Shown: in pieces, positions 1 through 64,000 of the stretch | How the letters are laid out: every line of letters starts with the position of its first letter | Position numbering within the stretch: position 1 is the stretch's first letter | Virus record (IMG/VR): IMGVR_UViG_3300029911_000006 | DNA from: a virus | Taxonomy: Duplodnaviria > Heunggongvirae > Uroviricota > Caudoviricetes | Strand: one strand, 5' to 3' | Length of the DNA: 64,000 nt | Program-made: the position numbers and the translations under genes | Notes under the pieces: model-generated | Told to the model about the DNA's origin: nothing | Databases searched by the model: none | The model's input: only the letters and a program-made list of their open reading frames with translations

Positions 1-177
1 GATGATGAAGAGGTTGACGTTGACGATGAGTTCTATCTTGAGTACGAGGCTCTGGTCGAGCCGGGGACGTGGGAGGCCAACTACGCTATCCAACTGACAC
101 AGACGGCGGCGTGCCTTCAGGATATTCCCGCAGCCCGTATCGCCGCCATTGCCGCAGCTTCTCGCTCTGCCAAGTAG
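1..177 (+). CDS. hypothetical protein, 5'-truncated at the window edge; acidic C-terminus (DDEEVDVDDEF...)
   Basis: Frame 1 is open from nt 1 to TAG at 175-177 with GC-rich third positions. The opposite-strand translation is low-complexity. It is tail-to-tail with the next minus gene, 4 nt apart. Confidence 0.35.
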   Translation, partial: DDEEVDVDDEFYLEYEALVEPGTWEANYAIQLTQTAACLQDIPAARIAAIAAASRSAK

Positions 178-181
178 GTAC

Positions 182-466
182 TTAACCAACAACTTTCCGC
201 GTGAGGATTTCCTTGACGATGCGATACCTCATGCCGGGGTCGCGGGTGGACTTGTAGGCACGAGCCTCTTCAACATTCGGGTGACGTGCCTTATCGAGGG
301 ACGGGTGCCAACCTTCCAGCTTGCCGATGAAGCCCCGGAACAGCGGGTGGTCGTTCTCACCCATCTCCAACAGTCGCTGGATGCGGAGCCGTCTATCCCG
401 TGCTCGTTCCAGCTTTCGCTGGCACCCGAACAGGGTCTGCTCCAATCTGTCGATACGCTTCCTCAT
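182..466 (-). CDS. hypothetical protein (94 aa)
   Basis: ORF in the six-frame track. ATGA overlap with the upstream gene at 463-466. Protein-like composition. Confidence 0.5.
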   Translation of the reverse strand: MRKRIDRLEQTLFGCQRKLERARDRRLRIQRLLEMGENDHPLFRGFIGKLEGWHPSLDKARHPNVEEARAYKSTRDPGMRYRIVKEILTRKVVG

Positions 467-843
467 TGGGTAGCCTCACACCTTAGAATTTCCATCTCGA
501 TTTCATCGTACGGATTATCTATCGGGATGTTGTTGAACGTGGCGTAGACGTAACGACCATGCAGTAGCTTGTCCCGGTACTGTTTGAACGTGCGGTTGCG
601 GTGGTGCATCGTGTTCTGGTTCAGGAAGGCGAGGATACGTTGCAACCTGTCAACCTCAACAGACAACGTATCCGCCTTCCTGATACGCAGAACACGTACC
701 TTAGACCGCTGGCACCACAACTCCGACTCGAAGATGCACAGCACATCGAAGTAACGCACGTCCTCGTCTGCGTTGGGGTTATGTTCGCGATGCCATGCGA
801 ACCACCCCTCTACGTCGCCAGACTGAGGGTACTTATCGGCCAT
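463..843 (-). CDS. hypothetical protein (126 aa)
   Basis: ORF coupled on both sides (11-nt overlap with the cca stop, ATGA with the next gene). Confidence 0.55.
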   Translation of the reverse strand: MADKYPQSGDVEGWFAWHREHNPNADEDVRYFDVLCIFESELWCQRSKVRVLRIRKADTLSVEVDRLQRILAFLNQNTMHHRNRTFKQYRDKLLHGRYVYATFNNIPIDNPYDEIEMEILRCEATQ

Positions 844-2131
844 TCGTCAACTCCATGTCCGACATCGCGAACCCTCGTGCGAAGTCCAATGCTTCCTGCC
901 GTGAATCGAAGCGTCTCTCGTCAAAGTTCCCGTTCAACTGCTCCGTCTCCACAGCGAACAAGACCCGAGTGAACATCGGCCCCGGCTTGAAGCCCATGTC
1001 CATCAAATCCTGTCCCATGACCATCGGCACCGGGCGGACAGTTTCCGGCGTCAATGCCCGGAAGCGTTCAACCAGAACCGCACGTGCCATCGTCTCACGC
1101 AAGTCCAAGCCGCCTCTGTCCCTACCCTGAGTCATGTTCACAGTCTGCTCGAACAGGTCAACCCCATGCGACAGGACACCCGGCTTACGAGCGAACCGCT
1201 TGACGGTGGCGTCATCTGCGTTGAGAACTCTATCCAGCTTCTCAGCCACAGCGTTGACGACAACATCCCGCTCTCCTACCGACAGCTTCAGGCTGTTGAC
1301 AGCCATCGCCATTTGCAGGTCACTGGAACAATCGGCAAAGAACATCGCCAGACCCAGCAACGGGTCTTTGGTCGGGAACTTGGTGAACCGCTCCAGCATC
1401 GAAGCGAAGTTCAGAGAGGACGTGAAGCCCAGTCCGAATACCTGAGTCAACAACCCAGTAGAAGCCAAGAGAGTCAGACCCTGAACCGCGAACGGCCCAA
1501 CGACCAGCTTCTTCAGTTCAGCCGCAACTCGCTCCATGCTAACCATCCGTACCCGGCTGTCATTTCGCACTATCGCGTCGAACGTACCTTGCTCCACAGT
1601 GAAGCCCAACCGGGCGACGAAGGAAGCCGCACGCAACATGCGTGCCGGGTCTTCCATGAAACGGTCATCCGGGTTGCCTATGCAGCGAACCAAACCGGCT
1701 CTCAGGTCTGACAAACCGCCAACGTGGTCAACCACGAAGTTGGACGGGTCGCCAGCGGGGCCAAACGGTATCAGGGACATCAGCCCGTTCATGGTGAAAT
1801 CGCGGCGAAGAACATCCTCTTCAGCCGACTCGCTGTAGCGAACTTCGTCCGGGCGGCGTCCATCGGTGTACTCGCCATCTGCACGGTACGTCGCAACCTC
1901 TATCTGGTGACCGTCCACTATGACCACGACGACGCCGAACTTGGCACCGACTGGAGTGGTTTTCTCAAACAGAGGCTGAACCTGCTCCGGGCGTGCGTTG
2001 GTCGAAACGTCGAAGTCCTTGGGGGTTTTTCCCAACACTAAATCTCGTACACAACCCCCCACGAGGTTTCCCTCATACCCTGCTCTACGTAAGGTATTCA
2101 ACACTATACTGGCTGCGGCACTCATATCCAT
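833..2131 (-). CDS. cca: CCA-adding tRNA nucleotidyltransferase / poly(A) polymerase-family head domain
   Basis: Motifs GGCVRD...DFD and RRDFTMN are typical of the class II CCA-adding enzyme head domain. Start ATG (MDMSAAAS) lies 6 nt after a TATACT -10 box, so it is leaderless. Confidence 0.85.
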   Translation of the reverse strand: MDMSAAASIVLNTLRRAGYEGNLVGGCVRDLVLGKTPKDFDVSTNARPEQVQPLFEKTTPVGAKFGVVVVIVDGHQIEVATYRADGEYTDGRRPDEVRYSESAEEDVLRRDFTMNGLMSLIPFGPAGDPSNFVVDHVGGLSDLRAGLVRCIGNPDDRFMEDPARMLRAASFVARLGFTVEQGTFDAIVRNDSRVRMVSMERVAAELKKLVVGPFAVQGLTLLASTGLLTQVFGLGFTSSLNFASMLERFTKFPTKDPLLGLAMFFADCSSDLQMAMAVNSLKLSVGERDVVVNAVAEKLDRVLNADDATVKRFARKPGVLSHGVDLFEQTVNMTQGRDRGGLDLRETMARAVLVERFRALTPETVRPVPMVMGQDLMDMGFKPGPMFTRVLFAVETEQLNGNFDERRFDSRQEALDFARGFAMSDMELTNGR

Positions 2132-2186
2132 ACACACAGTATACCGGAGTCTCAGGTATTCTGGGTACAAATTTGCCAAAATAATT
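2131..2186 (-). promoter_or_regulatory. conserved phage promoter, copy 1 (UP element, -35-like CCCAGA, -10 TATACT); leaderless start of cca
   Basis: Minus strand reads TATTTTGGCAAATTTGTACCCAGAATACCTGAGACTCCGGTATACTGTGTGTATG. Confidence 0.6.
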
Positions 2187-2314
2187 CGACTTTGCTCCTC
2201 TTTAGTAGAGGAGGCAAAAAATGGACTACTTTAACCGAAGGCAGCGTAAATCTCGGACTTGGCCTTCTCCATCCGGGCGAGTTCTTCTGGTATCGGGGGA
2301 ATAATCATGGGGCC

Positions 2315-2530
2315 TCAGCGATTGTTCATGGGGTGAAGGTGGAGGTCGCCATGCTTGTCCACGCGGGTGTAGACCGGCGATACATCGGTGGGGTTGAAGA
2401 ACTTGAGGTAGTGGAGTACATCCACCTTCATGACCTGAACCGTCCACGTATCATCCTGAACGAGGGCGTCCATCATGACCCGGCCCTTGTGGGCCTTGAC
2501 GAGAGCACGAACTTGCTTGACGGTTTCCAT
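2315..2530 (-). CDS. hypothetical protein (71 aa)
   Basis: ORF METVKQVRALVK... Its ATG overlaps the TAA of the upstream small gene (TAATG). Confidence 0.45.
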   Translation of the reverse strand: METVKQVRALVKAHKGRVMMDALVQDDTWTVQVMKVDVLHYLKFFNPTDVSPVYTRVDKHGDLHLHPMNNR

Positions 2531-2700
2531 TACCAGTACATCCTCTTGGCCTGAATTGCGACCAGCTTCTGCCAGTGCCGTTCAAGGGTCTCGCGACGGT
2601 ACTTATCGCGTAGACGCATAAACAGGCAGTAAAAGGGGAAGTCCTTATCGAACCGACGACGCGGTTCACAGTCGTAGTAACCAATCGTAACGGTAGCCAT
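2530..2700 (-). CDS. small hypothetical protein (56 aa, MATVTIGYYDCEPRRRFDKDFPFY...)
   Basis: Hand-translated; below the ORF-track size cutoff. TAATG overlaps at both ends. The track ORF 2451..2684 in another frame looks spurious (R/G/S-rich). Confidence 0.4.
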   Translation of the reverse strand: MATVTIGYYDCEPRRRFDKDFPFYCLFMRLRDKYRRETLERHWQKLVAIQAKRMYW

Positions 2701-2894
2701 TAGCGTGCCCTCCGGCTGCGGAGACCCGCGACGTACATGAGGGTCTTATACCGTTCCTTGGCCTCGTCACGGACGGGCTCAGGCTTCGGCTGGTGGGTGC
2801 CGCACAAGTTAGACCCGTCGAGGGCCTGATTCTTGCACGGACGTGTCCGGTAGAAGTTCATTCCGGGTACCCGTACTTGGTGGGAGCATCGCAT
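2700..2894 (-). CDS. small Cys-rich protein (64 aa, MRCSHQ...CKNQ...CGTHQ)
   Basis: ATG sits 6 nt after the TATACT of promoter copy 2 (leaderless). The track ORF extends upstream through a TTG. Confidence 0.5.
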   Translation of the reverse strand: MRCSHQVRVPGMNFYRTRPCKNQALDGSNLCGTHQPKPEPVRDEAKERYKTLMYVAGLRSRRAR

Positions 2895-2950
2895 ACCCAC
2901 AGTATACCGGAGCAACCGCCGTTCTGAACACTATTTTTGGGTATTTTTTG
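2895..2950 (-). promoter_or_regulatory. conserved phage promoter, copy 2
   Basis: Minus strand reads AAAAATACCCAAAAATAGTGTTCAGAACGGCGGTTGCTCCGGTATACTGTGGGTATG. Confidence 0.65.
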
Positions 2951-3125
2951 TCTCGCCGAGGGCCTTGAATCCCAAGAACACACAGGCGTAGGAGAGGATG
3001 GAGATGAGGGTAAAGTTCAGGTCGTCACCGGGCATCGGGTGCTTCAGCATCTCGTACATGGCGACAGCACCAAAGGATGACCCTGCTATAGCCAGCAGGA
3101 CGGCGTAGAGGGCATAGGGTTTCAT
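2931..3125 (-). CDS. small membrane protein (64 aa, one or two TM helices)
   Basis: Hydrophobic ORF MKPYALYAVLLAIAGSSFGAV.... A GC hairpin immediately precedes its ATG. Confidence 0.5.
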   Translation of the reverse strand: MKPYALYAVLLAIAGSSFGAVAMYEMLKHPMPGDDLNFTLISILSYACVFLGFKALGETKNTQK

Positions 3126-3130
3126 GTGAG

Positions 3131-3157
3131 GGGCGAGGGGCGTCTCCGCCCCTCCCT
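3131..3157 (-). terminator. GC-rich hairpin (GAGGGGCG-tctc-CGCCCCTC) without a U-tract, between a stop codon and the next ATG
   Basis: Perfect 8-bp G/C stem seen directly in the sequence. It could be an attenuator, a U-less terminator or a processing site. Confidence 0.35.
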
Positions 3158-3162
3158 TTCGC

Positions 3163-3510
3163 TTAGAAGCTGTAGTCGTGGTACTCGTTGCGTTGGCCGA
3201 TGTGGAGTGAGGTACCGTTGCCCTTGCTCTCTCCGGTCTTAATCCAGAGACCGTTCTTCCGCTTGGTGTAGACTTCTTTCGCGGCCTTGGGGTTGGGGGT
3301 GAAGGCGTAGTCCTGTGACTCGCTCATGCCGTTGCTGTCGGTGCGTTCTGCTGAGTCCTGCTGGATGACAATCTTGGTGGGCGACTTGACCTCCACGATG
3401 GTTGCGGCGTGCCGGTCGGTGTACATGTTGATGGTGGCTCCCATGCCTACCTCAGGAACCTTGTTCACCGACTCGGACATTCTGCTGTAGATGTTGCCGA
3501 ATACACGCAT
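3163..3510 (-). CDS. hypothetical protein (115 aa)
   Basis: ATG (MRVFGNIY) is preceded by GGAGGAAACAACC and by promoter copy 3. Confidence 0.55.
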   Translation of the reverse strand: MRVFGNIYSRMSESVNKVPEVGMGATINMYTDRHAATIVEVKSPTKIVIQQDSAERTDSNGMSESQDYAFTPNPKAAKEVYTKRKNGLWIKTGESKGNGTSLHIGQRNEYHDYSF

Positions 3511-3524
3511 TGGTTGTTTCCTCC

Positions 3525-3575
3525 ACAGACAGTATACCGAACCCCACACGAAACTGGACAGAAAATAATTACATG
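3525..3575 (-). promoter_or_regulatory. conserved phage promoter, copy 3 (with a Shine-Dalgarno-bearing leader)
   Basis: Minus strand reads AATTATTTTCTGTCCAGTTTCGTGTGGGGTTCGGTATACTGTCTGTGGAGGAAACAACCAATG. Confidence 0.6.
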
Positions 3576-3895
3576 TCGGATGGCTCGTGGGTCACCCGAT
3601 ATGGTATAAGAGGCTCGACCGGAGCATTCTTTGCCTCCGCCCATGCTCTCAGGAGAGCGTTCAGAGCCCGATTGATTTCCCGGTCGCGTTCGGATGAGTC
3701 GAAGATACCGTCGCCGATGGTGTGAGCATTGGAGTACACGGACTCCCGGCTGTTCCCGAAGTAGGCAGCGAAGTATCCATGGCGGAGACGCAGGTAGCCG
3801 ACGTACTCGCCGTCGAAGTACACGTCGTATGCTTCGGGGCACGCACCGCAGGTCTCGTTGAGTTTTATGTCAGGGAGTTCAAGTTCAGGATTCAT
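3569..3895 (-). CDS. hypothetical protein (108 aa)
   Basis: Track ORF. The internal ATG (MNPELE) has an AGGAAGAAG Shine-Dalgarno. The stop lies inside the UP element of promoter copy 3. Confidence 0.5.
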   Translation of the reverse strand: MNPELELPDIKLNETCGACPEAYDVYFDGEYVGYLRLRHGYFAAYFGNSRESVYSNAHTIGDGIFDSSERDREINRALNALLRAWAEAKNAPVEPLIPYRVTHEPSDM

Positions 3896-4184
3896 CTTCT
3901 TCCTCATGCGGCCACAGCTTCAGGGAGTAACGGCCCCTCATGCGTGTCAGGTTGTAGTCGCACTGATTCTCCTGTGCGTACTGGATGGCGTAAGGCAGGA
4001 ACAGATGCCCGGAGCTATGCATCCCCTCGTAGAATCCCTTCCGGGCAATCTCTTCCTTCAGTATCTTCAGGAAGAAGCGGACGCTGGCGACGGTCGGGCC
4101 ACTGATACCCGTCTTGCGAATCAGTGGCGTGGCTGCGGGGGCTTTCTTCCGCCCGTCCATTTGCGTGATGGCTTCGAGTTGCAT
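3885..4184 (-). CDS. hypothetical protein (99 aa)
   Basis: Start MQLEAITQ overlaps the upstream stop (TAATG). Confidence 0.5.
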   Translation of the reverse strand: MQLEAITQMDGRKKAPAATPLIRKTGISGPTVASVRFFLKILKEEIARKGFYEGMHSSGHLFLPYAIQYAQENQCDYNLTRMRGRYSLKLWPHEEEDES

Positions 4185-4393
4185 TACTTTTTCTTCTCCG
4201 GTCTTCCCCGCTTGCGGCGGAATGGTGCAGCTTCCTTCTGAGCACACTCAAGGCAGTAGTCTGATTTCTCTGGCATGTACGCGACGGCCATGTGAGTGGA
4301 CGCCTTGTTCACGAAGACAATCTTCTTCCGCAGAACTTCTTCCTCTGCGAGAGGGCTCTTGCCACAGGTGTCGCATGAGTAGGTGACGGCCAT
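4184..4393 (-). CDS. zinc-ribbon protein (69 aa; CDTC...CLEC)
   Basis: Two CxxC pairs. TAACATG coupling to the upstream gene. Confidence 0.5.
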   Translation of the reverse strand: MAVTYSCDTCGKSPLAEEEVLRKKIVFVNKASTHMAVAYMPEKSDYCLECAQKEAAPFRRKRGRPEKKK

Positions 4394-4394
4394 G

Positions 4395-4658
4395 TTAGTT
4401 GTGGTAGTACGAGTCGTGGTACGGTTGGTGGGTTGCTGTACCGGGGAACCCTTTGTCACCACGAATGAACGCCGAGGCCAGTACGGCCAGAATCATGACA
4501 ATGGACACGACGATGAGAAGTTCGATGAGCGTGAAACCCGACTCTTTCTTCAGAGGGCACACACAGTTCTTCGCACCGGGGCGTTCGAGGCGAAGCGGTA
4601 GTTTGCAGTCGGGACAAACCTGCAATAGAACTTGAGCTACTCCCAGTCCTAGATACAT
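4395..4658 (-). CDS. prepilin-like protein carrying a class III (type IV pilin) signal motif G|FTLIELLIVVSIVMILAVLA
   Basis: The canonical prepilin peptidase cleavage/methylation motif KKESG-FTLIEL lies in mid-ORF. The annotated 41-aa leader holds a CPDC...CVCP zinc ribbon. The predicted mature part is only about 46 aa. Alternative internal GTG or CTG starts would give a typical short MKKxxG leader. Confidence 0.5.
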   Translation of the reverse strand: MYLGLGVAQVLLQVCPDCKLPLRLERPGAKNCVCPLKKESGFTLIELLIVVSIVMILAVLASAFIRGDKGFPGTATHQPYHDSYYHN

Positions 4659-4882
4659 TAGAGACTCCCTCCCCGCATGAAGCGGATAGTACGATAAGCA
4701 TACCAGCCGAATCCGAAGATGCCCAGCAGCAGTCCCCCGAAGAAGGCCGTGTTCATAGGTACCAGCGGGTAGAGCATAATGAGCAGCCAGATGAGCATCA
4801 GCGCGGGTCCTCCGGTGGCCGCTAGGACAATGAAACAGAGAATCTTCACGTGAAGTGGAGCCGTCTTGTATTCAAGGCTCAT
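4658..4882 (-). CDS. small membrane protein (74 aa, 2-3 TM helices)
   Basis: MSLEYKTAPLHVKILCFIVLAATGG... ATGA overlaps at both ends. Confidence 0.5.
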   Translation of the reverse strand: MSLEYKTAPLHVKILCFIVLAATGGPALMLIWLLIMLYPLVPMNTAFFGGLLLGIFGFGWYAYRTIRFMRGGSL

Positions 4883-5097
4883 AGTGTACCTGCATCTTCC
4901 GCTTGAAGCAGGGTGTTGAACATCGCAGCGATGTGCCGTGCGTTGTTGCGGGTCTTGGTGGCCCGGACAACAGCGAGGGGTAAACGGTTCGCGTCTTCGA
5001 GCACGACGCACCAGTGACCAAGTATCCGGTCAGGCTTGAACGACGGAGGCTTCGGCTTGGTTTTTGCGACCCTCTTGACGACCGGCTTACTCTTCAT
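4879..5097 (-). CDS. small basic protein (72 aa, K/P-rich N-terminus)
   Basis: MKSKPVVKRVAKTKPKPP... The start lies inside the tail of the upstream gene (11-nt overlap). Confidence 0.45.
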   Translation of the reverse strand: MKSKPVVKRVAKTKPKPPSFKPDRILGHWCVVLEDANRLPLAVVRATKTRNNARHIAAMFNTLLQAEDAGTL

Positions 5098-5332
5098 TGA
5101 ATTCCTCGCGATTGCCCATGGCGTACTGCACGAAACCTTGTGCCGCACGCATCTGAGCCTGAGCGTGGAGCACGCCTTCATGGAAGCCCTTGTTGTAACC
5201 GTCGCTGTGCCCCATGTTGTACTGGCACTGCTGCAACAGGTCGCTGGTGTGCTTCTGGTCTGCCATCATACTGGTGAGGACAGCAGCGAGTACGGGGCGA
5301 ACCTCGCCGGGGATTACGATGTCTTTAGCCAT
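5087..5332 (-). CDS. hypothetical protein (81 aa)
   Basis: TAATG coupling to the upstream gene. Confidence 0.5.
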   Translation of the reverse strand: MAKDIVIPGEVRPVLAAVLTSMMADQKHTSDLLQQCQYNMGHSDGYNKGFHEGVLHAQAQMRAAQGFVQYAMGNREEFNEE

Positions 5333-5523
5333 TATCTCAACCTCTCTTCAGCCCACAAGGCAAAGTACGTGATGCTGGCAATGTCGGGGATGTTGAAGCC
5401 CTCTTGGAAGCACACGTAGAAGGGAATCTCCAGCTTCGGTGTGCCGACGATGGCACGGACATAGCGGGTCTTCCCGTCTGTGCATTTGTACACACCATCG
5501 ACAACAATGTCTTGGACGTTCAT
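5332..5523 (-). CDS. hypothetical protein (63 aa)
   Basis: GGAGAACTAATG Shine-Dalgarno. TAATG coupling. Confidence 0.5.
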   Translation of the reverse strand: MNVQDIVVDGVYKCTDGKTRYVRAIVGTPKLEIPFYVCFQEGFNIPDIASITYFALWAEERLR

Positions 5524-5900
5524 TAGTTCTCCCGTGACGCCGCGATGACCGCCGTGAACAGCAACTCCATCTCAGGCTTGAGGAGTTGAGCGGAGAGCAA
5601 CCTACGCATCCGGCTCAGAACCTCTTGCTGGTGACGACGGTTCGGTGTGCCCTTCGGTAAGGACGGAAGGGCGTCGATGACCTGCTGCTTTGTTGGAACC
5701 ACAGACTTCTGCGTTAGCAGGGTCACCATGGAGGCGATGCCGGTAGCTGACCCGGAGGTCTTCAGGCCATCCTTGACGTACTCGAAGTCACCAATCGCTG
5801 TGCGGATTACGCGGATGTTGGCAAGGTGACACACTCCGCCGATGCTCGTATCAAGAAGCAGGGCGTGGTATCCAGCGGCGATAGCGTCTAGGTTATCCAT
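5523..5900 (-). CDS. hypothetical protein (125 aa) immediately downstream of PARP
   Basis: AGGAGACCC-ATG lies 8 nt after the PARP stop. The track ORF extends further upstream through low-complexity sequence. Confidence 0.55.
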   Translation of the reverse strand: MDNLDAIAAGYHALLLDTSIGGVCHLANIRVIRTAIGDFEYVKDGLKTSGSATGIASMVTLLTQKSVVPTKQQVIDALPSLPKGTPNRRHQQEVLSRMRRLLSAQLLKPEMELLFTAVIAASREN

Positions 5901-5907
5901 GGGTCTC

Positions 5908-7398
5908 CTACTTGCTGTCGAACTCGATGAGGTACTTGATGTTGGACTGCGAGGTACGGTAGACAATCTGCTCGTCGTTCTGGACGCCAGAGACACCAGC
6001 CTTCGCCCAGCAAGAGTCGAAGCCATTCTGACGGCAGTACGAAGCTGCACGGCTGTCGCCATGACCACGGGGAGTGTACGGCTTGCCCATGGCAACGTCG
6101 GCCCGGAACATGTAGCAGTTGCTGTCCCGGCTGCTGCTCCCACCACCCCAGTAGCCGAAGCTGTAGTTCAGCGACTTCGTGCTCTGGTTGGAGAAGTACA
6201 CACCGTTGTCGTACATCGCACCAGTGGTCTGTGCGGTCGAAAGCTGCGTCGGAAGTACGAAGCCACGCTTCAGGATGGAGAGGATGTTGAACACGCGGGT
6301 ACCGTGCCAGAGTTCGCGGATGTTGCCAACCTTCTTACCATCGGCGTCGAAGGCGGAAATCATGTGAGGAATCGTGACCGCGTACACCCGGACAGGCTTC
6401 AGGTGAGAGCAGGAGTGACCCCGGTTGACGGTGGCATAGAACTCAGACTCGATGCTCTTCCAGATGTCCTTGTCGTCCACCAGAGCAAGCTTGCACTCGA
6501 ACAGTGCCTTGCGTGCGATGACAACCTCATCCTTATCGCCACCCTTGGCAGCATCGGCGAGACGCTGTTCGGCGAGTTGCACCGAAGTCTCAAGCTGGTC
6601 AAGCAGCGAAGTCTGAGCGGCGATGTTGATGAAATCGGTGTGCCATCCCTGACGGCGAGTGCCTACGTCCTGCGGCACGAGGCGGAGGTACGTGGAGAGA
6701 AGACCACCACCCGCAGCGTACTTGGCGTTCTCGGTGTCACGCTTCTGCACGTAGGGGAGCATCTTGTCGAGAATCGACCGGGCTTCCGTGATGGCTTCAA
6801 GCTGAACTACGCCGAGAGAGGTCTTCACGAGACCAGAGTCATCAATGTAGACGCCACCCTTATCCTTACCACCAGTCGCCAGATTCAACTCATGACGGTT
6901 GGTGTCGGCCAGCTTCTTCACGAGAGCGGCAGTGAAGGCACATGCACCAGCAATGTCGGTCACCGCTGCTGCCTTGACGGCGACAGAGGTCATTTTGTTG
7001 TCGTAGGAAGAAGAGGAACCAAATGCTTTGGCGGCTGGCTCAGGGGCACCGACAGTCTTGACTTCGGTGTAGGCTGGCTTGATTTTGCCATCCTTGTCAG
7101 CCTTCTGCGGCTTGAGGTTGCCGTACTTGTCGGTCTGTGTCTTGTCGCGAATCTTCGCGTCGAGGTCGGACTGGCTGTCGAGCAACATGCTCTCGCACTT
7201 CTCGATGGGTGCTCCGACCCGGCCCCAAGTGGTGCGGATGTAACCCGTCTCCACCTTGCCGCCACGGCCCGACTGGGTGATTGGCCCGTCGTAAATCTCT
7301 ACCCGGTAGAACTTGTTGTTGTTCTGAATCGGGTCAACGGCGATAAACATCCTCGTCGCGATTACTTTAGTGGTCGTAGCTGTCAGTAGCGTTGCCAT
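5908..7398 (-). CDS. poly(ADP-ribose) polymerase (PARP) homolog with a WGR domain
   Basis: WGR motif FYRVEIYDG...TTWGRVG. Catalytic motifs LWHGTRVFNILSIL (H-G-T), GVYFSNQSTKSLNYS (Tyr) and NIKYLIEFD (Glu) align with the PARP1 H-Y-E signature. The start is leaderless, after promoter copy 4. Confidence 0.85.
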   Translation of the reverse strand: MATLLTATTTKVIATRMFIAVDPIQNNNKFYRVEIYDGPITQSGRGGKVETGYIRTTWGRVGAPIEKCESMLLDSQSDLDAKIRDKTQTDKYGNLKPQKADKDGKIKPAYTEVKTVGAPEPAAKAFGSSSSYDNKMTSVAVKAAAVTDIAGACAFTAALVKKLADTNRHELNLATGGKDKGGVYIDDSGLVKTSLGVVQLEAITEARSILDKMLPYVQKRDTENAKYAAGGGLLSTYLRLVPQDVGTRRQGWHTDFINIAAQTSLLDQLETSVQLAEQRLADAAKGGDKDEVVIARKALFECKLALVDDKDIWKSIESEFYATVNRGHSCSHLKPVRVYAVTIPHMISAFDADGKKVGNIRELWHGTRVFNILSILKRGFVLPTQLSTAQTTGAMYDNGVYFSNQSTKSLNYSFGYWGGGSSSRDSNCYMFRADVAMGKPYTPRGHGDSRAASYCRQNGFDSCWAKAGVSGVQNDEQIVYRTSQSNIKYLIEFDSK

Positions 7399-7399
7399 G

Positions 7400-7460
7400 C
7401 ATGTAGTATACAGAGCTATGGGGTGTTTTGAACAGCTATTTTTGAGAAATTTTTGTGTTT
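7400..7460 (-). promoter_or_regulatory. conserved phage promoter, copy 4 (drives PARP; leaderless)
   Basis: Minus strand reads AAAAATTTCTCAAAAATAGCTGTTCAAAACACCCCATAGCTCTGTATACTACATGCATG. Confidence 0.65.
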
Positions 7461-7672
7461 TCAGGGTACTGACGGAGTATCTCTCGCTGGCGGATTGCCT
7501 CTGTCTGGTTACCCTGACGTTCCTCCACCAGCCGAATGAGTTCATCGGCATGTGCCGTGCATACTTCGCCATCTACGATGCTCAGCTTCGCGTCGTTATC
7601 AGCGGCGACCTGTTTGATAATGTCCACATCGAGGAAGTTGTGCTCAGCCACGTACTCTAACCTATGCCACAT
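7436..7672 (-). CDS. hypothetical protein (78 aa)
   Basis: Track ORF. GGAGACAACA Shine-Dalgarno. It overlaps promoter copy 4. Confidence 0.5.
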   Translation of the reverse strand: MWHRLEYVAEHNFLDVDIIKQVAADNDAKLSIVDGEVCTAHADELIRLVEERQGNQTEAIRQREILRQYPENTKISQK

Positions 7673-7727
7673 TGTTGTCTCCGTATGCTACTAAGGTGTT
7701 CCTGTATTTTACACCATCCTGAGTATA

Positions 7728-7760
7728 CACGCGAGGTAGCAAAGGGTTCTGAGTGTAGTC
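7728..7760 (-). promoter_or_regulatory. conserved promoter, degenerate copy (CTCAGAACC...GTGTATACTCAGG) with a 50-nt leader
   Basis: Motif similarity. It sits upstream of 7436..7672. Confidence 0.4.
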
Positions 7761-7772
7761 ATGTGTCCCATG

Positions 7773-8093
7773 TCAGTCCCAGTAAGGTGTGCCAGTTACG
7801 GTAGGCGTGATGCCGTTGGCCCGGTCGATGTACTCGCGGTAGTAATCGGACGCTGAGGGGATGCTGATGCTGCTGTGCCCGGTGAGACCCAGCTTATAGT
7901 TCATGAGGCCCAGCCGGGAGTTGATGGCGGAGTCGTCCCCGGCCAGCTTCTTGTAGTCGGAGGGCAGGAGGTCGATGTGGAGCCAGCCCCACGCGGTACC
8001 CCGGCCACCAGTCACGCTGAACTTCAGGCCACGCTTTTTGAGGGCGGCTTTGATTTGGGCGAGGGCTTCATTGCGGTCGATGGATTGGCTCAT
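7773..8093 (-). CDS. hypothetical protein (106 aa)
   Basis: Track ORF. ATGA coupling. Confidence 0.55.
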   Translation of the reverse strand: MSQSIDRNEALAQIKAALKKRGLKFSVTGGRGTAWGWLHIDLLPSDYKKLAGDDSAINSRLGLMNYKLGLTGHSSISIPSASDYYREYIDRANGITPTVTGTPYWD

Positions 8094-8335
8094 ACTCGTG
8101 TCTTCCTTCCTGTGATGACGTTGACCAGCGTGGTGCCGGGGGCGAAGTTCGCACGCATCTCGAACATCTCTTCGGCGGAAGGCTTGACGTTCCGCATCTT
8201 GCGGCGGTAGTCGGCACAGACCTTGTTGGTCTGCTCCGTCCGCTTCGCTTCGGTCGCTTTGAAGTTGAAGCTGGGAACTTGGTCGATGAAGTATTCCTTG
8301 ATGGTGTCAGCCGGGGGAACCGCATCGTTGGTCAA
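8090..8335 (-). CDS. hypothetical protein (81 aa) with an apparent TTG start
   Basis: Protein-like frame with no in-frame ATG. An in-frame TAA lies 17 codons upstream. It follows a variant promoter motif. Confidence 0.35.
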   Translation of the reverse strand: MTNDAVPPADTIKEYFIDQVPSFNFKATEAKRTEQTNKVCADYRRKMRNVKPSAEEMFEMRANFAPGTTLVNVITGRKTRV

Positions 8336-8392
8336 CCAGTGAGGGACACCAGCCTCCAGCCCCGAACAACTATTTTTAGAAAATTTTTACCC
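8336..8392 (-). promoter_or_regulatory. promoter-motif variant (UP element and GTTGTTCGGGG box present, no TATACT)
   Basis: Minus strand reads AAAAATTTTCTAAAAATAGTTGTTCGGGGCTGGAGG... Confidence 0.3.
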
Positions 8393-8401
8393 CTGTGTTT
8401 T

Positions 8402-8731
8402 CTAGTAGGTGTAGTCGGATGCGTCGTATTTGAACGCCATTTTCTTGACGGCGGCAGCAGTGAGTTGGTTGATGAGCGGGTTGTGCCACTTGTCGCCGAT
8501 GGGGACGTGGATGAGTTGGAGAGGGCTGGTGGTCAGGATGACGTAGAGGGCGTGGCCGTCTCCCATGGGGAGGGCGACCTGAAGACCCTTGTGAGTGCCG
8601 GAGCCCTTCGTCTTGGCGTACTCAACAATCTTGCCGACGTACTCGCCTTCCTTCGCCATCCAATCCTTGCTGGTGTAGTCGGACTCGAAGTTCCCGATTT
8701 CATCTGGTACTTTGAACGCACGGTTAGCCAT
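8402..8731 (-). CDS. hypothetical protein (109 aa)
   Basis: MANRAFKVPDE... AGGAG Shine-Dalgarno. AATGGCTAA overlap with the upstream small ORF. Confidence 0.55.
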   Translation of the reverse strand: MANRAFKVPDEIGNFESDYTSKDWMAKEGEYVGKIVEYAKTKGSGTHKGLQVALPMGDGHALYVILTTSPLQLIHVPIGDKWHNPLINQLTAAAVKKMAFKYDASDYTY

Positions 8732-8912
8732 TGGGATACTCCTGTGGGAAAAGGGACGAGGGGTTGATGTAGACGGTGCAGTGAGGGTGTCGGGCCTCGT
8801 TGGCTTTGAGTTCCATCCACTCCAATGCTGCTTCGACGTTGGCATCTTTCCGATTGGGGGACGGTCTGAAGGTCAAGGTGACCGTAAAACGTATGAAATT
8901 GAACCCGGACAC
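8724..8912 (-). CDS. possible small protein (GTG start)
   Basis: Track ORF. It is coupled to the downstream gene. Weak support. Confidence 0.25.
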   Translation of the reverse strand: MSGFNFIRFTVTLTFRPSPNRKDANVEAALEWMELKANEARHPHCTVYINPSSLFPQEYPNG

Positions 8913-8945
8913 GGCTGAAGCAGCCAGCGTTCATTGCGACCGCAA

Positions 8946-9284
8946 TCAAGTCAAAAGGATTCGAGGCTGTCGAGGGTGTATTGAAGGGACTTCACAGTAC
9001 CCCGCTTTCTTGAGCAACGCCGTGAGTTCGCTGGGGTTGACATAGACGTACCCATCAATGGACTGAAGCGTAAGCAGCATCTTCGCCATCTCAGCAGAGG
9101 CAGCGAACAGCTTTGCATTGGCCTCACGGGTGGGACGGTCAACGTCCACCGCGTACCCGATGGTGAACTCGTTCTCGGGGCCGGGGTCGTCGGAGTATAT
9201 GCGGGTGGCGTTCATGGGAGACAGGTCGTGTTGGAACCCGTAAGGGAATGGTTCTGTCTGCCAGTTGCCGGGTGTGTGTGGCAT
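8946..9284 (-). CDS. hypothetical protein (112 aa)
   Basis: CAGGAGAACTC-ATG Shine-Dalgarno. Downstream of promoter copy 5. Confidence 0.55.
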   Translation of the reverse strand: MPHTPGNWQTEPFPYGFQHDLSPMNATRIYSDDPGPENEFTIGYAVDVDRPTREANAKLFAASAEMAKMLLTLQSIDGYVYVNPSELTALLKKAGYCEVPSIHPRQPRILLT

Positions 9285-9339
9285 GAGTTCTCCTGTGTCG
9301 TTTGTCTCTTTGATTGCCGCTTCTCCAGACCAACCTCAC

Positions 9340-9398
9340 ATCGTTAGTATACCGGAGCCCACACGATTCTGAACAACTAATTTGGAATATTTATACCA
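9340..9398 (-). promoter_or_regulatory. conserved phage promoter, copy 5
   Basis: Minus strand reads AAATATTCCAAATTAGTTGTTCAGAATCGTGTGGGCTCCGGTATACTAACG. Confidence 0.65.
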
Positions 9399-9682
9399 GA
9401 TGCACTTCGCACATGAGTGATGGCAGTGGGGAGATTCTTCGCCTTTGCCTTGACATACGCAGTCTGCGGAATCTCATTCCACATGCCGAACTTCCACACG
9501 AAGAACTGGGGGACAGGGAGCATGTGGAATTTCTTGTAGTGGTTCAGAGCGTGGAGAGGGTGCCGCAGCCTCATCCGGCAGTTGAGGCACTGCTGGTGCT
9601 CCTTGAAGAAGGCGTAGTAGGTGTCTGGAAATCTAACATCGTTCCAGCGAGACTCATTCCAAAGTGTTAGCTGGGTTGCCAT
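9377..9682 (-). CDS. small protein with a C2H2-like zinc-finger motif (C-x2-C-x12-H-x4-H)
   Basis: CLNCRMRLRHPLHALNHYKKFH. Leaderless ATG 6 nt after TATACT (MATQLTLW). Confidence 0.5.
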   Translation of the reverse strand: MATQLTLWNESRWNDVRFPDTYYAFFKEHQQCLNCRMRLRHPLHALNHYKKFHMLPVPQFFVWKFGMWNEIPQTAYVKAKAKNLPTAITHVRSASGINIPN

Positions 9683-9750
9683 ACCCCTAGTATACGGACG
9701 GTTACACACTTCTGCACAACAATTTGTGCAACAAATTGTGGAAAACAGGG
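9683..9750 (-). promoter_or_regulatory. conserved phage promoter, copy 6 (leaderless)
   Basis: Minus strand reads ...TTGTTGTGCAGAAGTGTGTAACCGTCCGTATACTAGGGGTATG. Confidence 0.6.
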
Positions 9751-9765
9751 GCCTAGTGGGTACCC

Positions 9766-10080
9766 CTATCTTTTATCGTTTTGTTTGGACTTGGCAGCGG
9801 TCATCATGTTGGCGATGTCCGAGAACGTCGCTGTGCCCTTGTTGATGCCGTAAGGCAACGCGATGAGACCGATGAGAGCGGTGATGAGCATGGGCATGTT
9901 TGCCAGCCATACAGATACCTGCATAGGGTCTGTTAGTGTATAGATGTGACGGAAGCATCCCCAAATCAGGTGCATAGAGAAGGCTGAGAATACAAACATA
10001 AGCACACGTGTGGACGACGGTGTGCCATCGGGCTCAGAGACAAGCGCGTGGAGCCAGCCTAGAATCCTCTGGATAAACAT
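9766..10080 (-). CDS. membrane protein (104 aa)
   Basis: Hydrophobic. GGAGGG Shine-Dalgarno. Confidence 0.55.
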   Translation of the reverse strand: MFIQRILGWLHALVSEPDGTPSSTRVLMFVFSAFSMHLIWGCFRHIYTLTDPMQVSVWLANMPMLITALIGLIALPYGINKGTATFSDIANMMTAAKSKQNDKR

Positions 10081-10173
10081 AGCGAAACCCTCCTACCTAT
10101 GGATTCCGCAGTCCTCTTATTTATCTTACTTTTCGGTTGCAGCCGTACTTACGAGTTTCATCTTCAGTTCTCC

Positions 10174-10767
10174 CTAACGTTGTAGGCTGGTTAGTTCCCG
10201 GCTCAAATTATCGATAGCCTGAAGAGTAAACTCGTTCTCGAACTCAGGTGTAATGTACAGCCGGTCTCGTTTCAGCATCTGGCGAAGGACAGCCGTGCGT
10301 CCCTTCTTCCACAACTCGTCCTCAGCCCAGCGATACTCTTCTCGTACGCTGGTCACGTATGAGTCATACGTGAGGGGCTCTTCGCCCAGCACCGCGAGGT
10401 CGATGTCGTTGATGACGCTTATAGGTTCCGCTGAGGGACTGGTGGCGAGGATATAGCGACCGGCTTCATCCGACTCGTCCATGGTCAAGCCAAGAGCCGA
10501 GGCTACGTGCATAAGGTTGTCGGCACTCATCTGCTCATTGTTGGACTGCTTGGAGTCATAGGTTGAATCGTGCCACCCCCACGCGAACAACTGCACTCGC
10601 GACAGGGGTTTAGAGGGGAATAGTCGGTTGTACACCGACAGCCCATATTCAATGTGACCCCACACGTGATAGAACCTGCTGTCTACAGGCTCCTTGTACC
10701 GGGCTATCAAACGGTCTAGCACCGACTCCCCAGCGGGTGCGTATGTCAAAAACTCTTCAGTAAACAA
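10174..10767 (-). CDS. putative HD-domain phosphohydrolase-like protein (197 aa)
   Basis: YHVWGH...WGWHDSTYD resembles the H..HD metal-binding signature. Tentative. Confidence 0.4.
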   Translation of the reverse strand: MFTEEFLTYAPAGESVLDRLIARYKEPVDSRFYHVWGHIEYGLSVYNRLFPSKPLSRVQLFAWGWHDSTYDSKQSNNEQMSADNLMHVASALGLTMDESDEAGRYILATSPSAEPISVINDIDLAVLGEEPLTYDSYVTSVREEYRWAEDELWKKGRTAVLRQMLKRDRLYITPEFENEFTLQAIDNLSRELTSLQR

Positions 10768-10776
10768 CGTGGCCCC

Positions 10777-11028
10777 TTACCCTTCTGAATCTACAAATGT
10801 GACGAACTGAACCATGGGAGGCATGTCGGCTGCAATGACTCGGCTGTTCTTCGGCGTCTCGGCCCACACATGCATAGGCATACTCAGCATGTAAGCGTCC
10901 TCGTCTCCCTCTTTGAACTTCTCACCGAAGTGGCGAATGAACGTAGCGAACTTACGCTGGTCAATCTTGATGGTGGTGGTACCCTTCCTCTGCTTTTTCT
11001 GTGCCGCAAGAGATAGTTGCTTAGCCAT
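10777..11028 (-). CDS. hypothetical protein (83 aa)
   Basis: Track ORF adjacent to the next gene. Confidence 0.5.
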   Translation of the reverse strand: MAKQLSLAAQKKQRKGTTTIKIDQRKFATFIRHFGEKFKEGDEDAYMLSMPMHVWAETPKNSRVIAADMPPMVQFVTFVDSEG

Positions 11029-11669
11029 TAGTACAAGGTCTCCAATTGGTTGTCGATGTACGACTGAACTTCCTTCAGCTTGGCTTCAGGGTCGAGCGTG
11101 GTGGTGCTGGCGATGACCCGAAGCATGGAAAGCGTTTCGCGGAGATTCTCTTTGTCGGGATTCTGATGCATGATGGCTTCCCGGTCAAACCATTCAGGGG
11201 AGGCTCCCACACGTTTGAGTTCGTTGGTGCCGACACCGGAACGCTTGAACAGTTCATTCACAGCATCGAGGAAAGCGAATTGGCCGAACGGCTCCACTCG
11301 GATGTAGCGGTCAAGCTTCTTGTGGTCACGGAGTGCGTGCATCTCCTCGGGGCACAGCGGGTCTTCCAGCCAGTAGAAATCCTGCGTACGCTTCGGGTCG
11401 AGAACGTAGCCAGCCTTACGCCATGGATGGCGCGGGTGCGTCTCCCAGTCTGCGTAGCCTATGTTGGTGTTGATGTAGGAGCCGTAGAGAGAACGGACGA
11501 GGGCGAAGATGTCTTTCTTCGGCCACATGGTGAGCCATTCACAATCGTACAGCTTAGTGAGCACGCGAAGCTGAGTGAGAGCACCGGGACGGAGGTCGAA
11601 GCCGGAACCCTTATAGCAGTTCGCGATGATCGTGTCATCCACGTCGATGAAAAGTTTATATTTTTTCGC
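11028..11669 (-). CDS. HAD-superfamily hydrolase (DxDxT motif FIDVDDTII)
   Basis: N-terminal HAD motif I. GTGAGG Shine-Dalgarno. Confidence 0.55.
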   Translation of the reverse strand, partial: AKKYKLFIDVDDTIIANCYKGSGFDLRPGALTQLRVLTKLYDCEWLTMWPKKDIFALVRSLYGSYINTNIGYADWETHPRHPWRKAGYVLDPKRTQDFYWLEDPLCPEEMHALRDHKKLDRYIRVEPFGQFAFLDAVNELFKRSGVGTNELKRVGASPEWFDREAIMHQNPDKENLRETLSMLRVIASTTTLDPEAKLKEVQSYIDNQLETLY

Positions 11670-11720
11670 CATTAGTGACCTCACGGTGAGTACGACTCTT
11701 GCTCTCTCTAATACTCCGTT

Positions 11721-11837
11721 TTACATCTTGACGGTGGGGTCAACCAGCATCGGATGATAGACAGCGTTCAGTATCAACACAGCACCAAAAAGTACCAGTA
11801 ACAATGCGAAAATGTATGCAAGTGTTGTCGGTTTCAT
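11721..11837 (-). CDS. small hydrophobic peptide (38 aa, MKPTTLAYIFALLLVLFGAVLILNAVYHPMLVDPTVKM)
   Basis: Hand-translated. ATGA overlap with the upstream gene stop. Confidence 0.35.
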   Translation of the reverse strand: MKPTTLAYIFALLLVLFGAVLILNAVYHPMLVDPTVKM

Positions 11838-12214
11838 GCTTGTGCTTTCTCTCCTACCCGAAGGGCTTCCTGAGCTTCTTTCAGTTGAGCCGTAAGAATT
11901 TTGATGTGTCTTTTCTTACGAAAGATAAAGGACTCCTTGGCCTCAGCCTTGGTCGGACACGCGAACCTCTTCTTCGCATCCCGCAGAATGAACCGCTTCT
12001 CACCGAAGTAAGTCAGGGTCACCCACACCCCTTTCGGGGTGGTCTTCACCACTTCGTATTCACGCCATGAGACCTGAGGCCGGTCGAAGTAGACGTTCTC
12101 CCACTCGTCCAAATGGGAGTAGGTGACTACCTCCAAGCGGTACCAAACTTCCGCTGTGTATGGTTTCTCTCCGCTGAGTATCCCGCCCGTTCTTTGTACC
12201 TCAGCCATTGTCAC
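11834..12214 (-). CDS. hypothetical protein (126 aa)
   Basis: Track ORF. Confidence 0.5.
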   Translation of the reverse strand: MTMAEVQRTGGILSGEKPYTAEVWYRLEVVTYSHLDEWENVYFDRPQVSWREYEVVKTTPKGVWVTLTYFGEKRFILRDAKKRFACPTKAEAKESFIFRKKRHIKILTAQLKEAQEALRVGEKAQA

Positions 12215-12429
12215 CCCAACCTCCGAACACAGTCTATCTCAAGCTCATCCATGGTGACACCCAACGGGGCTAGTTCACTGTCACGGATTATTACGTACTC
12301 TGCATGGACGCGGTTGAGGTCGGCCTGTGTGGGTGGGTCGGGAACAGTGAACCGTCCCGTGAGACTCATGTATTCACTCATGAGGTCGTCAATAGCCGCC
12401 CATGCCGCGTTGTATAGCTCGTCTGTCAT
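12211..12429 (-). CDS. hypothetical protein (72 aa)
   Basis: Track ORF. ATGA coupling. Confidence 0.45.
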   Translation of the reverse strand: MTDELYNAAWAAIDDLMSEYMSLTGRFTVPDPPTQADLNRVHAEYVIIRDSELAPLGVTMDELEIDCVRRLG

Positions 12430-12450
12430 GGCATCTCTAATAGTTTCAGT

Positions 12451-12693
12451 TTACAACGCCTTTCGAATCTTCTTGAGACGTTCAACGGCCCGGAGGAATA
12501 CCAGCCGGTCGTGTTCGATGTTGTTCCTCTCCTCCTCATCCCTCTCGTCCGTCTTGGCAAGAAGGAGACCAGCAGCAAGACCCTCAATGAAGCTAATTTC
12601 CTCATCAAGGTCTCTCTGCTCTGGTGTATCCTTTGATTCCATTTTTGTATCGCCAAAGTAGTCGTTCTCAAATGCAAAATCACCGCGTCCCAT
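12451..12693 (-). CDS. hypothetical acidic helical protein (80 aa)
   Basis: Track ORF; preferred over the overlapping frame 12426..12683. Confidence 0.45.
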   Translation of the reverse strand: MGRGDFAFENDYFGDTKMESKDTPEQRDLDEEISFIEGLAAGLLLAKTDERDEEERNNIEHDRLVFLRAVERLKKIRKAL

Positions 12694-12695
12694 GT

Positions 12696-13028
12696 TTACT
12701 CCTCTTCTTCAGTCTCTCTGGTACACCAGCTACAGGGTGGGTGCCCCATATGGCAGTAGCAACTCGTCGGAGCCTCGTATTCCGGCTCCGGTTCAGATGC
12801 GGCTTTAGGCTTACGATTTGGTATGCCCAGTTTCTTGTTGAGTGCGTAGCGTGCTCTAGCACGTTCCTTGCGTCTCTCATGTTTAATGTGTCTAACTTGA
12901 CGCGCTTGCTCCCCCATTATTCGCGATAGAGCCATAAACCCATCGAAGATGTCGTGTACGACATGAGGGCCGGAATCATGCGATGCCTGTACGATTTTGT
13001 TTATTTCCTTTTGAGCCTCATCGCTCAT
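12696..13028 (-). CDS. hypothetical protein with a C-terminal Cys/His cluster (CYCHMGHPPCSWC)
   Basis: AGGATGCGTG-ATG Shine-Dalgarno. It overlaps the upstream HNH gene tail. Confidence 0.5.
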   Translation of the reverse strand: MSDEAQKEINKIVQASHDSGPHVVHDIFDGFMALSRIMGEQARQVRHIKHERRKERARARYALNKKLGIPNRKPKAASEPEPEYEAPTSCYCHMGHPPCSWCTRETEEEE

Positions 13029-13581
13029 CACGCATCCTTAGTGGGTGGTCTTCGGGGGTGCAACCCCCATACCGTTTAGCATTGTGACAATTAGCACAGA
13101 GAAGGTGTAAATCGTCTCGTTTAGGTTGACTCAGCACCATCTTGAAGTACCGAGAGCCTCTGATTGAAGGTGGTAGAGCTTTTCTCTCTACGTTACCATC
13201 GTCGTTCTTGTGGTCGAGTTGGAGGTACTTGTAGTTTGAAGTTCCACAGCAAGTACACCGACCGCCATACCTTGTTATTACTCGAATTCGTACGTCTCGG
13301 TGTTGAGCCTTTGACTTCTTTCTTCCTCGCTCCCTACACACCGAACAACTGGTGATACCCTGAACTGCCTTACGGGTGAGGCACTGCCTACAGTTACCTT
13401 CGGGTCTATTATACTTCTGTTTTTGCGATGTAGCCTTTCTTACTTTTCTACAACCAGCACATCGTAAGACTCCTTCAACGGGAGGGTTCTGCCCACAGGC
13501 AACGCATACCCCCGACTCCCGTCTACTGTGATACTTCATCAGGGCGTTCTCAGCCCGTTTCCTTCTCTCTTCTAAAGTCAT
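13018..13581 (-). CDS. HNH endonuclease with an N-terminal Cys-rich zinc-finger region
   Basis: HNH motif LQLDHKNDDG...LLCANCHNAK. GGAGG Shine-Dalgarno sits inside the hairpin AGCCTC-ttatatg-GAGGCT. Confidence 0.7.
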   Translation of the reverse strand: MTLEERRKRAENALMKYHSRRESGVCVACGQNPPVEGVLRCAGCRKVRKATSQKQKYNRPEGNCRQCLTRKAVQGITSCSVCRERGRKKSKAQHRDVRIRVITRYGGRCTCCGTSNYKYLQLDHKNDDGNVERKALPPSIRGSRYFKMVLSQPKRDDLHLLCANCHNAKRYGGCTPEDHPLRMRDER

Positions 13582-13588
13582 ATCCCAG

Positions 13589-13607
13589 CCTCCATATAAG
13601 AGGCTGA
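13589..13607 (-). promoter_or_regulatory. hairpin sequestering the Shine-Dalgarno of the HNH gene (AGCCTC/GAGGCT, 6-bp stem)
   Basis: Seen directly; the GGAGGCT sequence forms the 3' arm. Confidence 0.3.
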
Positions 13608-13619
13608 AAGTATCCAAAC

Positions 13620-14645
13620 TCAACTACACGCGGGTATTTTCAATCCATTGAACCTTACGGGTTGGCTCATCCAGTGTTCGTCGGTTTGTACATGACCCTT
13701 CCGAACCCACTTAGCCATGAGGGTGGGGAACTCCTTCAAGGTGAAGCTCCTCGTGGGTCGAAACACGAGACCCTCCTGCCGTTCGAAGTTTAGAGTAGAA
13801 GCAAGGTCGTCCACCAATCCATCCTTCCACAATCCTCGATACAGAACGGGGACGGTAGGTAGGTTCAACAGCCCAGCGTACTCAGCCGTATCATCCCATG
13901 ATAGACACTTATGCCCCTCCCAAATATTGAAGATGAAGAAGTAAGAAGATAAGTCAAAGTATTCGATGGAGTGTATGGCTGTGACGTTCTCCCCGATAAC
14001 ACGAAACCCAAGGGGGATGTCGTTGGCAACCTGAGCCCAAATTGCTTTTATGAACGTCCGAGAAGGATGGGGACTGAATTCCAGTGACCTAGCATGGATG
14101 AAGTCCCTCGCCATGGTCGTACCCTCTCCATCCATCTTCTCGGTTACTACCACTTCTAACCCGTCCCATTGGTCAGTGGACGTGTGCATCCGGTCGTCAT
14201 TGCTAAGTCCGGGGGAGGAGGGCCAGTGGAAGGTTTTTGGGTACTTGTACTTATCCGTGAAGAGGTACAGGTGGTTCTTTAGGGCTCGTTGGACTCCTTC
14301 TTCGAAGAAGAGTTCCCCCATGAAACGCTGTCCGTTTGGAAGGACAGGGTTGCCCCACTTGTCGTAGGCTCCCTCTTCTTCGAGATGCGGAGGGTACACT
14401 GGTCGAGTGATTCCGGCGTCGAGGCGTAGAGTATCACAGTCGAGTCCAGTGGACTCGGCGTCAAGGTGACATCCTCCACACAAGGTGACCCCGTTAGAAA
14501 GGTAATATCCGCCATCAGGAAATAGTCTCCGTTCGAGAATGTGATGAGCGTCCACACCCGGCTGGCCGCAGTGGACACACGTATGCTTGTCTCTGGCGAA
14601 GACCTCTTCGCGGAAGTCGTCTCGGGTTAGAAGTACAGGTGTCAT
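13620..14645 (-). CDS. HNH nuclease domain fused to an ATP-dependent RNA ligase-like nucleotidyltransferase
   Basis: N-terminus: HTCVHCGQ...DAHHILERR...NGVTLCGGCH (HNH). C-terminus: TEKMDGEGT (motif I KxDG), FRVIGEN (III), EGLVFR (IV), AKWVRK (V). Size fits the Rnl family. Confidence 0.55.
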   Translation of the reverse strand: MTPVLLTRDDFREEVFARDKHTCVHCGQPGVDAHHILERRLFPDGGYYLSNGVTLCGGCHLDAESTGLDCDTLRLDAGITRPVYPPHLEEEGAYDKWGNPVLPNGQRFMGELFFEEGVQRALKNHLYLFTDKYKYPKTFHWPSSPGLSNDDRMHTSTDQWDGLEVVVTEKMDGEGTTMARDFIHARSLEFSPHPSRTFIKAIWAQVANDIPLGFRVIGENVTAIHSIEYFDLSSYFFIFNIWEGHKCLSWDDTAEYAGLLNLPTVPVLYRGLWKDGLVDDLASTLNFERQEGLVFRPTRSFTLKEFPTLMAKWVRKGHVQTDEHWMSQPVRFNGLKIPACS

Positions 14646-14660
14646 GTCTCATCTATTGTA

Positions 14661-15164
14661 TCAGCATTGCGAGATAAGCTTACCTGTGAATGGGACTATG
14701 TTCTCATACCCGCACTTGCAAACGACATAGGTGCTTAGGGTTGGCAGGAACACGCAGTGTTCGCCCTTGATGCGTACCTTACACTCCTTGCAACGAATGT
14801 CAAAGGTGTGCCCCTTCGGTTTGGTTTCACCGGGATTCCTCTTCAGGTGGTTCATCGAACTGCAACTCCGGGCACGTACTTCACCCAAGTACACAGGCTT
14901 GCGGAACTTGAACTTACCCTCGTACTTCTTCACATCGTAGGCATAGTCATACCCGATTTTGATGTGGCACTTCTCGATAGTCTTGGGGAGTCTGCCGTAC
15001 TTACCCAAGAACTCAATGTCATCCACCACCGTAGGCAGCGGGAACTTCTTCGGGACTTTGATGGTCACGTTGTCGGTGTACTGGTCGCCGTCGCACAGAA
15101 CCACGTCGATTGTCCGGGCCTTGGCGTCCACCCACGCGAGTGTGCCGATGCATGTGTAGCTCAT
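14661..15164 (-). CDS. Cys-rich hypothetical protein (167 aa)
   Basis: AAGGATGTGGGC-ATG Shine-Dalgarno. ATGA overlap. Confidence 0.5.
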   Translation of the reverse strand: MSYTCIGTLAWVDAKARTIDVVLCDGDQYTDNVTIKVPKKFPLPTVVDDIEFLGKYGRLPKTIEKCHIKIGYDYAYDVKKYEGKFKFRKPVYLGEVRARSCSSMNHLKRNPGETKPKGHTFDIRCKECKVRIKGEHCVFLPTLSTYVVCKCGYENIVPFTGKLISQC

Positions 15165-15799
15165 GCCCACATCCTTTTCCGGTTCGCTGCTTCGATGATG
15201 GCTTCATAGTCCATCCCGGCTCCATGCAGCGGGTCAATCTCAACCTCTTCGTATTCCTTCTCCCAGCTTGTGAAGGTCATGTGTTCGCCATCGGGACTGC
15301 CGAACATGCGAGTGACCTCAACCATCGAGGGCACCAGCGTAGATTGAAACAGCGGTTCACCGGTGATGAGGTCGATGACAGGAACACCTTGTACCCACTC
15401 AGAGCCCGGATGACCCTGCTCAACAAACTTCTGAACCCTGACCTTACGGGGTTTCATATCCTCGCTCACTTCACCGACCGAGTGAGGGACTTCAATCTCA
15501 AGCAGCGTGGAGTAGGAGGTAGAGTGTTGCAAGCCGTGCTCGAACTCTGCATGGTCATAGCCGTAGGCCGGGTTGGAGTAAGCGTACATCATCTTCGTGT
15601 TGGTATCGACCACCAAGTCCCAAGCACCGTTCACAACCTTGGCCCGGATGACGCCATTCTCCGTCTTGACGTTGCTGACCACATGAGCGGCCCCGTCAAT
15701 GAACAGCACCTTCTGTCCCTCAGGCAGAGAGATAGGAAGCTGCGTTGCCACAGCGGCCATCACGGCGGATTTGAGAAACCATCTGCGGCTGAAGTCCAT
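15161..15799 (-). CDS. secreted/periplasmic protein with a twin-arginine (Tat) signal peptide (MDFSRRWFLKSAVMAAVATQLP)
   Basis: SRRxFLK consensus followed by a hydrophobic h-region. TAATG coupling. Confidence 0.55.
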   Translation of the reverse strand: MDFSRRWFLKSAVMAAVATQLPISLPEGQKVLFIDGAAHVVSNVKTENGVIRAKVVNGAWDLVVDTNTKMMYAYSNPAYGYDHAEFEHGLQHSTSYSTLLEIEVPHSVGEVSEDMKPRKVRVQKFVEQGHPGSEWVQGVPVIDLITGEPLFQSTLVPSMVEVTRMFGSPDGEHMTFTSWEKEYEEVEIDPLHGAGMDYEAIIEAANRKRMWA

Positions 15800-15987
15800 T
15801 AGTCGTACGCATCACTTTCATATGAGGGGAAGCACCACATGCCGATTGCGGCGGATATTGTCGCTGCCCCAAGTACACCCGGTAGACCCCAGTTGTGCTT
15901 GACTACGACATCAGCCAGAGCGAACAGAGAGCCTAACTGAGCGGCCATCTGCCCGATGAAGAGACGAGCTTTAGTTGAGCCCTTCAT
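15799..15987 (-). CDS. small membrane protein (62 aa)
   Basis: Hydrophobic track ORF. Confidence 0.45.
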   Translation of the reverse strand: MKGSTKARLFIGQMAAQLGSLFALADVVVKHNWGLPGVLGAATISAAIGMWCFPSYESDAYD

Positions 15988-16289
15988 AGCGTCCTCAAAA
16001 TCTCCTCAAGAGCAAAGACGTTCGGACACTTCCGAACCTTCTCACGGGTTTCGAGCAGAGAGCTAAGCTGCTTGGTAACCTCGATAATCTTCTTGTCAAT
16101 GACCTTCTCAGTGCGGGTCATCGCCTTACGCATGGCGGAGGCAGTCTGAATCGCACACGGGTAGGTGTAGCGGTCGTAGTCGTACCCGTTGCTCTCTTTG
16201 ACGGTGTGATAGAAGAGACCGTCGCCACCCTCTACTCTCGCACTCTTCCGCTTGCAGTGAGCACACTCTGGCTTTGCTTGTGCTTTCAT
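15984..16289 (-). CDS. hypothetical protein (101 aa)
   Basis: Track ORF. ATGA coupling. Confidence 0.5.
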   Translation of the reverse strand: MKAQAKPECAHCKRKSARVEGGDGLFYHTVKESNGYDYDRYTYPCAIQTASAMRKAMTRTEKVIDKKIIEVTKQLSSLLETREKVRKCPNVFALEEILRTL

Positions 16290-16669
16290 CGGTCTTCCTC
16301 GATTGGTGTGAGACTTAGGATGCGGTCGGGCGACAGGTGGACTACCTGCTCATGGAGAAGATGAGCCACACCCTCACGGACATCGGCCTCGCTGATGCGA
16401 CCGGGGATGGCGACAAGGGCAACCAGTTGGAACGGGTTGAAACTCGTCTTGTGGAGGAACTGAATGATACGCTTCTCGGCTTCTGTCATCTTGAGCCCGG
16501 AAGGTGGTAAGTCTTCAACGCAAGGACGGGTCAGGAACGCCGATGCAGTCTTCCAATCAGGCCCCATGCAGATAACCCTGCCGTTCTTCTGTGGGAGGTA
16601 CACACCGTCGAAGCGTTCAAACGCTCCCGGAAACCTGTTCAGAGTAAGTTGCTCGTAGTCTAAGCTCAT
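16286..16669 (-). CDS. hypothetical protein (127 aa)
   Basis: Track ORF. Confidence 0.5.
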   Translation of the reverse strand: MSLDYEQLTLNRFPGAFERFDGVYLPQKNGRVICMGPDWKTASAFLTRPCVEDLPPSGLKMTEAEKRIIQFLHKTSFNPFQLVALVAIPGRISEADVREGVAHLLHEQVVHLSPDRILSLTPIEEDR

Positions 16670-17010
16670 ACCTTCTTCTCTTCAATCTTCCCCAGCATCC
16701 TCTTGGTCTCTGCCGTCGCCGTCTTCAAATAGGCGGTCATGTACTTGAGAGAAGCCAGATGATACTTCAACAGACGTTCATCCATGTGGCGAGTCGGGTA
16801 CGCTTCGAAGAACGAGTTCTGGCCGGAGTAATAGACCTTCACATCGTCGGCATGGTGCGATGGAGGCACGGTGGTCTGGCCGATGATGTACCGATGCCCG
16901 TCGTAGCCCATGGAGGCGTCGTAAATCTCCTCCACGAACTTAGCCGGTTCCCTGCGAATCTCATCCCAACGGTCGTTCAGGATGCCTACTTCAGTCATGA
17001 ATCCCATCAA
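16666..17010 (-). CDS. hypothetical protein (114 aa)
   Basis: Track ORF. Confidence 0.5.
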   Translation of the reverse strand: MMGFMTEVGILNDRWDEIRREPAKFVEEIYDASMGYDGHRYIIGQTTVPPSHHADDVKVYYSGQNSFFEAYPTRHMDERLLKYHLASLKYMTAYLKTATAETKRMLGKIEEKKV

Positions 17011-17510
17011 ATCTCCTTCGAAGCGTGTTGGAGCACAGCCCTAACACAGTCAAACATCCGGTCTTTTCCTTCGCGTGGGTAGTTATCCCAAACGTCACAG
17101 ACAGAGGTACCCCGCATCCCGATACCGATGCATCGCTTGTCCACCTTCAGGTTCTTGAACGTTTCGCTGATGAGCCCCCAGTGATTCACACACCCGGCCC
17201 ATTTCGGCCACGCTTCAAGGATGACGTTCATACGAGCAGCGGAGTCACTCATAAGAGCGAAGTGCTCAGGGGAAACATAAGCGTAGTCGAACGTGAACGC
17301 ATGGCACAGGCGGACGTGCAGGTTCACCTTCTTATCGTAGGCCAAGTTCCACAGCAGCGACATAGGGTTTATGTCGTTGTAATACCGAAGACCGAACTGG
17401 GTCTCAGCAAGGTACTCCCACACCGGGGGTGCGGAGCCATGGCTGTTGCGGAACTCCTCGATTTCGATTCGCTTGGTCTTGTAGACCTTGTACAGGGATG
17501 TATAGCTCAT
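17007..17510 (-). CDS. hypothetical protein (167 aa)
   Basis: Track ORF. Confidence 0.5.
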   Translation of the reverse strand: MSYTSLYKVYKTKRIEIEEFRNSHGSAPPVWEYLAETQFGLRYYNDINPMSLLWNLAYDKKVNLHVRLCHAFTFDYAYVSPEHFALMSDSAARMNVILEAWPKWAGCVNHWGLISETFKNLKVDKRCIGIGMRGTSVCDVWDNYPREGKDRMFDCVRAVLQHASKEI

Positions 17511-17713
17511 CGTCTATCTTTCAGGAGTTGAAAGTACCGTTCCCGCAGGTCGATGTACTCGCGTTGAATCATGCGGACAGCACCTGTCGCTCCCCGCTCT
17601 TCGGAAATCTGCTCACAGTTCTGCAAGCCGCAAGCCGTCGCCATATCCTTGACGGCGGCTATCAAGTTGTCCCGATTGCTCGGGGAGTTCGCCATTACGT
17701 CCTTGACATTCAT
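17507..17713 (-). CDS. hypothetical protein (68 aa)
   Basis: Track ORF. Confidence 0.45.
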   Translation of the reverse strand: MNVKDVMANSPSNRDNLIAAVKDMATACGLQNCEQISEERGATGAVRMIQREYIDLRERYFQLLKDRR

Positions 17714-18132
17714 GCGTAGGGGTTCTCCACAACGTCGGGGTCTTCGTACGCGAAGTCCTCGTCGTAGCGTTTCATGTGCTTACCCTGTTCATGCACAAGT
17801 ATCTGTGACCAGTTGTAGGAGTTCCCCCCGTGCTGAGCCACCGACACGAAGAGGGTGTTGGGGTCGCCACCGCTCATACTCGGCTTGACCTTGGTGACCT
17901 GAGCCAAACCGCCGACGACATCATCCTCGCCATGGTCGATGTACAGGTGAGTCTGCACATAGATGTAGTCGCCCACCTTTGGCGTCCACTTCTTGCCAGA
18001 CTTGATGCGTTCCTTCAGCACCTTCAGCTTCGCACGGTCAAGCTTGTTCTCATCCTTGGCCGCATCCTTGGCGTTGTCGAATACCTTGCCGCTACGCTGA
18101 CTCTGCCATGCGTTCACTTTGGTTGGCATCAC
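17710..18132 (-). CDS. hypothetical protein (140 aa)
   Basis: Track ORF. Confidence 0.5.
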   Translation of the reverse strand: MMPTKVNAWQSQRSGKVFDNAKDAAKDENKLDRAKLKVLKERIKSGKKWTPKVGDYIYVQTHLYIDHGEDDVVGGLAQVTKVKPSMSGGDPNTLFVSVAQHGGNSYNWSQILVHEQGKHMKRYDEDFAYEDPDVVENPYA

Positions 18133-18563
18133 TCCCCCATGTTGAGAACAATTACCGGCTTCTTGTCACCTGTCATCGCCTTCAACTCTTCGAGAGGGTC
18201 GATGTGGGTGTGCATGTCCGCACCCATCTCATAGACGGGAAGCATCTCAGGAAGGCCGAAGGCTTCGCGAACGGACTCCACCCATGCGGCTACCAGTCCC
18301 GGCGCGGTTTCCTTCGTCATGCCTTCGAGGGTTACCGTCAACCTCTCCAGATGCGACTGCATCTCCGGGGCGTCATCCATCAGGGTGGGGAACTGGGTTG
18401 CAAGCCACGGCCTACACTCGGTCATCGCACGGGGCAACTGGTGCGTGAACAGGTCGTCGCCGGTGAGGAAGTTCAGGATGTCGTAAACCGCTTCTATGTG
18501 CCTAGAGGCAACAAGGCGTCCGGTGGTGACGCTCAGCACGTCACCGATGTGATAACTCTTCAT
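18129..18563 (-). CDS. hypothetical protein (145 aa)
   Basis: Start MKSYHIG is preceded by a GGAGGATTG Shine-Dalgarno. TGATGA overlap. Confidence 0.5.
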   Translation of the reverse strand: MKSYHIGDVLSVTTGRLVASRHIEAVYDILNFLTGDDLFTHQLPRAMTECRPWLATQFPTLMDDAPEMQSHLERLTVTLEGMTKETAPGLVAAWVESVREAFGLPEMLPVYEMGADMHTHIDPLEELKAMTGDKKPVIVLNMGE

Positions 18564-19048
18564 CAATCCTCCGTGTAGAAGATGCGGTTGATTTCTTTTA
18601 ATGCTTGGTCGGGGGTTTGGTAGTGAACAAATACCCCCCCCGCTGCTTCCCACAAATGTCGGTACTTCAAGCGGTCATCGACCAGAACATCACCGGGCGA
18701 CATAAATAGATGTTTTTCTTCAGAGAGGCAGACAATGGTGGGCACGGAGGGGAAGTGGTGGGCCGTCCACTCAACCTTGTCGGTCTTGTCGTTTTCGTAG
18801 CCGTCACCCTCGTGGGCTCCAGTGAGAATCGTGGGCTTCAGGTGTTTGACAGCTTCGTAGAACTGGATAGCTCCGGGCATCAGAGGGAGGTCGCGGTAGA
18901 ACCTATTCTTAGAAGTACGTAGGAATACCCACGCCTCATCATACCCGACTTTCTCCTTCAATTGTGCGAAGGACATGCCGAAGTGGGTGAGCATGGCGGT
19001 GTTGAAATCAGCGAGTACGCCGTCGCAGTCAAGGAATAGTCTCTTCAT
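18563..19048 (-). CDS. HAD-family 5'(3')-deoxyribonucleotidase-like (LFLDCDGVLADF)
   Basis: The DxDGVLADF N-terminal motif is characteristic of the NT5C/5'-nucleotidase HAD subfamily. Confidence 0.6.
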   Translation of the reverse strand: MKRLFLDCDGVLADFNTAMLTHFGMSFAQLKEKVGYDEAWVFLRTSKNRFYRDLPLMPGAIQFYEAVKHLKPTILTGAHEGDGYENDKTDKVEWTAHHFPSVPTIVCLSEEKHLFMSPGDVLVDDRLKYRHLWEAAGGVFVHYQTPDQALKEINRIFYTED

Positions 19049-19158
19049 GTCGTGGTCTCTTTCTTCTTACAAAGCCAACGAGATGTTTGATTCTGTCTTC
19101 GATACTCGAAGATACCGTCGAAGTCTTTACCGAAAAGGGGTTTCATGGCAATAGAGTA

Positions 19159-19344
19159 TCACAACTCTCTCTTCGCGGTACAGTAAGTTTCAAGTAATTC
19201 TCGGTAGTTGATGAGAGCACGGGCTGAGCCGAACTTTCTCCCCGTGAACTTGGAGCCACACGCGAAGACGTACCGGCGCGGACAGCGGACACTACATGCA
19301 ACCGAACCCGTGGTCGTGATGTGTTGGACAATGTTCTCGAACAT
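19159..19344 (-). CDS. possible small protein (61 aa)
   Basis: Track ORF. Weak support. Confidence 0.3.
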   Translation of the reverse strand: MFENIVQHITTTGSVACSVRCPRRYVFACGSKFTGRKFGSARALINYRELLETYCTAKREL

Positions 19345-19346
19345 GT

Positions 19347-19547
19347 CTAGTCCACGCTGCCTTTCGTGTTGAGTTCAACTAGGAAGTCCCGGAGGTAGGG
19401 GGCATCAAGTTTATTGGTGAAGCAGTGCAGTGCTGCCAGCTTGACCAACTCCGGTAGATGGTTCCCGGCGAGTTCCAGTGCCTTCACGGTTTGCCGACCG
19501 AGTACACATTGGACAGCGAGGTATGCCTTATCGCGTAGCACTGACAT
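19347..19547 (-). CDS. hypothetical protein (66 aa)
   Basis: Track ORF. Confidence 0.4.
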   Translation of the reverse strand: MSVLRDKAYLAVQCVLGRQTVKALELAGNHLPELVKLAALHCFTNKLDAPYLRDFLVELNTKGSVD

Positions 19548-19677
19548 TAGTGTGCATCTCCTATGATGACAAACTCAGGTTGCTTACCATCGTACACCAA
19601 GATGTCCCATACAGCGATGGCCGATACCTTGGTTTTATCGAGTCTGTGCATTTTTTGGTCTCCGCCCTTCAAGCTCT

Positions 19678-20037
19678 TCAAGTTGAATGATTCCGATGGA
19701 CTTGCCTATGTCCATGGGAATGTGTTCGACTGTGACTTCCACTTGGTCGCCCCACCAGAGCCGGTCGCTCCGGGTCTTCAGCTTCAGGCCGTGGGACTTC
19801 AACAGCCGGTTCAATTTCGGGAGCATAGTGTGGTCGAATAAACCGAAGGCTGCTTTTGGGTTCCGTTGTTTCACTTTGGCACCGCTCTTTCATGTAGTCG
19901 TGTGCGAAACTCCAGACTGCCTCTGGTAAGTGTTCCGCCGTGATGTGTTCGTCCACTTCAATCGCGTTGATGAACAGGCCTTCCTCGCAACAGGAACAGT
20001 ACACAGGGAACTCCAACTCTTCTAGTGGGCCGCTCAT
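19678..20037 (-). CDS. hypothetical protein; its 3' third may shift into the overlapping frame (19635..19826)
   Basis: The N-terminal two-thirds are protein-like. The C-terminus in this frame is low-complexity, whereas the overlapping frame is protein-like. Confidence 0.4.
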   Translation of the reverse strand: MSGPLEELEFPVYCSCCEEGLFINAIEVDEHITAEHLPEAVWSFAHDYMKERCQSETTEPKSSLRFIRPHYAPEIEPAVEVPRPEAEDPERPALVGRPSGSHSRTHSHGHRQVHRNHST

Positions 20038-20843
20038 TTGGTAGCCCAGTTCTTGTTGATGTAAGGTTCGAGTTGCGACAGATGGCAGTCAGCCGCACGC
20101 TTGTCATTGCGAAGGTGCAGGAGTGTAGGCTGAACGATGTGGCGTTCCTGAGTCGCATAGAGGAAGCGGACTTCGATGACCTGACCCGGAGCCGGGTTGA
20201 ACTTGTTCCGCAGAGAGCAACCAGAGATGCGGTGGACTTGACCCTTCGAGTTCACCATGCCAATCTCAACGCTATCCTTGCCCTCAGGGCTGGGGCCGAT
20301 GACGAACGCATCCGCCATCTTCCAGAACTTCAATTTAAAATGTTGCTCAGCCCTACCAGTACGATAGGACTTCCGTAGATTCTTCGAGACGATGCCCTCG
20401 CCCTTCGCGGCCAGTACCTGCTCCCACAGGGCTTTCTTCTCCGCAGCGGTACGGGCAGTCTTGACCGTGATGAGGTTCTTGGAGTGGTTGTCGAACTCCT
20501 GATGGTACCGGGCTTCACGGTACTCGTAAACGTCGTTGGTGATAACCTCATCGCCAAGGATGAGAGCATCGAAGACGAAGAACGTGGTCTTGACCAGTTC
20601 GCCGTCGATTACGAATGTGTCGAGGGGGTGGGACAGAAGGGCGTGGCGAACCTGAATGGGGAGGGCCTTGCTTGACTTCTCGCCCTCACGGTTGAACCAG
20701 AAAAGCTGACCGTCCTGCTTGGCAATCATCAGCCGATGACCGTTGTGCTTCTCCTGATACCCGTAGTCCGGGTTGGTCAGCATCCGCTGGAAATGAAGCT
20801 CGGTCGTCTCGGTGAGAAGTTCGGCTTGGATACCCTGCATCAT
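20034..20843 (-). CDS. ATP-dependent DNA ligase-like nucleotidyltransferase (269 aa)
   Basis: Motif I EKHNGHR (KxNGxR variant), FVIDGELV (III), EGIVSK (IV), LKFWK (V). Leaderless start after promoter copy 7. Confidence 0.6.
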   Translation of the reverse strand: MMQGIQAELLTETTELHFQRMLTNPDYGYQEKHNGHRLMIAKQDGQLFWFNREGEKSSKALPIQVRHALLSHPLDTFVIDGELVKTTFFVFDALILGDEVITNDVYEYREARYHQEFDNHSKNLITVKTARTAAEKKALWEQVLAAKGEGIVSKNLRKSYRTGRAEQHFKLKFWKMADAFVIGPSPEGKDSVEIGMVNSKGQVHRISGCSLRNKFNPAPGQVIEVRFLYATQERHIVQPTLLHLRNDKRAADCHLSQLEPYINKNWATK

Positions 20844-20912
20844 GTCTGTAGTATACCGGGCAGACCTTGGTTCTGAACACCTATTTTAGGAAATAATTTT
20901 GGGGTTTTTCCA
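20844..20912 (-). promoter_or_regulatory. conserved phage promoter, copy 7 (leaderless; drives the ligase)
   Basis: Minus strand reads CCCAAAATTATTTCCTAAAATAGGTGTTCAGAACCAAGGTCTGCCCGGTATACTACAGACATG. Confidence 0.65.
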
Positions 20913-21299
20913 TACCAGTTCTAACTCCCCGGCACCGAGTCGCTTGAGCACTACACGGGCGTGCTTGCTCCACTCATCCGGGGGTAAACCCGCCCTCAGG
21001 AAGCCCTTGAGAGTGTCTACAGCGTCTTCCTTGCGCCCGATGGAGGCGTAGTAGACCCCAAGCTGGTACTGGGCGTCTGTGGAGCCCTTATTGATGGCGG
21101 CGAGGTAGAAATCCTCCGCCTTCATGTCCCCAAGTTCCTCCATCGCACGACCTACGTTGAAGAGGACGACGGGGGACTCCGGGCAGATGCGGAACGCATC
21201 CAAGAAGAAGGTCATGGCACAGGCGTAGTCTCCACGTTGGAAATATCGGTTCCCCTCTTCAACGATATCGTTGTAGTCGATTTCGATTCGTGGGTTCAT
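20886..21299 (-). CDS. TPR-repeat protein (137 aa)
   Basis: Repeated A/Y/L helical hairpin pattern typical of tetratricopeptide repeats. Confidence 0.55.
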   Translation of the reverse strand: MNPRIEIDYNDIVEEGNRYFQRGDYACAMTFFLDAFRICPESPVVLFNVGRAMEELGDMKAEDFYLAAINKGSTDAQYQLGVYYASIGRKEDAVDTLKGFLRAGLPPDEWSKHARVVLKRLGAGELELVWKNPKIIS

Positions 21300-21664
21300 A
21301 GGGTTCCTGTCTCCCCTAACTTGTCCCGGTGACGAGCGTGGTTAGGTACCTCTACCTTGAGGGTACGTTCAGCCTCTTCCTCAATCTCGGTGACAAGCTT
21401 GTTGACGGCCTGAGGCCCCATGATGTTCCTGCCGATGAGGAAGAAGAGGTCGTAGTTGTGAACGACGGGCTTATTGACCTCCCGGTAGGCTCCACGCAGC
21501 CGGACGCCAGTGCAGAGGTTCCCGGCCATCCTCCACACGAGGTCGAGGAAGTCATACTCCGACCATGTGCCGGGTTCGAGTAAACGCAGGTTCACCGACC
21601 GCAAAGTCTCGGTCGGTGCGGCCCTGTACTTGATTCGGTTTCCGTTGAGACTTGTGTAAATCAT
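21296..21664 (-). CDS. hypothetical protein (122 aa)
   Basis: Start MIYTSLNG with an ATGA overlap. Confidence 0.5.
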   Translation of the reverse strand: MIYTSLNGNRIKYRAAPTETLRSVNLRLLEPGTWSEYDFLDLVWRMAGNLCTGVRLRGAYREVNKPVVHNYDLFFLIGRNIMGPQAVNKLVTEIEEEAERTLKVEVPNHARHRDKLGETGTL

Positions 21665-21918
21665 TGAGGGTTCCTTGAGTGCCCGAAGTGCCATGCGAGA
21701 CAGTGTTCACACTTGTAAGGCAGTAGCGGCTTCGCCGGGTTGGTGTCCCTGTTGTTCGATAGGAGTTGGTTGATAGCCTTCTGTGCCAACTCCTGCGTCT
21801 TGAAAGCCACCTTTCGGGTACAGCCACGGAACTGCTGATAGGCTGGAGGTCGTATCGGCGTGGGGATGGTGTCGCACACCATCTTTTTGAATTCCGGCTT
21901 TTTGAATCCCGGCTTCAT
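21661..21918 (-). CDS. small zinc-finger protein (YKCEHCLAWHFGH)
   Basis: TAATG coupling. Confidence 0.45.
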   Translation of the reverse strand: MKPGFKKPEFKKMVCDTIPTPIRPPAYQQFRGCTRKVAFKTQELAQKAINQLLSNNRDTNPAKPLLPYKCEHCLAWHFGHSRNPQ

Positions 21919-22268
21919 TACGGGGCAATCCCTTCGTCGTAGTCGTACTCATACTCGCCGTCTTCATCCTTCGGCCCTAACGTGGACACAACCCAATCCT
22001 TGTACTTCTGTGAAGGCGGCTCCACTGTGGAGAAGCGGTCTTCGGTGAACCCATCTTCCCACTTGGCTTGAACTACGACGATAGGTGTGCCGTTGAGGAT
22101 ACGGGCCACTTGGTCGAGTACCCACAGCTTGTGGTGTCCGCCATCAATCTGGCCGTAAGCTTCGATGTAGCGGAGAGCCCAGTCGGTCGGCGTCATGCTC
22201 CGGTAGTCTGGATGGATGTCGATGTCAAGGGGTGTCTCGCCGAGATACTTGCCGTGTGAGGATGCCAT
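21918..22268 (-). CDS. hypothetical protein (116 aa)
   Basis: GGAGCTAAC-ATG Shine-Dalgarno. Confidence 0.5.
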   Translation of the reverse strand: MASSHGKYLGETPLDIDIHPDYRSMTPTDWALRYIEAYGQIDGGHHKLWVLDQVARILNGTPIVVVQAKWEDGFTEDRFSTVEPPSQKYKDWVVSTLGPKDEDGEYEYDYDEGIAP

Positions 22269-22269
22269 G

Positions 22270-22461
22270 TTAGCTCCAGTTGAAGAGGTTGCCACCGATG
22301 ATGATAGCACCGATGAGTACAGCGAGGACAGGACTCACCACGAAGATGCCGATGATGAACGCTGCGAAGACGAGGTAAGTCAGGGCGAAGACCACATGCT
22401 TGAGGGCTGGTGGTGTTGCCCTGACTCTTGTATGCTCGGTCTGTTCTGGAATCCAACGCAT
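22270..22461 (-). CDS. small membrane protein (63 aa)
   Basis: AGGAG Shine-Dalgarno. Hydrophobic. Confidence 0.45.
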   Translation of the reverse strand: MRWIPEQTEHTRVRATPPALKHVVFALTYLVFAAFIIGIFVVSPVLAVLIGAIIIGGNLFNWS

Positions 22462-22619
22462 TTGGAACTCCTAATTGGTTGCGTCCGGTTACATGTTCAC
22501 CGTCGCTGCCTAGTATTGTGACCCCACGCGCAGGGTATCTAGGGCACGCTCAACTCGCTCACCAGTATTTTCCTGTGGCCTACAGGTTTTTCGGTGAGTC
22601 TGTATCGCGGTAGTCAAAC

Positions 22620-23150
22620 TTAGTTGCCGTCGCCCAAGGAGAGAGTCTGGTCGAGGGTGATTGTCGGAGTCGTGGTTGCGACACCAGCCGCTCCGGCGAC
22701 AGCCATTGCGCTGTAGGTGCCCCAATACTTGCGGTCGAGGCCAGCAGCAGTGGTCGGGGTGAGGAAGTCCGCCCATGCGGTGTCGAAGAAGCAGTTGTCC
22801 GGGGCCTCTTGGAACATGGGGGCGACCTGTGCATCCTGCCAGCCAGCGAGGCCAGTGCCGATGCGGGAGACCTTGAATTCGAGGGTGGGGTTCATCTTGG
22901 CGAAGAGAATGAAGCAGTAGATGTAGAAGCGGAGGGCCTCAGGCGTAATCTGGAACCCCGGCTGACCTGTGGATTTCGAGCAGGTTGGGATGGCGAAGCT
23001 GTTGCCCTGATGGCCGAAGCCAACGTGCCAACGTGCTCCAAAGTTCTTGTGGGCATCACGGGCGGCTCCGCCACCGTGCTCACCCATCTCGTTGCTGCCA
23101 AATGCGAGGATAACTTCAGCCAGATTGCGGAACGCTGTGAGCGTAATCAT
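22620..23150 (-). CDS. macro-domain / PARG-like (GGG-motif) ADP-ribose-processing protein
   Basis: VILAFGSNEMGEHGGGAARDA parallels the macro-domain NAAN-x4-GGGV-A signature and the LNFAS..PGGG signature of microbial PARG; the QEE of PARG is not evident. About 176 aa, which is macro-domain size. Confidence 0.4.
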   Translation of the reverse strand: MITLTAFRNLAEVILAFGSNEMGEHGGGAARDAHKNFGARWHVGFGHQGNSFAIPTCSKSTGQPGFQITPEALRFYIYCFILFAKMNPTLEFKVSRIGTGLAGWQDAQVAPMFQEAPDNCFFDTAWADFLTPTTAAGLDRKYWGTYSAMAVAGAAGVATTTPTITLDQTLSLGDGN

Positions 23151-23344
23151 ATGATTCCCCTTAGACCTTTAGCCAACCAGATAGGTAGGCGGATTTGGTA
23201 CCGTGATTCGAGAGTAGCAGCGTAGTTCTCGTCCGGCTTGTGGTAAGTGTCATTGCCGTTATAGCCTTCAGGTCGGCTGTACTGGGACTTGTAGTAAGCC
23301 CTCTGCTTGGCCTTCCGCTGCTCGGGTGTGAGTGGTTCTTTCAT
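23147..23344 (-). CDS. small basic protein (65 aa)
   Basis: Leaderless ATG after promoter copy 8. ATGA overlap with the macro gene. Confidence 0.5.
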   Translation of the reverse strand: MKEPLTPEQRKAKQRAYYKSQYSRPEGYNGNDTYHKPDENYAATLESRYQIRLPIWLAKGLRGII

Positions 23345-23405
23345 CTGTCAGCAGTATACCGGAGTCACCATCGTTCTGAACACTTATTTTGGAATTTTTT
23401 ACTGA
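23345..23405 (-). promoter_or_regulatory. conserved phage promoter, copy 8
   Basis: Minus strand reads AAAAAATTCCAAAATAAGTGTTCAGAACGATGGTGACTCCGGTATACTGCTGACAGATG. Confidence 0.65.
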
Positions 23406-23760
23406 GGAGGTCACCCGGTCGCAGGGGCGTGTAATGAGCCGCACCGTTAGTGGTGCCAGCGATGAGACGACCAACCTCAGCTGGGATGGGGTTACCGGCT
23501 TCGGTTCCTTTCGCAATTGAGTACATCGCCTTCAGACGGTCTGGAAACCGCTTACGGAACTCGTCATTTGGGTCGTCCATCGGACGCATCACGATCAGAC
23601 CTCGGTTCGTCAACGCCCTCAGCGATTCGCGGACACCTTCAGGATGCCTGCGTTTGTTTAGCCAAGTCGCCACAGTCCATCCGCTCATCTCGCCATTCTT
23701 GGCATCCGCAATCGTGGCGAGGCAGTCCTTCATCTTCTGACTCATTGGGTGGTCAGTCAT
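23365..23760 (-). CDS. hypothetical protein (about 132 aa from MTDHP)
   Basis: Track ORF. The start is uncertain (an upstream GTG is an alternative). Confidence 0.45.
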   Translation of the reverse strand: MTDHPMSQKMKDCLATIADAKNGEMSGWTVATWLNKRRHPEGVRESLRALTNRGLIVMRPMDDPNDEFRKRFPDRLKAMYSIAKGTEAGNPIPAEVGRLIAGTTNGAAHYTPLRPGDLLSKKFQNKCSERW

Positions 23761-23923
23761 GGGGTCTTCTCGCGCCTCATAAATACCTGAAAGTATGCGG
23801 TCGGACTTTCGTAAGATGTGCGGCAAATGGACACGACCCGCCACCCATTGGACTCTTCCATTGCCATTCGCGTACACATCGGCACTTCATCGGAATCCGA
23901 CAGAATCATCCACGTCCACTCGC

Positions 23924-24649
23924 TCACGATGCCACCTCTGGTTTCAGCTCAATTCCGGCGGCTGTCAACTCGCCAATCAGACTCTCGCGAGTGATCGCTT
24001 GCGGATTGTGGAATTGTCCGTCGTAGGTCCCATCGTCCTCTTCGAATTTCCGTACGCCAAATCCTTGCGCCTCCAGTTGCTGGCGGATGCTTTTCAGTGT
24101 CGTCTTGGGCGTGTAGGCGACTCGCAGAGTGTACGGTTTCGAGTGCTTCGAGAGTCCACCAAAAATCTCACCAAAGGTAACGTCAGCCTGACCATCTTCT
24201 GGGAAACTGAGACCGCGAAACCGATGAACGTAGGTGTCCATCTTCCTTAGGGTCTTGTAAAGTTTGTTGGCGAATTGCTGCTTTTCCCCCTCCCACAACA
24301 TGCGTTCTGGGATGCCGGTGATCCGGGCAAACCGCTCGTTTCCGTAGTCACACAAATCGTTTGTTCCGATGGCGCGGAGAAGTAGTCCGCTAGGATCATT
24401 CTTGCACCCATTCGCTTCGACAAAGGCTAGGACGAACGGATTTTCGTTGCGACCGACACTGGACTGACAGAGAACGAGGTCGCCCTTGTTGTACTTGGGC
24501 CGCTCAAAACCGGGTTCTTCAATCGCAATATGGCTCAGAGAATACTGGCTTGCCATGTATTGCTGAACCGCCGGTAACCGCTGGAGGGTAGCGACTTCTT
24601 GAGCGAGCATGGAAGCAATATTGAGAAGGATACGTTCACGGTCTGTCAT
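23924..24649 (-). CDS. hypothetical protein (241 aa)
   Basis: Start MTDRER is preceded by a GGGAGGAAACCGA Shine-Dalgarno. Confidence 0.5.
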   Translation of the reverse strand: MTDRERILLNIASMLAQEVATLQRLPAVQQYMASQYSLSHIAIEEPGFERPKYNKGDLVLCQSSVGRNENPFVLAFVEANGCKNDPSGLLLRAIGTNDLCDYGNERFARITGIPERMLWEGEKQQFANKLYKTLRKMDTYVHRFRGLSFPEDGQADVTFGEIFGGLSKHSKPYTLRVAYTPKTTLKSIRQQLEAQGFGVRKFEEDDGTYDGQFHNPQAITRESLIGELTAAGIELKPEVAS

Positions 24650-24833
24650 TCGGTTTCCTCCCCACCACGGTTCCACTGACACCGGCAGGGTCAGGCGGTT
24701 CGTTGTTGAAGAAATCATCGACCTCTTCCGGGACGGGGACGCCAGCGGCCTCACAGGCGTCGTAGGCTTGCTTCATCTTCTTCCACTTCGCGTCCGGGGG
24801 ACGGAAGGCTTGCACATACGTTGACAGTCCCAT
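24636..24833 (-). CDS. small protein (65 aa)
   Basis: Track ORF. Confidence 0.4.
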   Translation of the reverse strand: MGLSTYVQAFRPPDAKWKKMKQAYDACEAAGVPVPEEVDDFFNNEPPDPAGVSGTVVGRKPNDRP

Positions 24834-24848
24834 GGCTTTACCTTTCAG

Positions 24849-25154
24849 TTATGGCAGGAATCCTGCGACGATGACGGCAACAGAACCGAACAGGCCGTCG
24901 TCAATTACATCCAACGGGAACTCCGTCGTGTACGGGAGGAGGATGTCCCCGCCGTCCCCGTAGATGAGCTTCTCCAACTCTTCCTGCAACTTGTCGTGAG
25001 CCTTCTGAGCCTTCTTGGTAGCACCATCAGGCAGCACCGAGTTCATGTACACCTTGTTCAGGTGGGTGTAGTTCCCCTCAAGTACGAAGAACTTCAGTTC
25101 AGCGTCAAGCTGGTCGTAAATCAGAATGGTCTTCAGTTCACTGTTTCCGCTCAT
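24849..25154 (-). CDS. hypothetical protein (101 aa)
   Basis: Track ORF. The start is uncertain. Confidence 0.45.
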   Translation of the reverse strand: MSGNSELKTILIYDQLDAELKFFVLEGNYTHLNKVYMNSVLPDGATKKAQKAHDKLQEELEKLIYGDGGDILLPYTTEFPLDVIDDGLFGSVAVIVAGFLP

Positions 25155-25426
25155 AGTGGCTTGTCCCTCTTGATGCGGTTGTAGCCCACGAAGTGGGCAC
25201 GGGTGTAAGGTGGGAAGCACGGCATCACAGCGTATCGACTACCGCATGGGTCGCACTCGATTGTAGTCTGGCTGAACACGCAAGTTTCGGTCTTCCACGT
25301 TGATTCAATACCGCAGTCCGGGCACTGTCCTCGATTAAGAACAGCCGAGTCTAGTTCCGGCCCCCATTTGATAGGAGCCGGTGGTGCTGGTTTGCGACCA
25401 ACTAGCTTGCGGAGAAAGGTTATCAC
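25151..25426 (-). CDS. zinc-ribbon protein (CPDC...CDPC); GTG start 7 nt after TATACT
   Basis: Leaderless GTG start downstream of promoter copy 9. Confidence 0.5.
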   Translation of the reverse strand: MITFLRKLVGRKPAPPAPIKWGPELDSAVLNRGQCPDCGIESTWKTETCVFSQTTIECDPCGSRYAVMPCFPPYTRAHFVGYNRIKRDKPL

Positions 25427-25480
25427 TTAGGCCAGTATACCCCAAAGGACTTTGCACGCATAGTGGAAAAATTGGTCTTC
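25427..25480 (-). promoter_or_regulatory. conserved phage promoter, copy 9 (TATACT -10; divergent -35)
   Basis: Minus strand reads ...TGCAAAGTCCTTTGGGGTATACTGGCCTAAGTG. Confidence 0.45.
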
Positions 25481-25522
25481 ACCGAATGAAGTCCCACCAT
25501 CACACTTGACCACATCGGCAGG

Positions 25523-25569
25523 AATATACATATTTCTTTAAACGGCTTTATGGAATATGTATATTCCAT
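25523..25569. repeat. perfect 14-bp inverted repeat GGAATATACATATT-N19-AATATGTATATTCC in an AT-rich 228-nt intergenic region
   Basis: Seen directly in the sequence. A candidate operator, origin or structured RNA element. Confidence 0.6.
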
Positions 25570-34287: not shown

Positions 34288-34562
34288 TTGTTCTCTTCCT
34301 CCGGTTCAGGCTCACCGTCATCTACTTCAAGGATGACCATGTGTACTGTCTTCATCTTCTTCCCGCCGAAGCGGAGAGTAAGACGATTACCAGTCAATGT
34401 TATACCCATCGGTGTGTCCGTGGCAATAATCTTCCGCATCTCTTCAAGAGTTGCTTTGGAGTCGCCGGGGAGAGTAGGGAACTGGTAGATGTCGTGGTGC
34501 ATTATGACTCCCTCCGCCTTCCTTGACCCAACGATAAAAGATTCGGCGGGTATCTTGCTCAT
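34284..34562 (-). CDS. hypothetical protein (92 aa from MSKIP)
   Basis: Track ORF. Confidence 0.45.
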   Translation of the reverse strand: MSKIPAESFIVGSRKAEGVIMHHDIYQFPTLPGDSKATLEEMRKIIATDTPMGITLTGNRLTLRFGGKKMKTVHMVILEVDDGEPEPEEENK

Positions 34563-34649
34563 TTTATACCCCTGCTCCCAGATAAAAACCGAGTGTGTAC
34601 TGCGTGTCCACACCCGGTGGCATAGTCATAGTTTACTTGGAGGAAAACG

Positions 34650-35438
34650 CTACGCCAAAAGTTTCTTGAACATGTTGCCAAACGTCTTTGCCGACCAACC
34701 CTTCAGGTCGGACACCTGTCCGTCCCCAATCTCCACGATGCGAGTACGACCGGCTGCGTCGTAGGCTACATCCACGGAGAAGAAGGGACTGTCAATCCGA
34801 TGTGCGGCTGCTTTCAAGACTTCCTCATCCGCAGAGCGGAACCCGGAACCTACCTTACCATTCAGAATGAAGTATCGGCGTTCATCATTCAACTCTTCAT
34901 AGCGACGGATGCAGAGACCGCCTTCTAGTCCCCCACGAAACTTCTTCATCAACTCGATGCACTCCATTGCCTCGGAGGCGTCGTCGCATACAGAGCCCTT
35001 CCCCCGCGTCGTGCTGAGAGACTTGACGTAATCCTTCAGGAAGAACCGCTCCCAACCGCGAGACTTCAACAGTTCGAAAGAGTCACGCAGGTTCGCTGTC
35101 TCCAGCCACTTGTTGGTGAACACGATGGTGTCCGCCGTGTACTCGACCAGTTGCTGATACCAGTTGGGGATGTGATGGGTGTTCAGGTACTGGTCAACGC
35201 TGGTGTACAGCATCGCACCGACCGCATCAACCTTCTCCGACATCTTCAGGTACTGGTCAGCGGTAAGCATCCAGCCCCGGTACATGACAGTCTCCCCAGC
35301 CACGACCCGATGAACCCGCCCCTCTTCGAGAGAGAAGAGTGCTGAGGCATACCCATTGGAGAGTTCCACAGCCTGAGGCTTGAAGAACTCGTCCATATGG
35401 GTAGGGGTCAAAGGGTCTGCTGGGTAGATGAACTGCAT
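34650..35438 (-). CDS. hypothetical protein, tentatively ATP-grasp-like (262 aa)
   Basis: The C-terminal block VDVAYDAAGRTRIVEIGDGQVS resembles an ATP-grasp C-domain. Weak support. Confidence 0.35.
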   Translation of the reverse strand: MQFIYPADPLTPTHMDEFFKPQAVELSNGYASALFSLEEGRVHRVVAGETVMYRGWMLTADQYLKMSEKVDAVGAMLYTSVDQYLNTHHIPNWYQQLVEYTADTIVFTNKWLETANLRDSFELLKSRGWERFFLKDYVKSLSTTRGKGSVCDDASEAMECIELMKKFRGGLEGGLCIRRYEELNDERRYFILNGKVGSGFRSADEEVLKAAAHRIDSPFFSVDVAYDAAGRTRIVEIGDGQVSDLKGWSAKTFGNMFKKLLA

Positions 35439-35450
35439 GTTGTTCTCCGG

Positions 35451-36524
35451 TTAGTTGTTCAGTACGCTCTCGTCCGCTTCGCCAGCGGCAACGCGGTCTT
35501 CGAGGATACTGTTGATGACGAGACGCTCATCATCCGTCACCTTCTGGCTGTTGGTCTTGATGGCAATAAGGTGCTCAGTGGTAAGGTCAACCAGACGCTG
35601 GAAGGTCGTGGGCTGGTCGGCGAACTTCCCCTTGGTGCCCCACATCGCGACCGTCTTGGCGTAGGCCAGCCCCGCAGTGCGAACCGTGATGCCCTTGAAC
35701 TGCTTGCCGGGGATGGTGACACCTTCGAGACCGTCAATGAGGGTGCTGCTATCGCTCTTGTCCGGCGTGGTGTCATCGAAATCCTCTTCCTCGGCGATGA
35801 CTGGGAGGACTTCGGGGGCAACAGGCTGGGCTTCCTCGCTTATGAACTGAGGCTTGGCTGGTACAGCGGTGGGTGGCGGGGTGAGTGTCTCTTCCTTGGA
35901 TGAGAGCAAGCGGGAGGCCAGTGCTCCGAGACCGAGACCGGCGACGAATACGCGAAGTGAGCGGGACATAGATTTCTTCTCCTGTGGTTGTGTGCGGGTG
36001 AGTTCTAAAAACTGTACTTCCTTCTCGTGTAGCTCCGCCATGGCGATGGTGTACTCCCGCTTCATGTCGGCAAAGTTGCGGCTCAGTTCATCTCTCAGCG
36101 ATAACATCTTGCCGTCGATGAAACCGTTCAGGTGATAAGGGAAGTTGCGTTTCGCTGTCCACTTCCAATACTGGTTCTCACCCTTCTTGTAAGCAAGGTA
36201 CTGGCTCTCGAAGTCGGAGTGGTACTCGATGAACTCTCTGACCGGGCCGTCTACGACCTGCTCCACAGCCAGAATCTTGTTGATGATGTTCATGGTCTCG
36301 CGGTTGTTGGGGAGGGCATTGGTCTCCACGAAGTCCTGCCAGCCGGGGAGTTCACAGGCACCGTACGCCTTGACCTCAGGATACTTCGCTACAGCCGTGG
36401 TCACGAACGACTGGAACTCGTCGCGGCCCTTGTGCAGCTTGGCTTGCAACTCACCATACAGCCTGTAGCGGGAGCATGTGGCCTTGAGGGCCAAGATGCT
36501 GGCGGAGAAAGCTTCAGTGCTCAT
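35451..36524 (-). CDS. hypothetical protein with a central TM segment (357 aa)
   Basis: Track ORF. AGAGGGG Shine-Dalgarno. Confidence 0.5.
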   Translation of the reverse strand: MSTEAFSASILALKATCSRYRLYGELQAKLHKGRDEFQSFVTTAVAKYPEVKAYGACELPGWQDFVETNALPNNRETMNIINKILAVEQVVDGPVREFIEYHSDFESQYLAYKKGENQYWKWTAKRNFPYHLNGFIDGKMLSLRDELSRNFADMKREYTIAMAELHEKEVQFLELTRTQPQEKKSMSRSLRVFVAGLGLGALASRLLSSKEETLTPPPTAVPAKPQFISEEAQPVAPEVLPVIAEEEDFDDTTPDKSDSSTLIDGLEGVTIPGKQFKGITVRTAGLAYAKTVAMWGTKGKFADQPTTFQRLVDLTTEHLIAIKTNSQKVTDDERLVINSILEDRVAAGEADESVLNN

Positions 36525-36633
36525 TAGAAACCCCTCTTGAGACTGCCATCCGCATTATCCCGTGGGCACTCTTGTCGATGACCACCTTGGCTCCGCCCTC
36601 GTATTCGATGGTGATTTTATTTACTTGCAGCAT
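36514..36633 (-). CDS. micro-ORF (39 aa, MLQVNKITIEYEGGAKVVIDK...)
   Basis: GGAGG Shine-Dalgarno. It overlaps the next start. Confidence 0.3.
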   Translation of the reverse strand: MLQVNKITIEYEGGAKVVIDKSAHGIMRMAVSRGVSNEH

Positions 36634-36745
36634 TGACAACCTCCGGGCACAGAGACCCCTGTTGCTTGCGAGGGGCGAGAGCCGCAGCGATGATGCGTAG
36701 TGCGATTTTGGTGTTGGTGTTCATGGGTATCCTTGACAGGGCAGA

Positions 36746-36763
36746 CCGGGGCTCTCGCCCCGG
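36746..36763 (-). terminator. GC hairpin CCGGGGC-gaga-GCCCCGG directly after the Ku stop; no U-tract
   Basis: Same architecture (GAGA loop on the transcribed strand) as the hairpin at 3131..3157. Confidence 0.35.
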
Positions 36764-36778
36764 CCTTCTTGGTTGGGG

Positions 36779-37735
36779 TTACGCCGCTACAGCCTTGGCC
36801 TTCTTCGCCTTGACGGCGACGGGCTGGTTGAGCGAAGCCTGAAGCATCGCCATGACATCGACCGGGGAGGTAACAGCCGGGGCCGGAAGTGCGACCGGAG
36901 CCGGGGTGCGTCCCATAATCTTGTCGTTGATGAGGCCCTTGAAGGAGCGAGTGAAGGAATCCTCGTAGTCGGTTGCGTCGAAGTCACCCGAGAGCATGTC
37001 GATGAGCATTGCGGCCAGTTCGACCTTCTTGTCATCCACAGCGACCGTCTGCCACTTGTCGCAGGAGCGGACTTCGTTGTCGAAGTACATGTAGTGAACG
37101 ACCATGCCGTTCGTGCCGTAGGGACGGATGACGACGGTCTGCTCACGACCACGCTGTGCGGTCTGAGCGATGGCTACGACGCCACGGCCAACCATGGCTG
37201 CACGGAGGGTGCTGAACGTCTCTTCGAAGCCTTTGTCGGGAACGAGGTACTCAGCATCCGCGAAGTAGATGGGGTCGATGGAAGTCATCTTGACGAACTT
37301 CTCCACGGTCATGCGCTTGTCTGAGATAACAGAGCAGCCCTTCTTCTCGTCATCGCTGATGATGGCGAACTCGCCCTTGGCGTACTGGTAGCCCTTGAGG
37401 ATGTTGGTGCCTTCAACGGTCTCGTTGCAGGTCGGGCAGGACATACCTGCACGCTTCAACTGAGTGTAGATGGGCGTCATACCCGTCTTGTCCGAGTTGC
37501 AGTGATGTACCTGATTGAGTTCCACCTTCTCTTCCTCGGTGGCCTTCAGGGTCTTGACGGTGAGATTGACCAGCCCGAAGCCAAGGACGCCAGTCCACGT
37601 TGCACGGTTGGCGATACCCTTCTCGGCGGGGGCGGTGCTAATCTGCGGCTTGGCTGAGGCAGCGGGTGCCACCAGAGCAGCAGAGAGGGAGGCGATGGAG
37701 GCGGGGGCGGTAGGAGTGGTAATCTTCTTTGCCAT
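36779..37735 (-). CDS. ku: Ku protein (bacterial NHEJ DNA-end-binding protein) homolog
   Basis: N-terminal RATWTGVLGFGLVNLTVKTLKA matches the bacterial Ku motif. QVHH...C...CPTC aligns with the Cys-containing segment of some bacterial Ku proteins. Leaderless start after promoter copy 12. Confidence 0.8.
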   Translation of the reverse strand: MAKKITTPTAPASIASLSAALVAPAASAKPQISTAPAEKGIANRATWTGVLGFGLVNLTVKTLKATEEEKVELNQVHHCNSDKTGMTPIYTQLKRAGMSCPTCNETVEGTNILKGYQYAKGEFAIISDDEKKGCSVISDKRMTVEKFVKMTSIDPIYFADAEYLVPDKGFEETFSTLRAAMVGRGVVAIAQTAQRGREQTVVIRPYGTNGMVVHYMYFDNEVRSCDKWQTVAVDDKKVELAAMLIDMLSGDFDATDYEDSFTRSFKGLINDKIMGRTPAPVALPAPAVTSPVDVMAMLQASLNQPVAVKAKKAKAVAA

Positions 37736-37800
37736 ACACACAGTATACCGGAGTGAACACGTTTTCGAACAACTAATTTTGAAGTTTTTCGCCTATTTTC
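37735..37800 (-). promoter_or_regulatory. conserved phage promoter, copy 12 (drives ku)
   Basis: Minus strand reads GAAAAACTTCAAAATTAGTTGTTCGAAAACGTGTTCACTCCGGTATACTGTGTGTATG. Confidence 0.65.
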
Positions 37801-37930
37801 AGCTTGAAAAGGGGAAGGGGAACCTTGGCAGGTTCCCCGTGTTGCCTCAACCCTTTGAGCCACCTAAGACCCGCCAGTGACTCTTCCTAAGGCACGACCC
37901 GGAGAGAAGGTTCAGGCCGTGCCTAGCTTG

Positions 37931-39208
37931 TTAGTAATCGTCGTCTTCGTCGTCATCATCCAACTCCGAGTCATCTTCATCCTCGTAGTCGTCGTCCGAG
38001 TCATCGAACTCGTCATCGTACTCGTCGTCATCTTCCACGTCCGAGTCGTCAACAGCGTAGTAGCCGTTATCCAGCGGGAAGTTGTATCCCCGGAGGGTAG
38101 CGATAGCCATGAGAATCTTGTCGATGGTCTCCTGCTCAGGGTGCAGGGCACGCTCAGCGTTGTAGACCTCAGAGAGCTTCATGTCAGCAGCCTTGGCAAC
38201 TTCCCCCAAGGTCTTGCCAGCAGCCTCACGGTGGAAGCGGAGAGGGTTCGCGAACAACTTGGACTGTGCCGGGGCAATGTCCATCCGCGAGAAGCGACGG
38301 AGCCAGTTCTTGAGACGAGCGACCGATGCCTTCTTGAAGCTGGCGGAAGTCATCTTGCCACGCTTCAGGAGACGCTTGACGCTCGGCAGGGCCTTGACCT
38401 GCTTGATGAGTTCCTGACGGTCACCCGAGAGTTCCACGACAGGCTGCATCATGACCGGAGTGTCGGTGCGACCTTCAATCATCTCGTTGTACTCGACCTC
38501 ACGCAGAACCTCGTAACGCCACGTGCGACCCTTGGAGTAGCCGTAGTCCACCGGGATGGCAACAACGTCAGCCGGGTTGACCTTGACTTCCACAATGCGG
38601 CTCCCACCTTCACGCCACGCACTGCCGAAGTTGGGCAGGTACGCCTTAGAGCAGAAGTGGAGACCACGGGAGCACTCGCGACGACGGTCAGGGTCAACAG
38701 CCTTGCGTGGCATAACCACTGGGGGACGGCCCGGACGGTTGTCGAAGCGACCCGTGCGGATGTCCATGAAGTTGTTCCGAACCTTCTTGTAGGCGAGGAA
38801 GCAGCCGTCGTCGGTCAGGGCGAAGCGACCATTGCTCAGCCACTCGTAGACCTCGTTGACGGTATCCGCATCCGGGTTCAGGTACAGATTGTCCATGAAG
38901 CGGAGTAGGTGGGCGACAGGCTTGCCGTGCTCGATGAGTTCGAGAACCTTGGTCGTCAGCACGTTCTCAACCTTCTGACCCTTGTAGGTCACGCCGTCAG
39001 CAGTGACGTTGACCTTACCGTGCGAACGCTCGGCAATCTGAGTCGCCAGCGAGAGCAGCTTCGGTACTCGCGAGAAGTTCTCACGCGACAGTGCCTTGTG
39101 CAGAGCCTTGAATGTTGGTTGACCCTTGCTCACAGGGTAGCTACGGCCACCGACTACCACGGATAGGTAATCGTTCTGGAGCACGTATGGAATCGCTTGG
39201 CTAGGCAT
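37931..39208 (-). CDS. rIIB-like protein (putative) with a long acidic C-terminal tail
   Basis: It lies immediately downstream of the rIIA-like gene and is coupled to it (T4 rIIA-rIIB order). GAGGAG Shine-Dalgarno. Confidence 0.4.
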   Translation of the reverse strand: MPSQAIPYVLQNDYLSVVVGGRSYPVSKGQPTFKALHKALSRENFSRVPKLLSLATQIAERSHGKVNVTADGVTYKGQKVENVLTTKVLELIEHGKPVAHLLRFMDNLYLNPDADTVNEVYEWLSNGRFALTDDGCFLAYKKVRNNFMDIRTGRFDNRPGRPPVVMPRKAVDPDRRRECSRGLHFCSKAYLPNFGSAWREGGSRIVEVKVNPADVVAIPVDYGYSKGRTWRYEVLREVEYNEMIEGRTDTPVMMQPVVELSGDRQELIKQVKALPSVKRLLKRGKMTSASFKKASVARLKNWLRRFSRMDIAPAQSKLFANPLRFHREAAGKTLGEVAKAADMKLSEVYNAERALHPEQETIDKILMAIATLRGYNFPLDNGYYAVDDSDVEDDDEYDDEFDDSDDDYEDEDDSELDDDDEDDDY

Positions 39209-41705
39209 TGACAGTCTCCTCTTCCTCTTCAGTTTCCGCTACCAATTGTACATCATCCGAAGATACCGCCAACTTTTTATTTTGCTCGTCAGCGTACCGG
39301 ATGTAGTCCACGAGAACATTGTTCTCTTGGATGTTGCTATCGTGGTACCGATTCCTGTTGCATACCCTCAGAATCGGATAGTGCCTGATAACCTTCGCCC
39401 AAAGCTTGTTGAAGTCGGTGTCGTTGTGTACTTCAACTCCAAGTGCAGTGGCTACCTTCAGCAACTCGTAGTGACCGTCCCGGTTCGCCTTCTGTGCGTT
39501 GTTCAGGATAGTAGCGAAGAGACGGATGGGGCTGTCAATTGCCAGTACCTGATGAGTAGCGATGTACTCAAGCAGGGTCGCCCACTCAGAGCTAAACGGG
39601 TTGACCGTAAGGCTCATCTCCCGTTCCTTCTCCGGCGTGACGAGAGTCTTTATCTCCGCCTGAAGGTAGGGCATAAGGGCGACGAACGAGGAGTCATTCA
39701 GCAGGGGAGAGTCGGAGCGGAGGCCGAACACCGGGGTATCCTCCGTGAACTCTGCAAATACCTTGGACTTCCTCATGCTGTTGGCGAACTCCACGAAGTC
39801 ACGAGCGGAGGAATGCTCTCCATGGTTGCGTGTGGCCTCACCGAACTTGTCCACCAGAATGTAGAACTTCTTCGTGGATGCGTCGATGAAATCCAGAGTG
39901 TCTTCGCCTCTGTCCCAAGCCTTCCGCCAGCCCGACGACCGGTTGCCCCAGCGACGGTACCGCAAATAGCCGACGTAGGTCTTCAGGACACGAGCCTGAA
40001 TCTTCTTCCGGCGTGCCTGTGCAACCTTAGCTTCCTTCGCTTCCTTCATGAGAGGGTCGTACTTCACCTTCAGGTCAGAGACCTTCAGGAAGGGAGGATT
40101 GCCAAGGGACTCAAGCAGGTCAGCCGCCTCATCGCCAGCCCGTTGCATCTGCACCAGCTTGTGAGCCTTGCTGATGACGATGGCACGCTCGTACTCGTTG
40201 GTCTCGTCCTGCTGAAGCAAGTAGTTGATGTACTTCTCGCCGTAGTTGTTGATGTCGTTGATGACGAAGATGCTGTTCTTCGAAACCGAAATCTTGACAT
40301 CGAACTCAGACTTCTTCGACAGGCCCGATGCCACGTCACGAAGAGCCTGAGCACGCTTGGCAGTGTCCACAGCCTCGAACATGTTTATCTTGCTGGACTT
40401 GCCCCGCTTGCGTTCCGTACGAGCGTACTCCGCCATGTTGATGAAGTTGTAGTCGAGTTCGTTGACAGTAGGCTTGGCCCCGGTCAGAGTGAAGTTGGTG
40501 TACTTGCCGAACAGGAGACCCTTGCTGTAGGCGTCGTGAACGAGTGAGCCCACGCCGCTCTGCAACTGAAGCTCCATCAGCTTGAGCCGTGCTTCCCAAC
40601 CTGAGAAGCACAAATCCAGATTCTTCTTGACCTCTTCCATCAGGTGCTCTTCCACGATGTCGAGCCGCTTCAGAATGTTGCCGATGGTGGTGTCATCAAG
40701 TTGCAGGGCCTCACGCGAGACAGCCGGACGCAGGTCGCCGATGTTGAAGAACAGGTCGATGGGCATTGCGACCATCTTCTTCTGTGCTTCCGTCAGACGG
40801 CTGATGTCGATGTTGCCGACAGTGTACTGCACGTTGCCCATGATGGCCCGGAGACCGTTGGAGTCGTTTCGCATTCCCCATGTATCCGTACGCACGGAGT
40901 AGTTGGACTTGAGAATCACGACGGACTTGTTCATCTTCGGCTGAGGGTCGAAGAACTCGAACACGATGCCAGCCTTGTTCTCGAACTCCCAAATGTCGTT
41001 AGGGTCAACGGGAAACTGAACCTCTACGCCATTGGACTCTTTGGGTGTGTCCGTGACCGTCATCAGAACCACAGCCGGGATGCCATTCTTCACGTGAGCA
41101 TCGTAGATGTAGGTCTTGCCTTCGTAGACATTGGTAACCGTGAAGCCGCCAGACTTGTAGGAGCCGTCAGCGAGACGCTTGTTGGTGTAGGCGAAGGGGG
41201 ACTTGGAGCCGAGACCGAAGCCACCAATCATGTCGTCGGAGTTGTTTTTGTCCGAAGAGAAGTAGGTGCAGTAGAGACGCTTGCACGCATCATAGTCGCC
41301 AGTACCATCGCAGGTACCGCACTTGATGTCGCCACGTGTGGGCTCATAGGACTCTAAGGTTGTGTCGTCATCGGTGGGTGTGATGGCGTTCAGCTTGCCA
41401 GTGCCATTGCACTCCAAGCACCCACCCTTGACGTACTTGAGGCCGGTGCCAAAGTCTTTGACTGAGAAGTAGGGTTCCCACTGGGTGGGGAGATGAATCT
41501 CAAAGGGGACATTCGCTTTACCCGCCGCAATGTGCGAGTCAAGAGCGTTGCAGGAAAGCTCCCGGATAGGGGCACGGTAGATGTCGTTGTAGATGCTGCT
41601 GGACATGATGTTGAAGCTGACAGAGTTTGCGACCATCTTGAAATCGGTGGCAACTCCCGCTGTTCCAGAGACCTTAGCGTCAATTCCTTTATGTCCAAGT
41701 TGCAT
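39201..41705 (-). CDS. rIIA-like protein (GHKL/Bergerat-fold ATPase)
   Basis: N-box IRELSCNALDSHIAAG, G1 DFGTGL and G2 GGFGLGSKS, plus the size and the rIIA-rIIB arrangement. It also has a Cys cluster CLECNGTGK...KCGTCDGTG. Confidence 0.7.
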   Translation of the reverse strand: MQLGHKGIDAKVSGTAGVATDFKMVANSVSFNIMSSSIYNDIYRAPIRELSCNALDSHIAAGKANVPFEIHLPTQWEPYFSVKDFGTGLKYVKGGCLECNGTGKLNAITPTDDDTTLESYEPTRGDIKCGTCDGTGDYDACKRLYCTYFSSDKNNSDDMIGGFGLGSKSPFAYTNKRLADGSYKSGGFTVTNVYEGKTYIYDAHVKNGIPAVVLMTVTDTPKESNGVEVQFPVDPNDIWEFENKAGIVFEFFDPQPKMNKSVVILKSNYSVRTDTWGMRNDSNGLRAIMGNVQYTVGNIDISRLTEAQKKMVAMPIDLFFNIGDLRPAVSREALQLDDTTIGNILKRLDIVEEHLMEEVKKNLDLCFSGWEARLKLMELQLQSGVGSLVHDAYSKGLLFGKYTNFTLTGAKPTVNELDYNFINMAEYARTERKRGKSSKINMFEAVDTAKRAQALRDVASGLSKKSEFDVKISVSKNSIFVINDINNYGEKYINYLLQQDETNEYERAIVISKAHKLVQMQRAGDEAADLLESLGNPPFLKVSDLKVKYDPLMKEAKEAKVAQARRKKIQARVLKTYVGYLRYRRWGNRSSGWRKAWDRGEDTLDFIDASTKKFYILVDKFGEATRNHGEHSSARDFVEFANSMRKSKVFAEFTEDTPVFGLRSDSPLLNDSSFVALMPYLQAEIKTLVTPEKEREMSLTVNPFSSEWATLLEYIATHQVLAIDSPIRLFATILNNAQKANRDGHYELLKVATALGVEVHNDTDFNKLWAKVIRHYPILRVCNRNRYHDSNIQENNVLVDYIRYADEQNKKLAVSSDDVQLVAETEEEEETVNA

Positions 41706-41719
41706 TGGGTGTCTTCTCT

Positions 41720-41785
41720 CCTGCACACAGTATACGGGATACTCCCACATTCTGAACATATATTTTGGAAAAATTTGCCTACAGT
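41720..41785 (-). promoter_or_regulatory. conserved phage promoter, copy 13 (drives rIIA)
   Basis: Minus strand reads AAATTTTTCCAAAATATATGTTCAGAATGTGGGAGTATCCCGTATACTGTGTGCAGGAGAG. Confidence 0.65.
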
Positions 41786-42030
41786 GTATAGAACAACTTA
41801 CGTCGGTTTTCCACATGCCGCTTGATGACGTGGGCCAGCAACAAATTGTACCCAGTACGAGCTATGAGAGCACTCATACCGCAGTAAATGGGCATCATCC
41901 ATGGGATGTTGTGGTTGAGCAGACGGGCCGCTATCAACACTAAGGTGCCGGGTACACTGGCGAGGAACCAGCCGTAGTAGAACCCGAGTTGCAATGCTTC
42001 AAACCGGCTTACTCTAATTTTCCCTTGCAT
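41779..42030 (-). CDS. small membrane protein (83 aa)
   Basis: Hydrophobic track ORF. Confidence 0.5.
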   Translation of the reverse strand: MQGKIRVSRFEALQLGFYYGWFLASVPGTLVLIAARLLNHNIPWMMPIYCGMSALIARTGYNLLLAHVIKRHVENRRKLFYTL

Positions 42031-42433
42031 TTTTCGCCCCCGTCATCAGGTCGCGGATGTCCCGGCATACTTCAACCCAACGGTCATTGTCGCCGCGATA
42101 GCCCAGCGTCTGAGCAATGGGGAAGGTTGCGTTGCAAGCTTCTGTCCACCGCATCTTGTCCGGGGAGCGGATAAGCTGTGTCCCGGCCCAGCGGAACTTG
42201 GGAGTGGTGCCAAGGTAACCTTCGGCTGTCGCCCTAGCCAGCTTGACGATGCCCATAATGTCGCCCAGATTCGCCGTGCCGCCCGGAACCTCAGGCAGTG
42301 ATTCGACAAACTCTTCCGTCGTGATGTCGGTGCCGCACAGCTTGCACACACCCTCGTCGGTGAGGTCGAGATGCAGACACGAAGCAAAGTCTTCCATGGA
42401 ACAATCCCCTATGTAAGAGAGACCTGTATTCAT
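42014..42433 (-). CDS. hypothetical Cys-containing protein (139 aa)
   Basis: GGAGTGTGAA-ATG Shine-Dalgarno. Confidence 0.5.
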   Translation of the reverse strand: MNTGLSYIGDCSMEDFASCLHLDLTDEGVCKLCGTDITTEEFVESLPEVPGGTANLGDIMGIVKLARATAEGYLGTTPKFRWAGTQLIRSPDKMRWTEACNATFPIAQTLGYRGDNDRWVEVCRDIRDLMTGAKNAREN

Positions 42434-42434
42434 T

Positions 42435-42761
42435 TCACACTCCAAAGGTTGGCATCGTGCAGGGAGCCCAGTGCGTTGCTTTCACAGGGTATCCGTGAAG
42501 GTTGGTGAAGTAGGGGTCGCCCTGTGACCATACCATCCTACACACAGGGTTCTCTATGCCTCTAGCTGCATCAGGGTGAGTCGGAGTACCAAACTTAATC
42601 CACTCGCACTTGCCAAGAATGTATGCATACTCGGCAGGGGTCTTCTTGTGTACATCGGCGGGTAAGGACTCGTATCGAAGCCAGATGATGTCGCTACGCC
42701 AACTCCCGTCGTGGGAGTTGGCAGTAGGTAGACCATCTTCAATTGAAACCCAGTTATTCAT
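42435..42761 (-). CDS. DUF551-like phage protein (NNWVSIEDGLP N-terminus)
   Basis: The N-terminal W.S..D.LP motif is characteristic of the DUF551 phage family. Confidence 0.5.
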   Translation of the reverse strand: MNNWVSIEDGLPTANSHDGSWRSDIIWLRYESLPADVHKKTPAEYAYILGKCEWIKFGTPTHPDAARGIENPVCRMVWSQGDPYFTNLHGYPVKATHWAPCTMPTFGV

Positions 42762-42762
42762 C

Positions 42763-44265
42763 TTAGTTTTCTTGCGCTACTTCGGCGTCCACATCATCTT
42801 CGTAGACGGTGTTCTCGATGTGTGCCAAGTCTTCAGTGGTCAACCCCTCTTCCACCTGAGTGGTAGCATGGTCGAACATGCCAAGATTCGCTGCCTCGTC
42901 CATGTAGTTGTTGTACTGTTCTTCCTCAACCACGAAGTCAGGGTCAGTGAACACCGGGGTGAGGATCGAGTAGAGCTTATTCATCTTCATCCGCAGTTCG
43001 TTGTCCTGATTCTCGTGACCGCTGAGACGCTCGGCTTCGGCCCACAGCATGAACAGTTCCTGCTTGAGCGGGTTCTTCAGCACGGCTTCCATGATGGTGG
43101 CGTGTGGGTCAAGCTGCACGTCAACCTCAGGTTCGGTGTACTGATTGATGGGCTGAAGCTCACCGGAGATAAGCTTGTCGAACGTGTTGTGAGCCTTGGT
43201 TGATGCCGTCGAAAGCTGCTCGGCTTGACGCTCTTCCACTGAACGACCGTCAGCCTTGATGCTTTTCACGTAATTGAGCACGAGACCTGAGACCACATGC
43301 AGGAACCCAAACCAATTGGTGCTGGGGTCAATAACGAGGGCACCATATTGCGGAGGATTGTACACGAGACGGAGGATGTGGTCACGCTCTGCGTCGGTGA
43401 GCGTAGGGCCGTCACCCAACTCTTCCTTGAGCACCTTGTGGAAGCCGGTCTGCCGGAGAATCTTTGCAGCGGTCGCACGCAACACGGCACGCTGAGTGAG
43501 GGCCTTCTCCAAGATGTCTACTTCGAGAAACACGTGAGGCACAACACCACGAGTCTGAAGTTCCTCTGTGTCAAGCACGTCGCCCGTGTCGAGTTCAATG
43601 TAGACGTTCGAGAGAGGAGTGACCGCGTAGTCAGCGATGAGACCCAGCAGGTCAGAACGGAACAGGTCGAACAGACGCTGTGCAACCCCGTTCGGCTTGC
43701 CTTCCCGGTTGAAGTAGTTGGGGCACTCTTGCCGGATGATGTCCCACACCATATCATCAGGAGCATCTTTGACGTTACGCGGCTGTAGTTCGTTGATGTA
43801 TTTGTTGAGGTCACATCCGCAAGTGTCGCCGGTCGGGTACTTCACCATGTCCGGGAAGAGACGGCTGATGTACCAGTTGCGTAGGGGACAGGATTCGTCG
43901 GGGTGAGAGATGACGTAGTAGAAGTACCGTCCCTCACCTAGTGTCTCAGAGTATTGTTCAAGGTCAGCGATGGTGGACGTGAAGGTGCCGTCCGATGAGA
44001 TGTACTGCTTGCCCACCATGGCATCGCCTCCGAACACAGCACGACGGTTGATGATAAAAGCGTCTTCAATGATGGCAAAACGCGGGTCGTGAATCATCTC
44101 CCATGTGGGGCCAAGGGTCTCGATGTAGCCGTCTTTGCCGAACAACAGAGCATCGAGTGACTGACAATACTGAAATTCATCACGTGTGACTTCGCCTGAA
44201 ACGAAGCGGTATGTTCGCTTACCTTCATCTGTAAGACCCAACATACGCTTGAGGGAATTATCCAT
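42763..44265 (-). CDS. hypothetical protein (500 aa)
   Basis: Long ORF with no recognisable motif. Confidence 0.55.
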   Translation of the reverse strand: MDNSLKRMLGLTDEGKRTYRFVSGEVTRDEFQYCQSLDALLFGKDGYIETLGPTWEMIHDPRFAIIEDAFIINRRAVFGGDAMVGKQYISSDGTFTSTIADLEQYSETLGEGRYFYYVISHPDESCPLRNWYISRLFPDMVKYPTGDTCGCDLNKYINELQPRNVKDAPDDMVWDIIRQECPNYFNREGKPNGVAQRLFDLFRSDLLGLIADYAVTPLSNVYIELDTGDVLDTEELQTRGVVPHVFLEVDILEKALTQRAVLRATAAKILRQTGFHKVLKEELGDGPTLTDAERDHILRLVYNPPQYGALVIDPSTNWFGFLHVVSGLVLNYVKSIKADGRSVEERQAEQLSTASTKAHNTFDKLISGELQPINQYTEPEVDVQLDPHATIMEAVLKNPLKQELFMLWAEAERLSGHENQDNELRMKMNKLYSILTPVFTDPDFVVEEEQYNNYMDEAANLGMFDHATTQVEEGLTTEDLAHIENTVYEDDVDAEVAQEN

Positions 44266-44521
44266 TTACAGCTATCTCCAATTTGCCAATATGGCACTCT
44301 CTTGTAAGAGAGTCCGCGAGGACTCCACTACATATAAATACTGAGTCAACCGCCTTCAGGAGGATGCCTATGAAGTTTTTGCTACCATTCGCCCCCACCG
44401 CTGTTCTAACCAAGGGATTCGAGAGGGATACGCCTAAACTTGCAACCTGCTAGGAAGGGGTGATTCAAAATCTACCGGGTGCCCTTGGCGGTGATGTTGA
44501 CCTTACCAAGGGCATTCGTGT

Positions 44522-45067
44522 CTATGCACCCTGTGGAGCCGGTACCCACGAGGTACCGAACATTTCCTTCAGCTTAGCCAATGACATCTTCGCGGCCCTG
44601 CCCTTCTCCCCTTCGACATCCAGAATCGTAATGTAAGCCATCGAAATACGACACAGACCCCACACTCCTCCGTTCACACCAAAGATAAACGCATAGCGCG
44701 AGACCCCCTGTCCCGGAAGCAGAGCCAGTGTCGTGATGACTGCTGTAAGAGCAATCCACACGATGCGGAAGCCAAACTCTATAGGTCCGATACGACGTAC
44801 GGTACGAGCGGCCTTGGGCTCCCTATGTTCTCTCCACATAAACCAGCCGACGAGCACGTCACCGGGGATTTCCCACCCTATCGAACCGATAGGGTGGGAC
44901 GTGTGCATGGTGACCGCGATAATGTAGATGTCGAGGGCACAGCAGAGAATGTAGAGAGCAAACACAACCTGTTCCACTCGCTTCTGTGAGAGGAAACACC
45001 AGTCTTGCAGGAAAACTACTATCCTGTCGTAGACGGAAATCACGATGTCATCAAATTCTTTGAGCAT
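44522..45067 (-). CDS. polytopic membrane protein (181 aa)
   Basis: Multiple hydrophobic segments. Confidence 0.55.
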   Translation of the reverse strand: MLKEFDDIVISVYDRIVVFLQDWCFLSQKRVEQVVFALYILCCALDIYIIAVTMHTSHPIGSIGWEIPGDVLVGWFMWREHREPKAARTVRRIGPIEFGFRIVWIALTAVITTLALLPGQGVSRYAFIFGVNGGVWGLCRISMAYITILDVEGEKGRAAKMSLAKLKEMFGTSWVPAPQGA

Positions 45068-45070
45068 GGC

Positions 45071-45847
45071 TTATACCGTAATCGTCTTTTCAAAGTGTGC
45101 TGCAAGTCCACCACCGGCCAACCGGATAAGCCATCCGTCGGAGCCAATCTTAGTATCCCCACGCTTGGTGGCGAACATGGGTTCGATGGCGATACGCATA
45201 CCCTTCTCCAGCTTCACCGGAGCGATGTCAGGTACTATGGCATGGTAATCACTACGATTACTCGGGCGGTCAGGATGACCCATCGGCTTCCAGTCTTCCC
45301 GCTTCTCCATGTGGTAGGTAACCTCATTCGGGATGAAGGGCTCCATATGAAGCTCGGTGCCGATACCGTGTCCACCATAGCCGTGGATGACCGCAAGCTC
45401 TTCACGCTTGGCTACCGCTTCAATGGCCTTGCCGATGTCGTGCGTGGTGTTTCCCGGCTTCGCCATGTGGATGCCAGCCTGAAGGGCCTCTTGCGTGGCC
45501 TTGAGGAGCCTACGGGCGATGCCTGAGCCCTTACCGATGAGAATGGTCGTAGCTCCGTCATCATATTGCCCCTCGGTATCCTTGGTGCCGATATCCAACT
45601 TGATAACGTCGCCGTCTTCAAACGGACGCTCATCCGGGATGCCATGGATGACTTCCTCATTGATGCTTACGCACATCACGCTCGGATAGGCGTTGCCCTT
45701 GAAGCCGTTCGGCTTATAGCCAAGGAACGCCGGTTCAACCTTGAACACCTTCATGAGGTTGGCAGCTTGAGCTTCAAGCTGCTTGCCGGTTGCTCCCTCC
45801 ACTGTCATTGCCGCGAGGATATCAAGGATGCTTTCGAGGACTGTCAT
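45071..45847 (-). CDS. map: methionine aminopeptidase (type I MetAP)
   Basis: SVMCVSINEEVIHGIPDERPFEDGDVIKLDIG and the downstream HGIGTELH and E-rich metal ligand pattern. AGGAG Shine-Dalgarno. Confidence 0.85.
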   Translation of the reverse strand: MTVLESILDILAAMTVEGATGKQLEAQAANLMKVFKVEPAFLGYKPNGFKGNAYPSVMCVSINEEVIHGIPDERPFEDGDVIKLDIGTKDTEGQYDDGATTILIGKGSGIARRLLKATQEALQAGIHMAKPGNTTHDIGKAIEAVAKREELAVIHGYGGHGIGTELHMEPFIPNEVTYHMEKREDWKPMGHPDRPSNRSDYHAIVPDIAPVKLEKGMRIAIEPMFATKRGDTKIGSDGWLIRLAGGGLAAHFEKTITV

Positions 45848-46077
45848 TTTTCTCCTGAGACGTACTGTGGTGCTAAAGGTTTGTGGTCAGCGGTTTCGGT
45901 GAACCATTGAGCGTGACATTCAACACACTCCCACGCCAAATAGTCCTCCCAGCGAAAGGTGTGCGGCCCTATCTTGAGTAGAACACGAGGGCGGTGAGCA
46001 CTGAGACACTTCACGCAGTTTGAACGGAAGGGCTCTATTTTTATTTCTCTGACCGGGGTTTTCATCATGATGTTCAT
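45844..46077 (-). CDS. small zinc-binding protein (77 aa)
   Basis: CVKC...CVEC. ATGA overlap with map. Confidence 0.45.
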   Translation of the reverse strand: MNIMMKTPVREIKIEPFRSNCVKCLSAHRPRVLLKIGPHTFRWEDYLAWECVECHAQWFTETADHKPLAPQYVSGEK

Positions 46078-46110
46078 TTGAACTTACTGAGGACTTTGAG
46101 CATGAATCCT

Positions 46111-46302
46111 TTAGTCTCCCTTCTGAACTATCTTGTAACAGTCTTCGCACTGGTAGTAATCGTCTTCGTCAACCATACTCATGAACCACTTGGTGTTCAC
46201 GTGAGGGCAGAGAAGTTGCGCCAACCACATAGGCCAGACCGTGATACGAGCCTGCTTGCTCCGCCGCCACCAGCGGGTGGGTGGTGTATATGGTTGTATC
46301 AT
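46111..46302 (-). CDS. small protein (63 aa)
   Basis: ATGA-coupled to an upstream 35-aa zinc-finger micro-ORF (about 46303..46410). Confidence 0.35.
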   Translation of the reverse strand: MIQPYTPPTRWWRRSKQARITVWPMWLAQLLCPHVNTKWFMSMVDEDDYYQCEDCYKIVQKGD

Positions 46303-46437
46303 TCTTCACCCCTTGGAACTCCGCCGATGCGACCACATCCGTCACATGGGTGTGTGATGTGGTGCAGACAACCCGGATGGTCACAGGGCTGACCCGGCTT
46401 CGGCATCTTTTTCGGACGTATGACCCACTCCACGGGC

Positions 46438-46764
46438 TCAGACATAGAGCCTCGCGAGTTTGATGAGAGCCGCCTCTACCACAGAGGGAGGCTGAACAGT
46501 GTCTATGTTGGACTGGAGCCAAGCGAGGATGGAGTTGACCGGGAACTTTTGAGGGATGAATTCGAACATGAAGGACATCCCCAACACAGCGGCTCCGTCC
46601 ACACCGTCACCCCATGATGGAGGGACGCTATCAATACCACGTACCAACAAACTCAGTTGGTGCAGCCGGTCACCACACACCTTGAACTCAGTGGGAGCCT
46701 TGGTGTCCCCATTGACGATAGTGACCGGAGTGTAGTCGAGCTTGGAAGCTTGTTCGATGTTCAT
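46438..46764 (-). CDS. hypothetical protein (108 aa)
   Basis: GAGGTGAAACC-ATG Shine-Dalgarno. Confidence 0.5.
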   Translation of the reverse strand: MNIEQASKLDYTPVTIVNGDTKAPTEFKVCGDRLHQLSLLVRGIDSVPPSWGDGVDGAAVLGMSFMFEFIPQKFPVNSILAWLQSNIDTVQPPSVVEAALIKLARLYV

Positions 46765-46768
46765 GGTT

Positions 46769-47371
46769 TCACCTCATTTCCCATGCGGCAAAGGTGGGAT
46801 TGTCGTGCAGGAACATAGCCATGAACTCGCCTAGCCGGTAAACCCCCTGATGATCGCTATTATTAGCGGGGTGGGCAGGGCTATTCCAGTAGTCATCCCC
46901 CTGTAAAGTGTCACAGCGCCCAGCGTGGAACACTTCATGCATCAGGTTCACCCTCAGCGTTTGGGGGTTTTCAGTTGGGATATAAGTAATAACATGGTGT
47001 TCACAATAAGTCTGCGCGTTGATGGAGGTCACCATAACACCCGGTGGGGTACCTTCAATGTCGGTATAATGGTTGACCTTTACCACCAACCATTTGCGCC
47101 CGTTGATGTACAGTAGGTTTGGTACTCCGTTCTCATCAACAGCACTGGTGTATGCATAACTCCCTCCGATACCGGTACCGTCCATGCGGAAGTCCTGCCA
47201 TGTGGCAGCTTTCATAGCTGATAGCATACGGTTTTTGTGAAGGGTGAAGTATACATCAAACATTGCGTTGACTAGAACTATGAAAGCGAGTGTAACCAAC
47301 ACTATACGCCGCAATCGCGCTGTCCGCTTTTCTTGTAGTATCCGTGCATTAAAACTAATAGGCTTCTTCAT
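46769..47371 (-). CDS. membrane-anchored putative zinc metallopeptidase (HEVFH)
   Basis: Signal-anchor TM helix plus an HExxH motif. Confidence 0.45.
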   Translation of the reverse strand: MKKPISFNARILQEKRTARLRRIVLVTLAFIVLVNAMFDVYFTLHKNRMLSAMKAATWQDFRMDGTGIGGSYAYTSAVDENGVPNLLYINGRKWLVVKVNHYTDIEGTPPGVMVTSINAQTYCEHHVITYIPTENPQTLRVNLMHEVFHAGRCDTLQGDDYWNSPAHPANNSDHQGVYRLGEFMAMFLHDNPTFAAWEMR

Positions 47372-47379
47372 ACTCATCC

Positions 47380-47862
47380 TTAGTGTTCGGACAAAGAATG
47401 TCCACGAATCATGAGATTTCTCGACTTGAGCAAAGCAGCCCACTGATTGCGGTTGCCGATGTCCGACCGAGACAGGAGACCATACCCCTCTTCCGCCTTG
47501 GTGAGCTTGCGAAACTTGCGATAGAACGGATAGTTTGAACCTACCAAAGCTTCCTTGCGATGTAAAATGGGCGGATTGGTGCGAGTTGAATAATCGGTGA
47601 TGCAAAGCTGTTTCTGTTCCAGCATGACTTTAATACTGTACTTGAGTGCAGGATGCGCGTCGGTGTTGAAGGTGGGATAGCGAAGAAGGCAGACGTGGGT
47701 TCCATCATGTGCAATCTTCGCTATGTCATAATCAAATTCTCCTGCGATAATTAGAGCCATCGCCAGCATCATTCTCTTATCGTCGGGGAGATTCCGTGTG
47801 TTGCTCTTGTGGATGTAGGTGTGAGAGGTTAGGCTCTTACCCACCGCGTGCGGCTTTCTCAT
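47380..47862 (-). CDS. hypothetical protein (160 aa)
   Basis: GAGG Shine-Dalgarno after a triple stop. Confidence 0.5.
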   Translation of the reverse strand: MRKPHAVGKSLTSHTYIHKSNTRNLPDDKRMMLAMALIIAGEFDYDIAKIAHDGTHVCLLRYPTFNTDAHPALKYSIKVMLEQKQLCITDYSTRTNPPILHRKEALVGSNYPFYRKFRKLTKAEEGYGLLSRSDIGNRNQWAALLKSRNLMIRGHSLSEH

Positions 47863-47875
47863 CAGGGCCTCATTA

Positions 47876-48433
47876 TTACCAAATCAGGTTATGCAGATTG
47901 AGGTACTTGGCGGGAACCGTGTCAGTCAGCCACACGCCATTAGGGGCAAGATAGAAGGATAAACCCTCTTCATGCATTGCGGCTGCATCGACAGGTACCA
48001 CTATAGGGTTACCATGTCGCGACCCTACTGTCCGTGCGGTGTCACACAGAGCGGAAAGATGGACGTGCTGCCGCTTGCCCTTGAGCAAGCCCTGCTTTTT
48101 GATTGAGTCGAGAAACCGGGTGGCGGTTCCGTGGTAGAGAATGCCGGGAGGGATAACGACCTCGTACTTCAGGTCTACCTCAATACTGTGACCTTGCACG
48201 GCCCGGATAGATTTTCCGTCGTCCGAGAACTGGAACCGCTTCTTGTCGTTGTCTTCCACGACTTCATCGAGTTCCTCGCGATTGATTTTATATCCCTTAC
48301 TCGCCAGACCAGTCAACAGGTTGGATACGGTACACCAACCATCTGAAGTAAGAGTGAGGGAAGCCTCTTCAGGTTTATGCCGGAGTACAAGACTCATGAA
48401 CCTGCTCGTTCGGACTAGGGCTTTGTTATCCAT
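47876..48433 (-). CDS. kptA: RNA 2'-phosphotransferase Tpt1/KptA
   Basis: Near-colinear match to E. coli KptA: SRFMSLVLRHKPE, DKKRFQFSDDGKSIRAVQGHS, LYHGTATRFLDSIKKQGL, HVHLS, NGVWLT. Confidence 0.9.
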   Translation of the reverse strand: MDNKALVRTSRFMSLVLRHKPEEASLTLTSDGWCTVSNLLTGLASKGYKINREELDEVVEDNDKKRFQFSDDGKSIRAVQGHSIEVDLKYEVVIPPGILYHGTATRFLDSIKKQGLLKGKRQHVHLSALCDTARTVGSRHGNPIVVPVDAAAMHEEGLSFYLAPNGVWLTDTVPAKYLNLHNLIW

Positions 48434-48440
48434 GTCAAGG

Positions 48441-48476
48441 TGATTGTACCACAGTCTTACAAAAGTTCAACCTCAA
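48441..48476 (-). promoter_or_regulatory. sigma70-type promoter TTGAAC-N16-TACAAT upstream of kptA
   Basis: Minus strand reads TTGAACTTTTGTAAGACTGTGGTACAATCACCTTGACATG. Confidence 0.45.
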
Positions 48477-48645
48477 GTATCGCCCTCTCGTACTCCTCGA
48501 CTTCGGAGTGCCAACTCTCAGCGTAGGTCTCCATGATACCACTCTTGGAGTCCGGCCAGTCGCCGTACACTGTGGTCTCCATCTCATGAGTTGAGATGTC
48601 GTCGCCATGACGCTTCAGGTACGTGAGTCGGAGTCGGAACATCAC
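48457..48645 (-). CDS. small protein (62 aa)
   Basis: Track ORF. Confidence 0.4.
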   Translation of the reverse strand: MMFRLRLTYLKRHGDDISTHEMETTVYGDWPDSKSGIMETYAESWHSEVEEYERAILEVELL

Positions 48646-48970
48646 ACCTCGATGAGGGCCGATGACTGGTAGGGTTTGAACTCATCGAAGAATTCGCCTA
48701 GTTTCCCTTTGAACTTCTTCGACCGCACCGTGTGATTCCGCCAGTTCACACCGGCCTTCGTCAGACGGATAGCCGCACATTGAGACCACCACACCATGGG
48801 GGAGGGTCGTTTCCCTTAGAGAGAATGTTGCGACAAGCCAACAGGTCGAGGACTAGGCTTCGCTTTGCTTCACCAATCTCGGCTGCTGTGTACTTAGGAT
48901 TTGAGAACACTTGCTTGACCTGACCACGTGGGTACATCTTTCGTGCCATTTTATCTGCCCAGTCTTCCAT

Positions 48971-49306
48971 TTATCGCCTACCAGCCTTGGCGTCCCGCTC
49001 GGCTCTAAACTCTTGGATGGTCGGGCCGATGTAGCGGACAAGCTTGCGGGTACCATCCTCTTCCCTGACGTAGAACGCATCGGGAGGGAGTTCCATCAGG
49101 GCGTCTTCCAAAGATTTTTGGGTGGACTTCATAGCTTCAAGAGCGTGGACGGCGACGAACACGGTAGCTTCATCTTCACTGAAACCGTTGACTGTCGCCA
49201 TGTCAAAGCACCGTTGTGCGACGTGCTCGGTAGTGCATAGCAACCTGAGTCGTTCACGGTAGCCTTCAAGTATACCGGCCTTCAGAGCGGTGTCCATGGG
49301 TTCCAT
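48971..49306 (-). CDS. hypothetical protein (about 111 aa from MEPMD)
   Basis: Track ORF. The start was chosen to avoid the tRNA. Confidence 0.45.
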   Translation of the reverse strand: MEPMDTALKAGILEGYRERLRLLCTTEHVAQRCFDMATVNGFSEDEATVFVAVHALEAMKSTQKSLEDALMELPPDAFYVREEDGTRKLVRYIGPTIQEFRAERDAKAGRR

Positions 49307-49322
49307 TTGCTCTCCTGAAATA

Positions 49323-49409
49323 TGGTGACCCCGGCAGGATTCGAACCTGCGATGTGCTTTCACACGCGAGTTTAGGAAACTCGTGCCTTGTCCGCTAGAC
49401 TACGGGGTC
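49323..49409 (-). tRNA. tRNA with anticodon CCU (Arg) but a 16-nt class-II-type variable arm; A73
   Basis: Hand-folded: acceptor GACCCCG/CGGGGTC, D GTCT/AGGC, anticodon stem CGAGT/ACTCG with loop TTCCTAA, variable CGTGTGAAAGCACATC, T-arm GCAGG-TTCGAAT-CCTGC, CCA encoded. Confidence 0.65.
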
Positions 49410-49425
49410 AAACTTGTATTCTACT

Positions 49426-49680
49426 CTACAACCAATGCTTCAGGTAGTTGTCTGGGAACTTATTCTTGGAGCGAACCTCGGTGATGTCCGCTTCCGGGTC
49501 GCCCAACTTATCCAGAGCTACCAAGTCTTCAGCCAGACCGGCACGGTGACGGCTGTGAATGAACTTCTTCAGCCCTGCGGTGTTGCGGCGTTCGCCCTTC
49601 TTGCCGCAGCAAAAGTCGGCTCCCATCGCTGGGGGAAACTTCTCAGCCTTGAACCCGCGTTGGTGATTCGTCTTGCTCAT
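49426..49680 (-). CDS. hypothetical protein (84 aa)
   Basis: GGAGAGG Shine-Dalgarno. Confidence 0.5.
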   Translation of the reverse strand: MSKTNHQRGFKAEKFPPAMGADFCCGKKGERRNTAGLKKFIHSRHRAGLAEDLVALDKLGDPEADITEVRSKNKFPDNYLKHWL

Positions 49681-50020
49681 CGTCCTCTCCAGCTACTTCC
49701 TTGAGCGTATCCATGAAGTCCACCGGCTTCCAGCCAGCCGCTTCCATAATCTCCGGGAACGTACCGTTCGCCTTCTCCGTGGGAACAACCACCCACTCAC
49801 ATGCACAACCCGGCCACAGGCTGGGGAATATGCCTTGGTTCTCCATCTCCTCGGTCATCTCCACGCCGTCGAGAGCCGCCTGTCGGTCTTGCTTACACGA
49901 TCCACACATCCCAGCGAAGATGTACTCTTCTGCTGCTTCTTGAGACTCAAAGCCGGAGCGGGATGGGTTGGGCTCGTCAGATTCTCGTGCCGGGAGGTAC
50001 AGTGCGGAAAAATCAGGCAT
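49643..50020 (-). CDS. hypothetical acidic protein
   Basis: Track ORF. The start is uncertain. Confidence 0.35.
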   Translation of the reverse strand: MPDFSALYLPARESDEPNPSRSGFESQEAAEEYIFAGMCGSCKQDRQAALDGVEMTEEMENQGIFPSLWPGCACEWVVVPTEKANGTFPEIMEAAGWKPVDFMDTLKEVAGEDDEQDESPTRVQG

Positions 50021-50240
50021 TCGTATCACCAATCAGGTACAGGTTATTGTCGCTCGACCCACAAACTGCGATGCCGTCCAGATACCACTTACACTCTTGA
50101 GACCCGATGGTGCCGACCAGCCGGGGGCACTCTTCAAAATCCACCATGTGAAGGCTCGTTACCCTGCGCCCGTCCATTGTCTCCGCCTCGGTGATCCCTC
50201 GTGTCGGCACTACCACCGTACTTACATCTAGGTTATTCAT
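50013..50240 (-). CDS. hypothetical protein (75 aa from MNNLD)
   Basis: The track ORF was trimmed to avoid the tRNA-like gene. Confidence 0.4.
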   Translation of the reverse strand: MNNLDVSTVVVPTRGITEAETMDGRRVTSLHMVDFEECPRLVGTIGSQECKWYLDGIAVCGSSDNNLYLIGDTNA

Positions 50241-50252
50241 ACTAGCTAATAC

Positions 50253-50335
50253 TGGAGGGCGCGACAGGATTCGAACCTGCATTTTCAATTCCACTTACGT
50301 TTAACGACTTAGAAGGTCGCCTCGATTACACACCC
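50253..50335 (-). tRNA. tRNA-like gene with an Arg(UCU)-type anticodon arm; atypical or degenerate D region
   Basis: Clear T-arm GCAGG-TTCGAAT-CCTGT and CCA. Acceptor GGGTGTG/CGCGCCC with two G-U pairs. Anticodon arm GCGAC-CTTCTAA-GTCGT is identical to the tRNA at 56750..56825. The D arm is too short. Confidence 0.4.
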
Positions 50336-50341
50336 CAAAGG

Positions 50342-50539
50342 TTACGCTGCGATGTCTGTGGTTCTCTCGTTCTTGGATGACCTTACACACATCTTGGGTG
50401 CGTGAGACACGTTGACGAACGTGTCCCACTTCCCTTTGCACGCACACGTGTTGGGGTCTACCTTGTGCTCATCATCGCCCAGCAAGTCCTGCAACTTGGT
50501 CTGGCCGAAGAGCATACGTACGATAGGTGTGATAAACAT
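50342..50539 (-). CDS. small protein (65 aa)
   Basis: AGGAGAA Shine-Dalgarno. Confidence 0.5.
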   Translation of the reverse strand: MFITPIVRMLFGQTKLQDLLGDDEHKVDPNTCACKGKWDTFVNVSHAPKMCVRSSKNERTTDIAA

Positions 50540-50587
50540 ATGTGTTCTCCTGTCAGTTGAATTCGTTTATAATGCGTGGATGAAACA

Positions 50588-50809
50588 TCAGGATGCCTTG
50601 ACGAAGGTCCCGCCATCCAGAGCCTTGCGAATGTACCGCATGAGAGTAATGGCCTTCTCGGTTGAGTTCAAGGTGGCTCCGCCAATGTCTTCGAGCGAGA
50701 CGGGAAAGGCATATTCGACGCCATCCACCGTTACGTTGTAAAAGGCGTTACCCGTCCTATAGAACGAAAACCTTGCGGTGTTGTCCTTCACAATCTTCTT
50801 GATGTCCAT
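50588..50809 (-). CDS. hypothetical protein (73 aa from MDIKK)
   Basis: AGGAAGGATG Shine-Dalgarno. Confidence 0.45.
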   Translation of the reverse strand: MDIKKIVKDNTARFSFYRTGNAFYNVTVDGVEYAFPVSLEDIGGATLNSTEKAITLMRYIRKALDGGTFVKAS

Positions 50810-50885
50810 ATGCTCATCCTTCCTTTCAGTTTGACTACTCAGCCATGCAGCTTTGTCTAGACCTATGCCTCGGTCTGAGTGGCTT

Positions 50886-51104
50886 CTAACGATGTCCCTT
50901 ATCTCCGACACTCATGACTCCTTCAACGTACTGCTCTTGCAGATACCTGTCTACTTCTTGGTCAATCTCAGCCATGGACTTCATGATGAACGCTTCGGTT
51001 TCGAGGTCACCACGGTTATGGGCTTCAGCCGCCTTGTCCATCATGCTCGACTTTACGTAGGCCCGGATTTCTTCGAAGAGAGAGATTTTGTTTGCGTCTG
51101 CCAT
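50886..51104 (-). CDS. hypothetical protein (72 aa)
   Basis: Track ORF. Confidence 0.45.
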   Translation of the reverse strand: MADANKISLFEEIRAYVKSSMMDKAAEAHNRGDLETEAFIMKSMAEIDQEVDRYLQEQYVEGVMSVGDKGHR

Positions 51105-51157
51105 ACTCTCTAATACGGAGACTCAGGGGAGTCTTACGACTCCCCCTCGTGATTGCC

Positions 51158-51727
51158 CTAGTGGTCGAGTTCTACGTTCCAGTAAGCCCAAGATGCCTTT
51201 TCAGCGTACAACCACTGCTGCCACTCAGTCCACTCAGGCCGAATCTGCTTGATGTGGAGTTTGAAATTGAACTTCGGGTCGTCAACCTTCGGTACGAACG
51301 GCTGACGGAGCAGCGGCATACGAGCCTGTTCAGGCGTCATGCCAGCCTTCGCCTTGTTGCAGCGAGAGCAAGCGGCTACGACGTTAGTCCAGACAGTGAT
51401 ACCACCCTGACACCGGGGCTTGACGTGCTCCACCTGAAACTCCTGAGTGGAGACGTGCTTACCGCAGTATTGGCAAGTACCCTCGTCACGCATGTAGATG
51501 TTGCGACGAGAACACGGAACAGCAAGGCGACGACGCTTGTGCCAAGCGTTCTTTACCTGAATGACACGGGGCATACCCATCTCGAAAGAAGGGCTGCGAA
51601 GCATCCGCCCACCCTCATCTTCCTTGACGATGTTAGCGCGGTCTTCCCAGTACAGCTTGACCGCATTCTTCCAACTCATGAAGCCAACCGGCTTCCAGTT
51701 TATGTCCAAAACGAGAGTGTCATTCAT
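51158..51727 (-). CDS. HNH endonuclease (McrA-like)
   Basis: CQYCGK...EHVKPRCQGG...NVVAACSRCNKAK. Confidence 0.7.
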   Translation of the reverse strand: MNDTLVLDINWKPVGFMSWKNAVKLYWEDRANIVKEDEGGRMLRSPSFEMGMPRVIQVKNAWHKRRRLAVPCSRRNIYMRDEGTCQYCGKHVSTQEFQVEHVKPRCQGGITVWTNVVAACSRCNKAKAGMTPEQARMPLLRQPFVPKVDDPKFNFKLHIKQIRPEWTEWQQWLYAEKASWAYWNVELDH

Positions 51728-51820
51728 AGAACGCTCCTATCACCTAATGCTGTTTCATGTTGTCCCCCTTGCACGGGTGGGTTCTCGCGAACCCTTCTTC
51801 GGATGGTGTTGCAACTACAG

Positions 51821-52252
51821 TCAAACTCTTTCGACGGAAATCAGGTTCCCGCCCTCGAAGACGGCATTGTACTCAAACCACTCCGCCTCCGGTACTTCAA
51901 TCTCATTGCCCTCGTCATCCCTCGTGGTGGTCTTGCCTTCCGCGAAGTTGACGAAGAATAGCATCCCGCTATTTGCATCGCCGTAAAAGTTCAAGGTGCC
52001 GGTAAAGTCTACGAGGCCCCAGCAGATGTGAATCCGGGTCATGCATCCGACCAGCTTCATCAAGCCTTCGGCGTTCGGGTCGGAACGGTCTTCAACGTCG
52101 TAGTCCGATAGCACCAACTGGCCTTGCTCAGTAATCTGGTAGTCGTCAAAGAACCCAAGGTCAACCAAGCTCTTCGTCTGGAACTCTATACCAGAGGGGT
52201 CGGGCAATCCCGGTAGTGGGTACTCGCAACGTATTTTATCATACATACCCAT
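51821..52252 (-). CDS. hypothetical protein (143 aa)
   Basis: Track ORF. Confidence 0.5.
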   Translation of the reverse strand: MGMYDKIRCEYPLPGLPDPSGIEFQTKSLVDLGFFDDYQITEQGQLVLSDYDVEDRSDPNAEGLMKLVGCMTRIHICWGLVDFTGTLNFYGDANSGMLFFVNFAEGKTTTRDDEGNEIEVPEAEWFEYNAVFEGGNLISVERV

Positions 52253-52258
52253 AAGTTT

Positions 52259-52334
52259 TTGGTGCAGACGGTGGGAGTTGAACCCACAACCATTCGATTA
52301 AGAGTCGAGTGCTCTGCCAGTTGAGCTACGTCTG
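52259..52334 (-). tRNA. tRNA-Lys (anticodon CUU)
   Basis: Acceptor GCAGACG/CGTCTGC, D GCTC/GAGC, anticodon loop CTCTTAA, T-arm GTGGG-TTCAACT-CCCAC, CCA. Confidence 0.85.
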
Positions 52335-52352
52335 CGTCTCCTACTATAGGGT

Positions 52353-52730
52353 CTAAAAGCTTTCAATTCGTTCAACCACGTCGCTGTCCCAAATGCATCC
52401 ACTAGCACAGTCCCACGTGTAATACCACATCATAGACAGCCGGTGCCGCCGCTGGTACGGGGCGATGATGATGCCCTGATACTTGGCTGCTACCTTCTTC
52501 CATTCAATACCCGTTGCACTGGGAAACTGTAAGGAAGTAAATCGGTAATTCTCAGCAAAATCTTCTAGCTGGGACTCGGTGGAGATGTGGAGGATGTTGG
52601 CGTCAGGCTTGAGTACGACCCTATGCACCAGCTTACCGATACCAAAATCCTCCGCAGCACACCAACTGGCCCAGTCATGTTCGCCCTGCACCGAAACCCA
52701 AAGCGGGTTTATACTGCCAGCCTTCCCCAT
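52353..52730 (-). CDS. hypothetical protein (125 aa)
   Basis: Track ORF. Confidence 0.5.
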   Translation of the reverse strand: MGKAGSINPLWVSVQGEHDWASWCAAEDFGIGKLVHRVVLKPDANILHISTESQLEDFAENYRFTSLQFPSATGIEWKKVAAKYQGIIIAPYQRRHRLSMMWYYTWDCASGCIWDSDVVERIESF

Positions 52731-52798
52731 CTAGTTGCTTCCGCGACCATACATTCAGGAGAGGTTGATTGCTGTGGTGCAGAAGAATCATGACATCC

Positions 52799-53647
52799 TC
52801 AGAAATCGTTGTCGAGTGGAGGAAGAACTTCCGCTCTCGCCAACCTCTCTTGTCTCCAAGAGTTTATCATGCCCTCAAGTGCTCTTACAACAGAATTCAT
52901 GTCGCACTTGTAGAACCCCGCACTCGCCGTCGAGTTCACTTCGAGTACACTACACTCATCGCCGGTTATACTTACATCAAGTACATACGTGGCCGAGATG
53001 GGTGTCTCTCCAAGCTCCGCCATCCTCTGTGCGAACTGCATCATCGGATAGAAGAATGCGTTGGTGGAGTCTATCCTCGCGTACATTACCTCGCCGAAAC
53101 TACGGTACACACTTCCCGTTACAACCCTGCCGTCCACGACGAAGAATCTTGCCTCGTGGTCAATCGGCTTCGGTGGTGCGAACATAACCGGGGTGTCTCC
53201 TGTGATGGAGCAGTACCCTGTCTTTGCCAGTTCAACGATACGGTCACGCCAAGGCACCATGTCCTCCGGCGTCATCAGACCACCGTTGAATACCTTGGTG
53301 TCATGCACCGGGCGGACGAACATCGGCTCCGTGAAGTCCATCTCACTGAACTTGCAGTACGTCGCGTCGTGGTTGAAGAAGTTGCGACCGAACCGTACTC
53401 CGTGCTGCTGCATGTCGAACTCAGGGCCTTGAAACGCACCGGGCTTCCAGCCACGCTCAGTAGCGATACGGGCCAACCCCATCGAGCCCCAGACCATCAC
53501 ATCCTCATCCGGGTCGAAGTCTACCTCTGGCTGCAAATGCTCCCGGACGCTGACGATGGTGTACTTGCTGTCGTTCGCATCCAATGCGTCGAGCAGCCCT
53601 TTGAAACCGAACTCGTTGAACAACCCTGCCTGTACTACGTGCTGCAT
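52799..53647 (-). CDS. hypothetical protein, tentatively ATP-grasp-like (282 aa)
   Basis: RFFVVDGRVVTGSVYR...VLDVSITGDECSVLEVN blocks resemble an ATP-grasp C-terminal domain, like 34650..35438. Confidence 0.35.
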   Translation of the reverse strand: MQHVVQAGLFNEFGFKGLLDALDANDSKYTIVSVREHLQPEVDFDPDEDVMVWGSMGLARIATERGWKPGAFQGPEFDMQQHGVRFGRNFFNHDATYCKFSEMDFTEPMFVRPVHDTKVFNGGLMTPEDMVPWRDRIVELAKTGYCSITGDTPVMFAPPKPIDHEARFFVVDGRVVTGSVYRSFGEVMYARIDSTNAFFYPMMQFAQRMAELGETPISATYVLDVSITGDECSVLEVNSTASAGFYKCDMNSVVRALEGMINSWRQERLARAEVLPPLDNDF

Positions 53648-53814
53648 ATCTTCCCTTCCAACTCTTGAAACCTTTCCCACTTCGGGCCGTTGTAAATGAG
53701 ATGGTAGCCACCCCACATGCCCAGAACTTGAAGTCCGTAATACTCTAAGGTCTCTTCCTTGCTGAGACCCGGCAGCGGATACGTTGGGGTCTCCCGTACG
53801 TATTCTTCACTCAT
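53635..53814 (-). CDS. small protein
   Basis: Track ORF. GAGG Shine-Dalgarno. Confidence 0.4.
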   Translation of the reverse strand: MSEEYVRETPTYPLPGLSKEETLEYYGLQVLGMWGGYHLIYNGPKWERFQELEGKICST

Positions 53815-54046
53815 CAGTCTTATCCTCGGAAGCGTCTTCCGTCCATTGCACTGAAGCTCGTTCCACATTCAACGATAGCCCGTCGAGAAACAACATTACC
53901 TCGCTCCTTAGTTCCGCAGAGTCGAAGCGGTCGTACTTGTCCGAGACATCCAGCGTTAGGGTAAACTTTCTCATAGTGATAGATACGTCACTTTCTTCCT
54001 TCAAACATGCAAAAAGTGAGATTGCTCTCACTCCTTGGTCGAACAA
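53807..54046 (-). CDS. hypothetical acidic protein (79 aa)
   Basis: Track ORF. Confidence 0.45.
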   Translation of the reverse strand: MFDQGVRAISLFACLKEESDVSITMRKFTLTLDVSDKYDRFDSAELRSEVMLFLDGLSLNVERASVQWTEDASEDKTDE

Positions 54047-54050
54047 AACT

Positions 54051-54125
54051 TGGCTCCCAGTGAGGGACTCGAACCCCCAACCATACGGTTAACAGCCGTA
54101 AGCTCTGCCATTGAGCTAACTGGGA
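54051..54125 (-). tRNA. tRNA-Asn (anticodon GUU)
   Basis: Acceptor TCCCAGT/ACTGGGA, D GCTC/GAGC, anticodon stem TACGG/CCGTA with loop CTGTTAA, T-arm GGGGG-TTCGAGT-CCCTC, CCA. Confidence 0.85.
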
Positions 54126-54134
54126 ACATCTCTT

Positions 54135-54198
54135 TGCGGGGCAGACATTGAACCTGCGACCTCTCGGTTAGCCTCCGACATCTAGGCACCCGCAATCC
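54135..54198 (-). other. tRNA-like fragment (T-arm-like GCAGG-TTCAATG-TCTGC plus acceptor-like TTGCGGG/CCCGCAA); about 62 nt, too short for a tRNA
   Basis: Hand-folded. Probably a degenerate tRNA remnant. Confidence 0.3.
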
Positions 54199-54379
54199 TT
54201 TTGACCCACTTCTTTTCCTTGTCGTTCCATACTCTACGCTTAGAGTACCAACCGGAACGGAAGTGCATCACTATTACTGTCATCCCCCAGTGGCGTGTAC
54301 CCAGCCATCCGATGAGGGTAAGAAACAGTCCGTCGATGAAGTCTACTACATCCTCGGGTTGACGTAACTGTCTCAACAT
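54182..54379 (-). CDS. small protein (65 aa)
   Basis: Track ORF. Confidence 0.4.
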   Translation of the reverse strand: MLRQLRQPEDVVDFIDGLFLTLIGWLGTRHWGMTVIVMHFRSGWYSKRRVWNDKEKKWVKRIAGA

Positions 54380-54421
54380 ATCTTGGTTGCGGAGGTTGGG
54401 TTGGATGTCTTACCACATTTT

Positions 54422-54498
54422 TGGTTGGGAGAGCAGGGATCGAACCTGCAAACCTCTCGGGTCAGAACCGAGTGTTCTACCAATTGAACTATCTCCCA
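54422..54498 (-). tRNA. tRNA-Gln (anticodon CUG)
   Basis: U1-A72 acceptor TGGGAGA/TCTCCCA, anticodon stem CTCGG/CCGAG with loop TTCTGAC, T-arm TGCAG-GTTCGATCC, CCA. Confidence 0.8.
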
Positions 54499-54505
54499 AT
54501 AACTT

Positions 54506-54582
54506 TGGTACCTCGGGTCGGATTTGAACCGACGATTTCCTCCTTATGAGAGAGGCGTCTTAGACCGCTGGACGACCGAGGC
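54506..54582 (-). tRNA. tRNA-Met (anticodon CAU; elongator or Ile2-type)
   Basis: Anticodon stem CCTCT/GGAGG with loop CTCATAA, T-arm GTCGG-TTCAAAT-CCGAC, CCA. Confidence 0.8.
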
Positions 54583-54583
54583 A

Positions 54584-55258
54584 CTACATTACTTGGGCTA
54601 AGTCGGTTCCACCTTTAGAGTTCAGACGGACATTGCGTTCCTTAGCCCATGCACTTACAACCTTGGATAACTTCCTACCCCTGCCCTTACCCATGTTCAT
54701 CCCCCTATACGTGGGGGTCAGTGAGTGACAATTAGGACAAAGCAACCTACAATTACTATAGCTGTTATTGTAGCAATCCCCATCTACATGTTCGAGTTCA
54801 ATTGGAACTGTGAGGGATTTGGGGTTCACTTTACTCCACCCACAGTCCTCGCATTTCCTTCCCCGCTCAATTATCAGATAACCTTTGGCTGATCGTTCCG
54901 ATGGAACTATTACTCCTGACTTCCATTTTACTAGTAGTACAGCCCGTCTTCTATCCCACGACTGCTTCGACTGTTTCCCTCCCTCCCTCGAAGCACATTT
55001 CCTAGAGCAGTGCCTCTGAGACAGCTTACCGTGGGTAAACGAACCGCCACATGTAATACACGTTTTATCATGACAACAGGAAGGCTTATTGAGGAGCCCC
55101 GATGTATTGCGTCTATCAACAAGTTCTTCCTTACTTAGGGGGTAATCACGTAACCATAAACTGGCAGAACCCTTGGCTACTCCCAGTCGAAGCGCAATTT
55201 CTTTCAATGAAAGCCGATTCTGTACCCTCAGTGTAATTGCTTCATTCTGTTTTTCCAT
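54584..55258 (-). CDS. HNH homing endonuclease with an N-terminal HTH domain
   Basis: IELEHVDGDCYNNSYSNCRLLCPNCHS. It is embedded between tRNA genes. Confidence 0.7.
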   Translation of the reverse strand: MEKQNEAITLRVQNRLSLKEIALRLGVAKGSASLWLRDYPLSKEELVDRRNTSGLLNKPSCCHDKTCITCGGSFTHGKLSQRHCSRKCASREGGKQSKQSWDRRRAVLLVKWKSGVIVPSERSAKGYLIIERGRKCEDCGWSKVNPKSLTVPIELEHVDGDCYNNSYSNCRLLCPNCHSLTPTYRGMNMGKGRGRKLSKVVSAWAKERNVRLNSKGGTDLAQVM

Positions 55259-55340
55259 TAATCTTCGCATTTGAACCCCCTATAAGAGGTATGCGATAGT
55301 CGAAAAACCAGCATGACTAACCTACTGTAGGTACAAATTA

Positions 55341-55416
55341 TGGTGGGGCCGTTCGGCATCGAACCGAAATCTCACCGCTTAAAAGGCGGGACTCTAGCCA
55401 TTTGAGTTACAACCCC
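55341..55416 (-). tRNA. tRNA-Lys (anticodon UUU)
   Basis: Acceptor GGGGTTG/CGGCCCC (two G-U pairs), D ACTC/GAGT, anticodon CCGC-CTTTTAA-GCGG, T-arm TTCGG-TTCGATG-CCGAA, CCA. Confidence 0.75.
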
Positions 55417-55457
55417 GAATTTGGGCAAACGTTTCATATAGTTCCTTTGCAAAACTT

Positions 55458-55534
55458 TGGTGCGCCGGGGTGGATTCGAACCACCGTCATCTCGGGTAAG
55501 GGCCGAGTATAATAATCCGCTATACGACCGACGC
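55458..55534 (-). tRNA. tRNA with a non-canonical anticodon loop CCCUUAC (C at position 33; anticodon possibly CUU)
   Basis: Good acceptor GCGTCGG/CCGGCGC, D GTAT/ATAC and T-arm GGTGG-TTCGAAT-CCACC with CCA. Anticodon stem CTCGG/CCGAG. Confidence 0.55.
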
Positions 55535-55554
55535 AAAACTGGTACATCTAAACT

Positions 55555-55641
55555 TGGTGCGTCCGGAGGGATTCGAACCCCCGTTGGGAATCTCTCCCGC
55601 TGATTAAGAGTCAGGTGCATAAGCCACTCTGCCACGAACGC
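55555..55641 (-). tRNA. tRNA with anticodon CUU (Lys) on a class-II body (long variable arm GGGAGAGATTCCC; A73)
   Basis: Acceptor GCGTTCG/CGGACGC, 3-bp D stem (Leu-like), anticodon CTGA-CTCTTAA-TCAG, T-arm GGGGG-TTCGAAT-CCCTC, CCA. Confidence 0.55.
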
Positions 55642-55728
55642 ATATCCCTGTAAGCGGTACAATTGTGCCGGATACAGCTAAAACTAGGCTTTATCGGTAA
55701 CATACTACCGGTATTGCCGACATCAAAC

Positions 55729-55802
55729 TTGGCTCGGTCTCAGGGGGTCGAACCCCGGTTTCTAGGGTCAGAACCTAGCGTCCTACCACTGAACGAAGAC
55801 CG
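55729..55802 (-). tRNA. tRNA-Gln (anticodon CUG), second copy
   Basis: U1-A72 acceptor TCGGTCT/AGACCGA, anticodon stem CTAGG/CCTAG with loop TTCTGAC, T-arm CGGGG-TTCGACC-CCCTG, CCA. Confidence 0.75.
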
Positions 55803-55818
55803 AACATGTGGAACTAAA

Positions 55819-55918
55819 CTGGTGCGGGTGGGGAGATTCTCACGTCCCCGTGGCACCTTACCCTCTGAGCGTCAAGACGTGAGTGTGTCGCGACTCAGAT
55901 AGAGGGCACCTACCCCGC
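55819..55918 (-). ncRNA. about 100-nt tRNA-like or structured RNA ending in ACCA, with non-canonical arms
   Basis: 3' ...CACCCGCACCA pairs with 5' GCGGGGT over 5 bp. Internal hairpins CTGAG..CTCAG and GGGGA..TCCCC. No canonical TpsiC loop. Confidence 0.3.
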
Positions 55919-55935
55919 ATACTGTGCTACTAAAC

Positions 55936-56026
55936 TGGCTCAGGGGGAGGGACTCGAACCCTCAGAGGGAATGGCTACCCGCTTGGTTAACAGCCAAGTA
56001 CGCTGCCAGTTACGTTTTACCCCTGA
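55936..56026 (-). tRNA. tRNA with anticodon GUU (Asn) on a class-II body (18-nt variable arm; G73)
   Basis: Acceptor TCAGGGG/CCCCTGA, 3-bp D stem, anticodon stem CTTGG/CCAAG with loop CTGTTAA, variable CGGGTAGCCATTCCCTCT, T-arm GAGGG-TTCGAGT-CCCTC, CCA. Confidence 0.55.
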
Positions 56027-56263
56027 ACATCTCTGCTACTAAACTTAGGCCGACTCTCTCTTCGGCGTCACACCACTTCAACTAAGACACATGCCTTCTA
56101 CGCTTCTAACGTAGGCTTTCATGTACGTTCATCGCCGAAGCGAAACGCCGGGTAGGTGTCACCCTTCTTGTGCTACTAAACCGGGAGGGCTTGGGATTTC
56201 ACGAACGTTCCACAGACGGGAGCTACCCGCCAGATGTCTATCCGTCCCTCTTAGTCCCTTTCG

Positions 56264-56331
56264 TTCACTTGGCGGGAGTCGAACCCGCATCAGCCGCCAA
56301 CGCGGCTGCTCTACCATTGAGCTACAAGCAA
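56264..56331 (-). pseudogene. defective tRNA-like gene (good D and T arms and acceptor, but anticodon hairpin CAGCCGC-gttg-GCGGCTG with a 4-nt loop; no CCA)
   Basis: Hand-folded. Only about 19 nt separate the D and T arms. Confidence 0.35.
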
Positions 56332-56354
56332 CTAAGGAACCTCAACTCAAACTA

Positions 56355-56429
56355 TGGCTGGCAAGGCCGGATTCGAACCGACACCTTCTCCGGTAACAGC
56401 GGAGCATCATACCATTAGACCACTTGCCA
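56355..56429 (-). tRNA. tRNA with anticodon GUU (Asn-type), imperfect D stem
   Basis: Acceptor TGGCAAG/CTTGCCA, anticodon stem CTCCG/CGGAG with loop CTGTTAC, T-arm GTCGG-TTCGAAT-CCGGC, CCA. Confidence 0.55.
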
Positions 56430-56749
56430 ACAACTCTCACCCGGTGCTCCCGGACAGCGGACTTACTCAGTTCCGGTCGAATGGGTACGATGCCGGAACA
56501 CTGCCTCTGCTGGAGGATTTACACGCATGACCTCCATTGAACTTATCGGGCACTGACTTCTAAAGCTACATCCGGCCAACGCCGCATGGTGACCAACCCT
56601 CTCGTCACATCCCCGGATTACGAGTCCGGTGCTTTGTTCAGACTCATCACGTAGGTTCCAGCCCTCGTGAATCTGTCTAGGTCTAGTCGTGACCAACGGC
56701 TGGAACCACTGGTGCCCGAAACCGAGACGGATGTTCTCGCCTCAAAACT

Positions 56750-56825
56750 TGGTGCCCCCGGTAAGAATCGAACTCACATCCACGACTTAGAAGGTCGGTG
56801 TCCTTGTCCGTTGAACGACGGGGGC
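56750..56825 (-). tRNA. tRNA-Arg (anticodon UCU)
   Basis: Acceptor GCCCCCG/CGGGGGC, D GTTC/GGAC, anticodon stem CGAC/GTCG with loop CTTCTAA, T-arm GTGAG-TTCGATT-CTTAC, CCA. Confidence 0.8.
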
Positions 56826-56888
56826 TGTTATCAGGGATTGAACTCAGATCATAAATGAAAATACTATCTGACTTTAAACCCCTTGAGT

Positions 56889-57533
56889 ATGCAAACTAAA
56901 ACAAAAGTCACTTGCCTAACTTGCCAAGTAGAATTTGAAAAGGCTGAAGCTGAAATCCGTAGATCATCTCCCGGTCGTAACTTCTGCTCACGTTCCTGCT
57001 CAGCCAAACTCCGTCGTGGTCTTCAAAGAAACCCACCAAAACCTCGTACTTGTAAATCCTGCGGGGCTGAGTTTACATGCTCAACATCCCACCGGTCTTA
57101 CACCTTCTGCTCCCCATGTTCTGGAAACAAGGAACATCTACTTACTCCCCACCTTCGGCTACGCAAACGCCACGGGTCTAATGAGTATATCCGAGTAGAC
57201 TTCCGCCTTATGACTCTTGAAGAGGCGATGAATTCACCTTATGTAAAAGGCAAGCACCGTAGCCACATCTATGATTTCGTCAGGCGGTTCAACCGTTCAT
57301 GGAACAAACACCTTCTCAAACTACCTTGCTTGTACTGTGGTTATAGTAAGCACAGTGAACTTGCTCACATCAAAGGCATAAAAACCTTCTCACTTGATTC
57401 TACTCTCGGCGAAATCAACAATGTCAGCAACGTCTTACCTCTGTGTCGTAACTGCCACTGGGAGTTTGATAACGACCTCCTATCGCTTGAAACCATAAAG
57501 TTGGTGCGCCCGAGAGGATTCGAACCTCTGTAG
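56889..57533 (+). CDS. HNH homing endonuclease (plus strand) in an AT-richer island
   Basis: CLYCGYSKHSELAHIKG...NVLPLCRNCHWEFD. Its last about 10 codons read into the 3' end of the tRNA at 57502..57590. Confidence 0.6.
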   Translation: MQTKTKVTCLTCQVEFEKAEAEIRRSSPGRNFCSRSCSAKLRRGLQRNPPKPRTCKSCGAEFTCSTSHRSYTFCSPCSGNKEHLLTPHLRLRKRHGSNEYIRVDFRLMTLEEAMNSPYVKGKHRSHIYDFVRRFNRSWNKHLLKLPCLYCGYSKHSELAHIKGIKTFSLDSTLGEINNVSNVLPLCRNCHWEFDNDLLSLETIKLVRPRGFEPL

Positions 57534-57590
57534 AGAACTCTCGTTCAACAGATTCGTAGTCTGGTGCCTCATCCGCTAGGCTACGGGCGC
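57502..57590 (-). tRNA. tRNA with anticodon ACG (Arg) and an 18-nt variable arm
   Basis: Acceptor GCGCCCG/CGGGCGC, D GCCT/AGGC, anticodon stem CCAGA/TCTGT with loop CTACGAA, variable TGAACGAGAGTTCTCTAC (GAAC/GTTC stem), T-arm AGAGG-TTCGAAT-CCTCT, CCA. Confidence 0.6.
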
Positions 57591-57876
57591 ATATATTTTG
57601 CACATCCTGTTCGTAGCAGGTAAAGGCAAGTACTGTGCCTTGTTCTTAGGATGTGGGCGAGAATGCTGAACTCCCTGTCCACCCCTCCCGGCCTTTCAAC
57701 CGAGAGCATCCTGATTGCTCGGAACCTTTTCCAGTGTCGTCGCGACGACCCACTTGCAAGTGGTGAAGGTATCGAACCTCCTCGGAACCGTCTTGGCTTG
57801 TGCGGCCAGCATTTACTGACATATCCGGGCTATCACGCCCGATGAGGCACATCGCCTCCCCTTTCACACAAAGACT

Positions 57877-57966
57877 TGGTGTACCCGGCAGGACTCGAAC
57901 CTGCATGAGACTTTCGTCAGCCCACCTTCGGAGGGTGGCGGCTAATCCAATTCACACCACGGGTAC
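57877..57966 (-). tRNA. tRNA with anticodon CCG (Arg) and a 17-nt variable arm
   Basis: Acceptor GTACCCG/CGGGTAC, anticodon stem CCACC/GGTGG with loop CTCCGAA, variable GCTGACGAAAGTCTCAT, T-arm GCAGG-TTCGAGT-CCTGC, CCA. Confidence 0.6.
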
Positions 57967-58233
57967 AAAACGACGGTGCTTTGCGAAGCTCCTCACCATT
58001 CCGTGAGGCAGGGTTGGTTACCCGCGTCTTCCGTCTAACTCAAAAGTAAGGTGGGGGTCTTCACTTCCCGAACGTCGTCCGCTACCAGTGTCACAGCCGC
58101 CCTAATACTTCCGGCTACGCCTTTGCCTTACTGATGCTTCTAGCATAGGTTCTGGCGGTTGATTCCCTGTACCAGTTTCCCGGTACCGGTCTTTTATCCC
58201 TTGCGGGTACCGCTACGCCCATGCCAAAACTTT

Positions 58234-58308
58234 TGGGGGGCAATCCGGGAATCGAACCCGAGTAACCGATGCCACAGATCGGCGTTCTGCCACTGAACTA
58301 ATCGCCCC
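58234..58308 (-). tRNA. tRNA-His (anticodon GUG) with a genomically encoded G-1
   Basis: Extra 5' G opposite discriminator C73. Acceptor GGGCGAT/ATTGCCC, anticodon stem CCGAT/ATCGG with loop CTGTGGC, T-arm TCGGG-TTCGATT-CCCGG, CCA. Confidence 0.85.
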
Positions 58309-58332
58309 ACATCTTTTCAAAACTTTGCCTTT

Positions 58333-58408
58333 TGGCGGGGGAGCCGGGATTTGAACCCGGAAAAATGGTTTTGGAGACCATCGGTTTGCCAGTTGAGCCT
58401 ACTCCCCC
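58333..58408 (-). tRNA. tRNA-Trp (anticodon CCA)
   Basis: Acceptor GGGGGAG/CTCCCCC, anticodon stem ATGGT/ACCAT with loop CTCCAAA, T-arm CCGGG-TTCAAAT-CCCGG, CCA. Confidence 0.8.
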
Positions 58409-58417
58409 CAATTAGTT

Positions 58418-58455
58418 GTTTCAAATCAATTGTCAAAGATCGCTTTTGAGCCTGA
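58418..58455 (-). promoter_or_regulatory. sigma70-type promoter (TTGACA-N17-TAATTG) immediately upstream of tRNA-Trp
   Basis: Minus strand reads CTTTGACAATTGATTTGAAACAACTAATTGGGGGGAG. Confidence 0.4.
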
Positions 58456-58460
58456 GCCCT

Positions 58461-58492
58461 ACAACGAAAAACCCTAGCCGCTTTGGCTAGGG
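58461..58492 (-). terminator. intrinsic terminator (CCCTAGCC-aaagc-GGCTAGGG followed by TTTTTCG)
   Basis: 8-bp perfect stem followed by a U-tract on the minus strand. It isolates upstream transcription from the tRNA array. Confidence 0.65.
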
Positions 58493-58526
58493 TCTGTAAT
58501 TCTAATCTCGGTTGGTGCTTAGGTGA

Positions 58527-58628
58527 TTTTCACCCGACCATGAGATAGACACAGACCCGTGCTGCGGCGATTATGCTGCTGCCACATGCCCCGCTTCGAA
58601 TTGGTCTGTTTTAACGTCATGGTAGTTT
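58527..58628 (-). CDS. possible micro-ORF (33 aa) downstream of promoter copy 14
   Basis: AAGGAAACTACC-ATG Shine-Dalgarno. It ends just before the terminator. It could instead be a leader. Confidence 0.25.
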
Positions 58629-58654
58629 CCTTGTGCTGCTGTTTTCTGCTTCTC

Positions 58655-58715
58655 TTACATAATACCTGATAGTTCGGAAATTGAAACAACTATTTTTGAT
58701 TTATTTGAAAAATCT
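58655..58715 (-). promoter_or_regulatory. conserved promoter, copy 14 (variant: -10 TATTAT)
   Basis: Minus strand reads CAAAAATAGTTGTTTCAATTTCCGAACTATCAGGTATTATGTAAGAG. Confidence 0.5.
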
Positions 58716-58886
58716 TTCGTCTGTTCCTCGCCGCTGGGGCCAGCGGTCTTCCGGGTCTTTCGCCACGTCGCTGATAACCCGGCCACAGTAGGGACAAGTT
58801 TTGGTGATAAACACCCTTGACTCCTGCACATTCGGTAGTACAATGCGGTCGCAGTAGTGGCAGGTCTCGTGGTCGCATTGCTTCAT
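58701..58886 (-). CDS. zinc-ribbon protein (61 aa; CDHETCHYC...CPYC)
   Basis: AAGG Shine-Dalgarno. ATGA coupling. Confidence 0.5.
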   Translation of the reverse strand: MKQCDHETCHYCDRIVLPNVQESRVFITKTCPYCGRVISDVAKDPEDRWPQRRGTDERFFK

Positions 58887-59089
58887 AGTGTACCTTCGAG
58901 GAAGTTGAAGTGTAGGTCTCTGGTATAGTCGTTGTGAGTAATGTACAACGCCCTACCGGAAGACAGGCGGAGAACGTACTCCGGCCCATGGCTTCCGTGA
59001 AAATCCACACTGGTGATGGTCTCACCCACGAGAGTCTTCAGGGTTTCCTTGCTCATCTGGTTGCGGTCTTCCGTTTGCAGTAGACTCAT
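58883..59089 (-). CDS. hypothetical protein (68 aa from MSLLQ)
   Basis: Track ORF. Confidence 0.45.
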   Translation of the reverse strand: MSLLQTEDRNQMSKETLKTLVGETITSVDFHGSHGPEYVLRLSSGRALYITHNDYTRDLHFNFLEGTL

Positions 59090-59096
59090 AGTAGTT

Positions 59097-59219
59097 ACCT
59101 GTTCTTGTAGAGGAAAATACCAAAGGCGATAGCTAGGGGGACGATAATCCACCCACCAAAGTGAGTGAAGGCGTACCAGTCAAGGTTCCATCGAGCGACG
59201 ATGTAGTCCCAAGGTGACA
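59097..59219 (-). CDS. small membrane peptide (40 aa)
   Basis: Hand-translated. TAATG coupling to the upstream 58-aa gene. Confidence 0.35.
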
Positions 59220-59221
59220 TT

Positions 59222-59397
59222 ACTTCTTCTCCGCTTCCTTGTCAGCCTTACGTTGAAGAAGCTGAGCCAGCCCAGCAACGCCAATGTCCAACTTGCCGTT
59301 GCTGAGCAGCCCATGCTTCTTGATGAGTTCGTCGGAGTATTCCTCCGTGATGCCGAACCCCTTCACAGCGTATTTCGACGCCTTCATCTTCGGAGCC
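59222..59397 (-). CDS. small protein (58 aa, MAPKMKASKYAVKGFGITEEY...)
   Basis: Hand-translated. TAATG overlaps at both ends. Confidence 0.4.
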
Positions 59398-59398
59398 A

Positions 59399-60121
59399 TT
59401 AGTAGCGGCCCTTGACACTCGTGACACCGCCACGGTTGACCACGTAACCCTTGTCATCAATTCCAACCGGAACATCCTTCGGCGGCTCAGGCGGGAGCGG
59501 CTGGTTCATCTCAGCCACAGCCGTCTTGAACAGGCGGTCGGACATCGACTGAAGCGACGTGGACAGGCTGCGGTAGATGGCGCGGAAGGCACGGCGCACC
59601 GGGTCATTGAGGAGAGTCCACACGCTGGAGAACGGCCAGTAGGTCATCCACATCAGAATGTCGCTCTTGTGGTCATGCACCTGAGGGGCTTCCCCCTCAA
59701 TGTAATTGGTGCCCAAGAATTGCTTGAAGCTGGAGACCAACGCAGGAGTTATTTCGGTCGCGTTTTTGCTCCGCAGGAACCGGTTGCTCCGCAGGAACCG
59801 GGCCTTCTTCTCCTTGTACTCTTCCAGCTTCTTGGTCACGTGCAGGAACCACTTGACCACGCCCCATACCGTACCGGCGACGAAGTAGAGTGCGACCCCA
59901 ATCACCACGTTCCACGGATGGTTGAGAACGTACATGGCTGCTGACTTCAGGTGAAGCGAGAAGAGCAAGGTGAAGCCGATGAGGAGGGTGAAGAAGGCGG
60001 CGAAGCCTGAGTCATGTTCAACATAGGCAATGGTGATGATGACGGCGGCTGCGAGGATAATCCATCCCCATGTGGAGCCGAAGGCTACGGCGGCGAGAAG
60101 TGCGATGAAGAATGCTTCCAT
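59399..60121 (-). CDS. membrane protein (4 TM helices plus a soluble C-terminal domain, 240 aa)
   Basis: Hydrophobicity pattern. AGGA Shine-Dalgarno. Confidence 0.55.
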   Translation of the reverse strand: MEAFFIALLAAVAFGSTWGWIILAAAVIITIAYVEHDSGFAAFFTLLIGFTLLFSLHLKSAAMYVLNHPWNVVIGVALYFVAGTVWGVVKWFLHVTKKLEEYKEKKARFLRSNRFLRSKNATEITPALVSSFKQFLGTNYIEGEAPQVHDHKSDILMWMTYWPFSSVWTLLNDPVRRAFRAIYRSLSTSLQSMSDRLFKTAVAEMNQPLPPEPPKDVPVGIDDKGYVVNRGGVTSVKGRY

Positions 60122-60133
60122 GATGAATTCCTT

Positions 60134-60364
60134 TCAGTTACCAGAAAATGGTGATGGAGTAGTACCAGCCACCGGCAGTGCCGGGTGCGTCGGGGGTAGC
60201 TCCTTCCAGCAATTCAGGGGGCTGTCGTTGTACTGCTTCTCGTTTTCAGTGAGAGCCTCACCTACCTTGTCTACTATCGAGCAGACGGCCAGACCACACA
60301 TCTCACAGCAGCGGCGGACTGAGCCGAAGGGCTGACCGTTCTGCGTTACCAAGTGGAGGCTCAT
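60134..60364 (-). CDS. small Cys-containing protein (76 aa)
   Basis: ATGA overlap with the upstream gene. Confidence 0.4.
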   Translation of the reverse strand: MSLHLVTQNGQPFGSVRRCCEMCGLAVCSIVDKVGEALTENEKQYNDSPLNCWKELPPTHPALPVAGTTPSPFSGN

Positions 60365-61347
60365 TTTGCCAATGACTCCCGCAAATCCTTCAGGAACTGG
60401 TTCTGCTGAGCAAGCTGCTTCGCGGACTGAGCCAACTTCTCAGTGTGATACTTCACGTCTTCGTTGGCACTCTTCAGGGCCGCACGGTAGATGGAGAGAG
60501 GAGTGCAACGCTGTGACTCCTTCATCCACTTCTTATTGTCGGTGTCCCAGTGTTCCATCATGGCGTCAGCGACCAGCTTGGTTACAGCCTTGCGGTCGCA
60601 CTCAGGTTGCAGCGGTGAAGCTTCCTCAGCCGCTACGACATCTGCACGTAGTTGGAAGTAAGCTTCGTTCAGTTTGTCCAGAGACCAGTTTCCCGCACGG
60701 ATGTCAAGCAGCACATCCACGTTCGGACGCGGGAAGGTCATGCTCCCAGTCTTCAGGAACTCAAGGCACTCGTCCAGAGAGCGGACAAGGTGCATCCCGG
60801 CCTTGGAGTCATAGCCGTGCTCGTTGATGAGTTCGTCACGCTGCCCGTGCTTGCCCGAACCCGACAGGCCGTTGATGCGTTCGTACTGGGACTTCGCCAG
60901 ACCAAGGAAGGCCGACGCATGACCGGACGCGAGGAACAGATGCTTGTTGGGCAGGATGTACTTGTCCCATACACTGGGATGGGTCACGAAGCTGTCCTTG
61001 ATGGCGTCAGGCACGAAGAGGTAGCTGAGGATGGTTGGGTTGCCCTTGAGGGCGAGACCTGCCCAACGCCGAAGGCTGTACACCTTCAGGTCAACATCGC
61101 CTACCTTGTTCTTCTGGCTGTCAGGAGACGTGGTGATGGTAACGTGCCCGTCCTTCTTTGGGTCTTCGTTGCCGATGGTGAGTTCCTGTGCTGGGGTTCC
61201 GATGAAGACACCGGCCACGTCAAGGTCAGACTTACCCTCGATACGTGCCCCATGCTGGTACGAGCCTGACGCGAACGCCATGATGATGCGGTTCAGCCTC
61301 AGCTTTTCGCTGTTCAGTACATGACCGACTAGCTCACCGTTAAACAT
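60361..61347 (-). CDS. Pol-beta-superfamily nucleotidyltransferase-fold protein (GS-x9-G-x-SDLD)
   Basis: AFASGSYQHGARIEGKSDLDVAGVF is a minimal-NTase signature (OAS, CD-NTase and MNT families share it). GAAAGG Shine-Dalgarno. Confidence 0.45.
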   Translation of the reverse strand: MFNGELVGHVLNSEKLRLNRIIMAFASGSYQHGARIEGKSDLDVAGVFIGTPAQELTIGNEDPKKDGHVTITTSPDSQKNKVGDVDLKVYSLRRWAGLALKGNPTILSYLFVPDAIKDSFVTHPSVWDKYILPNKHLFLASGHASAFLGLAKSQYERINGLSGSGKHGQRDELINEHGYDSKAGMHLVRSLDECLEFLKTGSMTFPRPNVDVLLDIRAGNWSLDKLNEAYFQLRADVVAAEEASPLQPECDRKAVTKLVADAMMEHWDTDNKKWMKESQRCTPLSIYRAALKSANEDVKYHTEKLAQSAKQLAQQNQFLKDLRESLAK

Positions 61348-61537
61348 GTCGAACCTTTCTATCCATTGCCGCGTCGATGGCAGCTTGTGGTGACCCCAGC
61401 GGGTGACCCGAGATAGACTTCCTCCGCTTTACTACGTTCCACCAGATTGTGTACCCATCGGAAGTACGCTCCCGGTGTGTAATCAAGTGAGCTTCACGAG
61501 TCTCCAGCCATTCAAAACGGTCAGCGTCAGTTCTCAT
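61340..61537 (-). CDS. small protein (65 aa)
   Basis: AGGTGA Shine-Dalgarno. Confidence 0.45.
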   Translation of the reverse strand: MRTDADRFEWLETREAHLITHRERTSDGYTIWWNVVKRRKSISGHPLGSPQAAIDAAMDRKVRHV

Positions 61538-61553
61538 AAGTTCACCTAGTGTA

Positions 61554-61865
61554 TCACGATATCCGTCTTACAGTCATCTCATTTTTGATAGCTTCGACAA
61601 CTCTCCATAAGTACGGGCGGCTGTTCTTCTTCATGTAGATGGAGTTACCCAACTTGTTGACAAGGTAGTCTATCCCCGCCTTGGCGAAGAACGTCTGAAT
61701 GGTGTCTTCCGGCATCGCCCAAAACGAGTATGACCACGCTGCATCTCCCGCAACAATGGTGACCTTACCTTGCCCCTGCTTATAGTTCTGCCAGAACACC
61801 GTGATGGGGTCAAGGCTCGAAGTGGGAGTAGAACTCGCAGGTACTTCCAACATACTCAAGTCCAT
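61554..61865 (-). CDS. hypothetical protein (104 aa from MDLSM)
   Basis: Track ORF trimmed to the coupled start. Confidence 0.45.
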   Translation of the reverse strand: MDLSMLEVPASSTPTSSLDPITVFWQNYKQGQGKVTIVAGDAAWSYSFWAMPEDTIQTFFAKAGIDYLVNKLGNSIYMKKNSRPYLWRVVEAIKNEMTVRRIS

Positions 61866-61867
61866 GT

Positions 61868-62899
61868 TCACAGGAAGATGTTGTTCCCTTCTTGGTGGCA
61901 AACGAAGTCGGCGTCAAGCATCGACATCCACTTCTCCTTGGTGGCCTTGAAGTTGGCGAACGTAGTTGCATTGTCCGCACACCACTCGCACAGAGCGTCG
62001 AGAGTCTCGAACACTGGGCTAACCGGGCATCCTTCTCCCGTGTTGCTCCAAAGCTGGAAGCCGGGGCCAGTCGGAGGTTCCTGTTCCTTCCAGCGGTCGG
62101 CCTTCTTCTTGTGCTCCGGGGTGAGCCATACAGAACCATGCCCCTTGCAATGAGCACACTTGGTGGTGCCCAGCTTGAGCCGCTTCACCTTCGCCTTGAC
62201 GCACACCCACATGTTGATGCCGTCGTGCCCGAAGCTTCCGATAGACCAGTCATTCACTTCCTGTGCGGTGGGCTTGTGACCGTTGTTGAAGTGTTTCCAC
62301 TGGGCCTTGTACTTACCGTCCTGCTGCATCTTTTCCCGCTCGGTATTGTTCCAAGCTTCGATGGCCTCGTACTCAGCCTTCTGCTCTTCATTGAGAGGAC
62401 GGCGAGTGAAGTCCGACAGACGGTCTCCCTTGATGAGAGCATCCACGTCAGCCTGATTCAGGTGGTGGCTCCACTGCTCGTTCCACATGTTGCTGAGACG
62501 ACGGGCCTCCCGCTGTATACCTAGCTCCAAATAGGGATGGTCTGCAAGATATGCTTCCGTCTCACCCCGCTTGTACATCTCCCAGTACAGGTTGATGCCT
62601 TGGTCGAAACCATGGTCTCCGATGAAGTCTCCCTGAATCTCGTTCTTGACGGCGAATGCACGCACAGCCGGGTGGTCGATGGTGAGCGGAGTCGAACCGT
62701 TGTCTTCCGGGCGGAAGGGGTTCTTCTCATCCTTCCCATACCATTGGTCGGAGAACCTCTTGGATGCAGCGGACTCGCCGGAGCCCTCACAGAAAGGACA
62801 ATTCTTGCAGAACTGGTAGAAGGGATTCAGGAACCCCTCGTACGTCTTGTTCATCGGCCAGTCAAAGTCCATCGCTACTCGCTTCAGTTCACGCCCCAT
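61868..62899 (-). CDS. hypothetical Cys/His-rich protein (343 aa)
   Basis: Track ORF. Confidence 0.5.
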   Translation of the reverse strand: MGRELKRVAMDFDWPMNKTYEGFLNPFYQFCKNCPFCEGSGESAASKRFSDQWYGKDEKNPFRPEDNGSTPLTIDHPAVRAFAVKNEIQGDFIGDHGFDQGINLYWEMYKRGETEAYLADHPYLELGIQREARRLSNMWNEQWSHHLNQADVDALIKGDRLSDFTRRPLNEEQKAEYEAIEAWNNTEREKMQQDGKYKAQWKHFNNGHKPTAQEVNDWSIGSFGHDGINMWVCVKAKVKRLKLGTTKCAHCKGHGSVWLTPEHKKKADRWKEQEPPTGPGFQLWSNTGEGCPVSPVFETLDALCEWCADNATTFANFKATKEKWMSMLDADFVCHQEGNNIFL

Positions 62900-63542
62900 G
62901 GGGAATCTCCAGTGATGTCTCTTCAGTTGTGGTGGTCTCGGTCAACAGACGCACGCCTTCAAGTGCGATGCCCCTGCTGGTGAGATAATTCTTGGCACGA
63001 GTGAGTACGAACTTCAGGGTCTCTTCACTGAAGGGCTCACTCAGGTGGATACCGACAGAGTAGCAAGCTCCAAACCAGCTAGGCGTGTTCGTGGCGATGT
63101 CGCGGTACTTCTGTTCCTCACGCTCAAGGCCCTCAGGTGTCCAGCTATAAAGACCTTTGGCGGTGTACTCACGAGCCTTCTCCAGATGTGGTAGCTGATA
63201 GTCACGCTGGCACTGGCGGTACTCTTCAATCTGCTCAGGAGTGGGAGGAACATCCATCGACTGCCGATACGCCCGACCCATGCCGTTGTTCACCCAACCC
63301 GGCGTGTACTGAATGGAGCACGGGCGGAAGCATCCGTGTTCGTCCTCCGTCTGCGTAACTTTGTTATCAATTTCATCAAGGATACTGTCAGAAACACCAT
63401 CGGTCTCCGCGAAGAACTTGGTTGCCTCTTCCTGACCAACCTCACACTCCCCCACCACTCCCGTGGCGTACGCGGTCACGTCACGCTCGAAGTTTCCGGC
63501 GTAGTGGTCGGTGTCCAGACAGAGAATGTAAGACTTATCCAT
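62889..63542 (-). CDS. hypothetical protein (217 aa)
   Basis: Track ORF. Confidence 0.5.
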   Translation of the reverse strand: MDKSYILCLDTDHYAGNFERDVTAYATGVVGECEVGQEEATKFFAETDGVSDSILDEIDNKVTQTEDEHGCFRPCSIQYTPGWVNNGMGRAYRQSMDVPPTPEQIEEYRQCQRDYQLPHLEKAREYTAKGLYSWTPEGLEREEQKYRDIATNTPSWFGACYSVGIHLSEPFSEETLKFVLTRAKNYLTSRGIALEGVRLLTETTTTEETSLEIPHGA

Positions 63543-63544
63543 CG

Positions 63545-63847
63545 CTACCCCACAGATACAGTGACTTTGGTGTTGACAGTGAGCGGCGTGACATGCACGA
63601 CGCGGAATTCCTTGCTGTAGAACGACTGGTCACGAACCTCGTGCTCAACCGCCTCATCGAACTCGGCCTTGTCGGTGTATGCTTCGTACGAAACGAAGTC
63701 CTCGGTGTGAGCCGGATAGCCATGACCCGGAGCCCACTCACCTTCAGCGGGGACACTGACACCCGAACTACGAAGGATGACCCAGTGCTCCACCTTGGGG
63801 ACTTGTGAAGCCTTGCTGACGTACACAACACTCTTATGCCTTAACAT
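63545..63847 (-). CDS. hypothetical protein (100 aa)
   Basis: GGAGAG Shine-Dalgarno. Confidence 0.5.
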   Translation of the reverse strand: MLRHKSVVYVSKASQVPKVEHWVILRSSGVSVPAEGEWAPGHGYPAHTEDFVSYEAYTDKAEFDEAVEHEVRDQSFYSKEFRVVHVTPLTVNTKVTVSVG

Positions 63848-64000
63848 AGCTCTCCTCTGGAATGATTCTCTTGCATCCGCATGGGTGGCTCCAAGCTGGC
63901 GATGAACTCATCCACACGCTTGCACCAATCACAGCGGAAACGGTTCTCAGGGTCGGGAACTTCCGATGGGTGGGTGCAGACGACCGGGTGGTTCTTGTTC
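63841..64000 (-). CDS. hypothetical protein, 5'-truncated at the window edge (Cys-containing)
   Basis: Open frame to the window end. ATGTTAA overlap with the next gene. Confidence 0.4.
   Translation of the reverse strand, partial: NKNHPVVCTHPSEVPDPENRFRCDWCKRVDEFIASLEPPMRMQENHSRGELC

Follow-up and report, generated by a model that had tools for sequence, protein, structure and literature searches.

A recurrent motif in a 64-kb stretch of phage DNA (hereafter the window) was confirmed as genuine and consisted of about 14 near-identical promoters of bacterial type. The window is part of a genome, probably of more than 300 kb, from an uncultured jumbo phage of soil or peat. We consider it probable, from sequence comparison, that these are strong sigma-70 (primary sigma) type promoters, which the host RNA polymerase holoenzyme would transcribe shortly after infection to give leaderless mRNAs.

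Promoter copies and common layout

Twelve solid and two variant copies with one common layout were found (Table 1). All of them lie on the minus strand, as do essentially all genes (122 of 123 crude gene calls in the window). From 5' to 3' the layout began with phased A-tracts (-55 to -39) and continued with a 10-bp box (-36 to -27, TGTTCAGAAC), a 10-bp spacer of variable sequence, the tetranucleotide YCSG and the hexamer TATACT. The two conserved 10-mers were separated by 10 nt, which equals a 16-nt spacer between the hexamers of the first-pass annotation. That annotation had placed the motif at a series of intergenic sites, and it was present at each one, on the minus strand throughout. It had also described an invariant CCGG before the -10, but TCGG, TCTG, TCCG, CCCG, CGCG and GGGG occurred as well, and only the G at -13 that ends the tetranucleotide (often as GG at -14/-13) was invariant. 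For two copies described as degenerate, the one at 8336 kept the A-tracts and box but had lost the -10, whereas site 7728 is doubtful as a family member, with a box-like sequence displaced by 4 nt and no A-tracts. Box types were mixed inside the window (TGTTCAGAAC in 7-9 copies, TACCCAGAAT, TACCCAAAAA). Information in the aligned copies peaked at -44 to -39, -36 to -28 and -16 to -7 and was near zero in the spacer (-27 to -17) and discriminator (-5 to -3). This profile has the appearance of a protein-contact pattern, unlike that of a copied repeat.

A search for CCGGTATACT with at most one mismatch gave 12 matches compared to 1.8 expected, 10 of them on the minus strand. A weight matrix of 52 nt built from nine copies showed 12 sites on the minus strand with scores of 14 to 71 bits (highest in P23353) and 30456 at 1.6 bits, while the best plus-strand site scored -4; the non-seed copies 7405, 9689, 58659 and 30456 were all recovered. 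TATACT occurred 19 times on the minus strand of the window and four times on the plus strand. An ATG lay exactly 6 nt past the hexamer in 8 of the 19 minus-strand sites, with each other offset found at most twice, and in none of the four plus-strand sites. We estimated the binomial chance of this excess at about 1e-11. Scanning of the window with a generic sigma-70 consensus showed no enrichment over shuffles.

Table 1. Promoter copies and associated features in the window; +1 positions, leaders and leaderless states are predicted.
Feature	Position	Strand	Description
P2138	2131..2191	-	A-tracts 2168-2191, box TACCCAGAAT 2158-2167, CCGG, TATACT 2138-2143, +1 = A of ATG 2131
CCA-adding enzyme gene, leaderless (P2138)	833-2131	-	432 aa; Pfam PolyA_pol 1.2e-34
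P2901	2894..2954	-	box TGTTCAGAAC 2921-2930, -10 at 2901-2906, ATG 2894 at +1
Small ORF, leaderless (P2901)	2700-2894	-	64 aa; start less certain, no orthologue recovered
P3531	3510..3584	-	box TGTCCAGTTT, TCGG, -10 at 3531-3536, +1 G 3524
ORF of P3531	3163-3510	-	115 aa; leader GGAGGAAACAACCA opening with SD; ATG 3510
P7405	7398..7458	-	box TGTTCAAAAC 7425-7434, TCTG, -10 at 7405-7410, ATG 7398 at +1
PARP-domain gene, leaderless (P7405)	5908-7398	-	496 aa; Pfam PARP 2.6e-19
Decayed copy	8336..8401	-	A-tracts and box start AAAAATTTTCTAAAAATAGTTGTTCGGGGC kept; CCTCAC at -10 position
P9346	9284..9399	-	box TGTTCAGAAT 9366-9375, CCGG, -10 at 9346-9351, +1 G 9339
ORF of P9346	8946-9284	-	112 aa; leader ending in SD, then ATG 9284
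P9689	9682..9742	-	box TGTGCAGAAG, TCCG, -10 at 9689-9694, ATG 9682 at +1; 21.7 bits, non-seed
ORF of P9689, leaderless	9377-9682	-	101 aa
P20850	20843..20903	-	box TGTTCAGAAC 20870-20879, CCGG, -10 at 20850-20855, ATG 20843 at +1
ATP-dependent DNA ligase gene, leaderless (P20850)	20034-20843	-	269 aa; Pfam
P23353	23344..23406	-	box TGTTCAGAAC, CCGG, -10 at 23353-23358, +1 A 23346, ATG 23344
ORF of P23353	23147-23344	-	65 aa; 2-nt leader AG
P25434 (variant)	25426..25487	-	T/A-tract, divergent box CTATGCGTGC, GGGG, TATACT 25434-25439, +1 A 25427, GTG 25426
ORF of P25434	25151-25426	-	91 aa; 1-nt leader; ATGA overlap with start of next gene
P27048	27041..27101	-	box TGTTCAAAAC, CCCG, -10 at 27048-27053, ATG 27041 at +1
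ORF of P27048, leaderless	26454-27041	-	195 aa
P30456	30449..30509	-	box TACCCAAAAA, CGCG, -10 at 30456-30461, ATG 30449 at +1
DUF2958 gene, leaderless (P30456)	30174-30449	-	91 aa; name from L003 orthologue (Pfam DUF2958)
MVP promoter-like element	33284..33375	-	A/T-tract, then CTTGCA-N15-TAGTAC (33322-33347), leader with SD AAGGAG
P37742	37735..37795	-	box TGTTCGAAAA, CCGG, -10 at 37742-37747, ATG 37735 at +1
Ku gene, leaderless (P37742)	36779-37735	-	318 aa; Pfam
Hairpin and T-run just upstream of P37742	about 37800-37835
P41729	41705..41782	-	box TGTTCAGAAT, CCCG, -10 at 41729-41734, +1 A 41722
rIIA, then rIIB (P41729)	rIIA 39201-41705	-	834 aa; leader AGGAGAGAAGACACCCA opening with SD; ATG 41705; tblastn and PHROGs
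P58659 (variant)	58620..58712	-	A-tracts, box TGTTTCAATT, CAGG, TATTAT 58659-58664, +1 G 58652; 14.3 bits, non-seed
Unit of P58659		-	33-codon ORF 58519-58620; hairpin 58469-58495; 17-tRNA-gene cluster starting 58408

Predicted transcription starts and conservation in related phages

A purine was present 7 nt past the hexamer in 13 of 13 window copies and 19 of 19 aligned relatives, directly preceded by a pyrimidine in 12 of the 13 window copies. Bacterial RNA polymerase prefers to start at a pyrimidine followed by a purine, as in these copies, and transcription would begin from this purine. In 8 of the 14 copies it coincides with the A of an ATG, and each of these ATGs begins a real ORF; the genes concerned are those for the CCA enzyme, PARP, ligase, Ku and DUF2958, plus three unknowns. 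No Shine-Dalgarno (SD) sequence lies within reach of these ATGs, and in two genes (ligase, 20843; DUF2958, 30449) the ATG is the first start codon of the ORF. As far as sequence allows, this supports a transcription start on the start-codon A in about half of the family. Such mRNAs would have neither 5' leader nor SD, so that translation would require the ribosome and initiator tRNA to bind the 5'-terminal AUG directly. The first-pass annotation had set the start codon 6-7 nt after TATACT; the spacing to ATG was exactly 6 nt in the eight copies, but it was 8 nt at 23353, and the 7 nt at 25434 led to a GTG, which leaves these two copies with predicted leaders of 1-2 nt. The remaining transcripts would open with an SD (leaders of 14 nt at 3531 and 17 nt at 41729) or carry longer leaders (32 nt at 58659 and 55 nt at 9346), and not the uniform SD leaders of 40-55 nt proposed earlier. 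The leaderless GTG proposed at 9340 is better read as part of the 55-nt leader in view of the strong SD AGGAGAACTC and ATG 9284 downstream, and the GTG at +1 of P9346 is probably not the start codon.

Six related metagenomic phages yielded another 29 promoters with this architecture, of which 18 had TATACT-N6-ATG. The amino-acid identity of the relatives to the window was 42-65% for Ku and 64-72% for PARP, and their GC content was 43-57%. Orthologues mostly kept their state. Leaderless arrangements were found for CCA (L037 and L038, TATACT-N6-ATG), PARP (L037 and L038), ligase (L003, TATACT-ATAGGT-ATG), DUF2958 (L003, TATACT-ATGAGT-ATGAAACTT) and Ku (L002, L003, L005/L007 and L012, all GGTATACT-N6-ATG), while rIIA was always SD-led (L002, L003, L005 and L012, all TATACT-NNNNGC-AGGAGA...). 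The L007 orthologue of ORF 26454-27041, leaderless in the window, shared the promoter but carried an SD leader of 11 nt (GGGAGAGAAGA ATG), which indicates that the leader state can switch. ORF 25151-25426 had an L007 orthologue at 42% identity. Overall, the information profile, the +1 purine and TATACT-N6-ATG at orthologous genes in the six relatives agreed with the earlier proposal of promoters with sigma-70 architecture, about half of them leaderless. The proposed -35 TTCAGA with a 16-nt spacer did not fare as well, as this register breaks down in the relatives, where the -10 is fixed and the box is TAGCCAAAAC (L003, L007 and L012) or TGTCYAAAT (L037); only T-36, C-32, A-31 and A-29 were common to the boxes of window and relatives.

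Leaderless genes are marked by a TANNNT signal some 12 bp ahead of their start codon (PMC3160421). Experiments in Deinococcus radiodurans showed that a -10 motif, most commonly TACACT and 6-7 bp ahead of the ORF, is the promoter -10 of leaderless mRNAs (PMC12340547). The leaderless-promoter design is common to the related phages but is an already known kind of expression signal.

Recognition and use of the promoters

If host polymerase reads the promoters, its alpha C-terminal domains would use the phased A-tracts (about -55 to -39) as an UP element, the 10-bp box would fill the -35 region, and TATACT together with the G at -13 (frequently GG at -14/-13) would form an extended -10. The promoters would head typical early or host-takeover units, which include rIIA/rIIB, Ku, ligase, CCA enzyme, PARP, many small unknown ORFs and probably also the tRNA cluster. 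The class is probably one of early promoters. The gene identities given in the first pass were upheld by Pfam (CCA/PolyA_pol, PARP, ligase, Ku and MVP) and by tblastn and PHROGs (rIIA/rIIB). An HNH endonuclease gene was also found among the window genes.

The same elements, starts and leaderless mRNAs could depend on a phage-encoded specificity factor, which we regard as unlikely. This factor could be a box-binding activator with sigma remodelling, for which MotA/AsiA at T4 middle promoters is the model, or a sigma-like protein of the phage, produced early or carried in by the virion, and the family would then be a middle and not an immediate-early class. The near-consensus -10 is combined with a conserved box centred near -31 that is unlike TTGACA; the -35 match was poor (TTCAGA 4/6 with a 16-nt spacer in the window; TGTTCA or TAGCCA 3-4/6 with an 18-nt spacer). 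The box was also more uniform in each genome than a -35 hexamer requires, yet differed between related phages while the -10 stayed constant, for which a phage-encoded reader would account. In addition, small Sigma70_r4 (sigma-70 region 4) proteins adjoin Ku in L002 and L011, and the upstream hexamer of MVP (CTTGCA) is more TTGACA-like, which implies more than one promoter class in the same region. However, none of the 105 proteins of the window, itself part of a genome of probably more than 300 kb, showed a sigma, RNA polymerase, MotA or AsiA domain, and the window had no homologue of the L002 region-4 protein. A single reader would have to tolerate the mixed box types, and the 64 kb showed no second family of candidate early promoters from which such a factor could be made beforehand. 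Promoters that need only host polymerase, T4 early promoters among them, typically combine UP-element-like A-tracts with a strong -10.

It is quite improbable that the promoters are real but the ATG at +1 is unused, with translation from a downstream start codon or mainly from upstream read-through transcripts. Several units lie close behind upstream genes and clear terminators were not enriched, so read-through transcripts probably exist, and for the small ORF at 2894 a crude codon-score model favoured another ATG, at 2861. Against this, the exact 6-nt spacing recurred in 8 window copies and 18 in the relatives, and on a read-through transcript an ATG inside promoter sequence with no SD in reach would be poorly translated. 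The N-termini of PARP and Ku homologues also align with the predicted ATG; those of PARP (MAT...) matched ATG 7398 exactly, and the 58-aa extension upstream of it was not conserved.

A mobile-element or recombination repeat (MITE or homing-endonuclease-associated) or the binding array of a non-transcriptional protein, as the many highly similar copies, each about 55 nt long, and the HNH gene might suggest, is barely credible given the single orientation before gene starts in fixed register to the start codon, the fixed contact positions between freely varying spacer and discriminator, the absence of flanking inverted repeats or target duplications in the intergenic sequences, and the motif at orthologous positions in phages with proteins 42-72% identical, one genome having 43% GC.

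A separate putative promoter of the MVP gene

The first-pass annotation had assigned a distinct promoter to the MVP gene, and this was substantiated. CTTGCA-N15-TAGTA(C/T/A) precedes MVP in the window and in L002 and L007, and these sequences contain no other copy of it. This putative promoter is outside the TATACT family, conserved in three phages and unique to the MVP gene.

Anatomy of the promoter family

The motif was present at every site listed in the first-pass annotation, always on the minus strand. The GC content of the window is 54.2%, and a crude gene model based on codon usage assigns 122 of its 123 genes to this strand. Allowing one mismatch at most, CCGGTATACT has 12 occurrences, 10 of them on the minus strand, whereas shuffles give an expectation of 1.8. 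A 52-nt weight matrix seeded with nine copies produced 12 minus-strand sites at 14-71 bits and one more at 1.6 bits (30456), with a plus-strand maximum of -4; the non-seed sites recovered were 7405, 9689, 58659 and 30456. The hexamer TATACT was found 19 times on the minus strand and four times on the plus strand. An ATG followed exactly 6 nt downstream at eight of the 19 minus-strand sites, with at most two at every other offset, and at none of the four plus-strand sites in the window. Scans of the window for the generic sigma-70 consensus and for intrinsic terminators showed no enrichment over shuffles, and the Rfam scan of the window matched tRNAs alone.

Copies were aligned on the hexamer, numbered -12 to -7, which is TATACT (5/6 compared with TATAAT) in 13 copies and TATTAT in one. 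Upstream A-tracts (window consensus roughly AAAAATTCCAAAAT(T/A)AG, about -55 to -37) are followed by a 10-bp box at -36 to -27, which reads TGTTCAGAAC in the majority of window copies; the CCA gene has TACCCAGAAT and the DUF2958 gene TACCCAAAAA. Then, after ten bases without constraint, comes YCSG at -16 to -13. Only the G at -13 is invariant in this element and G-14 is common, so the invariant CCGG of the first-pass annotation has to be given up. No TG of a TGn extended -10 was present in the aligned copies. After the hexamer come six weakly constrained bases, mostly ending in T or C, and then the predicted start, a purine at the 7th nucleotide in all 32 aligned promoters; at -1, all but one of the 13 window copies have a pyrimidine. 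The information peaked at -44 to -39, -36 to -28 and -16 to -7, with further A-tract information at -54 to -46, and the A-tract peaks are compatible with an UP element. Spacer and discriminator are near zero, and the profile is that of protein contacts on a promoter and not of a duplicated repeat. The possibility raised in the first-pass annotation, a repeat tied to a mobile element rather than to gene starts, did not fit the copies; a MITE-like element was rejected on their single orientation, fixed register to start codons and freely varying spacer.

As a -35 element the box seems weak and ambiguous in register. The -35 proposed in the first-pass annotation, TTCAGA with a 16-nt spacer, was also the hexamer picked by a generic scan, and TTCAGA/TTCAAA matches TTGACA at 4/6 in the window, but the same register reads GCCAAA in relatives. 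An 18-nt spacer gives TGTTCA and TAGCCA (3-4/6 compared with TTGACA, common part T..CA). An ECF-sigma -35 (AAC at -29 to -27) was rejected as the 14-nt spacing to the -10 and TATACT itself are unsuitable. The box as an operator was also dropped, since the GTTC-N-GAAC palindrome of GTTCAGAAC loses its symmetry in the variants GTTCAAAAC, GTTCGAAAA and CCCAGAAT.

Start codons, leaders and neighbouring genes

Eight copies form a predicted leaderless class with ATG throughout, no room for a Shine-Dalgarno (SD) sequence and an intervening 6 nt of GTGTGT, GTGGGT, ACAGAC or similar. The gene identities proposed earlier behind the promoters were supported by Pfam, PHROGs and tblastn.

Copies of the promoter family in the window and the predicted transcript starts
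Coordinate	Strand	Start or leader	Gene or other feature
2131	-	A of ATG is 7th base after hexamer	CCA enzyme
2894	-	A of ATG is 7th base after hexamer	
7398	-	A of ATG is 7th base after hexamer	PARP
9682	-	A of ATG is 7th base after hexamer	
20843	-	A of ATG is 7th base after hexamer	ATP-dependent ligase
27041	-	A of ATG is 7th base after hexamer	ORF 26454-27041
30449	-	A of ATG is 7th base after hexamer	DUF2958
37735	-	A of ATG is 7th base after hexamer	Ku
23353	-	2-nt leader	
25434 (variant)	-	1-nt leader, then GTG	
3531	-	transcript predicted to begin with SD GGAGGA...; 14-nt leader	
41729	-	transcript predicted to begin with SD AGGAGA...; 17-nt leader	rIIA
9346	-	GTG at +1; strong SD and ATG 55 nt downstream	
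58659	-	32-nt leader	-10 TATTAT; 33-codon ORF, hairpin, then 17-tRNA cluster
8336-8401 (decayed)	-		A-tracts and box start intact; CCTCAC in place of -10

The copy at 9346, taken in the first-pass annotation (at 9340) for a leaderless GTG start, was read instead as leadered because of the strong SD and ATG further downstream. It is the copy that agrees with the SD leaders of 40-55 nt once described for the family; those at 3531, 41729 and 58659 are shorter. As for the two degenerate copies, the one at 8336 has retained A-tracts and box and lost the -10, and the one at 7728 is doubtful. The decayed copy precedes an ORF with a potential TTG start at 8335. Upstream of the variant promoter at 25434, an AT-richer stretch of about 230 nt (25427-25653) has no convincing ORF; it contains several sigma-70-like hexamer pairs that overlap one another, TTGTCA-N18-CATATT on the minus strand and TTGACC-N17-CATATT and TTTAAA-N17-TATATT on the plus strand.

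Reading frames and homologues support several of the ATGs as start codons. For the ligase and DUF2958 genes the leaderless ATG is the earliest start codon in the ORF. The PARP ORF can be extended by 58 codons upstream, and its 1158 homologues cover at most 90% of the long form; the nine closest aligned homologues begin with or contain MAT..., exactly at the ATG at 7398. In P0039, a PARP homologue called with a short extension, the homologue's own promoter had been translated, with ...YTVC-MAT corresponding to TATACT-N6-ATG. Ku orthologues start at the equivalent ATG. Several start codons miscalled by gene callers are corrected by the promoter family: the JGI record has a PARP gene that is 16 codons too short, and for the ligase gene of L003 and the CCA gene of L038, both related metagenomic phages, other codons had been chosen.

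The PARP gene (5908-7398, minus strand) encodes a catalytic-domain protein with more than 1100 homologues, many on contigs of 325-454 kb; P0029, on a JGI contig of 108,636 bp, is identical to it. Pfam identified an RNA-repair and tRNA-maintenance set consisting of a Tpt1/KptA RNA 2'-phosphotransferase, an RNA ligase, an RlaP nucleotidyltransferase and the CCA-adding enzyme. Further Pfam matches in the window were a Peptidase_M24 (methionine-aminopeptidase-like) gene and two R2K ATP-grasp proteins. A cluster of 17 tRNA genes was located at 49323-58408 (minus strand), listed as Arg (five), Lys (four), Asn (three), Gln (two), Met, His, Trp and one undetermined, with an extra weak Rfam tRNA match at 50256-50335. 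The tRNA spacers were 80-470 nt long, several with the recurring word GTTTAGTAGCAC, and the tRNA genes were often preceded by ...ATGT or ...ATAT. An Asp/Asn-type tRNA synthetase was found in the relatives L037 and L038.

Related phages and putative host

A megablast of 8 kb of the window against 50,697 phage records gave no match. The IMG/VR pattern scan gave one chance match, intragenic and without A-tracts or ATG, and an IMG/VR search for Ku relatives found none. A metagenome scan with the window-type pattern recovered only the phage itself, as four JGI contigs with 99-100% identity. Protein searches led to a clade of jumbo-phage contigs in metagenomes of soil-type samples, the longest being 405 kb, in which the gene order rIIA-rIIB-Ku...MVP...ligase is kept. 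Each clade phage has its own promoter set of the same build, with A-tracts, a box at the same position and a free spacer, and a 3' part of ..GG or ..CG, TATACT, six bases and a purine. The box is TAGCCAAAAC in L003, L007 and L012, TACCCAAAAT, TGGCTAAAAA or TGTCCAAAAT in L002/L038 and TGTCYAAAT in L037. A total of 29 unique sites were present in six related phages, 18 of them TATACT-N6-ATG. The clade-wide constants are T-36, C-32, A-31, A-29, G-13 and the hexamer, and no others.

Orthologues mostly keep their state, leaderless or SD-led. Ku is leaderless in the window and in L002, L003, L005/L007 and L012, PARP and CCA in L037 and L038, and ligase and DUF2958 in L003; rIIA was examined in five phages and is SD-led in each, the SD standing at +1. 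The one switch concerned ORF 26454-27041, leaderless in the window and with an 11-nt SD leader in L007. Among more distant relatives, L011 (Ku 42-44% identity) is without the promoter family and has an SD-led Ku, and Ku of L013 is also SD-led. The huge phages LR756500 and LR756501 (24-32% GC), which have MVP homologues, have no such promoters. In L037 (405 kb), a 2.6-kb direct duplication near the contig end (4948/7572 and 5882/8506) spans the PARP gene (copies of 467 and 486 aa) and two promoters; it may be genuine, as a tandem duplication, or an artefact of assembly or of a terminal repeat.

The only cultured phage with the clade-specific 500-aa protein is Tunturiibacter phage Tunturi_5 (29% identity), and it is also the match with the lowest E-value for the CCA enzyme. 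This jumbo myovirus has a genome of 309 kb and infects a tundra-soil acidobacterium (PMC11924767). These matches hint, tentatively, at an acidobacterial host. A GTDB scan for the pattern of the relatives, CTAGCCAAAM-N13-GGTATACT, produced 19 single matches, about the chance number, with no phage contigs and no host signal; one was a tRNA gene and three were the same locus in related Chloroflexi. In three Chloroflexi MAGs (L016, L017 and L028), the same scan showed a conserved CTAGCCAAAC-N13-GGTATACT-gtttac-ATAAGAA..., which looks like a host promoter of similar build.

Tunturi_5 (PP885688, record 95047-136639) has its own analogous family, for example at locus positions 1410, 3623, 14500 and 30374, with a T/A-tract, CAGTAATCC, about 17 nt, GG-GTATTAG, 5-6 nt and ATG. 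GTATTA occurred 11 times on the gene strand of the record and once on the other strand, and four copies end exactly at the annotated CDS starts 1423, 3635, 14512 and 30386. The words 'promoter' and 'transcription' are absent from the Tunturi_5 paper (PMC11924767). The short form of this family, GGTATTAG-N5-6-ATG, offers a cultured experimental system for the leaderless idea.

Recognition of the promoter and known systems

Leaderless genes are conventionally recognised by computation from a TANNNT hexamer about 12 bp before the start codon (PMC3160421), and TA-led genes with an ORF-adjacent -10 occur in Deinococcus-Thermus and Actinobacteria (PMC3160421, PMC12340547). In Deinococcus radiodurans the -10 motif, most commonly TACACT, lies 6-7 bp before ORFs and was shown experimentally to be the -10 of leaderless-mRNA promoters (PMC12340547). 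The same TA-led arrangement was found here, with a hexamer-ATG gap of exactly 6 nt in eight window and 18 relative copies. As in Deinococcus, TANNNT lies 6-7 nt from the start, its first T occupying position -12 relative to the A of the ATG, no SD is present and expression is predicted to proceed via recognition of the 5'-terminal AUG; TATACT and TACACT are one base apart. The majority of Deinococcus -10 motifs are without a -35, whereas the promoter here is full and uniform (A-tracts, 10-bp box, G-13) and also serves SD-led genes. Thermus phage phiYS40 reportedly makes leaderless mRNAs in its middle and late classes as well (Sevostyanova et al. 2007). For the leaderless cI mRNA of lambda, 70S ribosomes bind the 5'-AUG (PMC11514452). 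The predicted start on the A of the AUG resembles PRM-cI, but lambda has a single regulated lysogeny promoter and here at least eight genes in 64 kb are concerned, conserved across the clade.

The promoter layout, the TANNNT mark, the Deinococcus case and the binding of 70S ribosomes to a 5'-AUG together favour primary-sigma promoters that are probably read by host RNA polymerase alone. The A-tracts would act as the UP element, followed by the box, a spacer of about 17 nt and the -10, and transcription would start at the pyrimidine-purine step 7 nt downstream of the hexamer. Eight units would then be transcribed by host RNA polymerase from the A of their ATG, and others from the first SD base. 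Gene content (rIIA/B, Ku, ligase, CCA, PARP, tRNAs, RNA-repair genes and many small ORFs) suggests an early class. T4 early promoters are strong sigma-70 promoters with conservation extending beyond the hexamers and A-rich upstream tracts (Wilkens and Ruger; Miller et al. 2003). Similarly, many near-identical copies with about 50 bp conserved stand here before early or takeover genes including rIIA/rIIB, and they too combine a strong -10 with A-tracts resembling UP elements near -42 and -52. T4 early transcripts differ in their SD leaders, a -35 nearer to TTGACA and a TGn, in contrast to G-13 here, where the timing is read from gene content only.

It is less likely, though conceivable, that the box is read by a phage-encoded factor. 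The box is uniform within a genome and different between genomes while the -10 is constant, as would be expected of an arrangement like that of T4 middle promoters, which combine a MotA box at -30 with a sigma-70 -10 and depend on sigma appropriation by AsiA/MotA. The good -10 and the conserved non-TTGACA box centred near -30 are shared with these promoters, but TGTTCAGAAC/TAGCCAAAAC does not resemble the MotA box (a/t)(a/t)TGCTT(t/c)a, three box variants are mixed in the window, and a strong -10 with UP-like A-tracts is what early promoters read by host polymerase alone typically have. Pfam searches of the 105 proteins of the 64-kb window found no sigma, RNA polymerase, MotA or AsiA domain (the last two at E ≤ 1e-3). 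Some relatives encode small sigma-70 region 4 proteins close to Ku, namely L002 9293-9820 (175 aa) and 11276-11938 (220 aa, with clear region 4.1-4.2 sequence) and L011 17795-18055 (86 aa), which are candidates for a phage transcription factor; a tblastn search of the window with the L002 proteins, however, found no homologue. A further reading, which we regard as improbable, denies the box a -35 role and makes it the target of a new phage specificity factor, possibly virion-delivered, that would redirect host RNA polymerase, with the leaderless design providing 70S-type initiation for takeover genes during shutdown of host SD translation. If true, it would mean a coupled takeover of transcription and translation by a soil jumbo-phage clade in a little-studied host phylum, possibly Acidobacteriota. 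A phage RNA polymerase promoter (T7-like or phiKZ/AR9-type) was rejected as the motif is bi- or tripartite with a variable spacer and not a contiguous block, and as none of the 105 window proteins has an RNA polymerase domain.

Promoter families are a routine finding in phage genomes. It has also been stated that 'phage transcripts ... are often leaderless' (PMC5312081), and phiKZ has no leaderless transcripts (PMC8244752). Both phage promoter families and leaderless phage transcripts are already known. Particular to this clade of uncultured soil jumbo phages, as far as can be read from the genomes, are the strict 6-nt rule, the invariant G-13, the atypical box and their conservation, together with one promoter chassis for transcripts predicted to be leaderless or to begin with the SD at +1. 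The family gives a ready, predicted transcription map for this uncultured soil/peat clade. It suggests that a phage may express its takeover genes without leaders by default outside Thermus and actinobacterial systems, and this leads to the prediction of a host with efficient translation of 5'-terminal AUGs. In genetically intractable soil bacteria, the consensus (A-tracts, box, G-TATACT, N6, ATG) could also serve as a compact expression cassette.

Finally, the promoter-like element of the MVP (major vault protein-like) gene is distinct from the family, as had been noted earlier, with CTTGCA-N15-TAGTA(C/T/A) after an A/T-tract. This element was located at 33284-33375 (minus strand) in the window, at 16445 in L002 and at 4637 in L007, nowhere else in those three phages, and may mark a different temporal or sigma class. 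The product of the MVP gene itself (30698-33283, minus strand) is 861 aa long and contains Vault_3 and MVP_shoulder domains; it has homologues (39% identity) in the huge phages LR756501 (735 kb) and LR756500 (462 kb).

Follow-up and report, generated by a model that had tools for sequence, protein, structure and literature searches.

The window, the 64,000-nucleotide stretch of DNA analysed here, encodes a true member of the PARP1/2/3 type in the minimal 'bacterial' form, composed of a WGR domain, a helical regulatory domain and an ADP-ribosyltransferase (ART) domain. Its architecture and genomic surroundings make it probable that the protein is a break-activated enzyme which manages broken nucleic-acid ends during infection. 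The carrier is an uncultured jumbo phage: identical copies of the gene directly downstream of PARP occur on contigs of up to ~430 kb, and a megablast search of the PARP region plus 15 kb of the window against deposited phages detected no DNA similarity, indicating a phage without a close cultured relative. The gene, its domains, its catalytic codons and its promoter are located as follows.

5908..7398, minus strand: PARP coding sequence, 496 aa plus stop, with WGR, helical and ART domains (PF00644, PHROG 23333, ENA calls)
7114..7365, minus strand: WGR domain, ~aa 12–95, NNNKFY...TWGRVG (PF05406 and N-terminal profile)
6460..6831, minus strand: helical regulatory domain (PARP_reg/HD), ~aa 190–313 (phmmer against PARP1; PF02877 in relatives)
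5920..6459, minus strand: ADP-ribosyltransferase (PARP catalytic) domain, aa 314–493 (alignment to PARP1)
6306..6304, 6198..6196 and 5973..5971, minus strand: catalytic codons His365, Tyr401 and Glu476 (phmmer alignment to PARP1)
7405..7432, minus strand: sigma-70-like promoter, –35 TTCAAA at 7432..7427, 16-nt spacer, –10 TATACT at 7410..7405

The PARP gene is real. The protein matches PHROG 23333 (3.9e-48), the ENA gene calls give it 496 aa, and a 100% identical protein carries the JGI annotation poly [ADP-ribose] polymerase. The reading frame ends with TAG at 5908–5910, and the supported start is the ATG at 7398. The JGI call for the identical protein begins at the internal Met17 (480 aa), a position occupied by Tyr instead of Met in a 72% identical relative (L003). 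A 554-aa reading from the ATG at 7572 was rejected, as it runs into a 78-aa gene that is called separately, and the relatives open at the MAT... start.

The catalytic domain matches PF00644 with 70 bits (E = 2.6e-19) against a cut-off of 26.7, and all 71 relatives examined match it as well, confirming the PARP core proposed in the preliminary description. The WGR domain predicted ahead of this core is likewise borne out. On the phage protein alone PF05406 reaches 17.8 bits (E = 0.0037), under the Pfam cut-off of 22, yet 63 of the 71 family members match it (best 8.3e-13), and the N-terminal profile recovers the WGR domains of PARP3 (2eoc, 4.8e-8) and PARP2 (9e-4). The literal WGR motif occupies aa 58–60, with G59 and R60 invariant or nearly so. 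A single phmmer alignment to the catalytic fragment of PARP1 runs without interruption from the helical into the ART domain (query 190–414, E 6.6e-14); PF02877 (PARP_reg) is weak on the protein alone (0.014) and is matched by 32 of the 71 relatives (best 3.2e-9). Consistently, a family profile spanning all three domains gives the best scores with PARP2 (7.8e-32) and the WGR-CAT region of PARP1 (2.5e-31), whereas PARP3, PARP4 and the tankyrases score lower. The combination of WGR, helical and H-Y-E catalytic domains places the protein in the PARP family rather than among mono-ART toxins or Tpt1-type enzymes.

The motifs quoted for the catalytic core are all present, LWHGTR at aa 363–368, GVYFSNQSTKSLNYS at aa 399–413 and KYLIEFD at aa 488–494. 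In the phmmer alignment, H862, Y896, K903/S904/Y907 and E988 of PARP1 correspond to H365, Y401, K408/S409/Y412 and E476 of the phage protein, respectively; H365, Y401, K408 and Y412 are invariant in the 71 relatives, and for S409 and E476 conservation reaches 90% or more. Judged from this alignment, the set of NAD+-binding and catalytic residues is complete. The H-Y-E triad is thus intact as described, but its glutamate had been misplaced: the E988 equivalent is E476 within NDEQIVY, and KYLIEFD aligns with KYLLKL of PARP1. The glutamate had also been described as the residue required for poly-ADP-ribose chain elongation. An H-Y-E triad is a requirement for elongation but no proof of it: PARP4, which has H-Y-E, is labelled a mono-ADP-ribosyltransferase in the PDB.

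The –10 element of the PARP promoter ends exactly 6 nt ahead of the ATG at 7398, no Shine-Dalgarno sequence is present, and an A-rich AAAAAT lies just upstream. With the –10 element so close to the start codon, the mRNA should be leaderless, starting at or next to the ATG. This reading, put forward before, is well supported by sequence: no other sigma-70-type match occurs in 4800..8200, and the layout TTCAAA-16-TATACT-6-ATG precedes PARP in five related phage lineages (L003, L004, L005, L006 and L007). Within the window, GTATACT is found 16 times, where 2.7 would be expected, and always on the minus strand; 8 of the 19 minus-strand TATACT sites have an ORF-opening ATG at +6 (P ~7e-10). TATACT-N6-ATG is common to PARP, Ku (TATACT at 37747, 6 nt, ATG at 37735), the ATP-dependent DNA ligase (TATACT at 20855, 6 nt, ATG at 20843) and the CCA-adding enzyme. 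The promoter may be an early one, as the preliminary description has it. A sigma-70 region-4 protein is encoded in the window, so that recognition of the promoter by a phage factor is possible.

PARP is followed by three small genes in the same operon.

5523..5900, minus strand: lineage-restricted orphan ORF of 125 aa, with AGGAG over the PARP stop and its own stop overlapping the next start (TAATG)
5332..5523, minus strand: 63-aa gene, with TAATG overlaps with its neighbours
5087..5332, minus strand: 81-aa gene, with a TAATG overlap with its neighbour

The 125-aa ORF had been described as a coupled partner of PARP, possibly a regulator or a substrate, with a Shine-Dalgarno sequence 8 nt after the PARP stop. 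It is the ATG that lies 8 nt past the stop, whereas AGGAG overlaps the stop codon itself (TAGGAG) and precedes the ATG by 4 nt. The ORF has no match in Pfam, PHROG or NCBIfam and only three relatives among 1.8 billion representative proteins (P0122 with 48% identity, P0189 and the fragment P0190); its AF2 model, built on a two-sequence alignment, is unusable (pLDDT 49). Comparison with lineage L004 gives 19 synonymous and 21 non-synonymous codon changes, so that purifying selection is visible, and at the sequence level the ORF qualifies as a genuine gene. The same order of small genes in the PARP operon is called in L001, L002 and L057–L059. By comparison, the profile of the 125-aa protein is absent within ±3 kb of at least 45 other PARP loci, and most PARP loci lack the gene. 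Tight coupling to the following gene is the norm in this operon, and a role as regulator or substrate finds no support. The ORF is simply one more cistron in a closely packed operon, a fast-evolving accessory gene and not a conserved PARP partner. The idea of a conserved partner gene was rejected altogether, as the clustered neighbours at other loci are only subclade-specific.

The window is rich in genes for nucleic-acid repair. In addition to Ku and the DNA ligase, it encodes an RNA ligase, a CCA enzyme and 17 tRNAs, together with an NAD+-using Tpt1, and the phage context includes rIIA/rIIB.

36779..37735, minus strand: Ku-like DNA end-binding protein (Pfam Ku 3.1e-34; phrog_4873 5.3e-37)
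20034..20843, minus strand: ATP-dependent DNA ligase (Pfam DNA_ligase_A_M 1.4e-15; phrog_114 1.2e-13)
47876..48433, minus strand: Tpt1/KptA RNA 2'-phosphotransferase (PF01885 8.4e-49; NF002014 251 bits, cut-off 239)

In the model that we favour, the WGR domain would bind a nucleic-acid break, by analogy with human PARP1/2 and the Herpetosiphon and C. difficile PARPs. Binding would release the enzyme from the inhibition that its own helical domain imposes, whereupon the ART domain would move ADP-ribose from NAD+ onto PARP itself and onto targets close by, probably in the form of chains. More tentatively, the genomic context suggests that PARP may be co-made with the phage Ku, the ATP-dependent DNA ligase and the RNA-repair enzymes through the same promoter class, and that its task during infection would be to mark or manage nucleic-acid ends, of phage or host, that have been broken. 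The promoter class common to PARP, Ku and ligase may, in turn, mean nothing beyond a shared temporal class.

A more specific proposal is that PARP, Ku and ATP-dependent DNA ligase, each predicted to start as a leaderless transcript from the one promoter class, form a eukaryote-style break-sensing and end-joining module. In it, ADP-ribosylation would mark or cap broken phage ends, shield them from host nucleases and recruit repair; RNA ends might be served as well, by way of RNA ligase, Tpt1 and the CCA enzyme. We regard this module as improbable. A tblastn search for Ku in the PARP-bearing deposited phages (XacN1, Xoo-sp13, CM1, RAS14 and the Klebsiella phages) found none, and Ku relatives in deposited phages come almost exclusively from mycobacteriophages. 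In phages at large, then, PARP has no general link with end joining, which also counts against the favoured model.

This lack of a general PARP–Ku co-occurrence among deposited phages is in better agreement with a modifier for host takeover resembling T4 Alt/ModA/ModB, which would ADP-ribosylate host proteins (RNA polymerase, translation or defence factors) at the start of infection, the WGR domain serving only for localization to nucleic acid. Such a role has been proposed for jumbo-phage PARPs by Iyer et al. 2021 (PMC7824862), and the sigma-70-like promoter, as well as the strand and promoter class that PARP has in common with rIIA/rIIB-type genes, is consistent with it. However, a WGR domain joined to an autoinhibitory helical domain is a break-activated architecture and not that of a constitutive T4-type ART, and the tested members of the same architecture require DNA for activity (PMC5966428). 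We therefore consider host takeover rather unlikely as the main role of the protein.

The neighbourhoods of PARP genes also bear on the acceptor. In the window, an HNH-RNA ligase is encoded 6 kb upstream of PARP; the CCA-adding enzyme lies 4–5 kb downstream in four lineages, and in L004 Tpt1 is found 3 kb upstream. At 7 loci of another subclade, PARP adjoins an Rnl1-type RNA ligase. Both PARP2/3 and Tpt1 are able to ADP-ribosylate nucleic-acid ends in vitro. The phage enzyme might accordingly mono- or oligo-modify phosphorylated RNA or DNA termini and, with RNA ligase, Tpt1, the CCA enzyme and Ku, shield or process termini left by host nuclease cleavage. Such neighbours, however, are common to the early regions of large phages in general, so that their co-location is perhaps temporal and not functional, and sequence does not tell protein from nucleic-acid acceptors; we hold end modification to be distinctly unlikely. 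Across other PARP subclades the clustered neighbours comprise Rnl1 RNA ligase, Endonuclease_NS (a non-specific endonuclease), MazG-like and Nudix proteins and an unknown protein of 200–230 aa. The first four point at least equally to RNA repair or host takeover.

The preliminary description further proposed that PARP, a 'macro/PARG-like' protein and Tpt1 make up a complete writer/eraser set for ADP-ribose.

22620..23150, minus strand: 176-aa N4 gp14-like/A1S_2505-family protein with a macrodomain-like fold

The macrodomain-like fold of this protein stands, whereas the PARG part of the label does not: the GGG-X6-8-QEE signature of PARG is missing, and neither Pfam Macro nor PARG matches. Furthermore, none of the 117 window ORFs matches Pfam Macro, PARG, ARH or NADAR, and no canonical PARG or ARH is found in the 64 kb. 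The claim of a complete writer/eraser set does not hold. The gene lies 15 kb from PARP in another operon, and 383 phage records, most of them of N4-like phages, contain a member of its family, as compared with 15 PARP-bearing records. The macro-like gene is thus not specifically tied to PARP. Tpt1 is genuine, with its NCBIfam equivalog score above the cut-off, and fits with the RNA-repair set of the window rather than with PAR metabolism.

The three NAD+/ADP-ribose-related folds of PARP, macro-like protein and Tpt1 could also suggest that PARP acts mainly on the NAD+/ADP-ribose pool, for example against NAD+-dependent host immunity or signalling, with the A1S_2505 protein and Tpt1 processing the products; conflicts over NAD+ and ADP-ribose in large phages are stressed in the literature (PMC9503650). 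We judge this very improbable, given that NAD+ depletion would be harmful to the phage, that no NAD+ salvage genes were seen among the window ORFs and that the macro-like family derives mostly from N4-like phages.

A gene resembling the major vault protein (MVP) lies 23 kb from PARP.

30698..33283: MVP-like ORF (MVP_shoulder 8.6e-25, Vault_3 1.6e-9)

The two genes might be paired as vPARP (PARP4) and MVP are in eukaryotic vaults; the closest IMG/VR relative (L007/L062) has both at similar spacing, and phage MVPs were described earlier, without any PARP. Only one contig is common to the 48 PARP and 68 MVP-like contigs of IMG/VR, and vault association as a general feature was rejected on this result of the two scans. 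The MVP-like scan was alignment-based; single-protein pattern scans for Ku and MVP-like proteins matched nothing, which reflects a limit of the method. In addition, many contigs above 300 kb carry one gene without the other, MVP-like genes occur without a PARP match in the huge phages LR756500/501/503, and the architecture of the phage protein is PARP1/2-like and not PARP4-like, with PARP4 scoring lower. A vault-like function has, in our estimate, hardly any chance of being correct.

Our comparison thus leaves management of broken nucleic-acid ends by a break-activated PARP as the preferred reading. The phage PARP unites all residues for activity, a minimal architecture and an unusually rich nucleic-acid-repair context (Ku, ligases, Tpt1, the CCA enzyme and 17 tRNAs), which makes it a reasonable candidate for studying the role of break-activated ADP-ribosylation in infection. 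It also suits the study of prokaryotic and viral relatives of eukaryotic PARP1/2, and the conserved leaderless promoter class offers a handle on the transcription programme of an uncultured jumbo-phage clade. To our knowledge, no phage PARP has been biochemically characterised.

PARP is rare in phages, as was stated beforehand, with 15 carriers among 50,697 deposited records. Among 8,000 scored candidates, 602 relatives were found with E ≤ 1e-5, many of them on contigs of 100–700 kb, and relatives lie on 48 IMG/VR viral contigs. Some metagenomic relatives of ~39–40% identity are named WGR domain-containing protein or PARP catalytic domain protein by NCBI. Jumbo-phage PARPs annotated 'poly (ADP-ribose) polymerase', such as those of XacN1 and Cellulophaga phi4:1, are already known (PMC7824862, PMC4245714), so that the present finding extends the known picture and does not change it. 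The annotated phage PARPs of PHROG 23333 come from Xanthomonas XacN1 and Xoo-sp13, Stenotrophomonas CM1/RAS14, Klebsiella FBKp34/05F01/KP13-16 and Cellulophaga phi4:1. Those of the Xanthomonas, Stenotrophomonas and Klebsiella phages are homologous to the window PARP over 96–99% of its length, but the annotated phage PARPs show only 28–35% identity to it and belong to other phage lineages without detectable DNA similarity.

T4 Alt/ModA/ModB are, like the phage PARP, phage-encoded, NAD+-dependent enzymes with an ART fold, and they serve host takeover (PMC9503650). They fall in another ART clade, of the R-S-E type, lack both the WGR and the helical domain, are not break-activated and gave no visible sequence match to the phage PARP. 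Human PARP2 and PARP1, by comparison, are the best solved-structure matches along its whole length, although the identity of the helical and ART domains is low, Tyr986 of PARP1 is replaced by Asn474, and the phage protein lacks the zinc fingers and BRCT domain of PARP1 and the N-terminal tail of PARP2. The most similar in organization are HaPARP from Herpetosiphon aurantiacus and CdPARP from Clostridioides difficile, which have the same three domains without zinc fingers or BRCT, ~430–500 aa and H-Y-E; both are DNA-dependent and produce PAR in vitro (PMC4245714, PMC5966428). Unlike these, no DUF2263-type PARG was found near the phage PARP, and the phage enzyme is virus-encoded with a predicted leaderless phage promoter, its clade being further distinguished by 13–16 extra residues inserted into the WGR domain (PITQSGRGGKVETGYI) and by a low-complexity linker of greater length between the WGR and helical domains.

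The PARP gene lies within a single long ORF on the minus strand (5908..7572). The first 58 codons of this ORF, from 7572, share their DNA with a 78-aa gene that was called separately in a different reading frame (7436..7672). Sequence comparison supports ATG 7398 as the PARP start, giving a 496-aa protein with the N-terminus MATLLTATTT. This start is also used by the ENA gene calls on identical contigs, and the relative at L003, a PARP locus on another contig (72% identity), begins with MATTTT and, where JGI placed the internal start, has a Tyr in place of Met.

The predicted protein has an established WGR, helical domain and ART architecture, because phmmer and profile alignments, together with the WGR and PARP_reg matches of its relatives, cover all three parts. 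PF00644 is matched at E=2.6e-19 and 70 bits, against a Pfam cut-off of 26.7 bits, and PHROG 23333 at 3.9e-48, and residues 190-414 align unbroken with a PARP1 helical-plus-catalytic fragment (6.6e-14; phmmer against PDB sequences). For this PARP alone, Pfam matches WGR (0.0037) and PARP_reg (0.014) only weakly; among 71 relatives, WGR is matched by 63 (best 8.3e-13) and PARP_reg by 32 (best 3.2e-9). The profile of these relatives aligns over nearly its full length with PARP2 (7.8e-32) and a PARP1 WGR-CAT construct (2.5e-31), and scores lower on PARP3 (2.4e-26), PARP4 (2.5e-22) and the tankyrases (~1e-15). Its N-terminal 110 residues alone find the solved PARP3 WGR (4.8e-8) and the PARP2 WGR (9e-4). 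Pfam, profile and PDB-sequence comparisons thus agree with the catalytic and WGR domains claimed in the preliminary description.

Alignment to PARP1 pairs H365 with H862, Y401 with Y896, K408, S409 and Y412 with K903, S904 and Y907, and E476 (NDEQIVY) with E988 (YNEYIVY). The 71 relatives all share H365, Y401, K408 and Y412, and at least 90% of them keep S409 and E476. The motifs LWHGTR, GVYFSNQSTKSLNYS and KYLIEFD quoted earlier all occur in the ORF and the H-Y-E triad is intact, but the catalytic Glu is not the one in KYLIEFD, a segment that aligns with PARP1 KYLLKL. The triad is necessary, not sufficient, for polymer formation; PARP4, an H-Y-E enzyme, is labelled a mono-ADP-ribosyltransferase in PDB entries.

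Upstream of the gene, TTCAAA, 16 nt, TATACT and 6 nt lead directly to the ATG, without a Shine-Dalgarno sequence, and this is the sole sigma-70-type match within 4800..8200. The window has 16 copies of GTATACT against 2.7 expected, always on the coding (minus) strand, and these sites share an extended motif consisting of an A-rich stretch, TGTTCAGAA, ~15 nt and then (G)TATACT. An ATG stands exactly 6 nt after 8 of the 19 minus-strand TATACT sites, each time as the start of a reading frame 64-496 aa long (binomial P ~7e-10), and the genes so arranged include those for PARP, a Ku homologue, an ATP-dependent DNA ligase and a CCA-adding enzyme.

Promoter sites and genes discussed in the text
2143, 2906, 9694, 20855, 27053, 30461 and 37747, minus strand: first T of example TATACT sites, phage-specific promoter family
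833..2131, minus strand: CCA-adding/poly(A) polymerase family enzyme, RNA-repair set
13620..14645, minus strand: HNH-RNA ligase fusion, RNA-repair set
20034..20843, minus strand: ATP-dependent DNA ligase, predicted leaderless, TATACT-N6-ATG promoter class
36779..37735, minus strand: Ku homologue, predicted leaderless, TATACT-N6-ATG promoter class
37931..39208, minus strand: rIIB-like (PHROG 609, 1.7e-66)
39201..41816, minus strand: rIIA-like (PHROG 612, 1.2e-103)
49323..58408, minus strand: cluster of 17 tRNA genes
60361..61347, minus strand: RlaP nucleotidyltransferase, RNA-repair set

Variants with a leader and Shine-Dalgarno sequence occur at 41734, before rIIA, and at 3536, and one with an 8-nt leader at 23358 precedes the operon holding the macro-like gene. 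Ahead of the PARP gene, TATACT-N6-ATG is kept at five related loci (L003 to L007), L008 and L009 carry TAGAAT variants, and remoter loci have ordinary Shine-Dalgarno leaders. This conservation strongly supports the predicted leaderless expression of PARP, as first proposed; the leaderless start is a trait of the promoters of this phage clade, not particular to the PARP gene. Expression may also be early, as had been suggested; the only grounds for this are the sigma-70-like consensus and the use of a related promoter by rIIA/rIIB. One ORF in the range 27308..63847 matches Pfam Sigma70_r4_2 (4.7e-5); the window thus encodes a sigma-70 region-4 protein, so the consensus does not fix the timing of PARP, and a phage sigma-like factor could read the conserved promoter class. 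In the same half of the window, two ORFs match R2K ATP-grasp families and one matches M24 peptidase.

The window is phage DNA, with rIIA, rIIB, Ku, ATP-dependent ligase, HNH-RNA ligase and tRNA genes nearly all on one strand. The rIIB-like and rIIA-like genes adjoin each other directly upstream of Ku, and four related lineages keep the CCA-adding enzyme at 4-5 kb downstream of PARP. Several tRNAs are unusually long, at 87-91 nt (Arg-CCT, Lys-CTT, Asn-GTT, Arg-ACG and Arg-CCG), and the anticodon loop of one is irregular; such tRNAs may contain introns or be atypical, and with the RNA ligase, Tpt1 and CCA-adding enzyme could form a tRNA splicing/repair set.

Building on the architecture, catalytic residues and promoter documented here, homologues suggest that the WGR domain would bind a break, that binding would release autoinhibition by the helical domain, and that PARP would then carry out NAD+-dependent auto- and trans-ADP-ribosylation. 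More tentatively, the gene context suggests that it might act beside the co-regulated Ku and ligase, or beside the RNA-repair genes. Ku was not detected in any PARP-bearing deposited phage, which speaks against dedicated end joining; among deposited phages, Ku relatives occur almost only in mycobacteriophages. Another PARP subclade has Rnl1 RNA ligase, a non-specific endonuclease, a MazG-like protein and a Nudix protein as neighbours. Host takeover in the style of T4 Alt/Mod is a serious rival to such a repair function. PARP4 is the vault PARP, and an MVP-like 861-aa ORF (30698..33283, minus strand; Pfam MVP_shoulder 8.6e-25, Vault_3 1.6e-9) lies 23 kb from PARP. A vault pairing of the two is nonetheless very improbable: the closest IMG/VR relative (L007/L062) carries both genes, but overall only 1 contig is common to the 48 with PARP and the 68 with MVP-like genes, and the window PARP is PARP1/2-like, not PARP4-like. 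The two genes share one genome here, and their co-occurrence is not general. MVP-like relatives are also found in the huge phages LR756500/501/503, in addition to the 68 IMG/VR viral contigs, and a 2023 preprint described MVPs from gut phages without PARP as the 'first' in phages.

The 125-aa ORF adjoining PARP, present on at least 24 contigs, is a real gene. It differs from its homologue at L004, a related PARP locus, by 19 synonymous and 21 non-synonymous codons over the conserved N-terminal half, where a block of 16 identical residues carries many silent changes. It has no match in Pfam, PHROG or NCBIfam; its only relatives, from a word-indexed search across 5.8 billion proteins and a full HMMER search across 1.8 billion representatives, are P0122, P0189 and a C-terminal fragment, P0190. 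AF2 gave no usable model of it (pLDDT 49). A coupled partner of PARP had been proposed; AGGAG lies across the PARP stop, 4 nt ahead of the ATG. Such close spacing is not special, because TAATG overlaps join the next two genes and 4-nt gene overlaps are usual throughout the window. The gene is directly downstream of PARP in the window and L004, and lies upstream in the L055/L056 lineage with a 52-aa gene in between; that it stays beside PARP in three close lineages hints only weakly at linkage. It was not found within 3 kb on either side of at least 45 other PARP loci, and the genes immediately 3' of PARP in L003, L005 and L006 bear no relation to it. About 0.9 kb downstream of the 125-aa ORF on the same strand, an 87-aa ORF (4395..4658, minus strand) carries the type IV pilin-like N-terminal methylation motif GFTLIELLIVV (Pfam N_methyl 2.4e-8), and holds a similar place downstream of PARP in L004 and L057/L058. 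In a different PARP subclade, a conserved 200-230 aa protein without a Pfam match is near PARP in 10 loci (L018-L020, L026, L028, L030, L031, L046, L047 and L054; e.g. L020:3587-4279), in L020 directly downstream with its start 17 nt past the PARP match. As a conserved PARP partner, this protein is a stronger candidate than the 125-aa ORF.

Of the proposed ADP-ribose writer/eraser set, Tpt1 is genuine, and the macrodomain-like fold called for the 176-aa ORF (22620..23150, minus strand) is right, given a confident AF2 model (pLDDT 87.5, 62-sequence alignment), but a dedicated PAR eraser is not demonstrated. The 176-aa ORF has no Pfam or PDB sequence match, lacks the PARG signature GGG-X6-8-QEE, and belongs to phrog_2072 and NCBIfam A1S_2505, an N4 gp14-like family found in 383 deposited phages, mostly N4-like, versus 15 PARP-bearing records. 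None of the 117 window ORFs matches Pfam Macro, PARG, ADP-ribosylglycohydrolase or NADAR. A better fit for Tpt1 is the group of RNA ligase, CCA enzyme, RlaP and 17-tRNA cluster.

Of 8,000 scored candidates, 602 are relatives of the PARP with E<=1e-5, and many of these lie on 100-700 kb contigs; 48 further IMG/VR viral contigs carry one. On L003/L055 (JGI Ga0642624_00006, 405 kb) the PARP region is doubled near the contig end (locus coordinates 4939..9978) with 450 aa identical between copies, and only one copy is present on its sister contig L056 (328 kb); the doubling is probably an assembly artefact or terminal repeat, not a real gene duplication. Homologues with 28-37% identity occur in 15 of 50,697 deposited phage records (XacN1, Xoo-sp13, CM1, RAS14, three Klebsiella phages, the Cellulophaga phi4:1 group and one huge uncultured phage), most already annotated as PARP, and JGI annotated the identical protein as poly [ADP-ribose] polymerase. 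Phage PARPs were reported in Aeromonas phage Aeh1 and Cellulophaga phi4:1 by Perina et al. 2014 (PMC4245714), in a few jumbo phages by Iyer et al. 2021 (PMC7824862), and as PARP1-like genes in gut jumbo phages (PMC11662467); the bacterial HaPARP and CdPARP, of the same architecture, are DNA-dependent PARPs in vitro (PMC5966428). The window PARP is a divergent member of this already annotated kind, to which our analysis adds mainly a conserved leaderless promoter class common to PARP, Ku and DNA ligase, and an unusually complete repair-gene context.

Follow-up and report, generated by a model that had tools for sequence, protein, structure and literature searches.

A phage HNH-RNA ligase fusion gene as a further member of a widespread family, and its possible role in polynucleotide repair

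Why a phage should carry a nuclease and a ligase in one polypeptide is the question raised by a gene in the stretch of Caudoviricetes DNA analysed here (64,000 nucleotides in all, referred to as the window, and part of a 432-kb genome). An earlier note had read the gene as a single HNH-ligase fusion, had called such a fusion unusual, and had placed it in a Tpt1-dependent route of RNA repair. The gene, its parts and its downstream neighbour are as follows.

13620..14645, minus strand: HNH-RNA ligase fusion gene (341 aa, ATG start, one uninterrupted ORF)
14436..14633, minus strand: predicted HNH (beta-beta-alpha-metal) zinc-finger nuclease domain (aa 5-70)
14256..14435, minus strand: conserved connecting segment between the HNH and nucleotidyltransferase (NTase) domains (aa 71-130)
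13638..14255, minus strand: predicted ATP-dependent polynucleotide (RNA) ligase NTase domain (aa 131-336)
14136..14138, minus strand: codon of Lys170, the predicted adenylylated active-site lysine of motif I
13018..13623: free-standing HNH gene, directly downstream of the fusion

We found that the gene is indeed one intact ORF, to which the minus strand can now be added, and that all HNH and ligase motifs quoted earlier are present in its translation. The HNH motifs are CVHC (aa 23-26), AHHI (33-36), SNGV (50-53) and CGGCH (56-60), with C23, C26, C56 and C59 as the predicted zinc ligands and H34-H35, N51 and H60 as the predicted catalytic residues. The ligase half carries motif I KMDG (170-173), motif III GENV (218-221), motif IV EGLVFR (291-296) and motif V AKWVRK (311-316), and its NTase residues stand in the order K170, R186-S187 (motif Ia), E219, FFIFNIW at 236-242 (motif IIIa), E291-G292 and K312/R315; these residues, with D172 and G173, are invariant across alignment A1. 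No domain follows aa 336 of 341, and the chain ends about 25 aa past motif V. The connecting segment has invariant residues of its own in the same alignment (Y94-D95-K96-W97, R107, G110, L112, F113 and F129), and its profile was also matched in 10 'mid+lig' representatives without HNH. The AlphaFold2 model of the fusion was confident over both domains and the linker (mean pLDDT 89.5, pTM 0.79; pLDDT 86-96 in the connecting segment), and DSSP of the model revealed an N-terminal module of helices and short hairpins and a mostly non-regular linker, with no barrel.

Because free-standing HNH genes are common in the phage and one lies directly downstream, the N-terminal half could be a homing-endonuclease HNH that a recent insertion or a frameshift has joined to the ligase, and the earlier note had itself named a separate, frameshifted HNH gene as a danger to its reading. 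We rejected this origin, whose probability we consider negligible: the fusion is a single ORF with full-length homologs, it aligns colinearly over both domains in more than 200 homologs from phages, bacteria and an archaeal virus, and the HNH half is the better conserved one, with 62% mean pairwise identity compared with 50% in the ligase half.

Profile searches assigned both halves. The PF09414 RNA_ligase profile matched aa 164-314 over its positions 2-171 of 171 (E 2.2e-25, 90.2 bits with a cut-off of 27), and PHROG 24030, 'RNA ligase', matched the fusion end to end (E 6.4e-102; aa 5-335, profile 3-340 of 342). The PF01844 HNH profile scored slightly below its 21.4-bit cut-off (E 9e-4, 19.8 bits), and several PHROG HNH families matched with E values as good as 5e-9. 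The possibility raised earlier that the C-terminal half might turn out to be a DNA ligase did not hold, as PF01068 gave no match to the fusion at E <= 1 and there is no sequence past motif V to form the OB domain of DNA ligases. A sequence search of the PDB with the single protein and with the A1 profile returned no significant ligase match and only weak best matches (IscB HNH, E 0.04; NgrRnl, E 0.23), and the comparison with the PDB is informative at the level of fold, not of sequence; the weak NgrRnl profile alignment (query 153-303, chain 154-326) places K170 at or beside the NgrRnl nucleophile Lys170. In the fold comparison the ligase domain was Rnl2-like, with T4 Rnl2 and NgrRnl as its nearest relatives. 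The HNH domain has the signature CxxC...[DH]H...N...CxxC-H and the fold of the zinc-finger, McrA/IscB-like class, and its nearest solved relatives (IscB, phage GVE2 HNH, EcoKMcrA, TagI and Cap5) all cut DNA. Taken together, the predicted product is an HNH nuclease joined to an RNA-ligase-family nucleotidyltransferase, with active-site motifs that are intact and conserved, in agreement with the earlier assignment.

The domains around the NTase are another matter. The Rnl2 layout, defined as an N-terminal NTase followed by an Rnl2-specific C-terminal domain (PMC7261155), was not found in the fusion; the domain order agrees with that of Rnl5, but HNH and linker occupy the place of the N-terminal OB fold; and the ligase C-terminal domain, kinase and CPD modules of Rnl6/Trl1 are absent. 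The flanking domains of the fusion match none of Rnl1-6.

Homologs of the fusion architecture number more than 2000. The best 120 database homologs are about 335-350 aa long with a query coverage of 96-100%, and full-length phage copies occur in the jumbo phages Salicola SCTP-2, Caulobacter CcrBL9 and Acinetobacter ME3 and in halovirus HGTV-1; a further 79 fusion-family loci were located in cellular genomes or MAGs. Identity to the fusion ranges from 27 to 53% among the GenBank phage members, the nearest standing at 53%, and reaches 76% in the nearest metagenomic protein. The GenBank record of HGTV-1 gene 233 reads 'RNA ligase; HNH endonuclease domain', and the ME3 member is gp200. Moreover, Iyer et al. 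2021 described Rnl2-family ligases of jumbo phages fused to an N-terminal HNH, along with a repair toolkit, and credited HNH-Rnl2 fusions to Burroughs & Aravind 2016 (PMC7824862). Given this abundance, a PHROG of its own, the GenBank annotation and the published description (PMC7824862), a nuclease fused to a ligase can no longer be called unusual. The phage gene is a further member of a widespread, already noted HNH-ligase family and not a new invention, and 'known', for this family, means known as annotation.

We then consider what conservation says about the HNH half. Among about 260 homologs with an HNH, 219 retain all of K170, D172, G173, R186, E219, E291, G292, K312 and R315, and the HNH residues, including catalytic H35, N51 and H60, are retained in 85-92 of 92 representatives; the domain is predicted to be a catalytically intact, metal-dependent nuclease. 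A zinc finger that does not cut, and only holds the nucleic acid in place of the OB or C-terminal domains, would suit a ligase domain with no other flanking substrate-binding domain, and Rnl5 too has an N-terminal accessory domain (PMC7261155). However, such a module would not need the catalytic residues that are retained beyond the zinc ligands, and standalone ligases of the same clade, 210-220 aa long, manage without any HNH module, so we regard a purely binding role as highly improbable. Divergence of the HNH and ligase halves was correlated across 161 fusions (Mantel r = 0.60, 0 of 1000 permutations as high), and among 45 representatives at 50% identity the correlation did not reach significance (r 0.12, 247 of 2000 permutations as high). 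As the signal appears only with closer homologs included, it indicates vertical co-inheritance of the two halves and nothing subtler.

The RNA-maintenance genes that the earlier note had placed elsewhere in the window were recovered in the cases of Tpt1, the CCA-adding enzyme and the tRNA array, and one that it had missed, RlaP, adds to them.

833..2179, minus strand: CCA-adding/poly(A) polymerase-family tRNA nucleotidyltransferase (PF01743 E 1e-34, PF12627 E 1e-11)
20034..20843: DNA ligase, a separate gene 6 kb from the fusion (PF01068)
47876..48433, minus strand: Tpt1/KptA RNA 2'-phosphotransferase (PF01885 E 8.4e-49)
49323..58408, minus strand: tRNA array (Arg x4, Lys x4, Asn x3, Gln x2, Met, His, Trp and one undetermined)
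50256..50335: weaker extra tRNA-like match (Rfam RF00005)
60361..61347, minus strand: RlaP, an RNA-ligase-associated Pol-beta nucleotidyltransferase (PF10127 E 1.1e-14)

Small corrections apply to several of the earlier calls. The ORF of the CCA-adding enzyme runs to 2179 and not to 2131, and the array stands with 17-18 tRNA genes in place of about 20 (17 by ARAGORN; 17 Rfam RF00005 matches, one of them the extra). The HD-like phosphohydrolase at 10174..10767 (197 aa) matched PHROG 19425 'phosphohydrolase' at E 1e-17 and has a YHxxxH...WHD pattern, but no Pfam family matched at E 10, and the PTH2-like gene at 33733..34287 spans positions 15-114 of the 115-position PF01981 profile, but only at E 0.047 and 14.3 bits, where the cut-off is 23; both putative assignments are weak. 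The HD-like protein was also considered as an HD-Pnk and gave no match to the HD-Pnk profile. Splicing of tRNA introns by HNH and ligase was another candidate that we rejected, since the five tRNAs of 87-91 nt carry long variable arms and not anticodon-loop inserts, and they score as plain tRNAs in Rfam. The immediate neighbours of the fusion gene are small uninformative ORFs, and its gene block holds the DNA ligase and an NT5C deoxynucleotidase, with similar neighbours in ME3 and HGTV-1. Distances of 12-47 kb separate the fusion from RlaP, Tpt1 and the CCA-adding gene, and the cooperation of these three with its ligase is suggested by guilt by genome only. RlaP extends RNA 3' ends by 1-2 nucleotides and so leaves a 3'-OH of the kind that suits 5'-phosphate ligases (PMC12776372); judging from this described role (PMC7824862, PMC12776372), it is a probable pathway partner that would refill lost nucleotides, and its pairing with the fusion ligase is our own suggestion.

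The intact Tpt1 in the same genome had led to the earlier model, in which the ligase joins 2'-phosphate ends in the manner of Trl1 and Tpt1 clears the phosphate from the junction, as a counter-defence against anticodon nucleases whose chemistry differs from that of T4 Pnkp/Rnl1. Tpt1, however, lies 33 kb from the fusion gene, and none of the 79 cellular loci has a Tpt1 at a distance of 6 kb or less from the fusion; nor was one found beside the four ligase/HD-Pnk operons examined (see below). In GenBank, phages with Tpt1 infect Erwinia, Dickeya, Klebsiella, Clostridioides and others, phages with the fusion infect Caulobacter, Salicola, Ralstonia, Acinetobacter, Halogranum and others, and the two sets of host genera do not overlap; Tpt1 and the fusion thus show neither co-localisation nor phyletic coupling. 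Nor is the fusion ligase of the Trl1/Rnl6 type, which to our knowledge is the sole ligase type that requires a 2'-PO4. The model does draw support from Runella, in which a Tpt1 gene adjoins a ligase/HD-Pnk pair whose ligase left standard ends unsealed, and for which Shuman's group floated a Tpt1-linked pathway (PMC6097658). With distance, genomic distribution and ligase type all against it, we consider the Tpt1-dependent chemistry very unlikely for the fusion.

A different partner emerged from the cellular loci. We found that the ligase clade overlaps or abuts genes of the HD-Pnk type (HD+AAA_33) in only 9 of the 79 loci and in all four of the additional chromosomal loci that we looked at, and proteins in which the ligase is fused to an AAA_33 kinase domain also exist. 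HD-Pnk is an end-healing enzyme of DNA and RNA (PMC6097658). Four arrangements were distinguished: an intact HNH-ligase fusion with HD-Pnk directly after it (loci L028 and L063); an HNH with a degenerate ligase without KxDG, then an active ligase and HD-Pnk (L075-L077, L079 and L081); a ligase, HD-Pnk and a free HNH (L085); and a ligase-like gene, an HNH+mid gene and HD-Pnk (L086). That the HNH is kept beside ligase and HD-Pnk in all four suggests a role of the HNH in the repair pathway. RtcB adjoins fusion-family genes in Armatimonadales loci. Within the phage window, no HD-Pnk homolog was found by hmmsearch at E <= 10 and no Pnkp, 2H or RtcB gene was found either, so that the search for a polynucleotide kinase proposed in the earlier note came back empty for this part of the 432-kb genome.

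These arrangements also bear on a proposal by Iyer et al. 2021 (PMC7824862), in which the two halves have unrelated tasks: RNA repair falls to the ligase, and the HNH serves as a DNase for attack on the DNA of the host or of competing phages. Such a weapon is in keeping with the solved structures nearest to the HNH, all of them from DNA nucleases or restriction enzymes, and with one homolog that carries the JGI label McrA. On the other hand, a weapon leaves unexplained why the HNH keeps its place beside ligase and HD-Pnk through four gene arrangements, even where its own ligase half has decayed, why it is conserved above the ligase and co-diverges with it, and why the fusion occurs in ordinary bacterial chromosomes, with no obvious superinfection target. 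We regard the offensive role as unlikely.

We instead favour, at roughly even chances, the reading that the fusion is a two-activity polynucleotide repair enzyme whose HNH acts in the ligase's own pathway. HNH cleavage yields 3'-OH and 5'-phosphate products, the same ends that ATP-dependent ligases of the fusion type need. The domain identities, their conservation and the gene associations are observed; what the enzyme acts on, in which sequence its steps run and what the HNH contributes belong to the model, which is as follows. The HNH, not an unrelated weapon, would trim or process damaged or blocked ends of a break ahead of resealing, for example in tRNAs cleaved by host anticodon nucleases. 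Lys170 would then take AMP from ATP and hand it to the 5'-phosphate end, as motifs I-V and the fold imply, whereupon the 3'-OH end would attack and the break would be sealed. In other genomes, the healing partner would be the HD-Pnk kinase/phosphoesterase encoded beside the ligase; elsewhere in the window, RlaP and the CCA-adding enzyme could plausibly help by refilling nucleotides, and so could the tRNAs that the phage itself encodes.

The ligase most likely acts on RNA, on account of its RNA-ligase fold and family and of the separate phage DNA ligase. Counterpoints to the repair reading are the DNA-cutting relatives of the HNH and the healing of DNA as well as RNA by HD-Pnk, and because HD-Pnk acts on both kinds of end, RNA is a probable substrate and no more. 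The lack of HD-Pnk, Pnkp, 2H and RtcB genes in the window, the uninformative neighbours of the fusion gene, its distance from RlaP, Tpt1 and the CCA-adding gene, and the small share of cellular loci with HD-Pnk linkage (9 of 79) also count against it. The enzyme might thus process and seal nicks in DNA or DNA-RNA hybrids, such as ribonucleotide nicks or broken replication or packaging intermediates, and have no part in tRNA repair. This would fit the HNH relatives, HD-Pnk (PMC6097658), the DNA ligase and NT5C in the gene block, and the nearest ligases, T4 Rnl2 and NgrRnl, which seal duplex nicks and not single strands (PMC7261155). It fits poorly with a family and fold that group the fusion with RNA ligases, with a phage that already encodes a DNA ligase plus Ku, with the lack of the OB domain that is universal in DNA ligases (PMC7261155), and with the RtcB adjacency in some loci, which indicates RNA. 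On balance, a DNA or hybrid substrate appears rather improbable to us.

The Runella ligase encoded upstream of HD-Pnk complicates the picture of two-activity repair, as it self-adenylylates and yet sealed no standard 3'-OH/5'-PO4 substrate tested (PMC6097658). It probably belongs to the same clade as the fusion ligase, as judged solely from the identical operon layout; no protein labelled Runella was among the best 120 homologs of a Saprospiraceae HD-Pnk-linked ligase. Its failure to seal suggests that simple nick sealing may be the wrong picture for the fusion. A bolder proposal, which we regard as a long shot, is that HNH and ligase work only as a unit, an excise-and-reseal machine whose demands on ends or substrate are not the standard ones. 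The HNH would remove a damaged or modified stretch of nucleotides, for example in an anticodon loop, RlaP refilling or HD-Pnk healing would possibly precede sealing, and the ligase would reject any product other than one that the HNH and linker of the same protein hold in place. If true, this would explain why an HD-Pnk-linked ligase adenylylates and seals no conventional 3'-OH/5'-PO4 substrate, and would make the fusion a seventh RNA ligase architecture, with the nuclease built in.

The phage gene itself is an ordinary member of a family already recognised by databases and by two comparative-genomics papers, and its value is as a pointer to that family, strongly conserved through huge phages, bacteria and an archaeal virus and outside all six RNA ligase families that have been defined by structure. 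The HNH travelling with the ligase/HD-Pnk operon leads to a testable three-activity model of nuclease, kinase/phosphoesterase and ligase, which may be relevant to the puzzling inability of the HD-Pnk-linked ligase to seal standard substrates.

Compared with known systems, the fusion is closest to the jumbo-phage HNH-Rnl2 family, which has the same architecture, length and motifs and the same kind of genome, that of a tRNA-rich phage of several hundred kb; sequence divergence alone distinguishes it. The HD-Pnk-linked ligases are also close. The Aureispira anguillae P0368 ligase, encoded by an ORF that overlaps HD-Pnk, shows 38% end-to-end identity with the fusion ligase domain and shares with it the signatures KY(P/G)(K/R)T(F/Y)H...S(P/Q)G(L/V)SNDD and VRK(G/N)HVQTDEHW. 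The Aureispira and Runella slithyformis (Munir et al. 2018, PMC6097658) ligases are, however, standalone proteins of about 220 aa without HNH, and their operons pair the ligase with an HD-Pnk that the phage window lacks.

Other known systems compare as follows. T4 Rnl2 and trypanosome REL1 have an N-terminal NTase and a signature helical C-domain, whereas the fusion has HNH and linker and then the NTase, and their identity to the fusion ligase is only 16-17%. In Rnl5 of Naegleria and Deinococcus the N-domain is an OB fold (PMC7261155), unlike the HNH zinc finger and linker of the fusion. Bacterial LigD, which joins DNA ends together with Ku, belongs to the DNA ligases; it includes an OB domain, and its phosphoesterase is unrelated to HNH. 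T4 Pnkp and Rnl1, directed against PrrC, follow the same logic as that proposed for the fusion, in which a phage ligase would restore broken tRNA amid genes for tRNA maintenance.

We found that the fusion protein is encoded by a single unbroken ORF of 341 aa at 13620..14645 on the minus strand, and all motifs quoted by the earlier note were located within it: CVHC (residues 23-26), AHHI (33-36), SNGV (50-53) and CGGCH (56-60) in the HNH half, and KMDG (170-173), GENV (218-221), EGLVFR (291-296) and AKWVRK (311-316) in the ligase half. Residues 164-314 matched the Pfam family RNA_ligase (PF09414) with an E value of 2.2e-25 (90 bits against a threshold of 27 bits). The Pfam HNH family PF01844 matched a little below its family threshold (E 9e-4), and about a dozen PHROG HNH families matched, reaching E 5e-9. 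Moreover, PHROG 24030 'RNA ligase' aligned with residues 5-335 over 340 of its 342 profile positions (E 6e-102). Since this match spans both halves, the entire fusion, and not its parts alone, represents an established phage protein family. The predicted domain assignments are far beyond chance. A frameshift or gene-merging artefact was excluded by the best 120 database homologs, which are 335-350 aa long with 96-100% query coverage and are colinear with the fusion through both halves. The lysine motifs were retained, the C-terminal domain did not class with DNA ligases or capping enzymes, and the HNH was not a separate gene.

A word-indexed search returned 2271 homologs of the fusion at E <= 1e-5, and an exhaustive search of cluster representatives returned 4100 clusters at E <= 1e-3, 443 of them at E <= 1e-30. 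The best 150 representatives comprised 86 with HNH, linker and ligase, 5 with HNH and ligase, 10 with linker and ligase, 1 with HNH only and 48 with ligase only; the last group includes proteins of ~210 aa, an AAA_33 kinase-ligase fusion and one topoisomerase-IB-ligase fusion. The latter, the 940-aa homolog P0209 from outside the window, carries a type IB topoisomerase core (PF01028, E 5e-27) upstream of the same linker and ligase module, and is a second, independent coupling of a strand-cleaving enzyme to this ligase. Full-length fusions are encoded by Salicola phage SCTP-2, Caulobacter phages CcrBL9 and CcrSC, Ralstonia phage RsoM2USA, Acinetobacter phage ME3 and uncultured huge phages, as well as by the archaeal virus HGTV-1 (27% identity). 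RefSeq names the phage proteins 'RNA ligase', and the HGTV-1 record notes an 'HNH endonuclease domain'. According to Iyer et al., the RNA repair repertoire of jumbo phages comprises KptA/Tpt1, RlaP (RNA-ligase-associated Pol-beta nucleotidyltransferase), CCA-adding enzymes and tRNA arrays (PMC7824862). In view of the existing PHROG family, these homologs and annotations and that survey, the earlier statement that a nuclease fused to a ligase is unusual was wrong; the fusion adds one more member to a family that is known but biochemically uncharacterised. The core interpretation, an HNH nuclease joined to an RNA ligase in a phage rich in RNA-maintenance genes, was right, and its reading as an RNA repair/maintenance toolkit is the published view (PMC7824862). 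The source of the window is itself a huge (jumbo) phage: a JGI metagenome contig of 431,749 bp encodes a protein identical to the fusion, and the closest GenBank relatives belong to phages of 230-490 kb.

The following layout emerged from an alignment of 32 homologs and the AlphaFold2 model derived from that alignment (pLDDT 89.5, pTM 0.79).

Predicted domains of the fusion protein
About residues 5-70: HNH zinc-finger domain
Residues 71-130: conserved, mostly non-regular connecting segment with invariant Y94-D95-K96-W97, R107, G110, L112 and F113
Residues 131-336: nucleotidyltransferase domain, extending nearly to the C-terminus

Both catalytic centres are intact and conserved at the sequence level. 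Among the 92 representatives of 50%-identity clusters that carry an HNH, N51 was kept in all, C23, C26 and C56 in 90 each, H34 and H35 in 87 each, C/H59 in 86 and H60 in 85. Nine ligase residues (K170, D172, G173, R186, E219, E291, G292, K312 and R315) were all intact in 219 of the ~260 HNH-bearing homologs. Over 161 fusions, mean pairwise identity was higher in the HNH half (62%) than in the ligase half (50%), and the two halves co-diverged (Mantel r 0.60, reached by 0 of 1000 permutations); in the 45 most divergent representatives alone the correlation was not significant. Conservation of both centres, together with the co-divergence of the two halves, indicates that purifying selection acts on both active sites and that the halves are passed on together as a single unit.

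We also observed that five of the best 150 representatives (P0125, P0131, P0132, P0141 and P0157, all outside the window) carry an insertion of ~170-390 aa directly after the ligase motif I KxDGE, a point corresponding to residue ~177 and nucleotide ~14115 of the window. The P0125 insertion, the sole one of the five scanned with Pfam, is an intein that contains a homing endonuclease of the LAGLIDADG type (PF14890 and PF03161). Inteins are usually located at catalytic sites in important genes.

The neighbours of fusion homologs were then clustered at 79 cellular loci, and recurrent clusters were annotated. These loci came from scanning prokaryotes at one genome per species, and some of them lie on complete chromosomes (Leptospira, Devosia, Imbroritus, Mesorhizobium, Variovorax and Achromobacter). 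Directly after the ligase in nine of the 79 loci lies a ~375-aa protein with HD and AAA_33 P-loop kinase domains, the end-healing enzyme HD-Pnk. An intact HNH-ligase fusion abuts HD-Pnk at two of them (L028 and L063). Five loci from Saprospiraceae/Lewinellaceae MAGs (L075, L076, L077, L079 and L081) share a three-gene row at about 5950-8800 of each locus, consisting of an HNH-linker protein with an intact HNH motif and a ligase half lacking KxDG (e.g. MLQRGG in place of EKxDGE), a 220-aa ligase predicted to be of the active type, and an HD-Pnk gene overlapping the ligase's 3' end. From this arrangement we suspect that the pseudo-ligase acts as a scaffold for the nuclease. The order is ligase, HD-Pnk, free HNH at L085, and ligase-like gene, HNH-linker gene, HD-Pnk at L086. 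The standalone ligase formed a two-gene operon with HD-Pnk, with overlapping ORFs, at 4 of 4 further chromosomal loci, including that of Aureispira anguillae, whose ligase is 38% identical to the window ligase domain over its full length (E 2e-36). Three Armatimonadales loci have RtcB directly upstream of the fusion, and at two further loci it is close by. Altogether, there is genetic coupling between the ligase clade and an end-healing kinase/phosphoesterase, and the HNH module persists in the HD-Pnk operon with or without fusion to an active ligase. The same ligase/HD-Pnk layout was described in Runella slithyformis by Shuman's laboratory, where the ligase formed ligase-AMP but sealed no standard 3'-OH/5'-PO4 substrate tried (PMC6097658). 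Judging by gene layout, the Runella ligase is likely a member of the same clade.

To survey the window, we searched 110 minus-strand ORFs against Pfam and added precomputed annotations. All window genes lie on the minus strand.

Features of the window
833..2179, minus strand, CCA-adding enzyme
5908..7572, minus strand, PARP-like protein, 554 aa (PF00644, E 4e-19; PHROG 23333 'polymerase')
18563..19048, minus strand, NT5C
20034..20843, minus strand, small ATP-dependent DNA ligase, 269 aa (PF01068)
30698..33283, minus strand, major-vault-protein-like, 861 aa (MVP_shoulder E 9e-25, Vault_3 E 2e-9)
34650..35438 and 52799..53716, minus strand, two R2K-clade ATP-grasp proteins (PF14243/PF18299)
36779..37741, minus strand, Ku (PF02735, E 3e-34)
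About 37931..39208, minus strand, rIIB-like
45071..45847, minus strand, M24 peptidase
47876..48433, minus strand, Tpt1 (E 8e-49)
49323..58408, minus strand, tRNA array
60361..61347, minus strand, RlaP

Neither a polynucleotide kinase nor a 2H phosphoesterase nor RtcB was among the 25 listed of the 27 matching Pfam families. The putative HD-like protein at 10174..10767 matched PHROG 19425 'phosphohydrolase' (E 1e-17) and has a YHxxxH...WHD pattern, but had no Pfam or NCBIfam match, and the HD-Pnk profile failed to match it as well. For the ORF at 33733..34287, the PF01981 alignment spans nearly the whole profile but is sub-threshold (E 0.047, 14.3 bits against 23), and a PTH2-like hydrolase is possible. 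The immediate neighbours of the fusion are uninformative, with a 169-aa cysteine-rich protein upstream and further a row of small ORFs without assigned function. Directly downstream, a free-standing HNH endonuclease gene (13018..13623, minus strand; PHROG 2255, E 2e-8) has no counterpart in a related phage's syntenic region (L006), a presence/absence typical of a mobile homing endonuclease; a second such gene, matching PF01844/PF14279, lies at 51158..51727 (minus strand). Ku and the small DNA ligase could be a phage-encoded end-joining pair. Major-vault-protein domains are unexpected in a phage, the PARP-like protein and Tpt1 are two NAD+-using enzymes of the ADP-ribosyltransferase fold, and, of the two R2K genes, one adjoins the ORF with the weak PTH2-like match and the second lies within the tRNA region.

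The tRNA array contains genes for Lys (4), Arg (4), Asn (3), Gln (2), His, Trp and Met. The anticodon nucleases PrrC, colicin D and colicin E5 target tRNAs for Lys, Arg and Asn-His, respectively, which we take to overlap with several window specificities. Five minus-strand genes of 87-91 nt (49323..49409, 55555..55641, 55936..56026, 57502..57590 and 57877..57966) encode tRNA-Arg (CCT, ACG, CCG), tRNA-Lys (CTT) and tRNA-Asn (GTT) with long variable arms, unusual in these normally short-arm tRNAs. The 3' CCA is gene-encoded in the tRNAs whose sequence was read, and a 69-nt tRNA-like gene (56263..56331) has no anticodon call. Several gaps of 200-700 nt at 55800..58230 (minus strand), such as 57970..58230, look GC-rich and possibly structured; they held no convincing ORF and no Rfam match at gathering thresholds.

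The earlier note had proposed a Tpt1-dependent chemistry. The window Tpt1 is real, but nothing ties it to the fusion ligase, and the sole point in favour of such a link is the Runella cluster, whose ligase refuses ordinary ends (PMC6097658). The Tpt1 gene lies 33 kb from the fusion, Tpt1 occurred within 6 kb of the ligase at 0 of the 79 cellular loci and likewise was absent at the four ligase/HD-Pnk operons, and the fusion ligase is not Trl1-like. Furthermore, the hosts of GenBank phages with Tpt1 (98 records) are Erwinia, Dickeya, Klebsiella, Serratia, Clostridioides, Bacillus, Listeria and Yersinia, whereas fusion-bearing phages have Caulobacter, Salicola, Ralstonia, Acinetobacter, Halogranum and others as hosts, and at most three records are possibly common to both sets. 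We therefore consider Tpt1-linked chemistry highly improbable.

HNH nucleases produce 3'-OH and 5'-phosphate ends, and ATP-dependent ligases require such ends, acting through lysyl-AMP and then an adenylylated 5'-phosphate. We propose, giving the whole model an even chance, that the HNH acts within the repair pathway of the ligase. Its task would be to trim or open up ends that are damaged or blocked, so that HD-Pnk, where present, could heal them, RlaP or the CCA-adding enzyme could refill them, and Lys170 chemistry could seal them; the likeliest clients in this phage would be tRNAs attacked by host nucleases. The main rival, a published suggestion, has the HNH acting as a weapon against DNA, unrelated to the ligase (PMC7824862). 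It is favoured by the fact that every close solved HNH relative cuts DNA, but it leaves unexplained both the persistence of the HNH in the HD-Pnk operon and its high conservation, and we think it unlikely. What is added here is the tie between the fusion family and the HD-Pnk operon, and the observation that the nuclease module is not incidental but travels with healing-and-sealing genes.

The ligase domain was further compared by fold with known nucleotidyltransferases. The highest scores were obtained with the T4 Rnl2 NTase domain (Rnl2, 14.9) and the Naegleria RNA ligase (Rnl5, 14.3), followed by the Methanobacterium RNA ligase (Rnl3) and trypanosome REL1 (Rnl2), both 13.0, Trl1 (Rnl6, 11.4), the best DNA ligase (11.3) and capping enzymes (at most 8.5). 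Foldseek ranked the relatives in the same order, and a sequence search against solved structures found none significantly similar to the ligase. The modelled fold thus predicts an RNA ligase. That the fusion repairs nicks in DNA or hybrids is, in our judgement, quite unlikely; the same phage has a DNA ligase of its own (PF01068). Flanking domains distinguish the six RNA ligase families that are defined by structure, with the NTase domain N-terminal to a family-specific C-domain in Rnl1-4 and Rnl6, and C-terminal to an OB fold in Rnl5 (PMC7261155). The fusion shares its domain order with Rnl5, with the HNH in place of the OB fold, and, unlike Rnl1-4 and Rnl6, is without any C-domain. Its catalytic core is Rnl2/Rnl5-like, and structurally it stands outside all six families.
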